From assembly GCF_004010195.1 (NCBI RefSeq), contig NC_057719.1, positions 11,357,822 through 11,421,821 of the forward strand: a stretch of DNA of 64,000 bases. The letters run 5' to 3'. Source of the stretch: Chiloscyllium plagiosum (Eukaryota). The position numbers and the translations under genes are program-made. Shown here in pieces: positions 1 through 64,000 of this stretch. The notes under the pieces are model-generated. The model ran no database searches, was not told where the DNA came from, and saw only the letters and a program-made list of their open reading frames with translations. Position 1 is the stretch's first letter. Each line of letters opens with the position of its first letter.

Positions 1-869
1 GAAATGTGGAATGATATTTGGGAAAATGCTAGAAGAATTACTATCTGTAATAGAACCCAGGCTATCCAGCTGAAGATACTTCACAGGGCCCATATAGCAC
101 CGGTTCAATAGGCAGGAGCATCTCCAATGTGTCCTAAATGTCGAAATAGAGGTGGGCACTCTTGTACATTGCTTATGGACCTGTCATAAGATCCGTAGAT
201 ATTGGATTAAAGTAGCAAGTACCCTGACAGAAATTTTAGGAACGGAAATTAAAGTGGACCCTGTATCTCTCCTCTTGGGCTTTTCGAACTTTCCCTCCCT
301 GGACACGTACGGGAAGAGACTATTTTCTGTTCTTTCTTTCTGTGCAAAGAAAAATATTTTGGTGAACTGGGTGGCTGAGGGCCCCCCTGGACTTTCAAAT
401 TGGCACAGATTAATTATGGAATGTATTCGCCTTGACTTCCTTACAAATAATTTGTAAAATATTATTTTATAAAATATGGCAGCCCTTCTTGAATTACATA
501 AATATAGATATTTCGGCTATCCTAACAAGGGCTTTTATTGAATTGAGATTACAAACCTGGCTGGTCCGGGGCCCATCGGGGGAGGAATCCCGCACGAATA
601 CGGGTTTTATTACATCTGATGTTAACACAGTCCGAGCATGTAAAAGACTTAAATATACACTCTGGTTAGTTGTAGGTTAGATTAGTAGATAGTTGAGTTT
701 TGTTGTTTTTTTTTCTTTTTTCATTTTTTTTAATTTGTTTTTTTTGTTAAATTTTGGCTATTGTATATTTGAGCTAATTGTATATCAATGTTTATATCTG
801 AGAGTTTTGTTTATTTTTGTAAACTTGTAAAAATATTAAATTTCTGATAAAAATATCTGTATAAAAAAA
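1..869 (+). mobile_element. L1/Tx1-clade LINE 3' end
   Basis: ORF2 C-terminal CCHC finger (CPKC...TLVHCLWTCHKIRRYW), T-rich 3' UTR and A tail. Confidence 0.8.
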
Positions 870-1936
870 GAATTATTATTTATTACCATAAATAGCTTCT
901 AGCATCAGGTGAACAGTGAACCATTGATATTTACCTCCACTGGTCAAAACCTCTCTCTCTCATACACATACAGCGCACACACACACTTTCATTGGATTGG
1001 TTCACATTTACAAAGGTCTCTGATTTACTTGTCACAGCCTATGACAACTGATGAGAAGAAATTAAGTGGTCATCTTCAGGCTCGTGATGCTTTTTACTTT
1101 GGACCAGAAACAGTCCCTTCGCTTCCAGAGGTCTGATGGCTTCTGACCCAAACATACACACCCTTAAGTTGTTGAGCTACCTGGGAGCCAACCACATAGT
1201 TGTTGGCAGGCAGAAGGCTTTGTCATTAATAACTAGTCCAGAAATACTTGAAATCAAAGCAGAGGCAGTAGCTGTGCAGATTCTCTGCTGGATCAGACAG
1301 CAGTGTCGGTTTCTTTCTCTGTTTTTATCACTTCCTATGCTGTTACTGCCACTGCCTTCATCTGACTTCCTCCTTTTTTAAAGTGCCACTGTTTTGATCT
1401 TTTTTCTCCTCCCAATGTTCCAAAACAATTCAACAGCTTGTAAAACATTAATTAATGGTCCTAGAATTCAAAGAAATCAGCTCCAACTCTGAAAATGCCT
1501 TTAAAAAAAAGAACCAGAGTGGGGCAGAGAGCTTAGGGCAGAGTTTGGAATGAATGGAACAGAAGGGGCTCATTATTTACAGAACTTCACAAAATTCAAG
1601 CAGGAGTCCATCACTTCAGAACTCAGTCAATCTAAGTGCTAAAAGAAAAAAAACAGACATCTAGAATGCTTTATCCAGGGCCATGATGAGGGTAGATCTC
1701 ATCATAAGGCATAGTGCAGGCAGACCATCTCAAACAAAGCAAACAACTTCTCTTCACCATCCATTACAAGTCTCCTTAACAAGAGCACACTTTATCCCAT
1801 TGTAGAAATCATGGAATGTGACTTATAGGATAAAATCAGTGCAGTACACTAAATTATTTGGCCCTTCATAACTATACTAACTCCCTGAATTTCCCTGCTA
1901 TGTAGCACAGCAAAAGGTCATTTGGCCCATTGCACT

Positions 1937-2248
1937 TAGATTAGATTAGATTCCCTACAGTGTGGAAACATGCCCTTTAGCCCAACAAGTCCACACCGAC
2001 CCTCTGAAGAGCAACTCACCCAGACTCAATTCCCTCTGACTAATGCACCTTAACACAATGGGCAACTTGGCATGGCCAATTCATCTGACCTGCACATCTT
2101 TGGACTGTGGGAGGAAACCGGAGCACTCTGAGGAAACCCACGCAGACATGGGAGAAGGTGCAAACTCCACACAGACAGTCACCTGAGGCTGGAATCGAAC
2201 CTGGGACCCTGGTTCTGTGAGGTAGCAGTGCTAACCACCGTGCCACCT
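1937..2248 (-). mobile_element. tRNA-derived SINE (HE1/V-SINE type)
   Basis: Reverse complement of the 13215-13530 family; (ttaga)n tail. Confidence 0.9.
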
Positions 2249-2723
2249 CATTGAAAAATAAACCTCAATACCTTATTCCTCTGTTTTTCCCTCTCTATAC
2301 ATACAATTTGTTTCCATATTTATCTAGTTCTATTGTGAGCAATATTGAACTCTTTTGAATCTTACTCTCAGTATTTAGTGGAGGTATTTGTCAGAGGAAT
2401 GTTATAATCAACAGGATCCCAATGGTCACCACGACACTCTGCACACATCACTTTCTCCCCAACAAGGCTGTCAAAACAATCAAGAGGAGCAACAGAGCAG
2501 TCTGGTGTCAACATTCTCTGAGTTCCTCTGCTTCCTCCCTACCCCCACCCCATAACCAATAGTTCCTGGCCTTCTTTTCGGAGCAGCCCACAGGCCCTCA
2601 TACATCCTGCCGCACAGCCTGCCATCACATTGCCTCACCATGTTTGAATCAAACACTTTACAGGGAGTCACAGGTCAACAAGAGATGCAACTGACACAGC
2701 CAGCAATGAGGATGTGGGCCTAC

Positions 2724-2807
2724 CTGTGACTTGACAGTCTCGTATTCATCTGTCCCATACTCCACTTTCTTGAGTGCGGTCATGTAGTCATAACTGATGA
2801 CTGCAGT
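2724..2807 (-). CDS. ADCK1: ADCK1 next coding exon (84 nt; not in the ORF track)
   Basis: tttcag| ACT GCA GTC ATC AGT TAT GAC TAC ... TCA CAG|gtagg encodes TAVISYDYMTALKKVEYGTDEYETVKSQ, matching human TAVISYDYLTSLKSVPYGSEEYLQLRSK. Phase 0 at both ends. Confidence 0.95.
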
Positions 2808-2900
2808 CTGAAATTAACATCACAAAAACAAAGTTTGTCAAATGACTTTTTGCCTTTTTCAATACTCCACTTCACTCCTGGCAGGCAGGGTCACCAAGAT

Positions 2901-2953
2901 GGCAGAAGTGGGTACTGCAGATGCTGGAGATTGGAGTCAAGATTAAAGTGGTG
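2901..2953 (-). mobile_element. 53-bp PLE terminal fragment
   Basis: Contains actgcagatgctggagatt, shared with 24105 and 60973. 9-bp TSD caccaagat at 2892-2900 and 2954-2962. Confidence 0.7.
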
Positions 2954-3583
2954 CACCAAGATCTCTAGTCCAGCATAATGCCACCAACTGTCTTCCAGCT
3001 GCTGCTGGAGGGTAACCAGATCCTTCCTCCACCTATGTGAGGAAGGTTTCTTCAAACTTACAGGCATGATACTTCAATATCATATCCTGCTGTTTTATAC
3101 TCTCATTGCTCATAGGCAACCCAGCTCTGCAGCAGAGTGTATAGTTTCTACAACAAAACTGGGCACTAAGCCTGTCCATTAAGTCGTCTTCATAGAAATA
3201 CCTCAAGGACAATGGAAGAAGGTTTTTTTCAAGGCCAATAACTGCTTATTGCCCTGTTTAGGGCACTGGTTCAATTTTAGAAGACAGAATAAGATAATAA
3301 ACAGGGATAAACCCACAGTGGAAGTAAGTAACTCATGGTATTCCATAGTTTCTGTGCTGCCACCTCAACAACTCACTATTTTTATTAATAACTTAGAAAG
3401 CATGATGGACAGCAGTTTATCCAAGTCTTCCTATGGCACAAAGATTGATGGTATAGTCATTTGTGTAATTTTATCCCTGTGTAATTTTACAAAGACACCC
3501 TGATAAATTAAACACTAAGGTGAAACGGAGGCTGATGCAGCTAACATAAGGCCATTTTGAACAGAGGGAGAAGGAAGATCTCA

Positions 3584-3920
3584 GTGAATAGCCAAAGTCT
3601 TTTCCCAAGGGCGTGGGAGTCCAAAACTCGAGGGCATATGTTTAAGGCAAGAGTGAAATATTTAAAAGGGACCTAAGGGGCAGCTTTTTCACACAGAGGG
3701 TGGTACGTGGATGGAACGAGCTGCCAGAGGAGGTGGTGGAGACAAATACAATTACAACATTTAGAAGGCATTTGGGCAGGTAACTGTATGGGAAACATTT
3801 AGAGGATCAAATTGGATCAAGTGCTGGAAAATGGAACTAGTTCAGCTTCGGATATCTAGTCAGCACATACAAGTTGAACCAAGGAGTCTGTTTGCGTGCT
3901 GTATGACTCTATGACTCTAT
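3584..3920 (+). mobile_element. HER1-like CR1 3' end inside an older CR1 remnant (~3250-4125)
   Basis: Similar to 16615-16950; gactctat tail. Confidence 0.8.
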
Positions 3921-5349
3921 AACTTAAATGGAGTAAAAGTCAGGAACAGTAAAAATCCAAAGACATCCATGTGTCCATGTCCACAAATGACTAAATAATC
4001 AAAAAAGCTCCTGAAATGAAATGAGAGACTTTATAACACAAGGGGACAGAACAGGATACAAATGAGGTAACATTTTGCAACAGGTATGTCAAGCCCTGGC
4101 TAGCCCACATTTGGAGTACTGTGTCTCTGCTCCTCTGCGGTCCGTCAGGATCAGGGTGACTTTATTTTCTCTGACGTTGTCAATCCAGAGGTGAATTACA
4201 GTCCAAAATTGGATACACAAACCCTGCCACAAGTGGAACAGGTGGTATTAGAGGCAAGTGGGTGTGAAACTCTGAGTATCTCACTCTCCTTCAGCTCTTT
4301 GTGCTTGGCCTCCGCCTGACTTTGACTGATATGCCAAAACAGTTAACACTGTTGCAGACACTTCTTCTCCAAATTGGGAGAAGAGATTCTGAAGAGCTGA
4401 TGGGTGTGTCACATGTTTTTCACGGAGGTTCTTGGAGCACAGCCTCTGCCCTCCTGATGATTGACCATTTGCCATGATGAAGCTCAGAGTAGGCAGACAT
4501 GTTTTGCAAGTCTGTGACTGGCATACAGACGACATGGCCCACAGCTGATTGACCGTAACCAGTGCCTCAGTACTGGAGACATTGGTCTGAGAGAGGACAC
4601 GGATATCCTCCTCCAGATTTACAGGATTTTACAGAGGGACTTTACACTTTGCCACACCTTAGGAAGGAGATATTAGTCATGGGAGGTATACAGTGCAGAT
4701 TCACTATAATGTTACCAAAGGTTAGATTCCAAGGGAGATTAGGTTTTTTTTTAAAATAATTCTTTCATGGGATATGTACATCGCTGGCTAGGCCAGCATT
4801 TGTTGCCCATTTTCATTTGCTCTTGAGGTGATCAGCTGCCATCTTGAACCACTGCAGTCCATGTGATATAGGAATTTCCACAATGCTGTTGAGCAGGGAG
4901 CTCCAGGATTTTAATGCAGTGACACTGTAGGAAAAGCGATATATTTTCAGGTCAGGATGGTGAGTGGCTTGAAAGGGATTTGCTGATGGTCACGTTCATG
5001 TGCATCATCTGCCTTTGTCCTGCTAGGTGGTAGAGATTGTAGGTTTAGAAGATGCTGCTGTAGTACTCTTGAGGAGTTGCAGAAATGCATCTTGTGGACG
5101 GATTATACAAGATAATAACTCATAAATCCTAATAGGGAATTCCACAATAAATTCCTTTATCCCAGATTCAGGGCAGGGGTTGTGAAACCCTCTGACAGTT
5201 GAGACAAATAATGTTAGACACATTAAAATGGAAAGCCAGACAAGTACAAGAAATAGAATGATATGTTGATAAAGCGAGGGGAAGTGAGAGAAATTTTGAG
5301 ATGAAAGCTTGGTACAAGTAAAATTTTCACATATCTTAATAAAACTTAC

Positions 5350-5478
5350 AGTGGCCATAGCTCGTACAATTCGAACAAATCCAATGTCGTTAGGATCCAC
5401 ATGGGTCGCAACATATAAATCGGACAGCGCTAACCCTCCAGTAATTACTGCTCCGACCCTCAGGAACCACTTTGCCAT
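5350..5478 (-). CDS. ADCK1: ADCK1 (aarF/UbiB-family atypical kinase), first conserved coding exon; the exon including 5' leader is 5350-5495
   Basis: Encodes MAKWFLRVGAVITGGLALSDLYVATHVDPNDIGFVRIVRAMAT|gtaagt, resembling human ADCK1 ...LDPNDFGAVRVGRAVAT. Acceptor ttgcag with AG at 5497-5496. ADCK1 and SNW1 are divergent neighbours in human. Confidence 0.92.
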
Positions 5479-6219
5479 TCCAGGATTCAAGACCTCTGCA
5501 ACAACAACACCATCACAAGAAAGGTTTTCAAAGAATCTCCAGCAATCAAATTAATATAAAATTTCACTTCATCATCTCAGTATGTCATCTCCCAGCATCC
5601 CTCTGCCCCAATCCTCCAGACCACTTCATGTAACAATGCGTACAATAGAAGATGAAACAAGAAATGACCTGGATGCTTCTGCACCCCACAGCCACCCCGT
5701 AGTTCCTGTGGTCAAATAACTAGTGTTGCCAACCTTCTACAATTAGTTTCTGTCGTCTTAAGGACAAATATTAGTCTCCCAGACAGTGTACAATTTTCCA
5801 TTATCATTAAGCATCTTTTGTTTATTTGGAAACCAAAGGTAGAGTGGAGTGGGGAAAGGCCGGAAAACACTATTTGACTTGGACAGTGTTAGACTAATCA
5901 AAAGACGTCCAACTAGTTGTTTTTTCTTGTAAAATCAACCTGTTTGTATTTATTATGACACACCTCTGTGGCCGTCATATTCCGAAGTGAGACTTGGACC
6001 CAGATCTTCTGGCCCAGAGGTAGGAAAACCATCACTGTACCACATGACCCTATATCCAAGCAGTTGGCAACATTAAGTATCAACACTTTATTCAGGGCTT
6101 TATGGTCAGTGAGGACAGAAAAACTACTATTAAGCCTGCCTTCCTCACATTCACTACTGAATTGGCCTCTCCTGCTCAAGGTTTTAAACACTTCAAATTC
6201 GAAAAGAAGAACTTGCATG

Positions 6220-6445
6220 AATAGAATGCCCTTTACACCCTCAAGTCATCCCAAAGCACTTTACAACCAATGAGGTGCTTTTTGAAGTTCAGTCATTGTT
6301 GCTTTATGGCCAAAGTACCACAAACAGCCTCGGCCAGACAGAGGGAGATTTCCCCTGCTCTTTTTTTGTTTGAAGAGGTCAATACTATCCATCTGAGAGA
6401 GGGCATGAGGTTCACATCTCATTTGAAAGACATCCCCTCCAACAA
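6220..6445 (-). mobile_element. DeuSINE-like (SacSINE1/AmnSINE-related) remnant
   Basis: catcccaaagcactttacaaccaatga and catctcatttgaaagac resemble Deu-domain SINE segments from memory. Related pieces at ~7230-7315, 22690-22890 and 26960-27110. Confidence 0.5.
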
Positions 6446-6894
6446 ATCGAATATGCAGAGCACGAGGCAGTGTACTTGCTGTGCCAACTGGAGCAGCACC
6501 AACGCCCCCGACTGCAGAACATGTTTCATGGTGATGTCTGAAGTGAAGAAAATTGATAAAACCTGCAATTACAGTGCTGGTACTATTTCTGTCCATCGCT
6601 ATAGAAACATCATCTTGACTGGTTCTTAAAACAAAAATGTGAGAAAGCTTGAGAAGAAAATGGCAGAAGCTGTGTCCCAGAGGCAGAAGAACACCGGATC
6701 TTTGTAAACTTAGAAGGCCAGGCGAAGAGAACTGGCAGGAACTAATACAGGTACAAAAAAAGATGCTTTCGGATGTACAATTTGGTAATGAGCAAACTTG
6801 AGTTGTAAAAAGCTGTAAAGTTCAAGCAAACAGGAATGGGGAGATGGGTAGCGAGCTCATTTCTGAGGCATTGGAAAGTAATGAGTTGTTGTCA

Positions 6895-7224
6895 GAAATG
6901 GGTAGATTCAGCATCAAGGATAACGATGTCTAACACTAGGGGGCATGTATTTAAGGTGAGGGTGGGAAGTTCAAAGAAGATGTGAGGGGCATTTTTTTTT
7001 ACACAGAGAGTGGTATGAGTCTGGAGTGTACTGCCTGGGATGGTGTTGGAGGCAGATACGATAAAGGCATTTAAAGGGTTTTTAGATAAGCTCATGAATA
7101 TGCAACAAATGGAGGGATATGGACCCAGGGCAGGCAGAAGATATTAGATACATTTGGCGTTATGTTCGGCACAACATCGTGGGCCGAAGGGTCTGTTCCT
7201 GTGCTGTACTGTTCTATGTTCTAT
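6895..7224 (+). mobile_element. CR1 3' end
   Basis: actagggggcat...ttttacacagagagtggt; (gttctat)n tail. Confidence 0.8.
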
Positions 7225-7399
7225 CAGAATGTACTTCAAAAAGCACTTTATTGGCTATGAAACGCTTTGGGATGACTTGAGGGTATAAAAAGCGCTCTGG
7301 CAATGCAAGTTCTTATTTTTGAATCCAATGTGTTCAAAATCCTGAGCAGGATAGGTCAATTCTCCTCCTGTCACCTAAAAAAAAGTTGTGGGAGCCAGA

Positions 7400-10300
7400 T
7401 TGACAAGGTAAGGTAACTAGTTTGTTTCCTAATCCTTTTTTAAGTAGTCACTTCGGGAGTTAGAATAGTGGGAATGGAGTTTAGGGCAGTGGAATGTTCC
7501 TCCTGCAGAATGTGGGAAGTAAGGGTCACCACTAGTGTCCCTGCTGACTACATCTGTGGGAAGTGCACCCAACACCAGCTCCTCGAAAACCACGTTAGGG
7601 AACTGGAGCTAGAGTTGGATGAACTTCGGATCATTCGGGAGGCAGAGGTAGTCACTCCCCAGATAAAAGAAAAAGACAGATGAGTGACAGTTAGGGGACA
7701 GAAAGGGAACCGGCAGGCAGTGCAGGGATCTTCTGTGGCCATTCCCCTCAACAATAAGTATACCGTTTTGGATACCGTTGGGGGGGATGACTTACCAGGG
7801 GAAAGCAGTGGGGCTCCTGCTGCTCAGAAGGGAAGGGGGAAGAGGAGCAGAGCAGTAGTTAGGACTCGATAATGGGGACTCGATAGTTAGGGGGATGGAT
7901 AGGAGGTTCTGTGAAGATGAGAGAGACTCATAGTTGGTATGTTGCCTCCCGGGTGCCAGGGTCCGTGATGTCTCTGATCGTGTTTTTGGGATCCTTCGTG
8001 GGGAGGGAGAGCAGCCCCAAGTCGTGGTCCACATTAACACCAACGACATAGATCGGAAGAGAGATGGGGACTTGAGGCAGAAATTCAGGGAGCTAGAATG
8101 GAAGCTTAGAGCTAGGAAAAATAGAGTTGTTTTCTCTGGTTTGCTGCCCGTGCCACGTGCTAGTGAGGTGAGGAATAGGGAGAGAAAGGAGTTGAACACG
8201 TGGCTACAGGGATGGTGCAGGAGGGAGGGTTTCAGGTTTTTGGATAATTGGAGCTCTTTCTGGGGTAGATGGGACGTCTACAAGCTGGATGGTCTTCATC
8301 TAAACCAGAGGGGTACCAATATCCTGAGTGGGAAATTCGCTAAAGTTATTAAGGTGAATTTAAACTAATACAGCAGGGGGATGGGAACCAAAATTGTAGA
8401 ACAAGTACAGAAGAGGATGAGAGTAGAGAGTTCCAAAATCAAGTATTTGACACTGGCAAGCCAGAACCTGGATACTTCAGTGTGTGTACTTCAACGCAAG
8501 GAGCATCCGAAATAAACTGGGTGATTGGCAGCGTGGGTTGGTACCTGGGACTTCGATGTCGTGGCCATTACAGAGACATGGATAGAGCAGGGACAGGAAT
8601 GGCTGTTGCAGGTTCCGGGATTCAGATGTTTCAGTAAGAACAGAGAAGANNCTATCCAAATATTGACTGGGATCACTACAGTACGAGTACTATAGATGGG
8701 TCAGTTTTTGTCCAGTGTGTGTAGGAGGGTTCCTGACACAGTATGTAGACAGGCCTACAAGGGACGAAGACACTTTAGATTTAGTACTGGGTAAGGAGCC
8801 TGGCCAGGTGTTAGATTTGGAAGTAGATGAGCACTTTGGAGACAGCAACCACAATTCTGTCAGGTTTACTTTAGTGATGAAAAGGGATAGGTGTAATCCA
8901 CCGAGCAAGAGTTACAGCTGGGGGAAGGGAAATTACGATGCAATTAGGAAAGATTTAGGAAGCGTAGAATGGGGAAGGAAACTGCAGGGGATGAGCACAT
9001 TAAAAATGTGGAGCTTATTCAAGGAAAAGCTCCTGTATGTCCTAGATAAATATGTACCTGTCAGGCAGGGAGGAAGATATAGAACGTGTGAGCCGTGGTT
9101 TAATAAGAAAGTGGAATCCCTGGTCAAGAAGAAGAAGGCGGCTTATGTTAGGACAAAATGTGAAAACTCAGTTAGGGGCATTGAGGGTTACAAGGAAATG
9201 AGGAAAGACCTAAAACGAGAGCTCAGAAGAGCCAGGAGGAGACATGAGAAGTTGAAGGATCAGGGTTAACCCTAAGACTTTCCATAGGTATGTCAGGAAT
9301 AAAAGAATGACGAGAGTTAAATTAGGGCCAATCAAGGATAATAGTGGGAAATTGTGTGTGGAGTCTGAGGAGATAGGGAAAGCACTAAATAAATATTTTT
9401 CGACAATGTTCACTATAGAAAATGAAAATGTTGGCAAGGAAGATACAGAGATACTTGCATCTAGACTAGAAGAGATTGAGGTTCACAAGGAAGAGGTATT
9501 AGAAATACTGCAGAATGTGAAAATAGACAAGTCCCTTGGGCCAGATGGGATCTATCCTAGGATCCTCTGGGAAGCAAGGGAAGAGATTGCTGAGCCTTTG
9601 GCATTGATCTTCTATATCTTCCTCCCTGCCTGACAGGTACATATTTATCTAGAACATACAGGAGCTTTTCCTTGAATAAGCTCCACATTTTTAATGTGCT
9701 CATCCCCTGCATCATTGTCTACAGCAATAGTGCCTGAGGACTGAAGGATAGCAAATGTGGTTCCCTTGTTCAAAAAGGGTAATAGAGACAACCCTGGTAA
9801 TTACAGACCAGTGAGTCTCACTCCAGCTGTTGGTAAAGTGTTGGAAAAGGTTATAAGAGGTAGGATTTATAACCATCTAGAAAAGAATAATCTGATCAGG
9901 GACAGTCAGCACGGTTTTGTGAAGGGTAGATCGTGCCTAACAAATCTTATTGACTTTTTTGACAAAGATGGTTTACTCTCATCTACCAAACAGGTAGATG
10001 AGAGTAAACCAGTTGATGTGGTGTATATGGATTCCAGCAAGGTGTTCGATAAGGTTCCCCACAGTAGGCTATTATACAAAATGCGGAGGAATGGGATTGT
10101 GGGAGACATAGCAGTTTGGATCAGTAATTGGCTTGCTGAAAGAAAACAGAGGGTTGTAGTTGATAGGAAATGTTCATCTTGGTGTCCAGTTATTAGTGGC
10201 GTACCGCAAGGGTCGGTGTTGGGTCCACTGCTGTTCATCATTTTTATAAATGACCTGGATGAGGGCTTAGAAGGGTGGGTTAGTAAATTTGCAGACGATA

Positions 10301-11726
10301 CTAAGGTCGGTGGAGTTGTGGATAGTGACNNNNNNNNNNNNNNNNNNNNNNNNNNNNNNNNNNNNNNNNNNNNNNNNNNNNNNNNNNNNNNNNNNNNNNN
10401 NNNNNNNNNNNNNNNNNNNNNNNNNNNNNNNNNNNNNNNNNNNNNNNNNNNNNNNNNNNNNNNNNNNNNNNNNNNNNNNNNNNNNNNNNNNNNNNNNNNN
10501 NNNNNNNNNNNNNNNNNNNNNNNNNNNNNNNNNNNNNNNNNNNNNNNNNNNNNNNNNNNNNNNNNNNNNNNNNNNNNNNNNNNNNNNNNNNNNNNNNNNN
10601 NNNNNNNNNNNNNNNNNNNNNNNNNNNNNNNNNNNNNNNNNNNNNNNNNNNNNNNNNNNNNNNNNNNNNNNNNNNNNNNNNNNNNNNNNNNNNNNNNNNN
10701 NNNNNNNNNNNNNNNNNNNNNNNNNNNNNNNNNNNNNNNNNNNNNNNNNNNNNNNNNNNNNNNNNNNNNNNNNNNNNNNNNNNNNNNNNNNNNNNNNNNN
10801 NNNNNNNNNNNNNNNNNNNNNNNNNNNNNNNNNNNNNNNNNNNNNNNNNNNNNNNNNNNNNNNNNNNNNNNNNNNNNNNNNNNNNNNNNNNNNNNNNNNN
10901 NNNNNNNNNNNNNNNNNNNNNNNNNNNNNNNNNNNNNNNNNNNNNNNNNNNNNNNNNNNNNNNNNNNNNNNNNNNNNNNNNNNNNNNNNNNNNNNNNNNN
11001 NNNNNNNNNNNNNNNNNNNNNNNNNNNNNNNNNNNNNNNNNNNNNNNNNNNNNNNNNNNNNNNNNNNNNNNNNNNNNNNNNNNNNNNNNNNNNNNNNNNN
11101 NNNNNNNNNNNNNNNNNNNNNNNNNNNNNNNNNNNNNNNNNNNNNNNNNNNNNNNNNNNNNNNNNNNNNNNNNNNNNNNNNNNNNNNNNNNNNNNNNNNN
11201 NNNNNNNTGTACAGTTCTGGTCACCGCATTATAAGAAGGATGTGGAAGCTTTGGAAAGGGTGCAGAGGAGATTTACTAGGATGTTGCCTGGTATGGAAGG
11301 AATGTCTTATGAGGAAAGGCTGAGGGCCTTGAGGCTGTTCTTGTTAGAGAGAAGAAGGTTGAGAGGTGACTTAATAGAGATGTACAAGATAATCAGAGGG
11401 TTAGATAAGGTGGACAGTGAGAGCCTTTTTCCTCAGATGGTGATGGCTAGCACAAGGGGACATAGCTTGAAATTGAGGCGTGATAGATACAGGACATGTG
11501 AGAGGTAGGTTCTTTACTCAGAGAGTAGTAAGGGTACGGAATGCTTTGCCTGCAACGGTAGTTGATTCGCCATATTTAAGTGCATTTAAGTGCATTTAAG
11601 TCGTCATTGGACAGGCATATGGACGTACATGGAATAGTGTAGGTGGGATGGGCTTCAGATTAGTATGACAGGGTGGCGCAACATCGAGGGCCGAAGGGCC
11701 TGTATTGCGCTGTAATGTTCTATGTT
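7400..11726 (+). mobile_element. CR1 LINE, near full-length and decayed (ORF1 Zn finger and SGNH esterase; ORF2 APE and RT), spanning a gap
   Basis: ECSSCRMW...YICGKC, VHINTND and DGLHLN (ORF1); [24 protein letters not shown] and KFADDTK (ORF2); gttctat-type tail. Confidence 0.92.
10330..11207. other. Assembly gap
   Basis: Run of N. Confidence 1.
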
Positions 11727-13214
11727 GAATCAATGTTGAATTCAGTCGTGAATGCTATTGGCGGGTAATCTCAGTTTCCACGTGCACACACATGAAAACA
11801 AATCCCAAGTGGATTGCTCATAGTTGCTGCAAGCAATGAAGCTGATTTGATAAGGCTGATTGAAGCTCTTCCCCTGGTGCAGTGGAGCCCAGAACAGGGG
11901 GGGACAAAAGCTTAAAATTAGAGCTGGGACAACCAGCGGTTCTGTCGGGAAGCAGTTCTTCACACGAAAAGGAATGGAAATTTGAAAATCTTTTCTCAGA
12001 AGAAAGGTACCAAGGGTGGGGATCAATTGAAAATTTCAAAACAGTGGAAACATATTTTGTTGACTGGCGGAACAAGCTCCAGGTGCTATGTTGCCTCTGC
12101 CTCATAGCATCAGAGAAATGTAAGCATGCCATTTGGCCCATCATGTTCATACCAGTCAACTAATAGATTAATCAAACCAAATTCTCTTGATCCACAGTCC
12201 TGGATATGAACTTGAAGTATCACAGACTGCTGGTACTTTTTAAATGCTATGGGGATTTCTGGCATGACCTCTTTTTAAAAGTTAATGAGTTCCAGATTCC
12301 ACATGTGAGGGGGAGAAAATAAATGCCCTCTGAACCTCCTACATCTTACCCAAAATCAACGTTAATTATTCTTCAACCAGGGAGAATTCAGCCCTCCTAG
12401 CCATTTCATCTAGATTCGCTCATCTTTTCAGAGTAGTTGGAAAAGTGGAAGCTTGGAAGGGATAAGAAAATTTGTAGAACTGGTAATGACACATAAAATA
12501 AACGTCTTAATTTTTATTGCTTATCATCTTGGATTAGTGCCACACCCAAACTCTTCCAACTCTTTCATGCACAGGATCTTGTAATACAGAAACAGGCTCA
12601 CTGATGAATAATCAACACCAGAGGAACCTATAAGTAGCATTGGGATGGAATGTGTGACAAAGAACCTCACAACAGATACGTCAAAATAACTTGCCAACTA
12701 ATTATATTCCAATTCCAACATTGTACTGAATTAAATAAGATTAATTCAGCCCAATATAATGACACAACGGTTCACACACACAGGGAATATAAGTCAATTT
12801 GGGCAGCAATTGGTGTTGAAACTAACAGTTCTGACCCAACCCAAATCATATGGTGGAATATTCTTAGTAACCGTGTTCCAGCTCTTGGCAGGGTCCAGTC
12901 ATGTTTTCTGCTTTAATGTGCACAGTGGCATCACTGCACCATTCCCACCAGATCTGTACCCTACCAGGTTCAGGACTGTTGCCACTGCACCAAAGGGTGA
13001 GTGCAGCAGCATTAACACAGCAAGTGCAGCTTGTATGCAGGGTTCAGCATACAAACAGCTAAGCTTTGTAATACATGATACAATGGTTTGCACATAATGG
13101 GGTCAACTTTGTGTAAACTGTTGTTTGATGTGCCTCAAAAGCCCCGCACTGACATTAAAGTGGCTGCTGGAGTTACAATGATCAACATAAAACCAATGGG
13201 CCAAGATGCTGCTA

Positions 13215-13530
13215 GGGGCGGCACAGTGGCTCAGTGGTTAGCACTGCTGCCTCTCAGCGTCAGGGACCCAGGTTCGATTCCAGCCCTGGGTGACTGTCTG
13301 TGTGGAGTTTGCATATTCTCCCCGTGTCTGCGTGGGTTTCCTTCAGGTGCTCCAGTTTCCTTGCACAGTCCAAAGATATGAAGGCCAGGTGAATTGGCCA
13401 TGCTAAATTGCCCATAGTGTTAGGTGCTTTAGTCAGAGGGAAATGGATCTGGGTGGATTACCCTTCAGAGAGTCGATGTGGACTTCTTGGGCCAAAGGGC
13501 CTGTTTCCACACTGTAGGGAATCTAATCTA
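13215..13530 (+). mobile_element. tRNA-derived SINE (HE1/V-SINE type), full length
   Basis: A box TGGCTCAGTGG at 13227-13237, B box GGTTCGATTCC at 13271-13281, central tgtggagtttgcatattctcccc domain, (aatct)n tail. Confidence 0.9.
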
Positions 13531-13689
13531 AAAAAAATTTGTTGGTGTCAGGTGGAGAGAGCTTGAATGGCAGCTCTGAGTTCTCAGCCCAGGTATATAA
13601 GAAGGAAGAGAGAATTTCTGCTTGGAACGTTCAAGCACTTCAAAACCAATACGGTAATTTTTTGTTTTAAAAGTGCTGCATTATTGGGA

Positions 13690-14035
13690 AGCAACAGCCT
13701 ATTGGTATTATTACCAGACTATTAATCCAAAGACACAGGTAATGTTCTGAGGCAAAAGGTTCATATCCTGCCACAGCAGATGTTAGAAATTAAATCCAAT
13801 ATAAATCTGAAATGAATAGTCCAATGATGACCCTAAATCCATTGATGATTGTCAGAAAAAACCTGTCTGGTTCACTAATGCCCTTCAAGGAGGTACACTG
13901 CCATGATTAAAATGGCCGACGTGACACCAGGTCCACGGCAAGGTAGTTGACTCTTAACTGTTCTTTGGGTATTTAGGGACTGGCAATAAATGCTGGTCTA
14001 GCCAGTGATGCCCTCATCCTACGAATGAATTTTTT
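13690..14035 (+). mobile_element. Second SINE family sharing its 3' tail with the L2/CR1-group LINE
   Basis: B-box-like ggttcatatcc and tail ggcaataaatgctgg...catcc. Minus-strand copies at ~47670-47990 and ~50180-50770. Confidence 0.65.
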
Positions 14036-14059
14036 AAAAAATACCAGAACTTCAAGAGA

Positions 14060-15375
14060 GCCGGGGCAGAGGTGAGTGCCATCACCAAGGAGGAGGAGCT
14101 GAGGAAGCTGAAAGGCCTGAAGGTAGATTAATCACCCAAACCAGATGATCTACTCCCTGGAGTTCTGAAAGAGACAGCTAAGGATATTGTAGAGGCATTG
14201 GTTGTGATCTTTCAGGAATCACTGGAGTCAGGGAGGTCCCAGAGGACTGGAAAATGGCTAATGTAACAGCCCTGTTTAAGAAGGGGCAGAGGCAGAAGAT
14301 AGGAAATTATAGAGATTTAGTCTGACTTCAGTCGTTGATAAGATTTTAGAGTGCATTATTAAAAATGTAAATGACAATGGAAAGTACATTGTAAAATAGG
14401 ACTGAGTCAACATGGCATTGTCAGAGTCATAGCATCATACGACACGGAAACAGACCCTTCAGTCCAACTAATCCATGCTGACTAAGAGTCCCAAACTAAA
14501 CTGGTCTCAGTTGCCTGCTTTTGGCACATATCCTTTTAAACCTTTCCTATTCACACACCTGTCCAAATGGCTTTTAAATATTGTACATGAACCTGCATCT
14601 ACCACTTCCTCTCGGAGTTCATTCCACATACGAACCACCCTCTGCTTAAAAATATTATCCCAGTTATGCCTGAAAAATCTGTTAGAATCTTTTGAGAATC
14701 TAATGAGCAAGTTGGACAAAGGAGAACCAGGGGGCATGATTTATCTGAATTTTCAGAAGGCATTTGACAAGGTGCTGCATAGGAGTCTGCTAAATAAGAC
14801 AAGAGCGAACAGTTTACAGGCAAGGGCATGGATAAAGGGGCAGACTGACAAAAAACAGAGAGTAGGGACAAAGGAATCTTTTCAGGAAGGCAACTCAGTT
14901 GAGTTCCATGTGGGACCACAACTATTCACATTATACATTAACGATCTGAACAAAGAAACTAAAGGCATTATTACTATGTTTGCAGATGACAGGTAGTGTT
15001 GAGGTAGCAGACAGGCTAGCAGAAACATACAGAATACGGAGATGCCCGAATAGAGCGGACATAGAGAAGATGTTTCCAATAGTAGGAGAGACTAGGACCC
15101 AAGGACACAGCCTCAGAGTGAAGGGACAACCCTTTAGAACTGAAATGAGAAGGAATTTCTTCAGCCAGAAGGTGGTGACTATGTGGGATGCATTGCTGCA
15201 GAGGCCAAGTCACTGAGTGTATTTAAGGCCGAGACAGATAAGTTCTTGATTGGAAAGGGAATCAAGGATTATGAGGTGAAGGCAGGAGAGTGGGGATGAG
15301 AAACACATCAGCCATGATCATATGGTGAAACAGATTAAATGGGTTGAATGGTCTAATTCTGCTCCTATGGTCTAA
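14060..15375 (+). mobile_element. Decayed CR1 with a nested minus-strand HER1-like 3' end (~14425-14650)
   Basis: YLNFQKAFDKV, GPQLFTLYINDL and FADD fragments. The nested piece is the reverse complement of the HER1 tail. Confidence 0.8.
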
Positions 15376-16029
15376 TATTGCAGGACAGCTGTTGTGATTG
15401 GAGTAAAAGTAGCAGAATATTTACACCTTGCATCAACAATAAAGCAAATCATATCACCATGCACTACTCTTGAATGTAATAGCCACATGCACAAAGATAT
15501 AAAATAACTGTTTGCTTCAAGGAGAATGGTTCATAACACATTGCACTTAACTGATAGGCCAGGAGTAAATTTGTCTGATAGAAATTGCGTTTGTAATAAT
15601 ATTTATCTTTAGCATGCAGCTAAAGATAAATAGATATAAACACAGACATTATGAAAATCTATGCCCTCTGTTTGTGAATTAACAGAGCAAGTCTTAATAC
15701 TGTAACCACACTGCAACTGGCTCTGCATCGCCCCCTTTTGACACTATTTATAAGAGCTGGAGTAGTTTTGAGCCAATGCTCAGTTGAAACTTTTCTGTGT
15801 TGCATGAGTTTTGTGCAGAGACCTCAAGACAAAGGGCTGAGGGAGAGGGAATTGCCATGACCTGGACAGATGTATTAATTCCCCTTACGCATACCTTCCA
15901 AAAAGAGTAGTCCTGTTCTGCAGCAAATGGTTCCACTCTCCTTCATAAGGACAACAATAGAAAGGCAGTAAGGATAAGGGTGGTACAGAACTGAGAAATT
16001 ACATCTAGCTGAAAAGAGTGTCAGACTGT

Positions 16030-16951
16030 TAAGAACATAGGAGGTATAGTCAGTAAGTTTGCAGATGAGACCAAAATTGAAGGTGTAGTGGACAGCGAAG
16101 AAGGTTACCTCAAAGTACAACGGGATCTTGATCAGATGGGCTAATGGGGGCTGAGGTGTAGCAGATGATGTTTATTGTAGGTAAATGTGGGGTGCTGCAC
16201 TTTGGAAAGGCAAATCAGAGCAGGACTTATACACTTAATGGGGACCGTTGCTGAACAAAGAGACCTTGGAGTCAGGTTCATAGTTCCCTAAAAGTGGAGT
16301 CACAGTTAGATAGAATAGTGAAGAGGTTGTGCTTTCCTTTATAGGTCGGAGCATTGGATACAGGGGTTGGAAGGTCATGTTGCGGCTATACAGGACATTG
16401 GTGAGGCCACTTTTGGAATATTGTGTGCAATTTGGTCTCCCTTCTATCAGCAGGATGTTGTGAAACTTGAAAGGGTTCAGAAAAGATTTACAAGGATGCT
16501 GCCAGCATTGGAGGATTTGAACTATCGTGAGAGGCTGAATACACTGGGGCTGTTTTCCCTGGAGCGTCAGTGGCTGAGGGGTGACCTTATAGAGGTTTAT
16601 AGAGGGGCATGGATAGGGTAAATAGACAAGGTCTTTTCCCTGGGGTGGGGGAGTCCAGAACTGGAGGGCATAGGTTTAGGGTGAGAGGTGAAAAATTTGA
16701 AAGGGACCTAAGGGGCAACTTTTTCATGCAGAGGGTAGTGCGTGTATTGAATGAGCTACCAGAAGAAGTGGTGGAGGCTGGTACAATTAGAATATTTAAA
16801 AAGCATCTGGATGGATATATGAATAGGAAAGGTTTAGAGGGATATGGGCCAAGTGCTGGAAAACAGGACTAGATTAGGTTGGAATATTTGGTCGGCATGG
16901 ATGAGTTGGCTGGAAGGGTCTGTTTCTGTGCATCTCTATGACTCTATGACT
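16030..16951 (+). mobile_element. HER1-like CR1 3' portion
   Basis: LERVQKRFTRMLP and LRGDLIEVY; (ctatgact)n tail. Confidence 0.88.
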
Positions 16952-17410
16952 AAAAGAGGGGTCAAGAAAGCACACAAGTAATTTTAAAGATGTTGAGACA
17001 TGAAGATGATGATATTCAGGCATCTCATAGGAACATAGAAGCAAGTGTCAGCCATTCAGCCCTTCAAACCTGTTCCACTATTCCCACTGATAAGAAGCAG
17101 TACTTTGAAAGCTAGTGCCACCAAATAAACCTGTTGGACTATAACCTGGTGTTGTGTGACTTTTAACTTCGACCATCCAATTCAGTACACTATTCCTGCT
17201 TTCTCCCCATATCCTTTGATCCCTTTAGCCTCAAGGACCATACCTAACTTCTTGAAAACATTCAATGTGCTGGGCCCAAACCCTTTCTGTAGCAGATATT
17301 TGAAGTGCCACAACAAGCTGAGCAGTGTGCCACAAAATTATCAGGAAGCAGCAGTTGTTTTATCTGAGACCAGGTGCCTTATCATAGGGACAGGAGAACA
17401 GCACCTGGCA

Positions 17411-17648
17411 CCAAAAGAGAAAATGCTGGAAAATCTCAGCAGGTCTGGCAGCATCTGTAAGGAGAGAAAAGAGCTGACGTTTCGAGTCTAACTGACCCTT
17501 TGTCAAAGCTTTGACAAAGTGTCAGTTAGACTTGAAACATCAGCTCTTTTCACTCCTTACAGATGCTGCCAGACATACTGAGATTTTCCAACATTTTCTC
17601 TTTTGGTTTCAGATTCCAGCATCTGCAGTAATTTGCTTTTAACTTTTT
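17411..17648. mobile_element. PLE-derived zero-spacer palindrome (~198 bp) with a 41-nt extension
   Basis: Mirror centre AAG|CTT at 17508/17509; arms 17410-17508 and 17509-17607. 15-bp TSD gaacagcacctggca at 17396-17410 and 17649-17663. Confidence 0.88.
17472..17510 (-). ncRNA. Minimal hammerhead motif with U3-A8 core variant
   Basis: Minus strand reads agct TTGACAA a gggtc agtta gactc GAAA cgt c agct. The C3-G8 pair is replaced by U3-A8. Confidence 0.7.
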
Positions 17649-17764
17649 GAACAGCACCTGGCATTTAATTGGTGAATAGCACTGTCACTCAGTGCACAGA
17701 GGCAGAGGTGGGGGCTAATTCCCAGCATTTGATTGGTGGGTGGTGCTATCGCTCAATGCATGCA

Positions 17765-17796
17765 GTGTGTGTGTGTGTGTATGTGTGTGCGTGTGT
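17765..17796. repeat. (TG)n microsatellite
   Basis: Read directly from the sequence. Confidence 0.9.
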
Positions 17797-18894
17797 CTGA
17801 GTCTGTCACCTTTGGCTTGAGCCAGTCAGATCGTGCACCACAGCGACTGCGGATTATAAATGCCATAGCAGAGCCAAGAACAGGTTGAGTCTGGGAGTTG
17901 CATTGGAATGGGGAGCTCATCAAGGATCTGCTCACCGCTTCACCTGAGACCTAATGCTGGATGGCAGCTCTCCATGACCACTCCACACAATGACTACTGC
18001 AAGAAGGGCACATTTTGAGAGAGGCAGCTGGATGTTTTCCGCATGGATGGTGCACAGTGAGGGAAGGAGGAGGATATGCAGGGTGTGGGCATAGTGCTCA
18101 CGAATCACTTACTTTCTCAATTCTGAGTATAGCACAGTAAATGTAATGCTTAGAGCAATCAATACTGCTGAAAAAAGTGGGTGTGGCATGGAATTGTTTG
18201 CCACTTTTAAATGTGCCGTGATCCTGAAAAGGTTGGGGTCCTCCGGCAGATATGTGGAGCTGAGTCCACCAAAAGATCAGTCACGACCTTATTGAATGGC
18301 AGAGTGGGCTCAAAGGTCCAGATGGCCTACTCCTGCTCCTAGTTCTTATTGGCATAGACCAATGAGCCAAGGACGGAATTACGTGCTCTGCTACTAATAG
18401 AAACAATGATGTGGAGGAGCCGGTGCTGGACTGCGGTTTACAAAGTTAAAAATCACCAGATTACAGTCCAACAGGTTTATTTGGAAGCACTAGCTTTCAG
18501 AGCGCTGCTCCTTCCTAAGGTGAATGTGGAGCATAAGACCATAAGACACAATTTATAGCAAAAGATTATAATGTCATGCAACTGAAATGATTTATTGAAC
18601 AAATTTGGATTGAACAAATCTGGTTTTGGTTCCTTGATATGTAAATCTCAGAACTTCTTTTAAGTCACTTTCTCGAGATAACTTAAGGTTTTATAACAAA
18701 AGATGACATCTCAGCTCAGACAATGCATTAAAGGTGTGAGGTTGGAGTCTGTCTGTATCCCAATCTTGAGTCAGACTGGTTCTATTTCCAAAGTGGAATT
18801 TACAAAATATTACATGTATTGACTGCCTATAGATTGTGCATTTTTTGAGCAAAATAGAATGTATCTGCAAATACAAATTCACCCATAGACTTGT

Positions 18895-18995
18895 ATGTGT
18901 GTGTGTGTGCGTGTGTGTGAGAGAGAGAGAGAGAGAGGAAGCGAGCATGAGAGTGTGTGAGAGTGCAAATGAGAGAGTGTGTGTTTGTGTGTGTG
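18895..18995. repeat. Compound (TG)n/(GA)n microsatellite
   Basis: Read directly from the sequence. Confidence 0.9.
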
Positions 18996-19324
18996 AAAGC
19001 TTAGACAGACTCTAACCTCACACCTTTAATGCATTGCGTGAGCTGAGATGTCATTTTTTGTTATAAAACCTTAAGTTATTTCGAGAAGGTGACTTAAAAG
19101 TAGTTCTGGGATTTATATATTCATGAACTGAAACCTGCTACATTTTCTAAAAGATGAAAGACTTAACAACAATCCAATTGTTCAATATATCATTTCAGGG
19201 TGGTGGTGGAAGGTTGTTTTTCAGACTGGAGGCCTGTGACCAGCGGAGTGCCACAAGGATCAGTGCTGGGTCCACTACGTTTCATCATTTATATAAATGA
19301 TTTGGATGTGAGCTTAACAGGTAT

Positions 19325-19555
19325 AATGATTCGGAGATGACGGTGTTGGACTGGGGTGTACAAAGTTAAAAATCACACAACACCAGGTTATAGTCCAACA
19401 GGTTTAATTGGAAGCACTAGCTTTCGGAGCGACGCTCCTTCATCAGGTGGTTGCGAAAGCTAGTGCTTCCAATTAAACCTGTTGGACTATAACCTGGTGT
19501 TGTGTGATTTTTAACTTTGTACACCCCAGTCCAACACCGGCATCTCCAAATCATT
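19325..19555. mobile_element. PLE-derived fold-back element (~102-bp arms) nested in a CR1
   Basis: Arms 19325-19426 and 19454-19555; same family as 25783-26275. The right end abuts an assembly gap. Confidence 0.85.
19415..19449 (-). ncRNA. Minimal type-I hammerhead ribozyme motif (PLE), intact
   Basis: Minus strand reads cac CTGATGA a ggagc gtc gctcc GAAA gct a gtg. Confidence 0.85.
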
Positions 19556-19556
19556 G

Positions 19557-20182
19557 NNNNNNNNNNNNNNNNNNNNNNNNNNNNNNNNNNNNNNNNNNNN
19601 NNNNNNNNNNNNNNNNNNNNNNNNNNNNNNNNNNNNNNNNNNNNNNNNNNNNNNNNNNNNNNNNNNNNNNNNNNNNNNNNNNNNNNNNNNNNNNNNNNNN
19701 NNNNNNNNNNNNNNNNNNNNNNNNNNNNNNNNNNNNNNNNNNNNNNNNNNNNNNNNNNNNNNNNNNNNNNNNNNNNNNNNNNNNNNNNNNNNNNNNNNNN
19801 NNNNNNNNNNNNNNNNNNNNNNNNNNNNNNNNNNNNNNNNNNNNNNNNNNNNNNNNNNNNNNNNNNNNNNNNNNNNNNNNNNNNNNNNNNNNNNNNNNNN
19901 NNNNNNNNNNNNNNNNNNNNNNNNNNNNNNNNNNNNNNNNNNNNNNNNNNNNNNNNNNNNNNNNNNNNNNNNNNNNNNNNNNNNNNNNNNNNNNNNNNNN
20001 NNNNNNNNNNNNNNNNNNNNNNNNNNNNNNNNNNNNNNNNNNNNNNNNNNNNNNNNNNNNNNNNNNNNNNNNNNNNNNNNNNNNNNNNNNNNNNNNNNNN
20101 NNNNNNNNNNNNNNNNNNNNNNNNNNNNNNNNNNNNNNNNNNNNNNNNNNNNNNNNNNNNNNNNNNNNNNNNNNNNNNNNNN
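19557..20182. other. Assembly gap
   Basis: Run of N. Confidence 1.
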
Positions 20183-21679
20183 ATAAAAGAGACCTAAGGG
20201 GCAACTTTTTCATGCAGAGGGTGGTATGTATATGGAATGAGCTGCCAGAGGAAGTGGTGGAGGCTGGTACAATTGCAACATTTAAAAAGCATCTGGATGG
20301 GTATATGAATAGGAAGGTTTTGGAGGGATATGGGCCAGGTGCTGGCAGGTGGGACTAGATTGGGTTGGGATATCTGGTTGGCATGGACAAGTTGGACTGA
20401 AGGGTCTGTTTCCATGCTGTACATCTCTATGACTCTACGACTCTATGAGTTACATTTCACTAAGCTTTTACTATAAATTCTGTCTTATGGTATTGTGCTC
20501 TACATGCACGTGATGAAGGAGCAGCTCTCCAAAAAGCTAATCCTTCCAAACAGTCTTGTTGGACTATAACATGATGCTGTGCGATTTTTAACTTAATAGC
20601 AACAAGAGAACATTAAGTGCATAAATTCCAATCGTGAATTCAGGAGACGTTTCAGGAGAAAGGGTGTGATAAGACTGAAATGGGTTACCACTTGGAGTAT
20701 TGAACTTGCACCAATTAATGTATTAAAACGGGAAGTTAGATAAATGCAAGAATGGATTATCTGGTGATTTATTCCATTGCAAGATTGGTGTGTCTGAACT
20801 GATTGTCACATTTCCTACATTAAGACAGTTGTACAACAGAACTGTACTAACTGGAGAAAGGTTGAGGGGTCCTGGCACTTACGCTGCACTGTATAAATGC
20901 AACTCCTTTTTTCTCAGTCTGATTAACACCCCAGTCTCTAAGTTACATTTCTACCAGCAGATCCAAGCTCAAGAGACTGACTTGGAAATCGTGCCTATTT
21001 GTCTGCTCCTCTTCCTCTACTTTAGCCAGCAGTGCAATGGGGTGCAGAGTGAGGCGTCGTCAATTGTGAAGTGAGATTAAAAAACATTCTGACAATACCT
21101 TCCCGCACTGAAGGAGGTCAGAATATAGAGTACTGAGGTCTGGTTCAACACAGTCCGACACTTTCCACTCCCTCATTCAAACATCTGGTCCCTGTGCTTG
21201 AGCCTGGACAATCAGGAGACTTTTTGTATCAGTGGACATCACAGCCAGCAACAAATCCAACCTTCATCTGGCATCCATAAATGTGCAGTACAGTACGCTT
21301 GGGGGGAAAAGGGTCTACTGAGTAACAACCAGGAGTCGTGAACCAAACTGAAATAAATGATTTGCATTTCTGTTGCTCAGAGATGTGGAGCTCAATGAGA
21401 GTGCTAGTGCCAACGGTTCCCTGGGCCTCTTGACACAGGTCAGGTTGGAATCTTCCTGGTCAATATGTTAAAAATGGTTTGGTAGCACAGAACTCAGGCA
21501 TTGCTAAAAAGAGGTAATAAATCAAAGCTTTTCATCTAGTGCTCATTAGGACTGCTATGCAAGAAAATCTTAGAAAGGAAACGACAATTTATACACCATG
21601 TTTTGTTAGACTATGGTTGGTGTGGGAAGCAGTGGAATCTATTAACTGCCTTAATTTAGCACAAGGGATGATATGGATG

Positions 21680-21892
21680 TTGTCCGCCCCAATCCAATCA
21701 GTGTTGGATTGGGGTGGACAAAGCCAGAAGTCACAGGACACCAGGTTATAGTCCAACAGGTTTATTTGAAATTACAAGCTTTTGAAGCACTGCCCCTTCA
21801 TCAGGTGAATGTCACCTGACAAAGCTCCAAAAGATTGTAATTTCAAATAAATTTATTGGACTACAGCCTGGTGTTGTGTGACTTCTGACTTT
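21680..21892. mobile_element. Decayed PLE-derived fold-back element
   Basis: Inverted arms at ~21720-21808 and ~21812-21892. The minus-strand hammerhead has GAAA changed to AAAA. Confidence 0.75.
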
Positions 21893-22061
21893 TAGCATAA
21901 GTGAATCAAGATATTTTATGCAACCTGCTCCAGGCCAACAAGGTATCTTGTGGTGGCAGTGGTAGAGTTGTAGTGGGTTCAGGTCCTACCTACTCCAGTG
22001 GTAAGTAACAACATCCTTGAACAGATTCATTTAAAAATATCCATTGAAGGCCAGGGACATG

Positions 22062-22097
22062 GTTCCTGATGAAGGGCTTTTGCCCGAAACGTCGATT
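22062..22097 (+). ncRNA. Minimal type-I hammerhead ribozyme motif (PLE), core intact
   Basis: gttc CTGATGA a gggc tttt gccc GAAA cgt c gatt, within a ~95-bp PLE fragment flanked by acatgg repeats (22057-22062 and 22156-22161). Confidence 0.8.
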
Positions 22098-22994
22098 TTG
22101 AAGCTCCTCGGATACTGCCTGAATTGCTGTGCTCTTCCAGCACCACTAATCCAGAACATGGCTGAATTAGTTCCACACATTCATTCTCCTGAACTTGAGT
22201 ACATATCTTTGTCATTTACACAGTTTATCCCACACTCAGCAGAATGCAGTTTTAATTCATTGTGTGCTAGTTCCAAAAATAAACCAGGACACTGCGTATG
22301 AGGGTATTGTGAATGCTGCTTCAAACATTCTCCAAATTTCTCATCAAATCATGCACCGTTCTAACTTGAAAAGTTGCCATTGACCTTCGCTGTCACTGGA
22401 TCAAAGTCCTGAAACACCATCCCAAACATAACTGTGGGTTAACCTTCACCACACAGTCTGCTGTTCAAGACAACAGCTCGCCAACACATTGTCAGAAGTT
22501 GAAAGATTCTGATATCCACCGGTGAAAGTAGGTAGCGTACAAGGGGCTAGAAGCAGAGACATTCTAAGTAAAGTTTAATTTGTAAAATTCTGTAAAATAA
22601 GGAACAGTGACCACGGGTGGAAAGTTACTGATCAGAGTTTGCCATTGGAAATAAGAGAGTTTTAGAAGAATGAGAGAAAGATTTGGACTTCTTAATGACA
22701 CCCAGCACATCAAAAAGCAACCTTACAGTCAGTTAATCACTTTAGCAACATAAGGAATATGGCATTCATCTTGCAGACAAAGATAGTTACCCATGTCATC
22801 TGTCTGTTTGATTTTGTTTCTGAGATACATCTTGCCCAGAAAACCAGAGTTCTCCTCTTCTTTGAATTAATGACATGGAATCTGTTACTTCAATGCAAAC
22901 TGTACTGACTGTATCAGGGTCAGGCAGGTGGATGTCATAGAATATGACTTCCCTGATTAGGGCTGTTATTCTGGTCCAATCAGGAAGCTCTTAA

Positions 22995-23421
22995 GTGTTC
23001 AAAGTTTGTGCGAAGATTTGTAGCTTGGGTGCTCGTTGTTGTGGTTCTGTTCGCCGAGCTGGAAGTTTTTGTTGCAAACGTTTCGTAGCCACACACGCAG
23101 ACAACAAGCAATATGAATTCGACTGGGACAACACTACTATCACAGGGCAGGCCAGACAGAGAACAGCCAGGGAATTCCTAGAGACATGGCATTCATCCAC
23201 AAACTCCATCAACAAACACATCGACCTGGACCCAATATACCAACCACTACAGCGGACAGCTGAAACTGACAACCGGAAGCGGCAGGGACAGACCACTATA
23301 AACACCGGAGGAAACATCAAAGAAGCGCTTCGCAGGAGGCTCCCAAGCACTGATGATGTCGCCTAGCCAGGGGACGAAACGTTTGAAACGAAAACTTCCA
23401 GCTCGGCGAACAGAACCACAA
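22995..23421 (+). mobile_element. PLE 3' fragment (GIY-YIG C-terminus and pLTR) with an inverted pLTR at its left end
   Basis: Encodes HADNKQYEFDWDNTTITGQARQRTAREFLETWHSSTNSINKH. 23039-23086 is inverted relative to 23374-23423. Imperfect TSD caggaagc(t)c(t)taa at 22981-22994 and 23422-23434. Confidence 0.85.
23347..23386 (+). ncRNA. Minimal hammerhead motif downstream of a GIY-YIG coding remnant
   Basis: gca CTGATGA t gtcgcct agcc aggggac GAAA cgt t tga. The inverted sibling arm at ~23070-23086 has tgc, which restores helix I. Confidence 0.75.
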
Positions 23422-23779
23422 CAGGAAGCCCTAACTGACAGGGATAAACAGGTGAGTTGAGACCCTGTCCATTCAGACCTAGCTCTGAGAAAGCTGGACC
23501 CGTGCCAAGTACTGTACGCATGTAAATAAACGGTGATGTAGTGACAGGATACTGGCCTCAATAGAGTTATTTCACAAACTATAACATCAAAACCATATAG
23601 ATAAATATTCGGTCAGGTGACCAAAAAGCTTAGTCCAAGATGTAAGTTTTAACAAGTAACGTAACAGGACAGAGAAGAAGTGGGGTAGAGGTTTGGAGAG
23701 AGAGCTTACCACCCAGGTAACTGAAGGCTGGTGCACAGTGAGATTGGAACTGGAGGAGCATAATATCCCAGGATTGCAG

Positions 23780-25420
23780 GATTACAGTGAGAGTTTTTAT
23801 AGCACAGAAAGGGGCCCTTTAACCCATTGTGCCTGTGCCAGTCATCAAACAACCATTTATTCTCACCCTATTTTCCAGCACTTTGCCTGGAGCTTTGTAT
23901 GCTGTAGCAATTTAACTGTCCATCTAAAGAGTTCTCAAAACTCTTCAGGGTTCCTACCTCTACCACCTTTTCAGCCAGTGATCGCCATATACTCACAACC
24001 CTCTGGGTTTAAAAATTTCCTAAAAACCCTTCTAAATGCCCTACACCTTACCTCAGAAAACTGTGTCCTCTGCTTATTGACCCCTATAATATGGCGAAAG
24101 TGAGTACTGCAGATGCTGGAGATTAGAGTCAAGAGTGTGGTTCTGGAAAAACACAGCAGGTCAGGCAGCATCTGAGGAGCGGGAAAATCGACGTTTTGGG
24201 CAAAAGCCCTTCATCAGGAATGAGGCTGGGAGCTGGGGGGGGGGAGCTATAATATGGGGCAAGGCATCTCTCTGTCTATTCTGAGTGTGCCCTCAGACGT
24301 TTATACATCTCAATCAGATCCACTACACCTCCACCCCAGGCTTCCCTGCTCTAAGGTGACCAACCCCAGTCTATCTCATCCCTCTTCATAGCATAACTGC
24401 TCCAGCCCAGGGAACATCCTGGTGAATCGCCTTTGCACCCTCTCTAGTGCAATCAATATTGTCCCTATGGCGTGCCAACCAGAACTGCACACAGTACTCA
24501 GCATTGCCTAAGTAATATTAGACACACTTGCATCATAACTTCCTTGCTCTTATATTAAATGCCTTGAGTAATAAAAGCAAAGTCTCCCCTGTACCTTCTT
24601 CACCACCTTATCTACCTATCCTGCAGCCTTCTAGGATTTACAGACATGCACACAAAGGTCCCTCTGATCCTTTCTACTTCCTAGTCCTTCCAAAATGCAT
24701 CATTTCATTTTTCGGGATTAAATTCCATTTGCCACTGTTCAGTCCATTCATATTGTCCTGTCGTCTAAGTCTATACACCCCACCGCCAATTTTCATGTCA
24801 TCTGCAAAATTACTGCTCATACTCCGACATTCATGTCTAAATCATTAATGTACACAGCAAACAGAAATGGCCCCAACACCAAACCCTGTAGTATGCCACA
24901 ATACAATACTTATTAGATACAATATACTAAAATACTTCTCTCTGAACCATGCTTCCAGTCGCTAAAACACCCTTCCACCTGCCACTAAGCCACTTTTAGA
25001 TCCAATTCAGTTGAATTTGTTGGATGTGATCTCCCCCCTTACAAACCTATCCTCGATTAATCCTTGCCTCTCTAAGTGGAGATTAATTCTGTCCCTCAGA
25101 ATGATTTTTATTACTTACCATAAATGTTAGATTTATTGGCCTATAGCTTCCTAGTTTATCCCAAACATCCTTTTTGAATAATTGTCCCACTTTAGCTAAT
25201 CCTCTGCCACCCCTCCTGTGGCCAGAGAGGATTGGAAAATTAATGGCAGCGTCTCTGTAATCTCCTCTCTTGCCTCTAACAACGTTAGATAGATCTCATT
25301 TGAGTTTTTTTTATAACGAAACCACTAATACTTTCCTCTTAATGCCAATTTGTTCAAGTGTATCTCAGTACCCCTCCCTGATTTCTAGACCTATACTGCC
25401 CTTCTCTATTGTGAGAATAG
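23780..25420 (-). mobile_element. Decayed CR1 3' half
   Basis: Reverse-complement CR1 motifs such as agaactgcacacagtactc and gtcatctgcaaa. Confidence 0.7.
24095..24246 (-). mobile_element. PLE pLTR fragment inserted in a CR1 remnant
   Basis: 11-bp TSD ctataatatgg at 24084-24094 and 24247-24257. Hammerhead at 24186-24221 with GAAA changed to AAAA. Confidence 0.82.
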
Positions 25421-25782
25421 AGTCTGACTCGAGCATGGAATACAGACAGACTGTAACCTTGTGCCTTTAATACATTGTCTGAACTGAGATGTCACTTTTT
25501 TAAAAAATAAAACCTAAGTTATCTCAGGACTGTGATTTTAAAGAAGTTCTGGGATTTACATATTGATCACTCGAAACCTTAGTTGTTTTTAATGTCCCAT
25601 ATCCGTGCTGCCTGTACCAAGTTAAAACTCCTCGATATTGTCCCAGCTCAGCTCAACCTCAGGATTTCACACTTAAATCTGTCTATTTATTAAACCCAAG
25701 CTGACACCGTCATTGCATATATATCAGAAGCTGAGTGTCAAATACTTCCAGCCCTCCCCTGCCCTGACTGTATCTCTGAATG

Positions 25783-26275
25783 ATTTGGAGATGCCGGTGT
25801 TGGACTGGGGTGTACAAAGTTAAAAATCACACAACACCAGGTTATAGTCCAACAGGTTTAATTGGAAGCACACTAGCTTCCGGAGCAGCGCTCCTTCATC
25901 AGGTGATTGTGGAGGGCTCGATCGTAACACAGAATTTATAGTAAAAATTTGCAGTGTGATGAAACTGAAATTATACATTGAAAAATTGATTGTCTGTTAA
26001 GCCTTTCGTCTGTTAGAATACAGTGATAGTTCACTGATTTACACATGAAAGAAGTGAACTATCACTGTATTCTAACAGATGAAAGGCTTAACAGACAATC
26101 AATTTTTCAATGTATAATTTCAGTTACATCACACTGCAAATTTTTGCTATAAATTCTGTGTTACGATCGAGCCCTCCACAATCACCTGATGAAGGAGCGC
26201 CGCTCCGAAAGCTAGTGTGCTTCCAATTAAACCTGTTGGACTATAACCTGGTGTTGTGTGATTTTTAACTTTGTA
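25783..26275. mobile_element. PLE-derived fold-back element with 223-bp inverted arms
   Basis: Arms 25813-26035 and 26053-26275, 17-nt spacer, ~30-nt one-sided extension. Direct repeat tgtatctctgaatg at 25769-25782 and 26272-26285. Confidence 0.9.
26183..26217 (+). ncRNA. Minimal type-I hammerhead ribozyme motif (PLE), intact
   Basis: cac CTGATGA a ggagc gcc gctcc GAAA gct a gtg. Helix I cac/gtg, helix II ggagc/gctcc, palindromic helix III AGCT. Confidence 0.85.
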
Positions 26276-27444
26276 TCTCTGAATGTTTACTTCTCACGGA
26301 TAGCGATATGCAGGCAATCCCATCAAAAGACAATTGCTAAGTCATGCTTTCCATTGGTGAAAATAGCTTTCCACTTTGAGACAAAGCACATCTTTTTTAT
26401 CTGTGGTGTTAAAATGGCAAGGTTTCCTACTGGAATACATAAAGCCATTAGTTAGCAGAGTGCTGCTCACATCCCACCCCTCTCAATCATTATGTCCTAG
26501 CGTTGTTTGTCAGGGGATCTGAGCCAGCATCCAGAACCAAATACAGGTCACACCATCCTGATTTCCTCAGTGCCCTCTGCAGCTGGGAATACAGCAGCTG
26601 ACTTGAAGGCAGGATAAATATACCGCCCAGCCGCCTGAGTCCTTGGATGGAGTGCACTGATTTTTCAGCAAGTCTGGCAATTATTGTGTCACAGAATTTT
26701 GCAGCACAGGTGGTGGCCATTCAGCCCCATTGGGCCTGTGCTGTCTCTTTAGGCGAAACTTTCCTATTCATTTCGGTCCCCTGCTTTTTCTACATAGGCC
26801 TACAGATTCTTCACCTTTAGATAGTTTTCCTCTTAAATCTAATATTACTATTCAAGTCTAATGATGTCCAGACAGCAACATTCACATTTCTAGCATTCAC
26901 AGCATGCTGCTTTTGTACTGGTGAGAACTTTATGCTTTTCTTCTGTGTCTGGAGGGAGAAGAGATGGGCTTCAGTTTAATTTGCAATGTTACACCTCAAA
27001 ATGTAGAGAGACTCTCTCTCTCTCTCCCCATACTACAGTGGAGTGTCAGCATCAATTCTCGTGCTCAAACTCTGGAGCAGGACTTGAAGCTGGAACCTTG
27101 TGATTCAGGGACAATTATCCCAGACATAACAGAGCCTCTCTGCTCATACACAGAATTATAAAGCTTGGCTCTGTTTAACTGGAATCTATACTGAGGCTAG
27201 CAGAAGGTATCTGCAAAGGCTTCATTTTCACACGACCACAGACTCCTCTGAATTTGACGTAGCAGGGAATAAAGATTACACAGTAGCGTGGTTTAGAGAT
27301 ACTAATGTCAAATTTTGAGTTTTTGCATAAGTCAGCACCCAGTCAAACAAGAACTATTAGTTAATAGACGATGGTCACAGCAAAAACTAGCATTTATATT
27401 ATGCTGTTAAAGATAATAAGGATGTCCCAAAATGCTTATGGGCA

Positions 27445-27746
27445 GTTAGCACTGCTGCCTCACAGCGCCAGAGACCTGGGTTCAATTCCCGCCTCAGGCA
27501 ACTGCCTGTGTGGAGTTTGCACATTCTCCCCATGTCTGCGCGGTTTTCCTCCGGGTACTCCAGTTTCCTCCCACAGTCCAAAAATGTGCACGTTAGGTAA
27601 ATTGGCCATGCTAAATTGCCTGTAGTGTTAGGTGAAGCGGTAAATGTAGAGGGATGGGTCTGGGTGGGTTGCTCTTCGGAGGGTCGGTGTGGACTTGTTG
27701 GGCTGAAGGGCCTGTTTCCAAACTGTAAGTAATCTAATCTAATCTA
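27445..27746 (+). mobile_element. tRNA-derived SINE (HE1/V-SINE type), slightly 5'-truncated
   Basis: B box GGTTCAATTCC, central domain, (aatct)n tail. Confidence 0.88.
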
Positions 27747-28589
27747 TGCTTCGTGAAAGAATTATCAAACTCATATTTGAAATATTTTGAGCCGAGCCAT
27801 AGTAAACACCGAGGCAGGAGATCTAGAGCTTAGGCAAGAAAAAAAAGTGGGTTTTGAGAGTGACAATAAAGGAAGAAAAAGCAGTCATAGAGGTGGCAAG
27901 ATTTAGGGAGGGATTCCTTAAAATTGGGCCCTGGATAGCTGCAGGCACAGCACCAATGGCGAAACAGTGAAAACTGGGATAACAACAGAAACTAGATTTG
28001 GAAGAGTGCAAAGATCCCAGAGGACTATAGGAGTAGTTATAGAGACTATAGAGGAGACAGTAATGAGGAGACGTATGGCCATGGATGGATTTGAGAACTG
28101 CAATGAGAATTTTAAAAATTACATTGCTGCCAGGTCTGCAGTATCACATTGCATCTCAGGTTTACATTTCTTTCCTTACAAAGAACTGTTGCTGGCTACT
28201 GATAGGATGGCCATTAGTTATATCTGATTCAACACAAGGGAGTCAACCATTCCAAGACTAGAATCTAAATCTTGCTGTTTCTGAAATTGTCTGAATGACC
28301 CTCTATTACATTATAACTGAGCAAGTGTTCCCTTCATCCTATTATCCTAGTTAAAGATATTAACTTATGTATTTGCTGATATTTTTAATACTATTTTTTC
28401 TGAGCCATACAGACAACACACCATAAAGGCACATCTGCAGAGTGATGGAAAAATTCAACCTCATGTCTCTCTATTATTCATCTCCTCACGCATCGGCTAC
28501 TTTGTTTTTACATTTATGCTGGAAGAAGGTTACTTTTCCAATCTGCCAAAGCAAGGAATCTTCCACTGTGCCCAAGTGAGATGCCCAGC

Positions 28590-28948
28590 TGTGTACGGTT
28601 TTAGTGTCCTTACTTGAGAAAGGATGTGCTGGACTGGAGGGGACGCAGAGGAGGTTCACTGGGTTGATTCCAGACATGAGGCGGTTGGCTTATTAGGAGA
28701 GATTGAGTAGACTGAGATTATACTCATTGGAATTTAGAGGAACAAGGGGCCATCTTAAAGAAACATATACAATTATGAAGGGAATAGATAAGGTAGAAGC
28801 AGGGAGGTTGTTTGCACTGGTGGGTGAAACTAGAACTAGGGAGCATAGCCTGTAAATAAAGAGCAGATTTTGGACTGAGGTGAGGAGGACCATCTTCATT
28901 CAAAAGGTTGTGAAACTGTGGAATTCCCTGCCCAGTGAAACAGTTGAG
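28590..28948 (+). mobile_element. CR1 3' fragment abutting the long PLE
   Basis: gaggaggttcact...tactcattggaatttaga...tgtggaattccct. Confidence 0.75.
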
Positions 28949-28950
28949 AC

Positions 28951-31380
28951 AAAAAAAAAACTACAGATGCTGGAATCCAAAGTGGACAGGCAAGAGGCTG
29001 GAAGAACGCAGCAAGCCAGGCAGCATCAGGAGGCGGAGAAGTCGACATTTCGGGTGTAACCCTTCTTCAGCACTGGGGGTGGGTGTAGCGGGAGCTGCAG
29101 ATAAAGGGGGTGGTGGGGACAGGGTGGTGAAGTGTGGATAAGTGAAGACAGGTAGAGGGTATGACCTGGTTGGTCAAAGGGAGGAATGAATCTGGTTGGT
29201 GGCAGGGGGGAAATGGAAAGGAGGGGAAGGGGCTGGAAGGGAGGTTATTTGAACGTGGCGTTACCGTGCTATAGACTGCCCAGGTGGAAGATGAATTGTT
29301 GCTCCTCTAATGAGTGTTTTGGTTCTTTGCTGCAATGGAGGGGCCTGGCTGAAACGATCGGCGAACCATTCCCTGAGTTTATGTTTGGTGTCCCCGATGT
29401 AGAGACGACCACACTGGACACAGTAAACTAGGTTGGATGAGAGGCAGGTGAACCTCTGTCTCACCTAGAAGGACTGCTTGGGGTCCTGGATGGAGGTGAG
29501 GGGGGGTGATGCGCCGACAGGTTTTACATCTTTTCCGGTTGCAGGGGAAGGTATTTTGGGGTTTGGGGGGATTGGTAGGAAGAGTGGTGCAAACCATGGA
29601 CTGTTGAAGGGAACAGTTCTTGCAGAAGGCAGAGAGGGGTGTGGAGGGGAAAATATTGGCATTGGGGTCTAGTTGGAGTTGACAAAAGTGTTTAAGGATG
29701 ATGCATTGGATGTGGAGACTGTTGGGGTGGTAGGTGAGGACAAGGGTATTCTGTCTTTATTGCAGTTGTGAGGGGGTGTGGTTTAGAGCAGTGGAACAGG
29801 AAATGGAAGTGATGCGGCAGAGGGCTGTCTGGATGACAGAGGGATGGAAAGCATGTTGTTCGAAATCTGGGATGCTCGCGAGTGGAATGTCTCCTCAACC
29901 GAGCAAATGTGGCAGAGACAGAGGAATTGTGAGAATGGGATGCCGTTCTTGCAGGATACTGAATGGGAGGAGGTGTAGCCCAGGTAGTTATGGGAGTCTG
30001 GGGTTTGTAATAAACATCCGTCTAAAGACTGTCATCGGGGATGGAAACGGAGAGGTCAAGAAAGGGGAACGAGATGGACCAAGTGAATTTGAGGGCGCAG
30101 TGGAAGTTGTGGGCGAAGTCGATGAATTGCTCCAGTACAGCCTGAGTGCAGGACGCTGCATCGATGCAGTCATCAATGTAACAGCTGAAGAGTTGGAGCA
30201 CAGCGCCTGTATAAGTACTGAAGAGGGACTATTCAACATAGCCGACAAAGAGGCAGTGTAGCTGGGGCCCATCCGGTGCCCATGGTCACCTCCTGCATTT
30301 GAAGGAAATGGGAGGAGTTGAAGGAAATGTTGTTGAGGGTGAGGACCAGTTCGGTGAGGCGAAGGAGGGTATGGCTGGAGGGGTCTGGATGGGTCTGTTG
30401 GAGAGGAAGAAGCTGAGGGCCTGGAGGCCATCCTTGTGGGGTATGGACGTGTATAAGGACTGCATGTCCATAGTGAAGATAAAGCGCTGGCGGCCAGGGA
30501 ACTGAAAGTTGCTGAAGAGATGGAGGGCATGGTTGGTGTTGTGGATGTAGGTGGGAAGTGGTTGAACCAAGGGGGAGAGGATAGAGTCGAGGTAGGAGAT
30601 GGGTTTGGTGGGGCAGGAACATGCTGAGACGTTGGGTTGGTCAGGGTAGTTGGACTTGTGGATCTTGGGGAGCAGGTAGAACTGGGCAATGCAGGGCTGG
30701 GGGACTATGAGTTTGGCGGCAGTGGAGGGGAGATCACCAGAGTCAATGAGGGCACGGACAATGCGAGTGATTTTGGCATAATGGGTCGTGGGCAAGGGGG
30801 AGGTTGGATGTGGTGTCGGAGGGTTAGTGTTTGGTCTCTGTGACATAGAGGCCCGTTGTCCAGACTATCACCGCCCGCCTTTGTCAGCAGGTTTGATGGT
30901 GAACCGAGGGTTAGTGCGGAGAGAGTGCAGCGTTGCACATTTGGAAGGGGTGAGGTTGAAGTGGGTGAGAGGGGTGGAGAAATTGAGGCGCCAATGCCAT
31001 GTCAGAAATCTGCAATGAAGAGGTCTAGGTGGGTACAATGTCAGCGGGGGATGACCAAGTGGAGAAGCAAGGTTGGAGCCAGGAGGAGGGGTCCTCAGAG
31101 GGAGGTTGAGAGTTTTTGTCAAAGAAGAAGGCACGGAAGCGGAAGCGGCAGAAGAAGAGCTCCATGTCATGGTGGGTCCAGAATTCATTGAGGTGGGGGG
31201 GCAGAGTGGTATGAACATGAGCCCTTTCCTGAGGACAGGCCGTTCAGCTTCAAAGAGTTTGAGATAATGTAGGATAGTAAATACATGGCAAGGCTCAGGG
31301 TTGGGGTTTTGGGGTGGGGGGTCCCGAGGTGGCTGATGGAGGGGATGGTGGTAGGGTGAAGTGGGTGAGGAAAATCCTCT
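28951..31380 (-). mobile_element. Penelope-like retroelement (probably Neptune-type), near full-length and frameshifted: RT, Cys-rich linker, GIY-YIG endonuclease, pLTR
   Basis: Minus-strand fragments include IKPADKGG, FYLLPKIHK and FTMDMQSLYTSIPH (PLE RT), PCNRKRCKTC (linker) and FTCLSSNLVYCVQCGRLYIGDTKHKLREWF (GIY-YIG). A hammerhead-bearing terminus follows. Confidence 0.88.
29040..29074 (-). ncRNA. Hammerhead motif in the pLTR of the long PLE copy, decayed
   Basis: Minus strand reads agtg CTGAAGA a gggt tac accc GAAA tgt c gact. Confidence 0.65.
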
Positions 31381-31710
31381 GCAACAACAGCCCGTAATGT
31401 TGTTCATAATCAAAACCACCATTCCCCTTCCTCTCTCTCCTCCCTTTCCATTCTTCCCATAACATCCATACCCCAAAACATTAATCTGTCAGTTCTGTTC
31501 TCCCCCCGCAAACATTTTTTCTGTAATAGTTATGATATCCCAATTCCATGTTGCCATCCATGCCGAGTTCATTTGCCAACCTGTCAGTCCTCTTGCAATT
31601 AAACAAATGCAATTTAATTCATCAGTCTTACTTTGTTTTCTACCATGTTGTTGCCCATCTTACACAAAAACATAGAAGATAGGAGCAGGAGGAGGCCATT
31701 CAGCCCTTCC

Positions 31711-32350
31711 TAAGACCATAAGACCATAAGACATAGGAGCGGAAGTAAGGCCATTCAGCCCATCGAGTCCACTCCGCCATTCAATCATGGCTGATGGGCA
31801 TTTCAACTCCACTTACTCGCATTCTCCCCGTAGCCCTTAATTCCTTATGACATCAAGAATTTATCAATTTCTGCCTTGAAGACATTTAGCGTCCCAGCCT
31901 CCACTGCACTCTGTGGTAATGAATTCCACAGGCCCTCCACTCTCTGGCTGAAGAAATGTCTCCGCATTTCTGTTCTGAATTTACCCCCTCTAATTCTAAG
32001 GCTGTGTCCACGGGTCCTAGTCTCCTCGCCTAACAGAAACAATTTCCTCGCGTCCAGCCTCTCCAAGCCATGTATTATCTTGTAAGTTTCTATTAGATCT
32101 CCCCTTAATCTTCTAAACTCCAATGAATATAATGCCAGGAACCTCAGCCGTTCCTCATATGTTAGACCAACCATTCCAGGGATCATCCGTGTGAATCTCC
32201 GCTGGACACACTCCAGTGCCAGTATGTCCTTCCTGAGGTGTGGGGACCAAAACTAGACACAGTACTCCAAATGGGGCCTAACCAGAGCTTTATAAAGTCT
32301 CAGTAGCACAACAGTGCTTTTATATTCCAACCCTCTTGAGATAAATGACA
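31711..32350 (-). mobile_element. Young CR1 3' end
   Basis: ORF MIPGMVGLTYEERL...LRGDLIETYKII; (taagacca)n tail. Confidence 0.88.
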
Positions 32351-33802
32351 AAACAAATTGCACTGTCAACGCACCTGCACCCAGAGGACTGAAATGGTCC
32401 AAAGCAGGTTCTCAACTGTAATTAAAGATGGCCAATAAGTACTGGTCTACTCAGCAATACCCTCATCTCATGAAAGAATGAAAAAAAATAAATTAAAGTG
32501 CACTTCTGACCAAGCATTAAATTGACTGCTTCCCCTTAACTACTTTTGGACTAAAACCCATTTGTCTGGGGTATGTGCTGGTAAAATACATAAAATGTAT
32601 CATGATTGGGTAAGATTGAAAGAGGAGAGCTTTCATATTCTATTTATTTCCAATCACTTGCTTGTTTCTCATATGCCTAGGGCAAAGTACAAAGTGATTT
32701 TTTTTCCCCAGAGTCATAAAACCAAGGGACCAACTTATGAACTCCTGATTCTTCCAATATTCCTGCTATTTAAATCCACAGCAACTGTACATACATCAAC
32801 AACAATACGTTATATGCATCCATTGAGCTTTGACTTTTGCATGCAAACAAAATGTTGGATTTCCGAGGCCCATCTTGTACCAACTCTTGGCAACATGAAA
32901 TGTTGATGGATGGTAACTGTGTGTGAAGACAGTAGCAACTACCATGACCAACTTCTTTTGCCAAAAATTGAGACAGGAGAAGTCAATGCTATCATTTTTA
33001 TACTCCATCCAATATCGTATTTGTCCAAAAGACTAGCAAGTGGAACAATAGCAACAGTGATCAAACCATCTGGGCAGGATGATCTAATTTATAAAATATT
33101 TCAGGGGATTAGCTCGGTACACTCCAATCAAAACACTACTGTGGATTCACGGATGCAAAGACAGAAACAACTTATCAGCATTCACAGCTCGTTGCTTTAC
33201 TTTACTGAGGTAGTGTCCCTTATGTAGAAGCATATCGATGGTGCTTTACGTAGGTGTGAGAAAACCTGAAGCCTGATACATAATTCCCATTCCCGAAGCT
33301 AGAAGAGCTCCACAATAGTGTGTAGGCATACGGCTCGGGGTTCAATTTTCTATGAAAACTTCTATAACTAATGCTTCAGATAGCATTTGAAAAAAAAGGT
33401 TGTAAAACGCAACATAAAATTGCAGGTTCTGTATCCCGATTTAAGGAGTGACGTAAATGGCCTAGAAGAGATGTACCAGATTGACACCTGGAACGAGTGG
33501 GTTGTTTCATGAGGAAGGGTTAGATAGGATGAAACTGGTTTTAGCAGAGTGCAGGTTGATTTGATTGAAGTGTATAAGATCCTGACAAAGTAGGTGTTGA
33601 AAGGATGTTCTCTCTTCTGGGACAGTTCAGAATATGGGATCACTGACAAAAAGTTAAGTCAGAGAGGAGAGAACTTTTTTTTCCTCAAGAGGCATGTGTA
33701 ACTTTGGAATTCCCTGCCTGAAAAGGCAGTGAAGGTGGGATCAGCGAATAGTTTTGTGGCAGCGGGTGCTTTTCCTGTTAGTGTCCTAGGCTCAATCTTA
33801 AT

Positions 33803-34517
33803 NNNNNNNNNNNNNNNNNNNNNNNNNNNNNNNNNNNNNNNNNNNNNNNNNNNNNNNNNNNNNNNNNNNNNNNNNNNNNNNNNNNNNNNNNNNNNNNNNN
33901 NNNNNNNNNNNNNNNNNNNNNNNNNNNNNNNNNNNNNNNNNNNNNNNNNNNNNNNNNNNNNNNNNNNNNNNNNNNNNNNNNNNNNNNNNNNNNNNNNNNN
34001 NNNNNNNNNNNNNNNNNNNNNNNNNNNNNNNNNNNNNNNNNNNNNNNNNNNNNNNNNNNNNNNNNNNNNNNNNNNNNNNNNNNNNNNNNNNNNNNNNNNN
34101 NNNNNNNNNNNNNNNNNNNNNNNNNNNNNNNNNNNNNNNNNNNNNNNNNNNNNNNNNNNNNNNNNNNNNNNNNNNNNNNNNNNNNNNNNNNNNNNNNNNN
34201 NNNNNNNNNNNNNNNNNNNNNNNNNNNNNNNNNNNNNNNNNNNNNNNNNNNNNNNNNNNNNNNNNNNNNNNNNNNNNNNNNNNNNNNNNNNNNNNNNNNN
34301 NNNNNNNNNNNNNNNNNNNNNNNNNNNNNNNNNNNNNNNNNNNNNNNNNNNNNNNNNNNNNNNNNNNNNNNNNNNNNNNNNNNNNNNNNNNNNNNNNNNN
34401 NNNNNNNNNNNNNNNNNNNNNNNNNNNNNNNNNNNNNNNNNNNNNNNNNNNNNNNNNNNNNNNNNNNNNNNNNNNNNNNNNNNNNNNNNNNNNNNNNNNN
34501 NNNNNNNNNNNNNNNNN
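33803..34517. other. Assembly gap
   Basis: Run of N. Confidence 1.
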
Positions 34518-34519
34518 TT

Positions 34520-35140
34520 AACTGTAACACCATTACATCTGATTTTGCCTTCTCTCTTTCAAATTGCAGACTGAACTCTACCATATTATGATTGTTGCTT
34601 CCTAAGTGTTCCCTTACTTTAAGATTTTTTTATAAAGTCTGGTTCATTACATAGAACTAGGTCCAGGATAGCCTGCTCCCTTGTGGGCTCCATGACAAGC
34701 TGTTCCAAAAAGCCATCCTGTAAGCATTCCATGAATTCCCTTTCTTTGGATCCATTTGCAACATTATTTACCCAGTCCACCTGCATATTGAAGTCTCCCG
34801 TGATCACTGTGACCTTGCCTTTCTGACATGCCTTCTCTATTTCCCAGTACATGTTGCGCCCCTGGCCCTGACCACTGTTAGGAGGTGTTACCTAACTCCC
34901 ACTATGGTGTTTTTTTTGCCTTTGTGGTTCCTCAATTCCACCCACACAGACTCCACATCATCCGACGCTATGTCATTCAGCACCATAGATTTAATTTTGT
35001 TCTTAACTAACAAGGCAACCCCGCCCCCTCTGCCCACCTCCCTGTCTTTTCGATAAGTTGAAAACCCTTGGATGTTTAACTGCCAGTCCTGACCCCCCTG
35101 TAACCACGTCTCTGTGATGCCTATCACATCATAATCATAA
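34520..35140 (-). mobile_element. CR1 endonuclease fragment
   Basis: IGITETWL, GGGVALLVK, GDFN and ILDLVL. Confidence 0.85.
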
Positions 35141-35335
35141 TCATTCCTGCTGAGCTATTCATCACGATCATGACTGACCTCCAACTCAATAGCCTAATCC
35201 TGCTTTCTCCCATTTGATCCTTTGATCCCATTCGCCCCCAAGTGCTATATCTAACCACCTCTTTAAGACATTCAATGTTTTGACATCAACTGCTTTCTGC
35301 GGTAATGAATTTTACAGGCTCACTGCTCTTTGGGA

Positions 35336-38300
35336 GAGCAAAAATGGCCTTTAGTAGAGTGATATGCAGTTCTTGTCAGATGTGGGTGTTTAAAGAGAGT
35401 TTAAGGGTTACTGCGGGTTATATCTGCAATAAATGCTGTTGGTTGCGAATCCTATCAGATCGAATGGATCGGTTGGACAGACAGTTAGAGGCAATGACGA
35501 ATTTGCACAGCAACAGTATGTGATGGATGGCAGTTATAGGAAGAGTATGTGGGGTGAAGTCTCAGATACAATCACGTAGCTGGGTTAACTCCGGGAAAGG
35601 TAAGAGAGGTGGGCAGCTAGTGCAGGAGTCTTCTTTGGCTATCTCCATGTCAAACAAGTATGCTGTTTTGGAAAATGTAGAGGGTGATCAATTCACAGGG
35701 GAACGTAGCACGAACAGCCAAGTTTCTGCTATTGAGACTGGCTCTAATGCAATGAGGGGTACATTGGGTTCCAATAGATCAATTGTGTTAGGGGACTCTC
35801 TAGTCCGGGGTACAGACAGATGTTTGTGGCCAGCAGTGAAAAATTAGAATGGTGTGTTGCTTCCCTGGTGCTAGGATCAAGGAAGTCTCAGAGAGGGTGC
35901 AGAATGTTCTCACAGGGGAGAGGGGCCAGCAGGAGGTCATTGTACACACTGGAACCAATGACATAGGGAGGGAGAAGGTTGAGATTCTGAAGGGAGATGA
36001 CAGAGAGTTAGGCAGGAATTTAAAAAGGAGGTCCTCGAGAGTAGTCATATCTAGAATACTCCTAGTGCTACGAGCTAGTGAGGGCAGGAATAGGAGGATA
36101 TAGCAGATGAATGCATGGGCGAGGAGCTGTTGTATGGGAGAAGGATTCACATTTTTGGATCATTGGAATCTCTTTTGGGGTAGAAGTGACCTGCACAAGA
36201 AGGACAGATTGCACCTAAATTGGAAGGGGACTAATATACTGGCAGGGAAACTTGCTAGAACCGCTTGGGAGGAAATAAACTAGTAAGGTGGGGGGGGGTA
36301 GGACCTAGTGAGATAGTGAGGAAAGAGATCAATCTGACAGTGGTACATGGCTCAGGGATGGGCAGGACTGGCAGCTTAATGTTCCAGGAAGGATAGAAAG
36401 GGAGGCAAGAGAGGAGGAGGAGGAGTGGCATTTTTGATAAGGGGTATCATTACAGCTGTACTGAAGGAGGACATTCCTGGAAATACATCCAGGGAAGTTA
36501 TTTGGGTAGAACTGAGAAATAAGAAAGGGATGATTACCTTATTGGGATATTATAGACCCCCTAATAGTCAGAGGGAAATTGAGAAACAAACATGTAAGGA
36601 GATCTCAGCTATCTGTAAGAATAATAGGGTGGTTATGGTAGGGGATTTTAACTTTCTAAACATAAACCGGGACTGTCACAGTGTTAAAGGTTTAGATGGA
36701 GAGGAATTTGTTGAGTGTGTACAAGAAAATTTTCTGATTCAATATGTGAATGTACCTAGAGAAGGTGCAAAACTTGACCTACTCTGAGGAAATAGGCAGG
36801 GCAGGTGACTGAGGTGTCAGTGGGGGAACACTTTGGGGCCAGTGACCATAATTCTTAGATTTAAAATAGTGATGGAAAAGGATAGACCTGATTTAAAAGT
36901 TGAAGTTCTAAATTGGAGAAAGGCCAATTTTGATGGTATTAGGCCAGAACTTTCAAAAGCTGATTGGGTGCAAATGTTCGCAGGTAAAGGGACGGCTGGA
37001 AAATGGGAAGCCTTCAGGAATGAGATAATGAGAATACAGAGAAAGTGTATTCCTGTTAGGGTGAAAGGAAAGGCTGGTAGGTATAGGGAATGCTGGATGA
37101 CTAAAGAAATTGAGGGCTTGGTTAAGAAAAAGAAGGAAGCATATGTCAGGTATAGACAGGATAGATCGAGTGAATCCTTAGAAGAGTATAAAGGCGGTAA
37201 GAGGGAAATCAGGAGGGCAAAAAGGGGACATGAGATAGCTTTGGCAAATAGAATTAAGGAGAATCCAAAGAGTTTTTACAAATACATTAAGGACAAAAGG
37301 GTAACTAGGGAGAGAATAGGGCCCCTAAAAGATCAGCAAGGCAGCCTATGTGTGGAGCCGCAGAAAATGGGGTAAATACTAAATGAGTATTTTGCATCAG
37401 TATTTACTATGGGAAAGGATATGGAAGAATATAGAATGTAGGGAAATAAATGGTGACACCTTGAAAAATGTCCATATAACAGTGGAGGAAGTGCTGGATG
37501 TCTTGAAACGCATAAAGGTGAATAAATCCCCAGGATCTGATCAGGTGTATCCTAGAGCTCTGTGGGAAGCTAGTGAAGTGATTGCTGGGCCTCTTGCTGA
37601 GATATTTACATCATCGATAGTCACAGGTGAGGTGCCGAAAGACTGGAGGTTGGCTAATGTGGTGCCACTGTTTAAGAAAGATAGTAAGGACAAGCCAAGG
37701 AACTATAGACCAGTGAGCCTGACGTCAGTGGTGGGCAAGTTGTTGGAGGGAATCCTGAGGGACAGAATGTACATATATTTGGAAAGGCAAGGACTGATTA
37801 GGGATAGTCAACATGCCTTGTGTGTGGGAAATCATGTCTCACAAACTTGATTGAGTTTTTTGAAGAAGTAACAAAGAGGATTGATGATGGCAGAGTGGTA
37901 GATGTGATCTGTACGGACTTCAGTAAAGCATTAAACAAGGTTCCCCATGGGAGATTTGTTAGCAAGGTTAGATCTCACGGAATACAGAGAACTAGCCATT
38001 TGGATACAGGACTGGCTCAAAGGAAGAAGACAGAGGGTGGTGATGGAGGGTTGTTTTTCAGACTGGAGGCCTGTGACCAGTGGAGTGCCACACGGACCGG
38101 TGCTGGGTCTTCTACTTTTTGTCATTTATATAAATGATTTGGATGCAAGCATAAGAGTTAGTAAATTTGCAGATGACACCAAAATTGACAGCTACCTCAG
38201 ATTACAACAGGATCTTGACTAGATGGGCCAATGGGCTGAGAAGTGGCAGATGGAGTTTAATTCAGATAAATGCGAGGTGCTGCATTTTGGAAAAGCAAAT

Positions 38301-39057
38301 CTTAGCAGGAGTTGTACACTTAATGATAAGGTCCTAGGGAGTGCTGCTGAACAGAGACACCTTGGAGTGCAGGTTCATAGCTCCTTGAAAGTGGAGTCGC
38401 AGGTAGATAGGATAGTGAAGAAGGCGTTTGGCATACTTTCCTTTATTGGTCAGAGTATTGAGTACAGGAGTTGGGAGGTAATGCTGCTGCTGTATGGGAC
38501 ATTGGTTAGGTCGCAGTTGAAATACTGCGTGCAATTCTGGTCTCTTTCCGATTGGAAAGATGTTGTGAAACTTGAAAGGTTTCAGAAAAGATTTACAAAG
38601 ATGTTGCCAGGGTTGGAGGATTTGAGCTATAGGGAGATGCTGAACAGGTTGGGGCTGTTTTTCCTGGAGCATTGGAGGCTGAGGGGTGACTTTATAGAGG
38701 TTTACAAAATTATGAGGGGCATGGATAGAGTAAATAGACAAAGTCTTTTCCCTGGGGTCGGGGAGTCCACAGCTAGAGGGCATAGGTTTCGGGTGAGAGG
38801 GCAAAGATATAAAAGAGACCTATGGGGCAACCTTTTCACACAGAGGGTGATACATGTATGGAATGAGCTGCCAGAGGAAGTGTGGAGGCTGGTACAATTG
38901 CAACATTTAAGAGGCGTTTGGATGGTATATGAATAGGAAGGGTTTGGAGGGATATGGGCCGGGTGCTGGCAGGTGGGATTGGGTTAGGATATCTGGTCGG
39001 CATGGACGGGTTGGACCAAAGGGTCTGTTTCTATGCTGTACCTCTCTTGACTCTATA
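35336..39057 (+). mobile_element. CR1 (HER1-like) LINE, near full-length and decayed, nested in a minus-strand CR1
   Basis: ORF1 ICSSCQMW...YICNKC, GDSLVRG, VHTGTND; ORF2 [24 protein letters not shown]; gactctat tail. Confidence 0.92.
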
Positions 39058-39274
39058 ACCAAATGTCTCCTCATCTCTGTCCTAAATGATCTACCCCAAA
39101 TCTACAGACGGTGACCCCTGGTTTTAGACACATCCATTATCGGGAACATCCTTCCTCCATCTACCCTGTCTAGTCATGTTAGAAATTTATAGTCACTATA
39201 AGATCCCCTCTCATTCGTCTGAACCACAGAGAAAACTATCCTAACCTAGTCAATCTATCCTCATACATCAATCC

Positions 39275-41078
39275 CGCAGTGAAAAATAAGAATGGTGTGT
39301 TGCCTCCCTGGTGCCAGGATCAAGGTTGTCTCAGAAAGGTGCAGAATCTTCTCAAAGGAGAGAGTGACCGGCAGGATGTCATTGTACACATTGGTACCAA
39401 TGACATAGGAAGGGAAAAGGATGAGACTCTGAAGGGAGAAGATCAAAAGTTGGACAAGAATTTAACAAGGAGGTCCTTGTGGGTAGTAATATCTGGATTA
39501 CTCTCAGTGCTACAAGCTAGTGAGGGTAGGAATTGGAGGATAAAGCAGATGCTGAATTGTGTGCCTGAGGAGTTGGCGCATGGGAGAAGCGTTCACAGTT
39601 TTGGATCATTTGAATCTCTTCTGGGGTAGAAGTGACCTGTACAAGAAGGACTGATTGCACCTGAATTGGAAAAGGATGAATATATTGGCAGGACGATTTG
39701 CTAGAGCTGCTCAGGAAGATTTAAACTAGTGAGGACAGGGGGTGGGATCCAGGGAAATACTGAGGAAAGAGGATCAATCTGAGACTTGTACAGTTGAGAA
39801 AAGAAGCGAATCACACAGTCAGGGCAGGCAGGAACAAAGCAGAGAACAAGGTTGGACTGATCAATTAAACTGCATTTATTTCACTGCAAGAGGCCTAACA
39901 GGGAAGGCATGGTTATGAACATAGGACTGGGATATCATAGCAATTACAGAAACGTGGCTCAGGAATGGGCAGGACTGGCAGCTTTTTTTCCAGGATACAA
40001 ATGCTACAGGAAGGATAACGAGCAGGGGGGAGTGGTGTTTTTGGTAAGGGATAGCACTACAGCTGTACTTAGGGAGGATATTCCTGGAAATACATCCAGG
40101 GAAGCTATTTGGGTGGAACTGAGAAATAAGAAAGGGATGATCACCTTATTGGGATTGTATTATAGACCCCCTAATAGCCAGTGAGAAATTGAGAAACAAA
40201 TTTGTAAGGAGATCTCAGCTAGCTGTAAGAATAATAGGGTGGTTATAGTAGGGGATTTTATCTTTCTAAATATAGACTGGGATTGCCATAGTGTTAAAGG
40301 TTTAGATGGAGAGGAATTTGTTAAGTGCGTACAAGAAAATTTTCTGATTCAGTATGTGGATGTACCTAGAGAAGGTGCAAAACTTGACCTACTCTTGGGA
40401 AATAAGTCAGGGCAAGTCACTGAGGTGTCAGTGGGGGAGCACTTTGGGGCTAGCGACCATAATTCTATTTGATTTAAAATAGTGATGGAAAAGGATAGAC
40501 AAGATCTAACAGTTGAAGTTCTAAACTGGATAATTTTGACCGTTTTAGGCAAGAACTTTCAAAACTGATTGGAGGCAGACGTTCGCAGATAAAGGGATGG
40601 CTGGAAAATGGGAAGCCTTCAGAAATGAGCTAAGAGTCCAGAGAAAGTACATTCCTGGTAGGTCGAAAGGCTGGTAGGTGTAGGGAATGCTGATGACTCA
40701 AGAAATTGAGGGTTAGTGTTAAGCATATGTTGGGTATAGACAGGAGAGATCAAGGGAATCCTTCAAAGAGTATAAAGGCAGTCGGAGTTAACTTAAGAGG
40801 GAAATCAGGAGGGCAAAAAGGGGACATGAGATAGCTTTGGCAAATATGGTTAAGGAGAATCCAAAGGGTTTTTACAAATACACTATGGACAAAAGGGTAA
40901 CTAGAGAGGAATAGAGCCCCTCAAAGATCAGCAAGGTGGTCTTTGTGTAGAGCTGCAGGAGATGGAGAAGATACTAAATGATTTATTTGCATCAGTGTTT
41001 ATTGTGGAAAAGGACATGGAAGATATCGAATGTGGGGAAATAAATGGTGACATCTTGAAAAATGTCCATATTACATAG
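39275..41078 (+). mobile_element. Second HER1-like CR1 copy (ORF1 3' part and endonuclease), truncated
   Basis: Closely similar to 35832-37480; encodes VHIGTND and LYYRPP. Confidence 0.88.
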
Positions 41079-42488
41079 TTGAAAAGGGCTCATTAATTCC
41101 TACTCTGTTTCCTCTCTGCCAACCAGTTTTCTATCGACCTCAATACAATTCCCTCAATCCTATGTGCTTGAATCTATAATCCCGCACAATAATTTCTTAC
41201 GTGGGATTTTATCAAATGCTTTCTGGAAGTCCAAATATACCACATCAACTGGCTCCCCCTTGTCAACTCTTCATAGAATTCCAACAGATTTGTCAAGCAT
41301 GATTTCCCCTTCATAAATCCATGCTGACTCTGTCTGATCCTACTACTGCTTTCTAAATGCTCCACTACAAAGTCCTTGATCATGGATTCGAGGTTTTCCC
41401 CACTACCGATGTTAGGCTTACTATACTTCCCTGTTTTCTCTCTACCTCACTTGTCTTGCCTATTTAACTTGCTCTCCTTAACCACTGTACCATATTCAAA
41501 TTCTGTTTGTTCACTACTGCTTTGGATTCCTTCCCACCACATACCCCCACCATCCCCCCACCCCACCATCACCACCACCACCACCCCAAACCTAGTTTAA
41601 AGCCTCCAGAGTAGCACAAGCAAATCGTCCTGCTACCATATTGTTTGCCCTCCAGTTCACCGCCCCCATCCCTCTGACTATGAGAGAGGCACCCCCACCC
41701 CCTTCAGAATGTGCTCAAAGACCTCCCAACCAGGCCTGTGAGCCATCTGTATTTTCTTTTATTCATTTGTAGGATGTGGGCATCACTGGCTGGGCCAGCA
41801 TTGATAACCTGTCCCTGTTTACCCTTAAGAAGGTGGTGGTGAGCTGCCTTCTTGAACTGCTGCAGTCCATCTGCTGTGGGTTGACTCACATTGCCATTAG
41901 GGAGGGAATTTTAGGATTTTGACCCAGCAATAGTGAAGGAACAGCAATATATTTCCAAGTTAGGATGACAAGTGATTTGGAAGGGAACCTGTAGGTGTTG
42001 GTGTTCCCTTGTATCTGCTGCCCTTGTTCTGCTACATGGAAGTGATCGGGAGTTTGGAAAGTGCTCTCTAAGGATCTTTGGCAAATTTCTGCAGTGCATC
42101 TTGTAGATAGGACATACTGCTGCTACTGAGTATTGGTGGAGGGAGTGGATGCTTGTGGATATAGTGCCAATCAATTGGGCTGCTTTTTCCTAGATGGTGT
42201 CCAGCTTCTTAGGTGTTTTTTGGGCTGCACTCATCCAGGCAAGTGGAGAGTATTCCATCACACTCCTGACTTGCGCCTTGTAGATGGTGGACAGGCTTTG
42301 AGGAGTCAGAAAGTAAGTTACTTGCCGTAGTATTCCGAGCCTCTGACCTGCTCTTGTAGCCACTGTATTTATATGGTGAATCCAGTTGAATTTCTGGCCA
42401 ATAACTTCCAGGATGTTGATCGTGGGGGATTCAGTCATGGCAACACCATTGGATGCCAAGGAGCAGTGGTTAGCTTGTCTCTTATTCG

Positions 42489-42781
42489 TTCAAAGTTTGT
42501 GAGAAGATTTGTAGCTCAGGTGCTCATTGCTGTGGTTCTGTTTGCCGAGCTGGAAGTTGTTGTTGCAAACATTTCGTCCCCTGTCTAGGTGACATCCTCA
42601 GTGCTTGGGAGCCTCCTGTGAAGCACTTCTGTGGTGTTTCCTCCGGCATTTATAGTGGCCTGTCTCTGCCGCTTCCGGTTGTCAGTTTCAGCTGTCCGCT
42701 GTAGTGGCCGGTATATTGGGTCCAGGTCTATGTGTTTGTTGATGGAGTTTGTGGATGAGTGCCATGCTTCTAGGAATTCCC
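42489..42781 (-). mobile_element. PLE 3' fragment, same family as 22995-23421, inserted in a LINE
   Basis: High similarity to 22997-23420. 13-bp TSD tgtctcttattcg at 42476-42488 and 42782-42794. Confidence 0.88.
42565..42604 (-). ncRNA. Minimal hammerhead motif, helix III CpG-decayed
   Basis: Minus strand reads gca CTGAGGA t gtcacct agac aggggac GAAA tgt t tgc. Confidence 0.7.
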
Positions 42782-45700
42782 TGTCTCTTATTCGCTTTGG
42801 TCATAGCTTGGCATTTGTATGGTGCGAGTGTTGCTTGGCACTTGTCAGTCCAGGCCTGGATATTTTCCAGATCTTGTTGCATTTGAACATAGAGTGCTGT
42901 AGTGTCTGAAGAGTCGTGAATGGTGCTTAACATTGTGCAATCATTAGCAAACATCCCCACTTCTGACCTTATGATGGAGGGAAGGTCTTTGATGAAGCAG
43001 CTGAAGATGGTTGGGCCTAAGACACAACACTGAAGAATTCCTGCAGAGATAACCTGGAGCTGAGATAACTGGCGTCCAACATCCATGACCATCTTCCTAT
43101 GTGTCAGGTATGATTCCAATCCTCAGAGAGTTTGCTCCCTTATACTCATTGATTCCAGTTTTTGTAGAGCTCCTTGATGCCACACTCTATCAAATGCAGC
43201 CTTGATGTCGAAGGCTGTCACTCTCATCTCACCTCTCAAAATCAGCTCTTTTGCCCATCTTTGGACCAAGTCTGAAAGGAGGTCAGGAGCTGAGTGGCCC
43301 TGGCAGAACTCAAACTGGACATCACTGAGCAGGTTATTGTTGTGCAAGCGCTGATGATAGCACTGTTGATGACACCTACCATCACTTTACTGATGATCGA
43401 GAGCAGACTGATGTGGCAATGATTGGCTGGTTTGGATTTGTCTTGCTTTTTATGTACACGACATACTTGGGCAATGTTCCACATTGTCAGGTAGATACTA
43501 GTGTTGTAACTGTACTGAAATAACTTGGCTAGGGAGCAGCAAGCCTTCAGTGTTACTGCCAGAATGTTGTCAGAGCCTGTAGCCGTTTCAGTATCCAGTG
43601 CCTCCAACCGTTTTTTTGGTATCTGTAATTCTGGGGACCACCGGAGGAGGCCAAGATGGATCATCCATTTGGCACAAGCTTCAGCCTTACCTTTTGCACT
43701 GATATGCTGGGCTTTTCCATCATTGAGGATAGGGATATTTGCGGAGCATCCTCCTTGAGTGAGTTGTTTAGTTCTCCACCGCCATTCATGACTAGATGTG
43801 GCTTAGATCTGATCCATTGGTTGTGGGATCACTTAGCTCTGTCTACCACTTGCTGCTTGTGCTGTTGGTCATGCAAGTAGCTGTTTGGTGGCTTCACCAG
43901 GTTAACACCTCATCTTCCGGTATGCCTGGTACTGTTCCTGGCATATCTTCCATTGGTCCCCTGGCTTGATGATAATGGTCGCATGGGGAATATGCCAGGC
44001 CATGAGGTTTGCCTCTCTGTCTCACCTTGCCAGTCCACAAAAACAAGAAGTCTACCAAAAATGCCCAGATTGTGCTGAAGTACAATTCTGCTGCTGCTGA
44101 TGGCCCACAGCGCCTCATGGATGCCCAGTCAAATGGCTAGGTCTGTTTAAAGTCTTTCCTATTCAGCACGATGATAGTGCCACAGAACACGATGGATATT
44201 ATTCTCAATGTGAAGGCGGGACTTTGTCTCCATAAAGACTGTGCAGTGGTCACTCTTACCGATACTGTCATGGACAGATGAATCTGGAGCTGGCAGATTG
44301 GTAAGGATGGGGTCAAATATGTTTTTCCCTCTTGGTTCAACTCAAGTGAGTAACCAGGGCAGGGGGGAATGGAATTGGCTAGAAGGGAGTAGAATTTTTA
44401 ACACACGGTTTCAAGTAATGTCTTTGGTTTCCCCAAAGTTGAATTAAATAAACTTCAGGATCTGCCCAAGTCTGGGCACCAATGAAGGGAGTCACCAGTA
44501 CAGATTCAGTCAAAATATCTGCAGCAGAGACAGTCAGCAGCTGACTTTTCAGAGAAATAAATAAATCCTGTCATGCCAAGATCGTGTATTCTTAAAATGA
44601 GAGTTTAGCATCTAAGGGATGGTATCAATTAGTATGGCTTCACGGGAAGGGTAATGGAAAGCTGGAACTTTCACCTTCAAAACATTGTTCTCGTCAGGGA
44701 GATCAACTGAAAACTTTTTAAAAACTGGGATCTAAAGATTTTAGGCAAAAGAAACAGCACTTTCCAAACCAATGACCATGTCCATCTAGAAGGACAAGGA
44801 CATGGAGTCACCACAACCTTCAAGTTCCCCTCCAAGCCACTCACTATCCTGACTTGGAAATTATCACCATTCCTTCATTGTCGCTGGGTCAATATCCTGG
44901 AACTCCCTCCCTTATGGGTCAACCCACAGCAGGTGGACTACAGCAGTTCAAGAAGGCAGCTCATTCCCCCTTCTCAAGGACAACTAGGCACAGGCAATAA
45001 ATGCTGGCCTGCCAGTGATGTCAACATCCCACAAATGAATAAATTTTAAACAAAACAGTTTGGTCACAACCTAGTTAAATGTAAGGGTAGGTTTGAAGAC
45101 CTCCTCCTGTTCCTAAATAGATTGTGGTGATTCTGAAAGGAGGAAGAGAATGGAGGAGCAACGATTTACTGGAATTATGTTATAGTAGGTAATTGTGGAG
45201 CATTTCAGTGTCGCCCCCTCACAGCTGGACAAGACAGAGTGTTGAAGAAGGATATCACAATCAACTACACTAAACTCCATTGAGAGGAGAAAGTACCATA
45301 GTCAGAAAGGACAGCTAACACTTTGGGGGCTGAGTATTAATATGTCATCGTTGATCATCACAATGGAGAGAGAGACAGAGAGACAGAGAAAAATATGGGG
45401 GAATCAGTGGATGTGGCATACACAGATTTTGCAGAAGGCGCTTGAGATTCCATCAAAGACATACAACTGGTAAGCGTTACTGGTTTCAGTCTGCATAAAA
45501 TACTTTCAAATTCCATACTGACAGCTATCCCTTGAAATTAATTTCACACCTTTTGCATGGCAAAATTGGCTCACACTGTCAACAATCCATATTTGTGGCA
45601 TAGTTACCTTCCATGGCTCCAACAATGATATAAAGCATACCCTCAGTTCCATTTCTGTAATCTTGTACACTATGTAACAGATAAATAATCTGACAAGTCA

Positions 45701-48700
45701 TTTTGTTTGGCAAAAGTGCATGACTGAACATTAGCAATAATTTCAGGCTCTTCAGTTTCTCCTGCAACCACACAAACCCAGTAATAAAAAACATACACAG
45801 ACAGACGAAGGACAACTTCTAACTGAGAAAACTGACTTTCCGTATTTTAATTCCTAACTCAATTTAAGCCTGGCTTCTCAGACCCTTTGTTCGTTTCACT
45901 GCCTCTCTGTCTCACCTTGCCCTGTCCACAAAAACAAGAAGTCTGCTAAGAATGCCCAATAGAACATTCAGGACCAGAGACTTACAGACATAATGGGCTT
46001 GGTCTTTATCGATTAGCAAGACAAGCTAATGGATTACTTGTCTGCAGACTTTCCAGAAAACAAGCTCAGTACTGGTGTGAGATGCTTTGTTTTAAACGCC
46101 CAGTATTAAGAAAGATTATTTTTCCAAATTCTGTGGGAAAAGGCTCTTAAAAAGAATGACAAAAGCTAAAAGAGGGAGAGTGCATAAAGTTCAATATACC
46201 CTCATCGCCATTTGACAGGAAAACATGAAACATACTCTTGGAATAAGGAGGGAAGTAATACTGTGGTAGTTCTCTCTCGTCAGACTGCATTTCCCTGAGG
46301 ATCCAGGACAGTCCTGCAAAATTTCACAAATCTATGCCCATGTTTTAACATTTTCTTCGATTCTCTTGAATCAATCAGGTTTTAAAAACAGTGGAAACCA
46401 AACTCTCAATAGTGTTCTCAACAAATATGATGTTATTTATTTTATCCTCCTCAACCCCTCATAACTGAAGCCTTTCACAATATGTCATCCCTAACACCAC
46501 CTCATCTGTTTTCCAATTCAGATGTTTCCATCCTTTACCTATACAATAGTAGCCAAAAGAAGTCTAGCAATGGTTTATCTTCCTACCCCTCTGCTATTAC
46601 CTCTGGAGTTCCCACATATCCATCCTTGCAACCTCATTCCCATCATCTTCTTCAGGTGCCCTCTTGGTAAAATCATCCACAACCATGGGGTCAGCATGTA
46701 TACGGCTGCCACACAAGCGGTACTTCTCCACTTTCTCTCACAATTCTTCTGCAATCTCACAACTTGGAAATACTTCTGCAGCCATGGATGTGGACTTTGA
46801 TCCAGCTGCAAGTACAAGAAACAGCAAGTTGCTTCTCTAAGTGGTGTGCACCTTGAAAGATACATGCTGCCCTGGTCCTTCTCAGTAGTAGAGGTCACAA
46901 GCTTGGAAGATGCATTCTAAGAACCCTTGGGGAGTTCTTGCAATGCATCTTGCAGATGATTTTACACTTTGCTGCCACAAAGCATCAGCAGCAGCGGATG
47001 AGGTGTCAATCAAGCAAGCAAATGGTGGACAAGCTTTCAGGAGTCAGGAATTGAGTTTTTCACCACATAATTCCTAGCCTCTGACTTGCTCTTGAAGCCA
47101 TAGCATTTATATGGTTGATTAAATTGTTTCTGGTCAATGATAAGCTCAGTATGTTGATAATGAGCAATTCAGTGATGGCAACGCCTTTGACATTCAAGGA
47201 ATGATCGTCAGAATGTCTCTTGTCGGAAGTGAGCATTGTCTGGTATTTCTGTAGCGTGAACATTACTTGCCAATTCTCAGTTCAAACCTGGACATTGCCA
47301 GTGTCTTGCTGCTTTCAGATATGGGCTGCATCAGTATTGAAGACTGAGAGAAGATCTGATAGAGGCTTTCAAAATCATGACCAGACTGGATAGAGTTGAT
47401 AGAGAGAAGCTGTCCCCACTCTTAAAAGAAGAAAAAGCATGATATGACAAAGATCTAAAATAATGTGCAAACAAAGCAACAGCAAAGTGAAAAATACTTT
47501 TTTCACACCAAGTTGTTAGGGTATGGAATGTACTATCTGGACAAAATGGAGGCAGGTTCAACTAAGGCATTTAAGAGGGCACTGGATGAGTATTTGGATA
47601 GAAATAATGTTCAGGGAAATGGGGGAAATGGCAAGAGAACGGCACTGGGTAAGAGAACCACTTTTTGTTTTAATTCATTCAAGGGACATAGAAATCACTA
47701 GCCAGCCAGTATTTATTTCCCATCCCTAAGAGTCCCAAAGAGTCAACCACACTGCCGTGGATCTGGAGTCTCATGTTGGTCAAACCAGGAAAGGGTGGCA
47801 GATTTCCTTCCCTAAAAGGACACTAGTGTACCAGTTATTTCCGACAACTGACAATGGTTTTATGGTCATCCCAGATTTTTTTTTATTGAATTCAAATTTC
47901 ACCACCTGCAGAATTTCAACCAGGGTCCCCAGAACATTACCTACATCGCTGGATTTATGGTCTAGTGATAATATCACTAGGCCATTGCCTCTCCATCTTC
48001 TCTGATGAAGAGTCCCTGGACTCAAAATGTTAGCTCTGCTTTCTTCCCACAGGCGCTGCCAGAAGTGCTGAGTTTCTCTAACAATTTGTTCTTGGCTCAG
48101 GTTAAAGACTTCATCCCAGGGCTGTCATATCCAGCAATACAATACGGCAGTGGAGTATTATCACACACAAAGCATAAGAGGAGGTTGACATTTGAATAGA
48201 AGCAATAGCCAGAGGAATACGTATTACTGAGCCAAACTGGCACAAGAGTCTTTCCCTTTGAAATCTGGTTTGCCTTGGTCGATAAAAGACAGCTTTAGGA
48301 ATTTATAAATATCTGTAAAAACCACCTGCTGAAGTAGTAAATCAAGGTTAGTTTATTGCCAATTTTCACCCATTCCCTCTCTTAACTCTAAGGAGGGAAA
48401 ATGTTTTCATGGATGGTACTCAGATCCTAGTGTGTTCTTCAGAAGTGCTTTGCAGACACTTCACACTCTTAAGTATTGTTTTGCAAATGAAGGTGCCAGT
48501 CCTGAAATTTAGAAGGGGCCAGCAACACCCTCCCACCGCCAATCCCGTGCTCTGATTGTAAACTTTACATGAAAGCGTGCAGTCAAATTCATATCTAGTG
48601 GAGGACATCACAGCCTCCTGGTTCAATCCTGCTCCTACCCGGTACCCACCAGATAATCAGGAAGATGACCTCAGTGGAAATTGGGAATGGTGGTGGCCAG

Positions 48701-48853
48701 CTCCCTTGACAGTGAAGGGCAAGAGCATATACAGACTCCTTGGACAGTGGGCCAACTATGGTCAACCAGCCAGTACTTACAAATCTCAGAATACAGTGTC
48801 AAGGACTAGATTTGACAACAGTTACTCACTAATCCAAACTGTGCTGATAACTA

Positions 48854-49263
48854 GCTGAAAATGTATTGCTGGAAAAGCGCAGCAGGTCAGGCAGCATCCA
48901 GGGAACAGGAGAATCGACGTTTCGGGCATAAGCCCTTCTTCAGGAATGAGGAAAGTTTGTCCAGCAGGCTAAGATAAAAGGTAGGGAGGAGGGACCTGGG
49001 GGAGAGGCGTCGGAAGGATGCCTTCCTTGAAGAAGCTCTCTTCCTCCCTCTACAAAGATTTCGCTTTTCCAGCAACACATTTTCAGCTCTGATCTCCAGC
49101 ATCTGCAGACCTCACTTTCTCCTCAAAGATTTCAATCTACTGCGAATCCTCTTACAAGGATGCCCTCCTTGAAGAAGCTCTCTTCCTCCCTCTACAAAGA
49201 TTTCGCTTTTCCAGCAACACATTTTCAGCTCTGATCTCCAGCATCGGCAGACCTCACTTTCTC
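48854..49263. mobile_element. Rearranged PLE pLTR insertion with inverted and tandemly duplicated segments
   Basis: A ~108-bp unit is duplicated at ~49014-49124 and ~49156-49265. 15-bp TSD ctgtgctgataacta at 48839-48853 and 49264-49278. Confidence 0.85.
48912..48947 (-). ncRNA. Minimal type-I hammerhead ribozyme motif (PLE), core intact
   Basis: Minus strand reads attc CTGAAGA a gggc ttat gccc GAAA cgt c gatt. One U-U mismatch in helix I. Confidence 0.8.
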
Positions 49264-50348
49264 CTGTGCTGATAACTACACCAGAAACCAATTTAAGATT
49301 GTCATTTAATCATAGAGAATTTTATTTAGTGCATCAGAAGCAACAAATACTCACACACAGGACTCCATGATAAAAACAGTTGAACATTATTTGGTGACAA
49401 ATTTTTATGAGCTCATCAAGTTGGCTCCACCATTCAACGAGATCATGAATAACCTAACAGTCATCAATTCTACTTTTCTGCTTTTCCCCAAAACCTTTAA
49501 TTCCCCAAGTGGATTAAAAATCTGTCTGTCCCAGCCTTGAATATATTTAATAGCCAGCCTCAATAGCCCTCTAGTTTTGGACTTTGCTCTTTGACTCTAT
49601 AACAGCCCTCTGCGGTAAAGAATTTCATAGATTCACTGCCGGTGAGAAAAGAAATCCCTTCTCATCTTGTCTTAAATGGGTGACTCTTTGCTCTGAGGTT
49701 GTGCCCTTTGGTCCCAGATTCTCCCGTGAGCAAATAGGAGTACAAGGACTAATCGGGCACTGCTAATATTGATTTAGGAAAGGCAAATCATGTTTGGCAG
49801 CTATGCTCTATTAGCAATTGACCGATGGACTATTTATTTTCTCTGAGCTATCTTAATGGAATTTCAGAAAATGTTTGATAAGATGCCTCATATAAAGCTT
49901 GTTAGTAAGGTTCAGGAGCATGGTTCTAAAAGAAAATAAATAAAGCAATGGAACAATAGGTTAGGTTAACCAAATATCGCTCTGTTGCAGCAAAGTTTCA
50001 AGTAATGTATCTGAGGCGCCAGGAGGAGGTCAAATTTTGTCCAGTCCAGTATTTACATGAATAAATCTGCAGTTATTACATCAATGAAGAAGCTTCCTGT
50101 ATATAATTACCTGCTTCATTTCCTATATTATAATATGGAAACTTTGAAAAATTGACAATAAAGCATTTCAGAAGAAGAAACTTTCACTTTTTAAAATTCA
50201 TTCACGATGAAGATGTTACTGGTGAGATTAGCCTTTGTTGTCTATGTCTAATTACTCAGAAGGTAGTTAAGAGTCAACCACATTGTTGTGGTTCTGAAGA
50301 CACAAGTAGGCTAGACCAGGAAAATAGCAGTTTCTTCTCCTAAAGGAT

Positions 50349-50598
50349 CGTAGTGATTGGAATGGGACCAGATGGATTTCATTGACTATGAGATCCCTGA
50401 TTAGGGCTGTTAACCTTGGTCAATCAGGGAGCACTAGCTGACAGACATAAATAGGAGAAAAAGTTTTCTTTAAAAAAAGAGAGAAAAAAGAAAAATGAAA
50501 ATAAATAGGAGATTCTGAGAGTCTCCTCACTCTAGGGCCTGGCTCTGGGCTAGCTGGTCAGAGTTCATTTACTGTGCATCCTCTGTGCAGTTATTTCA
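50349..50598 (+). mobile_element. Second, diverged solo LTR copy
   Basis: Shares tccctgattagggctgtta...caatcagg and the gttatttca end with 22901-23574. Confidence 0.7.
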
Positions 50599-51199
50599 TG
50601 AACATTTGTGAACCACTAGTGTTTTTCTGACAATCCACAATGGTTATATGGTCATCATTAGACTCATAATTCCACATTTTTTATATTGACTTCAAATTCT
50701 ATCATCTACCATGGCAGAAGCAGCATCTCCAGTTCATTACCTGGTTCTCTGGCTTAATAGTATAACAATAAGACATCTTGTTTTTTTATTTTCAAGTCAG
50801 GATGGTGAGTGGCTTGGAGGAGAATTTACAGTTAGTGGTGTTTCCATGCATCTACTGTCCTTATCCTTCTAGATGGAAATGATCGTGGTCTTAGAAGGTA
50901 CTGTCTAAAGATTTTTGTGGAGTTTCTGCAGAGAATGTTGTAGGTAGTATACACTGCTGCTTCCAGTGAGCATAAGTGGTGGAACAAGTGGATGCTTGTG
51001 GATGTAGTGCCAATCAAGCAGGCAGCTTTGTGCTGGCTGGTGTCAAGCTTCTTAGTGCTGTACACACCCCAGCAATTAGGGAGTATTCCATCACTCTCCT
51101 AACATGGGCCTTGTACATGGCAGATGTGCTCTGGGGAGTAAGGAAGTGAGTTACTTGCCACAGCATAGAAACAGGATGTCCAATTCAATGCAAATGCAC

Positions 51200-52675
51200 T
51201 TGTGGTAATTTTCAAAATTCGCTTGACTCTAGGGCAGTTCAAGCAGATTGGAAAACAACAAATGTGATACCACTATTTGAAAAAGGTAGACAAAAGATGG
51301 GGATTATAGACCAGTCATCTTAACTCTGTAATGGGGAAAATGCTCAAATGTATTATTAAGGAAGAAATAGCAAGCCATCTAGATAGGAATTATTTCATTG
51401 GGCAGCATGAGTTCATGATAGATAGGTCATGCTTAACTAATTTACTAGAATTCTATGAAGACATTATTAGCACAGTGTACAACGGGGACCCAGTAGATGT
51501 GGTGTATCTCGATTTCCAAAAGGCATTCGCCAAGGTATTGCACAATAGGCTGCTGCATAACATAAAGATGCATGGATTTACAGGTAACGTATTTGCATGG
51601 ATAAATGACGGCTTAACTAACAGTAAGCAAGAAGTGGGGATAAATGAGTGTATTTCTGGTTGGTGATCAGTGACTAGTGGTGTGTCTCGGGAATCAGTGT
51701 TGACTGCAATTATTCAGCTTACATAGATGATTTGGAGTTGGGGACGACATGTAGTGAGTCAAAGTTTGTGGATGATATTAAGAAGAATGGTAGGGCAAAG
51801 GGTGCAGAGGACTGTGAAACTTTGCAAAGGGACATAGATAGTATAAATGAGTGGGCAAAGATCTGACAGATGGAGAACAATGTTAATAAATGTAAAGTCA
51901 TCCATTTTGGTAGGAACAACAGGAAATTGGACTATTATTTGAATGGTAAAAAATGCAGCACTCTGCTGCAGAGAGGGACCTAGGTGTCCTTGTTCATGAG
52001 ACACAGAAGGTTGGTCTACAGGTGCAACAGGTAATTAAGGCAGCAAATGGAATTTTGTCCTTTATTGCTAAAGGGATTGAGTTTAAAAGCAGGGAGGTTA
52101 TGTTGCAGCTGTAGGATGCTGGTGAGGCCAAACCTGGAGTAGTGTGCAATTTTGGTTTCCTTCCTTGAGAAAGAATATACTGGCACTAGGAGGTTCACTA
52201 GGTTGATTCCTGAGTTGAGGGGATTGGCTTGTGAGGGGAAATGGAGTAGACTGGGATTATATTCATTGGAATTTAGAAGAATGAGGGGAATCTCATAGAA
52301 ACATAAAACTATGAAGGGAGTAGAAAAGATAGAAGTGGAGAGGATGTTTCTACTGGCAGGTGAAACTAGGACAAGGGGGCAGTGCCTCAAAATTATGGGG
52401 AGCAGATTTAGGACTGTATTGAAAAGGAACTTCTTCACCAAGAGGGTTGTGATTCTATGGAATTCCACGCCCAGTGGAGGAGTTGTGGCTTCCTCACTGA
52501 GCGTTTTTAAAGCTAAGATAGATCATTTTTTGAACAGTATAGGAATTAAGGGTTATGGTGAGGGGGCGGGTAAGTGGAGTTGAGGCCACAAAAAGATCAG
52601 CCATGATCTTACTGAATGGCAGAGTGGGCTCAAAGAGCCAGAAGGCCTATTCCTGCTCCTATTTCTTATGTCCTT
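51200..52675 (+). mobile_element. CR1 RT and 3' UTR, decayed
   Basis: RSCLTNLLEFYE and VDVVYLDFQKAF. Confidence 0.88.
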
Positions 52676-53069
52676 ACATATTCCTAGCAGGTTTTCAGGG
52701 TAGTAATAAGGCCAGCATCATGGGCAAGGAATCATGGAAAGAGTTCAGTACAGACCGTAGAATTAAGTAGTAAGTACACTTACAACTTTTGCAGATGCTA
52801 GTTAGACATTATCAATACAACCAATGCGCGTACTACAGTTATGCAATTTTGCATGCATATTTGGACACATCCTATTATCAAACTTCATTTCATTACCTGA
52901 ATGGTTTTATTAAAAATTTCACATTGCAGAACTAACCTTTCATTCCCTCATACAACTGAAAGTAATTGTTCTGTTTCCACATACCCTGCTCGCAGTGCTA
53001 GTTAATCAAACATATATATCATTGAATCCCTACAGTGTGGAAACAGGCCATCTGGCCCAACAAGTCCAT

Positions 53070-53214
53070 CAGGAATAAATATTTTATTCCTGATGAAGGG
53101 CTTTTGCCCGAAACGTCTTTTTTCCTGCTCCTTGGATGCTGCCTGAACTGCTGTGCTCTTCCAGCACCACTAATCCAGAATCTGGTTTCCAGCATCTGCA
53201 GTCATTGTTTTTAA
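53070..53214 (+). mobile_element. PLE pLTR fragment inserted in a SINE tail
   Basis: 13-bp TSD ccaacaagtccat at 53057-53069 and 53215-53227. Short inverted start catcaggaataaa / tttattcctgatg. Confidence 0.85.
53086..53117 (+). ncRNA. Hammerhead core with the helix I 3' strand lost
   Basis: attc CTGATGA a gggc tttt gccc GAAA cgt c, followed by a T run instead of gatt/gaat. Confidence 0.6.
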
Positions 53215-53342
53215 CCAACAAGTCCATGCCGACCCTTTTTTTCCTTACAGAAAAAAAGTCAGTCACAAACCAAAAAAGAACAGAAATTACTGGAGAAACT
53301 CAGCAGGTCAGACAATAACCGTGGCAGGGAAAAAAAAAGCAG

Positions 53343-53380
53343 AGTCAACGTTTCGAGTCCAATGACCTTTCTTCAGAACT
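53343..53380 (-). ncRNA. Hammerhead motif with a weakened helix II base
   Basis: Minus strand reads agtt CTGAAGA a aggtc attg gactc GAAA cgt t gact, within a PLE fragment at ~53270-53430. Confidence 0.55.
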
Positions 53381-53537
53381 GATAGCTCAGAACTTCAGAC
53401 CTGCTGAGTTTGTCCAAACAGTTTCTCTTAGATTCAGACCTGTTCAAAAGCTACAAATATGCTTCCTTTGCAGTCAGGGCCTAGCGCTACAGTTGCTGGC
53501 GATCACGTTAAATGCCGCTCGCCTGCAGTGCACTTAC

Positions 53538-53650
53538 CAACTACTGTCATCACCCACCTTCGCCCTCTGACACTTGAATACCCCACCCCTATCCCATGCA
53601 GATGGTGGAACATTCCACCCGCGCGAGGTGCACCGGGACTTGTAGTCATC
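53538..53650 (-). other. ADCK1: Putative ADCK1 first exon (5' boundary unknown)
   Basis: Consensus minus-strand donor TTG|GTAAGTG at 53538/53537, inside the CpG-rich region facing away from SNW1. Splicing to 5495 would give a ~48-kb intron. Inferred; no transcript evidence. Confidence 0.6.
53635..53647 (-). promoter_or_regulatory. ZNF143/THAP11-type motif GACTACAAGTCCC
   Basis: Matches ACTACAnnTCCC, a motif enriched at vertebrate bidirectional housekeeping promoters. Confidence 0.65.
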
Positions 53651-53949
53651 TTTAGTCTTGCCTGTCGTTTGTGTCTAACAGACTTCCCGGTGGAGATAAA
53701 CTACAACATGTCTAACCTACGGTCAAACGGTGGAAACCCAGCCCGGCTTTTTACATTTTAGTTCACTAGACCGGGTGAGAATCGCTCGTAACGAGGAAAT
53801 GTAAACATTGAAATTTATCAGAAAACAAACATCAATCAAAAAAAGGTCATGAGACCGACTGGAACCCGCCAACGGAAGGGATGTCGGCGACTATAACAGG
53901 AATGGTGGAGCCTCGGGAGGGCAGACGTAAAGGCGTCAAGGGACGCTGA

Positions 53950-53957
53950 TGACGTCA
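53950..53957. promoter_or_regulatory. CRE (CREB/ATF site) TGACGTCA
   Basis: Perfect palindromic CRE about 110 bp upstream of the SNW1 ATG. Confidence 0.7.
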
Positions 53958-54020
53958 GAAGGAAGGGGAGAGGTGGGTACGTGATGACACCATACGCAAA
54001 AGTCTGGGAGGTGTGCGGCG

Positions 54021-54028
54021 TGACGTCA
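54021..54028. promoter_or_regulatory. CRE (CREB/ATF site) TGACGTCA
   Basis: Second perfect CRE about 40 bp upstream of the SNW1 ATG. Confidence 0.7.
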
Positions 54029-54060
54029 GACGTACGGTGGCTGCAACTTTCCGGAGGAAA

Positions 54061-54074
54061 ATGGCGCTGACGAG
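54061..54074 (+). CDS. SNW1: SNW1 (SKIP/Prp45 splicing factor) coding exon 1
   Basis: ATG GCG CTG ACG AG|gt encodes MALT(S), matching the vertebrate SNW1 N-terminus as I recall it. The 14-nt exon joins exon 2 in phase 2 and lies in the CpG-rich promoter region. Confidence 0.9.
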
Positions 54075-54859
54075 GTTGTTGTTTCTCTGTTGTATGTGTT
54101 TTGATTGTTTTAATTCCCGTGTTGATTCGACCCCAAATCCCATCAAACGTTTCTTTTCCTCTCCCCTCCTCGTCTTGTTATAAGGCGCGACTTCAGACGG
54201 ATCTGTGTCTCCGGAATCTCTCTGGCTTTCAATGAAGCCCCTTTTCGTCTTCTCCGACTAGGCCCAACAAAGCCTCGCCTTTACCTATTGCCCATTCCTA
54301 GTTTGAAGAAGTAAGAAGCATTGGGAGGAGAGCAGTTGAAAATATCATACTTGAAGTTACTTTTGTTTCTGGTGTTGTGACAGGAGAACCATCAGATTTA
54401 AAGGGACTATTAGTTTGTTAACGAGTAACTGGATTGATGAATGGTGGAACTTAGCCTTGATATGGATGTCTTTTTAGCGTTTTAAATGTTATATTTCTAC
54501 TCAAAATTTAATGTTGTAATTCAGTCGCTTTAGTATTTAACAATTCTGTACTTAGGTGCTGTTTGCCTTCATTCAAATGGTTTACTGATTTAACTTTAAG
54601 GTTTTGTTCTTAAATGTACCACTTAGGATATGTGTAATAAATATAGTGTTACCACATAGTTGCTGCCATGGTAACCGTCACCCAAACCAAAGAGTGCAAT
54701 ATTGGCAGTCATCAAAAATGAAATGCCATAAAAGGTTATAAAGTGATATAGGGGAATGAGATGAATTCAGTAGCTTTCACAGAGCTTGCAGATGCCTGAT
54801 GGACTCTCATATTGCTTGAGTAAGCATGGTTCAAATCCATATCCAACAGTGACTATAGT

Positions 54860-55012
54860 GTCACGATTAGAGTGGTGCTGGAAAAGCACAGCAGGTCAGG
54901 CAGCATCCGAGGAGCAGGAAAATCGACGGTTCAAGCAGGAGCTCTTCATCAGGAATGAGGCTGGGAGCCTCTAGGGTGGAGAGATAAATGGGAGAAGGGT
55001 GGGGCCGGGGAG
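54860..55012 (-). mobile_element. PLE pLTR fragment in SNW1 intron 1, hammerhead decayed
   Basis: Similar to 24120-24235: gctggaaaagcacagcaggtcaggcagcatc ... cttcatcaggaatgaggctgggag. Confidence 0.75.
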
Positions 55013-55079
55013 AATTTCAACTTCAGTTTGAGGATGAAAAATTTGAGTCCCACCTTAGTGTTCTGGTGTTAAGCAAAAA

Positions 55080-56480
55080 TAATTGCATAGGCATGAGGAC
55101 AGTTTGAATGGATAAGCCAGAAAGGTAGGACAGTTGATGAATAGTGGTAGATATTGAAGGAGATGTTTGGTTTCTCCAAAGTATATTCCAGTGAGGAAGA
55201 AGTAATGTAGGGGGAGGCTGGGAAGCATCTATGCATAAGCAAGGACATAACGATACCATAAAAGCTAAGGCATGCTATATTGTAAAGGTCAGTCACTGGT
55301 TAGAGTACTGGAAAACTTTTAAAGAGCATCAAAGGGTTACTAAAGAAGTATAAAACGAACAAAATTAAAGTATGAATGAAGACTAGCAGAAAATATAAAA
55401 ATCGCTAGCAAAGCCTTCTAAACATATATAAAAACAAAGTGAGTAGCTAAAGTCAATCCTCATTACGTAGAGGACAAGATTGAGAAGATTATAATGGAGA
55501 ACTCAAAAATAGCAGGGACATCAAATCAATATTTTGTCTCAGTTTCATAGTGGAGATTACTGAAACCATCCCAATAGTAAAAAATGAAAAGGTTATAGAA
55601 AAAGAGAAATTTAATTCATTCCTAATCACTAGGGAAAAGTTACCGAGCAAACTATTGGCATTAAAGTCAAACAAGCCCCCAGGGCCTGATGGCCTACATT
55701 ATAGGATCCTAAAGAAAGTGGCAGCAGAGATAGTGGATGCATTGATTATAATATTCCAAAATTCCCTGATTTCAGGAAGGTTCCACTGGATTAGAAAACT
55801 GCTCAGGTAACACCATTTATTAAAAAATGGAGGACGACAGAAAGTGGGGAATTATAGATGTTAGTTTAACGTCTGTCACAAAATTATTGAAATTCGTTAT
55901 TAATGAAGTAGTAACAGGACATTTGGAAAGTCAAAACCGAATTCAGCGTCAGAAGGGTAAATCCTATTTAACTGATTTGCTAGAGTTCTTCAAAGACATG
56001 AATCACAGAAAACTAGTATGCAGGTTCAGCAGGTAATAAGGAAGATAAATGGAACTTTAGCATATGTTGCTAAAGGAATAGAGTGTTAAAATAATGATGT
56101 GTGATTGCAACTGTACAAGGCATTGATGAGACCGTATCCAAAGTACTCTGTACAGTTTTGTTCCTCTTTCTTGATAAAGAATGTATTTGAATGGAGACAG
56201 TTTAAAGAAGGTTCACTATATTAATTCCAGAGATGAAAGTCCTTGTGTGTGATGAGAGATTGGGCAGATCAGGCCCATACTCGCTAGGTTTCAGGCATCT
56301 ATTTGTGGTATATAGGATGCTAATGGGGTTCAACAAAGTAGATGTATAGAAGATGTTTCCTCTCGTGGGCAAATTTAGAACCATAGATCATAGTCTTAAG
56401 CTAAGAGGTGGCAGATTTAAAACAGGTGAGGTGCAGTTATTTCTTTCAAAAGCATCAGGAATCTGTGGAATCTTTGATTT
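55080..56480 (+). mobile_element. Decayed CR1 in SNW1 intron 1
   Basis: KPPGPDGLHYRILK and KSYLTDLLEFF. Confidence 0.8.
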
Positions 56481-56489
56481 GATTTTAAT

Positions 56490-57080
56490 GTTGATCTTAA
56501 GGTACAGAGAAAAGTATCCAGGCAAATCAGACCATACATAAGTACTTCAGGGGAATAGAACAGAATGCAAAATATAGTGTTACAGCTACCAAGAAGGTGC
56601 AGAGAAAGATCAATTTTAGTATATGAGAATTCCCTTCAAAAGCTTAATAACAGCAGGGCAGAAGCTGTTCTTGAATCTGTTGGTGCGTATTTTCAAACTT
56701 TTGTATCTTCTGCCGGATAAAAGACAGTGGAAAAAGATGTAACTGGGGTGGAGGGATTTTTGATTGTGTTGGCTGCTTTCCCGAGGCAGGGGTAAATATA
56801 GATGGAGACATTGGATGGAAGGCTGGTTTGTGAGATGGTCTGGGTTGCGTTCAGAACTCTTTGTAATTTTTTGCAGTCATGGGCAGGGCAGTTGCCATAC
56901 CAAGCTGTGATGCATCTGGATAGGATGCTTTCTATGGTATGTCTGCAGAAATTGATAAGAGTCATTGTGAAATGTTAAATTTCCTTAGCCTTCTGGATAA
57001 ATAGAGGTGTTGGTGTGCTTTCTTCACTGTAGTGTTAACATGGGTGGAGCTGCCAGATTGTTGGTGGTCTTTACTCCTTG
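56490..57080 (-). mobile_element. Rex1/Babar-like LINE 3' end
   Basis: LINFCRHTIESILSRCITAWYGNC...KKLQRV, typical of the Rex/Babar post-RT region. Confidence 0.7.
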
Positions 57081-60000
57081 AAATCTGTCATGCGTGCTGG
57101 GCACTGAATAAATTCAAGAAGATAGACAGACTTTTAATTAATAATGGGTTAAAAGTTTATTGGGAGAGTACAAGGTATTGCATTTGAGGCCAAGATGAGA
57201 TCATCATGACAGTAATAAAATGCAGAGCAGACAACAGCAGGGAACTGAATTTCCAACTCTTAACATTTTAAATTTATGTTTAGTTTCCTTTTTTGGAATG
57301 TGATTTTGTTTGCTGTCTCAACTGGGAGTGGAAGTAAATGTCCATTGCAGAATCAACTGCATCTATGTTTAAAGCACAATTAACCTTATTATGTTATATT
57401 TCTACAAACATCTATTATTTGTATTGGTAATGTGAGCTTGCAGAGAGTGAATGCATTTGAACAAAACAAGATTACCAAAGAAAAATTGTTGACCGTATCA
57501 ATCAGGTTATGACTAAACCTTCAGTTTGCTTATTTCCCTTAAGACAGTTTGTGTGGTAAAGTATGTTTGGTTCACAAAGCCAAGAGAGTGTTTCTTAAGG
57601 GCATTATTCATCTGAAAACTCAATTATTTTCTTATGGTGAAAGATACTCTTAGTGGATTCATCATGGAATTCCCGATTTGTAAAATCATTTTTATTGAAT
57701 ATTTGATAAATTACAGTTCTGCATAGTTTGTACCAGATTATCTTTGATACAGGGATTGAAAGGGTGGAATTTGTTTCAGGAGTGATGTTCTAAAATCTTT
57801 CAGCTGACCTATCAGTTTACCAAACAAAGTTTACTATTTTACCAACATTTACAATGTTTTATGCCAGGCTTGTGCCCAGACCTGCTTGTCATAGATTATG
57901 CATTGCATCTCCTTTAGGAAAAAGGATTTTGCATAACTGCATATCTCTTTTTTTTTCTTCTTAAATTTGTTCAGGGGATATGAGTGCTGCTGGCAAGACT
58001 ATCATTTCATGCACGTTATTAATCTTGAGATAATGATGGTGAGTCGCCTTCTTGACTGACAGCAATCCATGTGGCATGGGTACATCGACACTCCTATAGG
58101 ATAGTAGTCCCAGGGTTTTGACCCAGCGACTATGAAGCAGTAGTGATTATAGTGCCAAGTCAGCACAGTGTGTGGCTTGGAATACAATCTGTGAGCAATG
58201 GCAACATTCCCTCTGTGGCTATGCAGTCAATGTGAAGCTCCACACATGTTGAATGGTCTGCTGATGCATGACTTCTACTTCTAAATGTGTTGTTACACAG
58301 GGACCTCAGAGGTCCGTGAGGCAAGAAGAAAAATCAGAGGAAATTTTGGATGGTCTTGTCCCATACAGCTGCTGTCTTTATCCTTCTGGATGATAGAGGC
58401 GACAGTGTATATTGTAGATGGTGTATTCAGCTGCCGCTGTGCATCAGTGAGAGTGTGAATGTTTAAAGTGTTAGATGGGGTGCCATCTAACCACAGTATT
58501 TATATTGCTAGTCCAATTCTTAGAACATTGGACAGTACAGGCCCTTCGATCCTCGATGTTTTGCCAGCCTTCTATTCTACTATAAGATCAGACTAACCTA
58601 CATACCCTTCATTGCACTAACTTCCATCTGCGTCTCCAAGAGTTGCTTAAATGTCCCTAATGTATCTGACTCTACTACAACTGCTGGCAGTGCATTCCAT
58701 TCACCAACCATTGTGAGTCAATCATCTCAATTGGAGGACATTGTTGCTGCAGTTCATTAGGGTGGTATCCCAAGCCCAATCATCTTCAGCTGCGTCTTCC
58801 CTTCAAAACATTAGAAGTGCGAATGTTCATTGATGATTACAGAGTATTACTTTGATAACTCAGATAGAGAAGTAGTCTGTACCTGCATGCAGCATGACCT
58901 GGTCACATTTTTTTTTTTGTTAGATGACATTTGTGCCACACAAGTTACCAATAAGAGTGGATCTTCCCTTAGCATTCTGCGGCAATACTGTTCCACAATG
59001 CTCCACTATTAACAGGATCTGAATTCTTGGCAGCATTTTCCTATGTACTGGTTTTTAACTCCAACTAGTGAAGAATTTTCCCCAATTTCCCTTTTGCTTG
59101 GACCGCTTGATGTCATACTTGTCTTAAGCCAGAGGACAGTCGCTCTCATCTTTGGAGTTGGCTATTTTATTTGTGTTTGGACCAAGGTGGTGATAAGATC
59201 TGAAGCCAAGTGAATTTGAGCATCAGTTATTTACAATAATTTTGCTACTGATAGCCCACGGAGCTTCACGGATGCCCAATTTTCAACTGCTGGATCTCTT
59301 CTGAATCTACTTCATTTAGTATGGTGGTGCCATATAACATATTGAATGTTTACCATGATACACGAGGACTATGTATTAATCATTCCTACCAATGCTTTTG
59401 TTCTTGGATTCATCTTTGAAAGGGAAATTGTAGATGATGTTGAGTGGGTCTTCCCTTTTTTTTTTTGTTCTCTCACCACCTGCCACAAGCCTTGTCTGGC
59501 ATCTATGTCCTTTAGGGCTCTAAGCTTGCTCAATGGTACTACTTGCCAAACCACTGTTAATGATGAGCATAGAAGCTCCACATCATAGAACATTGTGTCC
59601 TTACTACCGTCATGTTGCTTCCAAGTTGTTGTGACGTAGAGCAGCACTGATTTATCAGCTGAAGTAGTACCAGAACCAGCTGAAAGTTTCCTTGCCCATG
59701 TAACCACCTAAGAACTGGAGTGAGCATTAGGACACCTAGTCTACTCCCTGTCCACTGTACATCACTGAGCGTTTCAACTCTGTGTCATCAGCAGGACAGT
59801 CCGAATGTGGATGGTGACAGAATCTGTAATATTGGCTGTCAGGTATGACTTGGTGAGGATGATTCAAGAATGGCACTTGACTGGTCTATGGGCAGTTCTT
59901 CCAAAATTGGCACAAAACTCCCACTGGAGATTTTGGAAGGTTGACTGGGCTTGCCATGATTGGATCTAGTGCCTAAGGGCTGCCAAGTGGTTCATCTGGT

Positions 60001-60279
60001 TTAGTTTTCTGTAATGATTAATGTAGCTGAACAGATTGCTTGACCGTTTCAGAGGGCATGTTGTTTGTGGATCTGGAATTGCATGTAGGCCAGACAATGT
60101 AAGGACAGCAGACAAATCACGCTTACATATCATTTGTCCAGGCCTCTAGATTGCGAGCCCGGAAATCTCACCACTGATGACTTTCATAGCTAATTAATCC
60201 TTTTGCACCAGTAGTACTGGCATTTTTGTGAATGTTGATTGGAACAGTGAAAATAATGGTTCTTTTCTTTACTTTCAAG

Positions 60280-60433
60280 TTTTTTACCTGCACCAACCCA
60301 GCTGTCCCAGGATCAGCTGGAAGCTGAGGAAAAAGCTCGCTCCCAAAGAGTTAGACAGACCGCTTTAGTGGCATCGAGGAGAGAACCTCCCCCGTATGGA
60401 CACAGAAAGGGATGGGTTCCTCGCACTTTGGAG
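60280..60433 (+). CDS. SNW1: SNW1 coding exon 2
   Basis: Polypyrimidine tract and ttcaag| acceptor, GAG|gtaac donor, 154 nt. Encodes (S)FLPAPTQLSQDQLEAEEKARSQRVRQTALVASRREPPPYGHRKGWVPRTLE. Confidence 0.97.
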
Positions 60434-60957
60434 GTAACATCTGCAATGTCTTGGCTTGAGCAATTGCAATTTATTCAGTATCACAAGACTCGTACTTAAA
60501 CTAAATATTTAGCCGCAACGCTAATTAATTGCAACAAAGTAAATCTTGATGCTTATTTGTATCTTTAGCACTGCCAACTATTGTGGCAGAGGTAGAATAT
60601 CTTTCAATGAACTGCAGGTGTTCAGTTTTATTCACAAATGCTGCAGATTATCACAGGCAGGAGACTATATTTTAGCACTTTTTTATTTCTATGAAATGTT
60701 TAATTGCTTTTTTGAACACATTGGCCATTCATATATTGAGGTGAGCCGATAATGCACAGTAGGCAATCATGTGACAGCACAAAATAAGACAAAACACTAG
60801 AAGTGCATTGTAAGTTTTTCAATGTTCGAAAATCCAAGGTATGTCTGATGTCAAATATATCAGAACAGATTTTAGGTTTCCAGTGTTTTTTTAAGAAACT
60901 GCCAGTATTTGAGGTTCTTTTATTACCCTTACCCCAACATGTCTTATTTATAATTAG

Positions 60958-61170
60958 GGGAGAAAGTGAGGTCTGCAGATGCTGGAGATCAAAGTTGAAA
61001 CTTTATTGCTGGAACAGCACAGCAGGTCAGGCAGCATCCAGGGAACAGGAGATTCGACGTTTCGGGCACAGGCCCTTCTTCAGGAACGGCCTGTGCCCGA
61101 AACGTCGAATCTCCTGTTCCCTGGATGCTGCCTGACCTGCTGTGCTGTTCCAGCAATAAAGTTTCAACTT
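60958..61170. mobile_element. Young PLE-derived fold-back element in SNW1 intron 2
   Basis: Perfect 83-bp arms at 60992-61074 and 61088-61170, plus a 34-nt extension. 15-bp direct repeat cttatttataattag at 60943-60957 and 61168-61182. Confidence 0.92.
61052..61087 (-). ncRNA. Minimal type-I hammerhead ribozyme motif (PLE), intact
   Basis: Minus strand reads gttc CTGAAGA a gggc ctgt gccc GAAA cgt c gaat. Helix III palindrome ACGT, GUC cleavage triplet. Confidence 0.85.
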
Positions 61171-62726
61171 ATTTATAATTAGATCATATTAAAGTGCAAA
61201 ACAAGAATTTATAATTTAACATGGCAATTCTTTGTGTAGAATCAATTTTATGTCCTGGATCTTCCTCCTTCATATTGTTGCTGTTGTAGATTTTGGTGAA
61301 ATACTGTTCATTCACTATACTTCTATTGGCTAAAATCTGAGCCATAAAAACATAAATTTTTACTCTTCTGAAATTAAAATCTCAATTACTGGAGAAACTC
61401 GGGTGTAATAGCATAAGATAAGAGAGAAACAAGAGTTAACATTTTGAATCTAATGTGACTTCTTCAGAAGCTTTGAGTCTCTGGATGCAAAAGGTCTTTC
61501 TCCACAGATACGACCAGATCTGTTGAGTTTTTCCAGAACTTCGTATTTTTGTTTCGATCTCCAGCATCCAAAGTAATTTATTTTTATTTGACTATCATTC
61601 AAATTGCTTGGCTTATATCAGTGCATATTATGATTGAAGGGTTCCATGCAATGTACTGTCACGTCATCATCTTCAGCTGCACAGCTGCTCCTTGACTTTG
61701 AGAGACTAAACTTGAAGCTCTTCAGGTCAGAGTGTGTTCAATGCTGAGGAACATAATACTATCTCAAACTGCGATGGAGCTTAGTGGATGCAGTCCTGAG
61801 AAAATCACTACATGGTATGTGACTAATAAAACAACAGTGCTCCCAATTACAGTCCCTGTACATTTGGCAATATAGCCTGATAACCTCCCGCTTTACACTG
61901 ATACAAATGCAGGTCCTTGAAGCTCCTGATTTCCATCACTCATTACTCCCTGTTTTTCTAAAATGCAACAATCAGATTGAGCACATTTTTATGTTTATCG
62001 CAGTGCCCCATCAAAGGGTTCTTGTAATGCAGTGGTAGTGTCCCTACCTCTGAGCAAAGAGGCCTGGGTTCAAGTCTTCCCCCCCACCCCCCACTCCAGA
62101 GATATGTAGGTCAATTGGAAAATATCCAAAGCTTTATCAGAAGAAGGTGGGTCAGCTGTTCCTGTACTCAAATCAGGTTAACCTTTTATATTGGGGTAAA
62201 CATCTAAACAATTGATTTCATGTGCAAAGGGAAGCATATCAATAAATATAAGGGCCTTTCAACATCTTATGCAAAAAAAAAGTTTCAATTTTCCAAATAG
62301 CCTCCCAAGAAAGTTAATGGAGGAGTTATGGCAACAGTCGCTATAATTAGATAGGGGTACGTTGCTTGGAGAGTGCATTGTTTGAAAACTGCATTGGGGT
62401 CACTGTGAGAAAGAAAACTACCTGGATATCACTGTTTGTTACCTTGAAGAATGTGATAACTTTGGCCAAATGTATAATTGTGAGAATCAATAGGTAATAC
62501 TTGGGAGTTAGCACTAGTTACACTATGAGACAAAATCTGCGTGCTGTTCCTGTGGTTACTTTTATAAAAATAAAAGCTTTTCATTTCCAAAATAAATATG
62601 ATAATGTTAAGTATGCTTCATATAATGTAAATGGCCGTAATTAATTTGCCCTGCACCATCTTGCATGTGACTTGCGTTTCCCGGTGTTTGATGATTTAAG
62701 ATTTGGTGTTTATTTTCTTCTTCCAG

Positions 62727-62888
62727 GATTTTGGCGATGGAGGTGCATTCCCAGAGGTCCACATGGCACAATTTCCATTGGAAATGGGTCGCAAGAAAAA
62801 GGCATCCAATGCATTGGCTATTCAAGTGGATGCAGAAGGAAAAATCAAATTTGATGCCATTGCTAGACAAGGACAGTCAAAAGACAAG
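62727..62888 (+). CDS. SNW1: SNW1 coding exon 3
   Basis: ttccag| acceptor, AAG|gtacc donor, 162 nt. Encodes DFGDGGAFPEVHMAQFPLEMGRKKKASNALAIQVDAEGKIKFDAIARQGQSKDK, including the DFGDGGAFPE motif of SNW1/Prp45. Confidence 0.98.
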
Positions 62889-63190
62889 GTACCACAATAT
62901 GCATCATGCTGTCAGTCCAATTCCTATCCACTGACCTGTTAAATTACCGTCTTCCATTTCTAGCAGCAGAATTGAAGTACCATCTGGGCAGTTCGTATTA
63001 ATGTGAATTAATGCTCCAACATTCAGTTTTTTGCGCTGTCCCAACCAATGTTTCTTTAAATTACACAACATCTGTGAAGTGATGGGTAATGGGTTCCATC
63101 TTTCATTAGAATATTTGTTATACAGTTCTGAGACAAACTGAAATAGCTTTTACTGATAGTTGAAAAACAATTTATTTCTTCCCTGTACAG

Positions 63191-63286
63191 GTGATCTACA
63201 GCAAGTTTACAGATCTGATTCCAAAAGAAATTATCAACGAAGATGATCCTGAATTGCAGAGACCTGACGAAGATAGTATAAAGGAG
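63191..63286 (+). CDS. SNW1: SNW1 coding exon 4 (gene continues beyond the window)
   Basis: tacag| acceptor, GAG|gtatgt donor, 96 nt. Encodes VIYSKFTDLIPKEIINEDDPELQRPDEDSIKE. Confidence 0.97.
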
Positions 63287-64000
63287 GTATGTGTATTTAT
63301 TGCTGTGCTGGTATTTGTATTGGCATGAGATGTATTGCTGTCAGGAATAAATATGAAATGATGAGGTACTTGATAGAAACATGTTGGAAGTGTTGTCACA
63401 ATGATGGGGTTGGAGGAGATTTTAAAGAGTTCTGTAAGCATGAAGTAAGGAAATGGAATCTGAGTGGAATGTCTACCAATATGTAAGAATGAAACAAGGG
63501 ATTAGGTTTCATAAAGTGACTTATCACCCATTGAGTACATTGGAATGATCTAGTATAGAATAGGTACAGTACAAAGACTGATCCTGTCCTTGTTCCATAT
63601 ATTGCAGTTTGCGAGGTCAACTTTGCCCCCACACACACAAACACACACCCCTTCCTCTCTTTCCCCCCCCCCCCCCCCATCTCTTTATGAAAGGTCTTAT
63701 ATTAAGCTGCAATATTCTGTTTATCTGCATTAACTCACTGGATTAAAAAATGTCATGAACACTTTGAGATATTTCAATGCTGATAGATCTAATTTTTCAT
63801 GTTACCATTAAATACATATTCTACACATATTACAGAGATTGAGTCTGAGCCAATTGACCCAGTGAGACACAAAGAAATAATATGTAGGAGTTAAAGTTTG
63901 CAGTTAACTCTCTCTTTTTGTTTTCATTTCAGAGCAGTCTGATTGCTCAGTTGGCAGATATATATGGTATGGCTGTTGCAATTGGCTATATTGCTAATAT

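Follow-up and report, generated by a model that had tools for sequence, protein, structure and literature searches.

The window analysed here, a 64,000-nt stretch of the Chiloscyllium plagiosum contig NC_057719.1, carries a dispersed set of minimal type-I hammerhead motifs belonging to five families (A to E), interspersed with remnants of Penelope-like element (PLE) coding sequence (Table 1). A preliminary description had listed 18 sites, six as intact and 12 as damaged, and every one of the 18 proved to be a minimal type-I hammerhead or a decayed copy of one. The six sites placed at 19415, 22062, 23347, 26183, 48912 and 61052 do indeed combine exact CUGANGA, GAAA and NUH elements with a helix II (6/6). 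Our descriptor, which demands an exact CUGANGA, one base, a helix II of three or more base pairs, GAAA, the pairing NN, U and H, found nine sites in the window, namely these six and those at 29044, 42568 and 53090. A tenth exact core, at 53347-53376, has its first helix II pair broken, so that the catalytic core is exact in 10 of the 18 listed sites and altered in the other eight. The label of damage is thus apt for eight of the 12 copies that had received it, but those at 29044, 42568, 53090 and 53347 retain an exact core and differ in their stems only, and 42568 satisfies the full descriptor.

Helix I is less uniform than had been reported. Three to four contiguous pairs are present at only three of the six "intact" sites; at 22066 and 48916 helix I consists of two pairs, a U-U mismatch and one further pair, which is the family state, and at 23350 the third pair is mutated. 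When a helix I of at least 3 bp was required, four strict matches were obtained in the window versus one in 60 Markov controls. At 61052 the gttc strand of helix I is partly the inversion junction, the family state being attc. One further family D copy, on the minus strand at 17476..17506, was absent from the earlier list.

A search of the window against Rfam returned 13 matches at E≤10 with no hammerhead family among them, and the best of these, mir-552 and mir-3202, were rejected as PLE palindromes scoring below threshold. Monomer folding energies were not unusual (z of -1.6 to +0.8, 10/10 folded) and do not separate the motifs from shuffled sequences. No head-to-tail tandem array of hammerhead units was found in the window.

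Table 1. Hammerhead motifs, PLE coding remnants and inverted insertions in the window.
Position	Strand	Feature	Remarks
17087..17114	+	Family B minimal hammerhead, decayed	Changes in G8 and in helix II
17476..17506	-	Family D hammerhead, decayed core	Within back-to-back insertion ~17410-17648, 15-nt shared flank
18491..18519	-	Family B hammerhead	Single core change
19418..19446	-	Family B hammerhead, exact core	CUA triplet and helix I cac/gtg; the palindrome 19325-19555 has it as left arm
20510..20539	+	Family B hammerhead, decayed	C3 and G12 changed
21776..21804	-	Family B hammerhead	G12 changed; palindrome 21720-21892
22066..22093	+	Family A hammerhead, exact core	Copy starts 31 nt before cut site
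23082..23318	+	Poseidon-type GIY-YIG C-terminal remnant	Frame enters hammerhead, stop in loop II
23350..23383	+	Family C hammerhead, exact core	Triplet GUU
24190..24217	-	Family A hammerhead	G12 changed
25874..25902	-	Family B hammerhead	A13 altered; left arm, with tail, of the 25779-26275 insertion
26186..26214	+	Family B hammerhead, exact core	Right arm, without tail; the same 14-nt flank lies at 25769 and 26272
29044..29070	-	Family E hammerhead (gggt/accc), exact core	First helix I pair broken
29357..31195	-	Neptune-type RT and GIY-YIG remnant, broken	Upstream of family E hammerhead
42568..42601	-	Family C hammerhead, exact core	Helix I gca/tgc
42636..42782	-	Poseidon-type GIY-YIG C-terminal remnant	
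48002..48031	+	Family D hammerhead	G12 changed
48916..48943	-	Family A hammerhead, exact core	GUC triplet; belongs to the most frequent subfamily
49014..49265	+	Duplicated family A piece, tail joined to likely ORF start	ATG near 49160, ~135 nt past cut-site position
53090..53117	+	Family A hammerhead, exact core	Helix I 3' strand lost; tailed copy, 13-nt shared flank
53347..53376	-	Family D hammerhead, exact core	First helix II pair broken
54925..54952	-	Family A hammerhead	A14 changed
60959..61170	.	Back-to-back family A insertion	Left arm tailed, exact hammerhead 61056-61083(-); tail-less right arm begins inside motif; the same 15-nt flank lies at 60943 and 61168

Motif families, their abundance and their carrier elements

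The expectation that stems would differ between families and yet keep pairing is borne out by 12 natural representatives, in which 99 of 108 positions of helix I, helix II and 15.2/16.2 are paired. Column shuffles pair 67.3±3.5 of the 108 and reached 99 in 0 of 20,000 trials, a comparison that overstates significance because the 12 sequences, from three lineages, are related to one another and the descriptor that selected them demands a helix II; we therefore treat the excess as support and not as a probability. The core letters of these 12 sequences were fixed by the search itself. Most stem columns contain three to five pair types. Positions 15.2/16.2 are CG in families A, C, D and E (two now TG by decay) and GC in family B, giving CG or GC in 10/12 and TG in 2/12 representatives with the palindrome kept. 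The five families proposed earlier hold, but they reduce to three unrelated lineages (A/D/E; B; C), because A, D and E have downstream sequence in common. Across these lineages the catalytic letters, the NUH triplet (GUC, GUU, CUA or CUU) and the 15.2/16.2 palindrome are kept, while stems and loops vary. Subfamilies of family A differ in loop II, base 7 and the third helix I pair, positions at which hammerheads tolerate change. Differences among single copies are largely due to CpG decay, suggesting that selection acted during mobility and not after insertion.

The claim of very many copies holds in the 3.56 Gb genome, where exact patterns matched 79,663 (family A), 14,841 (family B) and 4,600 (family C) times, and reversed-pattern controls gave 0 against these 99,104. 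In an unselected sample, made up of 80 segments of 10 kb each placed at round coordinates and containing 764,799 non-N bases (~0.8 Mb), the descriptor matched 54 times, compared with 0 for the reversed pattern and 0, 1, 2, 0 and 1 for Markov-3 controls. The resulting density of 71 core-intact motifs per Mb corresponds to ~240,000 genome-wide (Poisson 95% range 180,000-313,000). With decayed and shortened copies included, the sample holds 148 family A and 42 family B copies, equivalent to roughly 660,000 and 190,000 in the genome.

The motifs lie in the pseudo-LTRs (pLTRs) of PLEs, as had been supposed. The carriers are of Neptune type for families A, B, D and E and of Poseidon type for family C, names that rest on the rule that a linker between RT and EN separates the Neptune type (PMC8557442). 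At locus L074 a natural 893-aa frame with an RVT_1 domain (E 6e-8) ends 156 nt before a family A motif; its GIY-YIG match is weak (E 3.5e-4, below the cut-off) and a C-x4-C-x2-C linker occurs at residue 741, which by that rule makes the frame Neptune-type. The family A frame has an atlas score of 0.98 to RT/GIY-YIG clusters. The RT-EN linker (CX2-5CXXC) is also present in the family E remnant of the window and absent from the family C frame, which comprises an RT thumb-like part, YIGQTG and GIY-YIG, with its stop within loop II of the motif.

All three hammerheads that had been placed directly downstream of GIY-YIG remnants could be matched to such remnants. The one preceding the family E motif matches Neptune-type RT-EN (tblastn against natural longer copies; E 3e-89 and 4e-32), and the remnants at 23082 and 42636 match the Poseidon-type frame (E 2e-47 and 4e-25, respectively). 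Pfam found nothing in the PLE-derived window frames (7/7). By eye, the family B motif lies behind a GIY-YIG-like C-terminus and ~900 nt of UTR. Family D shares its downstream letters with A and E, and no link to an ORF was found for it. No intact Poseidon 5' ORF junction was found in the genome, where most long frames span assembly gaps. Past the tail, family A continues for ~35-45 nt to a likely ATG, ~135 nt downstream of the cut-site position. The frame beyond the tail is kept in two subfamilies, so the motif may mark the front of the mRNA, in agreement with the pLTR promoter described in PMC2377424. In family C the ATG lies in the hammerhead core and is followed by 37 open codons through the tail.

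Copy ends, back-to-back pairs and RNA reads

We counted 5' ends from the first base after the predicted cut; copies from the window (10 and 9) and six that adjoin gaps were excluded from the breakpoint counts. Among 142 unselected family A copies, 49 start at -35..-26, a stretch that takes in the first helix I strand and the beginning of the core, with only 1 starting at -60..-41 and 3 at -1..+1; 27 reach upstream of -40. Family B behaves similarly, with 15 of 42 starts at -40..-26 and 0 of 42 at the cut. Lone, unpaired copies likewise start at -31..-33. Family C, with 11 copies only, shows no start pile-up at the motif. For genome-wide counts the patterns demanded four unlike bases before the break, and one family A subfamily then gave 1,685 starts at -31. 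Inspection by eye of the listed -31 starts gave no clear sign of the extra G that would mark a cap.

Apparent family A starts at -1, 0 and +1 numbered 102, 399 and 202 among 76,565 anchor matches, and for family B there were 50 at 0 versus 48 at -1, with no cut-site excess. Twenty family A loci with starts at 0 were inspected: four were small indels in intact motifs, five were missing just the core and most others joined an inverted arm via two to three shared letters. We did not accept a cut-site footprint, since the family A excess is confounded by CpG loss, indels and microhomology and family B has none. Given the nature of the inspected loci, such a footprint would amount to at most 1-2% and is unproven, and the 399 starts against 102 and 202 leave room for a small cut fraction.

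The 3' ends fall into two groups ~35 nt apart, at ~+63/+98 in family A, +57/+93 in family B and +40/+78 in family C. In the sample, head-to-head pairs within 500 bp take in 64 of 148 family A and 26 of 42 family B copies, and family A neighbours within this distance include 4 direct cases among the 148 copies versus 32 divergent pairs. From the search lists we chose 39 back-to-back pairs by spacing only, and in 33 of these, drawn from all three lineages, exactly one arm carries the tail. The others comprise two scored as both-tailed (one of which is one-tailed by eye), two with no tail and two touching gaps. A shared flank of 10-17 nt encloses 29/39 pairs, and many junctions use microhomology; the window itself contributes the insertions at 60959-61170 and 25779-26275. 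One-tail pairs, usually inside one target duplication, would fit twin priming at two known reverse-transcription start sites, and this priming may be the work of one dimer. A stem of 7-9 bp formed by +16..+27 with the tail can be drawn in each of the three lineages, where its letters differ, and between C1 and C2 both sides of the stem have changed. It was reached by 48, 51, 45 and 14 of 300 shuffles (A1, A2, A3 and E), by 5 and 1 in family B and by 11 and 1 in family C, so that the tail stem lacks significance in A and is suggestive for B and C.

In run X20, poly(A) single-cell reads of an organism carrying the family, the motif is covered from both strands and reads span the cut site, with depth falling smoothly through it, with no step and no pile-up of starts or ends (1,991 and 2,668 reads). 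Loose ends occur where DNA contigs also have them, namely at -32 and where the tail ends. Because 74-94% of these reads come from stubs inside host transcripts, in a library that would favour uncut RNA, they tell us that such passengers are largely uncut and not that an active element never cuts. The motifs are accordingly best called putative ribozymes, a designation drawn from the motif, as neither copy ends nor RNA reads give a sign of cleavage.

Probable insertion from uncut RNA and competing explanations

Taken together, these data support the earlier interpretation of the motifs. Directly observed are the motif, the covariation between families, the place behind RT/GIY-YIG frames, the copy number and the copy ends; from these we consider it probable that minimal type-I hammerheads of Neptune- and Poseidon-type pLTRs are present here mostly as short dead end-pieces, likely copied from uncut RNA. 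The element RNA would start ~31-33 nt before the cut site, that is with the first strand of the hammerhead (a start deduced from DNA ends), and would run through the "tail" region into the ORF, with the same stretch repeated at its 3' end. Nicks made by the element protein in the two target strands would lie 10-15 nt apart, and reverse transcription beginning at two sites 35-38 nt apart would produce back-to-back arms, one tailed and one tail-less. Priming on the 5' copy of the region would leave stubs of 95-130 nt ending at the RNA 5' end. The hammerhead would be under selection while the element was mobile, with cutting perhaps only conditional, either in a dimer joined through the palindrome ACGU/AGCU or when assisted by the element protein. 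Once inserted, the copies would decay, most of them partnerless.

A bolder version of this scheme can be offered only tentatively. The genome may constitute a fossil record of PLE insertion in which a capped RNA begins at the hammerhead and stays uncut, while one protein dimer primes both target strands at outer and inner start sites held apart by the 7-9 bp stem. The hammerhead would then be a switch that destroys or decaps the template and does not make it.

Four other explanations were weighed. The motif may have ceased to cut and be retained at the RNA 5' end as a structure that binds protein or acts as a promoter, or be carried as a mere passenger; we regard this as unlikely. The family B counts at the cut (50 versus 48) and the RNA reads lack a cut-site signal, Naiad PLEs thrive without a hammerhead and Craig et al. 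raise parasitism (PMC8557442), and insertion in vitro by PAc, a Poseidon element of Anolis carolinensis, is unaffected by hammerhead mutants (PMC11167929). It is hard to square this explanation with the retention of catalytic letters, NUH triplet and 15.2/16.2 palindrome in three unrelated lineages despite change in stems and loops, or with the Anolis motif, which cuts when protein is present (PMC11167929).

Quite unlikely, in our judgement, is the model of Cervera and De la Peña, in which hammerheads cut a precursor into unit-length RNA whose circularised form is the main template. A circle lacks a 5' end and cannot yield the pile-up at -35..-26, and a cut linear RNA predicts starts at 0, where 3/142 were seen. 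The 27/142 family A copies extending upstream of -40 are compatible with a circle and partial tandems are known; the small excess of family A starts at the cut would also count in its favour, but the inspected loci prove to be mainly indels, core losses and short joins to an inverted arm.

Self-priming by antisense RNA, which Arkhipova et al. 2013 propose for inverted junctions (PMC3846280), or template switching at the palindromic motif might generate both the start pile-up and the back-to-back layout, and the microhomology at many junctions agrees with this. We find it highly improbable, in that unpaired single copies also begin at -31..-33, a fold-induced stall is expected on the 3' side of the fold and the strictness of the one-tail rule agrees with two separate start sites. 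A chance resemblance within repeat DNA, to which the empty Rfam search and ordinary folding energies might point, is already refuted by the reversed controls (0 versus 99,104), the covariation and the fixed place in PLEs, and its likelihood is negligible.

Comparison with known hammerheads and Penelope-like insertions

The suggestion that these families may be uncatalogued as ribozymes is correct for Rfam, which gave no match, but the class as such is published (PMC4209133), and the families described here are added members of it. Cervera and De la Peña 2014 reported minimal hammerheads in PLE pLTRs, including those of fishes, with counts of ~4,000 for coelacanth and ~9,000 for Xenopus, and found no activity for monomers and weak activity for dimers (PMC4209133). 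Like those, the shark motifs are of type I with no helix III loop, an extra base between 9 and 10.1, a G10.1-C11.1 pair and palindromic 15.2/16.2; several families share one genome, most copies are solitary, opposite-strand pairs lie 100-700 bp apart and the carriers are the Neptune and Poseidon elements of fishes (PMC4209133). They differ from the motifs in that report in number (~240,000 here, counted with our own descriptor) and in their stems, with helix I of only 3-4 bp and helix II mostly of 4-5 bp. We noted no cartilaginous fish in PMC4209133, the supplements of which may list one. A search by title and abstract found no published report of shark motifs of this kind, although the supplements of that paper and of a preprint (bioRxiv 10.64898/2026.07.22.740005) may list cartilaginous fish.

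In PAc, Frangieh et al. 2024 described protein-assisted cutting that is dispensable for insertion, nicking and extension of both target strands, two reverse-transcription start sites that bound the tail, and uncut RNA as the main substrate (PMC11167929). The shark copies resemble PAc as reported there in having a hammerhead where pLTR and ORF join, two copy ends separated by the length of the tail, an AC-rich loop at the inner end (family C), an apparent origin from uncut RNA and no RNA reads ending at the cut site. Unlike PAc, families A, B, D and E are Neptune-type, and the family A ATG lies ~135 nt downstream. Published inverted-pLTR insertions have head-to-head arms, a 30-40 nt tail at one end and an 8-15 nt duplication (PMC3846280, PMC8557442). 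The same arms, one-end tail and target duplication are seen here, and the present data go beyond that layout in counting the one-tail rule (33/39) and in the shortness of many units, which span only 130-500 bp.

Non-LTR retrozymes also place type I hammerheads in PLE-related repeats (PMC7229834; bioRxiv 10.64898/2026.07.22.740005), and the preprint, which sampled one chondrichthyan genome for tandem retrozymes, gives up to 120,000 canonical motifs in axolotl. Unlike these, the shark copies are dispersed or inverted and not head-to-tail, and they are without the canonical 6-bp helix I. What sets this genome apart is the density of motifs (~71 per Mb, far above the vertebrate counts given in PMC4209133) together with copy ends that can be counted in their hundreds of thousands. 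Craig et al. 2021 regarded the function of the PLE hammerhead as unclear (PMC8557442), and its role and the origin of tails and inverted ends are still open in that work and in PMC11167929; the shark genome offers a test bed for these questions, with young subfamilies as natural constructs for cleavage and priming assays.

A predicted stem around the inner copy end and copies lacking the core

The tail, the optional 3' extension of about 35 nt, is predicted to pair with the stretch following the hammerhead to form a stem of 7–9 bp which encloses the inner, tail-less copy end. This predicted stem is present in three unrelated lineages, and in family C it contains one compensatory change. A separate class of copies keeps the first seven letters of the usual start and then jumps directly to the cut site, such that only the hammerhead core is missing. 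These make up five of the 20 cut-site loci inspected and, as a class, about 0.1% of copies.

Repeats, assembly gaps and an exon-like frame

The assembly gaps of the window sit inside or beside repeats, one of them adjoining the palindrome at 19325–19555, and most long Penelope-like element (PLE) frames of the genome span gaps. The broken LINE pieces, which we take to be CR1/L2-like, match RVT_1 (Pfam) in two frames. The copies of a SINE-like repeat are 82–87% alike. Two Rfam microRNA matches were rejected, being below threshold and simply the centres of PLE palindromes; if transcribed, such palindrome hairpins could provide input to small-RNA pathways. Separately, an exon-like frame lies at 62700–62940, which presumably resembles SNW1/SKIP. 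A Pfam search of this piece returned no match. The frame may point to an intronic window end.

Features in the window and related loci elsewhere in the genome
Feature	Window position	Loci elsewhere	Remark
Assembly gaps	8650–8651, 10330–11207, 19557–20182, 33803–34517		
Only hammerhead core missing		L193, L194, L201, L205, L208	
Predicted post-hammerhead/tail stem	29044 copy	L152, L154, L162, L087, L174, L104	+16 to +77 after predicted cut site
Sub-threshold microRNA matches	25982–26106, 17450–17567		
Broken LINE reverse-transcriptase pieces	9745–11508, 36345–39063, 42691–43800		
SINE-like repeat	1937–2246, 13226–13531, 27445–27746		300 bp, three copies

Reading frames around the family C motif

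At 23350–23383 and in the family C loci, loop II of the motif is the end of the GIY-YIG frame. An ATG within the motif core opens 37 codons across the tail in a different frame, and no junction joining this frame to the ORF was found at these sites. In its core ATG family C resembles Anolis Poseidon, in which one likewise opens codons through the tail.

Follow-up and report, generated by a model that had tools for sequence, protein, structure and literature searches.

A minimal hammerhead motif with a U3-A8 core pair in a head-to-head insertion of Penelope-like element ends

The closest described counterparts of the motif considered here are the minimal hammerheads of Penelope-like elements (PLEs), above all the Cercyon hammerheads of Schistosoma mansoni. 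In passages of Cervera and De la Pena (2014, PMC4209133), these appear as type I minimal motifs without stem III, with an extra base after position 9, a G10.1-C11.1 pair, palindromic positions 15.2/16.2, a short helix I, a U3-A8 core and many solo copies; about 1,300 U3-A8 matches are counted among S. mansoni PLE hammerheads, and pairs of motifs on opposite strands are mentioned. The supplement of that paper includes two U3-A8 rows and one U3-G8 row, and the 11 vertebrate rows of its Figure S3 are all C3-G8, none of them from a cartilaginous fish. Motifs of this minimal type require a same-strand partner for helix III, according to parts of PMC4209133 and PMC6765202. Beyond PLEs, the 3-8 pair covaries to U3-A8 in nature, and such hammerheads are reported active in vitro in a passage of Perreault et al. 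(2011, PMC3088659); single mutants at 3 or 8 are dead and the double mutant is partly rescued in experiments described in PMC11167929. Because of this covariation and these mutants, the 3-8 pair is regarded as part of the active fold. The U3-A8 swap is already published for other organisms, PLE minimal hammerheads included, and as a variant it is not new; the statement in an earlier note on this DNA that such swaps occur naturally is borne out by the passages of PMC3088659 and PMC4209133.

PLE insertions likewise have a described anatomy. Inverted, 5′-truncated copies with palindromic junctions are documented in parts of PMC8557442 and PMC3846280, a tail of 30-40 bp is found at one end only (passages of PMC8557442 and PMC11167929), and the origin of this tail is traced in PMC11167929 to two reverse-transcription start sites. 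Animal non-LTR retrozymes, as presented in part of bioRxiv 10.64898/2026.07.22.740005, are non-autonomous, PLE-derived hammerhead units arranged in head-to-tail tandem arrays, in which dimers in cis are possible; they occur in a chondrichthyan genome too.

Anatomy of the insertion

The locus lies within a 64,000-nt stretch of DNA, the whole of which was analysed and is called the window. A 198-bp palindrome at 17410-17607, mismatched in 7 of its 99 mirrored pairs and centred at 17508/17509, the midpoint of AGCT, makes up most of a 238-bp insertion flanked by an exact 15-bp repeat, for which the chance expectation in the search space is 2e-5. The parts are these:

17396..17410, plus strand: left target-site duplication, 15 bp, exact copy of 17649-17663
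17411..17648: whole insertion, 238 bp, two PLE end modules head to head
17411..17510, minus strand: left arm, PLE end module without tail, carrying the intact hammerhead motif
17507..17648, plus strand: right arm, PLE end module with tail, carrying the damaged hammerhead motif
17608..17648, plus strand: 41-nt one-sided extension, PLE tail and a few T-rich junction bases
17649..17663, plus strand: right target-site duplication, 15 bp

The insert terminates on either side in a 3′ end of the element, and the 41-nt extension, junction bases included, is found on the right arm only. The head-to-head, inverted, 5′-truncated layout of an endonuclease-positive PLE insertion unit is present. Because a 15-bp duplication together with a one-sided 41-nt tail corresponds to the published PLE signature, the unit is assigned to the PLEs, and by its sequence the insertion is a head-to-head double copy of a PLE end piece. 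It resembles the inverted, 5′-truncated pLTR insertions of endonuclease-positive PLEs (passages of PMC3846280, PMC8557442 and PMC11167929) in its head-to-head ends, its palindromic and overlapping junction, its target duplication and its tail at one end. Unlike them, it has no ORF between the ends, and its two end modules of ~100 and ~140 nt overlap by 4 nt of helix I; the target duplication measures 15 bp, compared with 8-10 bp in the rotifer PLE examples given in those passages. The insertion shares its non-autonomous, PLE-derived character with the retrozymes, whereas the head-to-tail tandem units that define the latter are absent at the focal locus: only two copies are present, on opposite strands, and a dimer in cis is impossible.

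Since the palindrome is one insertion with one target duplication, its arms are not independent evidence, and a reading of the two arms as double evidence was rejected in favour of a single observation. The arms differ at 17520, 17533, 17539, 17552, 17575, 17577 and 17591. All seven differences appear to be confined to the right, tailed arm, the left arm resembling the subfamily majority, because the public runs described below hold no majority alternative at the matching left-arm positions. This lopsidedness has a two-sided p of 0.016, or 0.03 if two neighbours are counted as one, in a post hoc test on one locus, and would fit two different templates.

As for the junction, the earlier note had pointed both to the position of AGCT at the exact centre of the palindrome and to its self-complementarity; the position is confirmed, but the second point loses its surprise, as the centre of any perfect palindrome is self-complementary. 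More telling is where other copies end. Among nine listed run pieces that continue into unlike sequence near the centre, five stop at 17510, and AGCT is therefore family sequence. The informative point is that these four family bases can be assigned to either arm, an overlap that a random junction would give about once in 16; a centre at AGCT also agrees with the palindromic junction described for inverted PLE ends in part of PMC3846280. Opposite-strand joints from 17446, 17451 and 17453 to 17508-17514 occur in runs X1, X8 and X16 and point to other inverted copies with one arm also starting at the AGCT edge. The palindrome centre, at 17498-17519, is also a tandem pair of 11-mers that differ at one base. 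One contig from a second organism aligns, at 3 differences, to the flank plus 23 nt of the insert, a span below the 31-letter rule for a shared insertion, and suggests that the insertion is common to both organisms.

The window contains further elements of the same general kind:

19325-19555, 21720-21892, 25813-26275 and 60992-61170: other fold-back inserts, of two other families
28950-31500, minus strand: decayed, frameshifted Penelope-like element with reverse transcriptase (RT) fragments and a C3-G8 minimal hammerhead at its end, 29070

Five hammerhead-bearing fold-backs are thus counted, and in four of them the centre is no more than 6 nt from a hammerhead position 3; besides the focal one, three are centred at the hammerhead and one is centred 142 nt upstream. 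Duplications of 14-15 bp with one-sided extensions mark three of the five, the focal one (41 nt) and two of the others (30 and 34 nt), and a perfect palindromic junction is found in the focal fold-back only. The decayed element was identified by homolog search. At E up to 1e-10 its RT fragment finds 46 relatives; PF00078 is present in many of them and GIY-YIG (PF01541) in some, and the three best come from cartilaginous fishes. Pfam returned no matches for seven ORF fragments of this element, a PDB search gave nothing meaningful, and the Atlas only unnamed or DUF8422 clusters. The focal module and the hammerhead module at this element's 3′ end are homologues (~71% over 68 nt). The full element present in the window carries C3-G8, and U3-A8 was seen in no autonomous element.

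Several neighbours may be recorded in passing. At 23350 (plus) and 42601 (minus), two inverted 262-nt copies 19 kb apart represent another hammerhead family, one whose helix II is longer. The closest C3-G8 sisters of the focal subfamily, both decayed, lie at 48002 (plus) and 53376 (minus), and their helix II strands resemble its own. A LINE-like RT region at 8983-9711 has 102-nt inverted repeats, 99% complementary and 525 nt apart. Runs of N, which are assembly gaps, extend over ~10.3-11.2 kb, 19.56-20.17 kb and 33.8-34.5 kb, one of them starting right after the 19325-19555 fold-back.

The motif and its subfamily

On the minus strand of the left arm, the hammerhead is laid out as follows; the mirror copy is listed last:

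17507..17510: helix I 5′ strand AGCT, common to both motifs, the 4-nt arm overlap and mirror centre
17500..17506, minus strand: core U3 U4 G5 A6 C7 A8 A9, TTGACAA
17498-17494 paired with 17488-17484, minus strand: helix II, 5 pairs including one G-U, with a 5-nt loop
17483-17480, minus strand: GAAA (G12-A13-A14-A15.1)
17479-17476, minus strand: CGU-C; ACGU is self-complementary and would form helix III only as a dimer, then C17
between 17476 and 17475, minus strand: predicted cut site, in the layout of PMC4209133
17472..17475, minus strand: helix I 3′ strand AGCT
17511..17545, plus strand: mirror hammerhead copy, same core at 17511-17517, helix II and ACGU damaged

Within the minus core, U3 is 17506, C7 is 17502 and A8 is 17501; an extra A at 17499 precedes helix II, whose first pair, G17498-C17484, supplies the G10.1-C11.1 of the minimal type I layout. 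With four pairs in helix I, no stem III, a palindromic ACGU and an NUH cut site, the minus arm is a complete minimal type I layout. The plus arm has a U-U mismatch in helix II, C11.1 changed to U, and CAU in place of CGU. These readings agree with the earlier note, which had described a UUGACAA core in both arms, with the helices and GAAA-CGU-C intact on the minus strand, and had warned that a strict CUGANGA search would miss it: the core conforms to the published U3-A8 covariant, not to strict CUGANGA. A minimal-hammerhead descriptor found one U3-A8 and five C3-G8 matches in the window and none of either in 60 Markov resamples.

The motif shares with the Cercyon hammerheads every trait listed above from the passages of PMC4209133, the occurrence of two motifs on opposite strands included. 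It differs in its host, which its best protein relatives suggest to be cartilaginous-fish-like, akin to a shark or ray, in the C7 of its core, and in abundance, with ~10^4 copy equivalents against ~1,300 matches. The covariation of the 3-8 pair is the same as in the natural U3-A8 hammerheads of the PMC3088659 passage; that passage does not deal with motifs of the minimal dimer type, for which such activity is putative.

Whether the swap belongs to one copy or to a family is answered by public sequencing runs, four of which out of 24 (X1, X8, X16 and X21) were aligned to 17300-17535 at 82% likeness and with a 4% share cut-off. X1, X8 and X16 are contig sets from three organisms and X21 consists of raw RNA reads; X15 and X17-X20, with small shares, were excluded. 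Depth over the core relative to the flank is ~20,000x in X1 and ~29,000x in X8, figures that hold to an order of magnitude only and give no copy number; on this scale related copies would number roughly 10^4. The tallies of changes are accounted for completely in X1 (12 of 12) and X16 (18 of 18), with no C3 at 17506, no G8 at 17501 and no C7 decay at 17502 at a share of at least 4%. In X8, 16 of 17 changes are placed, G8 is excluded and one A>G is left unplaced. X21 has 11 unplaced changes, 3 A>G and 1 T>C among them, so that a minority of its reads may carry C3 or G8. At the motif's two real CpGs the variation is 7-19% in X1 and 11-41% in X8, while C7 shows none of this, and A8 was therefore already present in the master.

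Depth over the core relative to the helix II bin is 0.90 in the X21 raw reads and 0.62-0.74 in the contigs, compared with 0.73-0.86 for the preceding step, and two of the nine listed pieces that continue into unlike sequence stop at 17504-17505. Such pieces may be C3 or truncated copies, and local alignment clipping could hide C3 or C3-G8 copies at the edge of a match. Exact-pattern scans of genome, viral and metagenome contigs gave no match in any of six scans.

Judged by the run tallies, most copies of a very abundant subfamily carry TTGACAA in the runs of three organisms, and the core is not private decay. The earlier note had proposed a family consensus as a check and had named a private change, copied into both arms, as the contrary case. 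Decay in one source copy, doubled into the arms by fold-back, would agree with the situation inside the window, where all nine sister motifs are C3-G8 and U3-A8 occurs in the focal insertion only. Depth of thousands-fold across the core, lacking G8 at 4% in the contig sets of all three organisms, largely refutes it, and it is now a very improbable explanation.

The 3-8 pair: selection and its alternatives

For the comparison with sister motifs, an alignment of 13 rows (A1) was reduced to 10 (A2) by removing two second-family rows that were out of register and the non-independent plus arm, and pairs were counted on A2. None of the 10 window motifs is mismatched at 3/8: the nine sisters are C3-G8, and the focal motif is U3-A8. 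Changes on both sides are found in 6 of 11 pairs, among them three of the four pairs of helix I. Paired cells amount to 89%, versus 17-41% in slid controls; the shuffle control is inflated by relatedness. In a simple neutral model, with or without CpG bias, two core changes would produce a Watson-Crick swap at 3/8 with a chance of 0.04-0.9%. Because U3-A8 is the subfamily majority, all nine sisters are C3-G8 and this neutral chance is below 1%, it is likely that the active fold was under selection in the source element. The earlier note had gone further and argued for selection on catalysis; selection on the fold is what the majority state, the covariation and the low neutral chance make likely, while cleavage itself stays predicted.

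The favoured reading, held with good though not full confidence, is thus that two end modules of a PLE subfamily went in head to head as one target-duplicated insertion; U3-A8 is the normal core of this subfamily, probably kept by selection on the 3-8 pair, and the present copy is predicted to be inert. The swap likely proceeded in steps. C7, found in none of the nine sisters, makes C7-G8 a CpG, which would favour G8 to A; a subsequent C3 to U would restore the pair. A U3-G8 intermediate would be the alternative.

The same CpG can be turned against selection. On a neutral account, cleavage had already been lost in the master, CpG decay gave A8, an ordinary transition gave U3, and retrotransposition amplified a match that arose by coincidence. 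Such a dead-ribozyme master could still spread: mutating the hammerhead of an anole PLE left insertion in vitro unimpaired in experiments described in PMC11167929, Naiad PLEs thrive without canonical hammerheads according to part of PMC8557442, and both focal arms were copied from uncut RNA. What makes this account unlikely is, besides the small chance of such a pair of changes, the intactness of the other conserved core positions, of helix I (4 pairs) and of helix II (5 pairs) in the majority form, and the recurrence of the same swap in unrelated natural hammerheads.

A second way to obtain both changes without selection on catalysis is suggested by the core itself. An 11-nt near-perfect inverted repeat with 5-bp arms, centred on A6 at 17498..17508 on the minus strand, exists only with U3, C7 and A8 together, and template switching could have made all three. 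The arm length around position 6 is 5 in both focal arms and 0 in all six C3-G8 sisters tested, and a passage of PMC3846280 describes PLEs as prone to fold-back events. Two of the five repeat pairs, however, follow automatically from any U3-A8 swap, and published U3-A8 cores with U7 or A7 have no such repeat. By sequence reasoning, moreover, one full templating event would not yield just these changes: copying from left to right would also alter A9, and copying from right to left U4. Templating of the core is accordingly rated quite improbable. Priming of the insertion's fold-back from this repeat is a separate proposal, and it was rejected here, as the centre would then be 17503 and not 17508.5.

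Folding, joining and meaning for the family

In isolation the minus motif has a pair probability of 0.99 for helix II and 0.4-0.9 for helix I. Within the 74-nt span, which folds at -49.6 kcal/mol (z -12), as in the whole insert or with flanks, these values drop to 0.0, in the whole insert on either strand; the 99-bp hairpin is predicted to bury both motifs. The active-like dimer, at -15.1 kcal/mol versus -21.6 for the best dimer fold, is the less stable form, as it also is in all sisters tested. Because the motif is hairpin-buried and needs a same-strand partner, and because its mirror copy is damaged and on the opposite strand, the focal copy is predicted to be inert. In one poly(A) single-cell run, a library type poorly suited to such a test, RNA ends did not accumulate at the cut site.

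The stability of the hairpin raises the idea that the palindrome is itself a locus-specific functional RNA, microRNA-like or a ribozyme-releasing switch, and the apparent presence of the insertion in a second organism would agree with it. Rfam returned no match at gathering score, and among 17 matches at E up to 10 there was no hammerhead family and only sub-threshold, generic hairpin (miRNA) matches; these were rejected, since they reflect generic hairpin scores far below gathering and differ in sequence. Seven uncompensated arm mismatches, a unique flank devoid of RNA depth in X16 and in the 2% of X21 that was read, and four other fold-backs of the same kind within 64 kb all weigh against such an RNA, which deserves next to no credence.

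On the favoured reading of a double PLE insertion, the motif would work in the source element only as a dimer, with helix III formed by ACGU:ACGU from two units and cutting after GUC. Both arms run across the cut site, and were therefore copied from uncut or re-joined RNA. In the likely course of insertion, uncut RNA was reverse-transcribed by target priming from both start sites of the element, and the two copies would have been joined via the self-complementary AGCT at the motif front. At its simplest, the junction would reflect microhomology joining of two cDNA ends, each halted where helix I begins; the alternative, proposed in part of PMC3846280, is self-priming on an antisense template.

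A more specific version of these events would make the insertion a fossil of twin reverse transcription, in which two different uncut RNAs, held in the hammerhead dimer fold, were copied from both target nicks, stopped at the helix I front and joined through AGCT. It would account for the hammerhead-centred fold-backs (4 of 5), the one-arm tail and the one-arm differences (7 of 7), but is considered rather unlikely. If true, the 3-8 pair would owe its retention as much to a role in a folded clamp or stop signal as to cutting.

The anatomy of the junction bears on how PLEs form head-to-head inserts, a question that one locus cannot settle. The locus shows that PLE ribozymes are undercounted when a search demands strict CUGANGA. 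It also enlarges the set of described U3-A8 hammerheads by an abundant subfamily from a cartilaginous-fish-like vertebrate, an addition of modest weight; no published report of this subfamily was found, and given the incomplete literature coverage of PLE hammerheads no claim to a first among vertebrates is made. Together with its natural C3-G8 sisters in the same genome, the U3-A8 subfamily offers a convenient test pair for asking whether minimal PLE hammerheads are kept for cutting.
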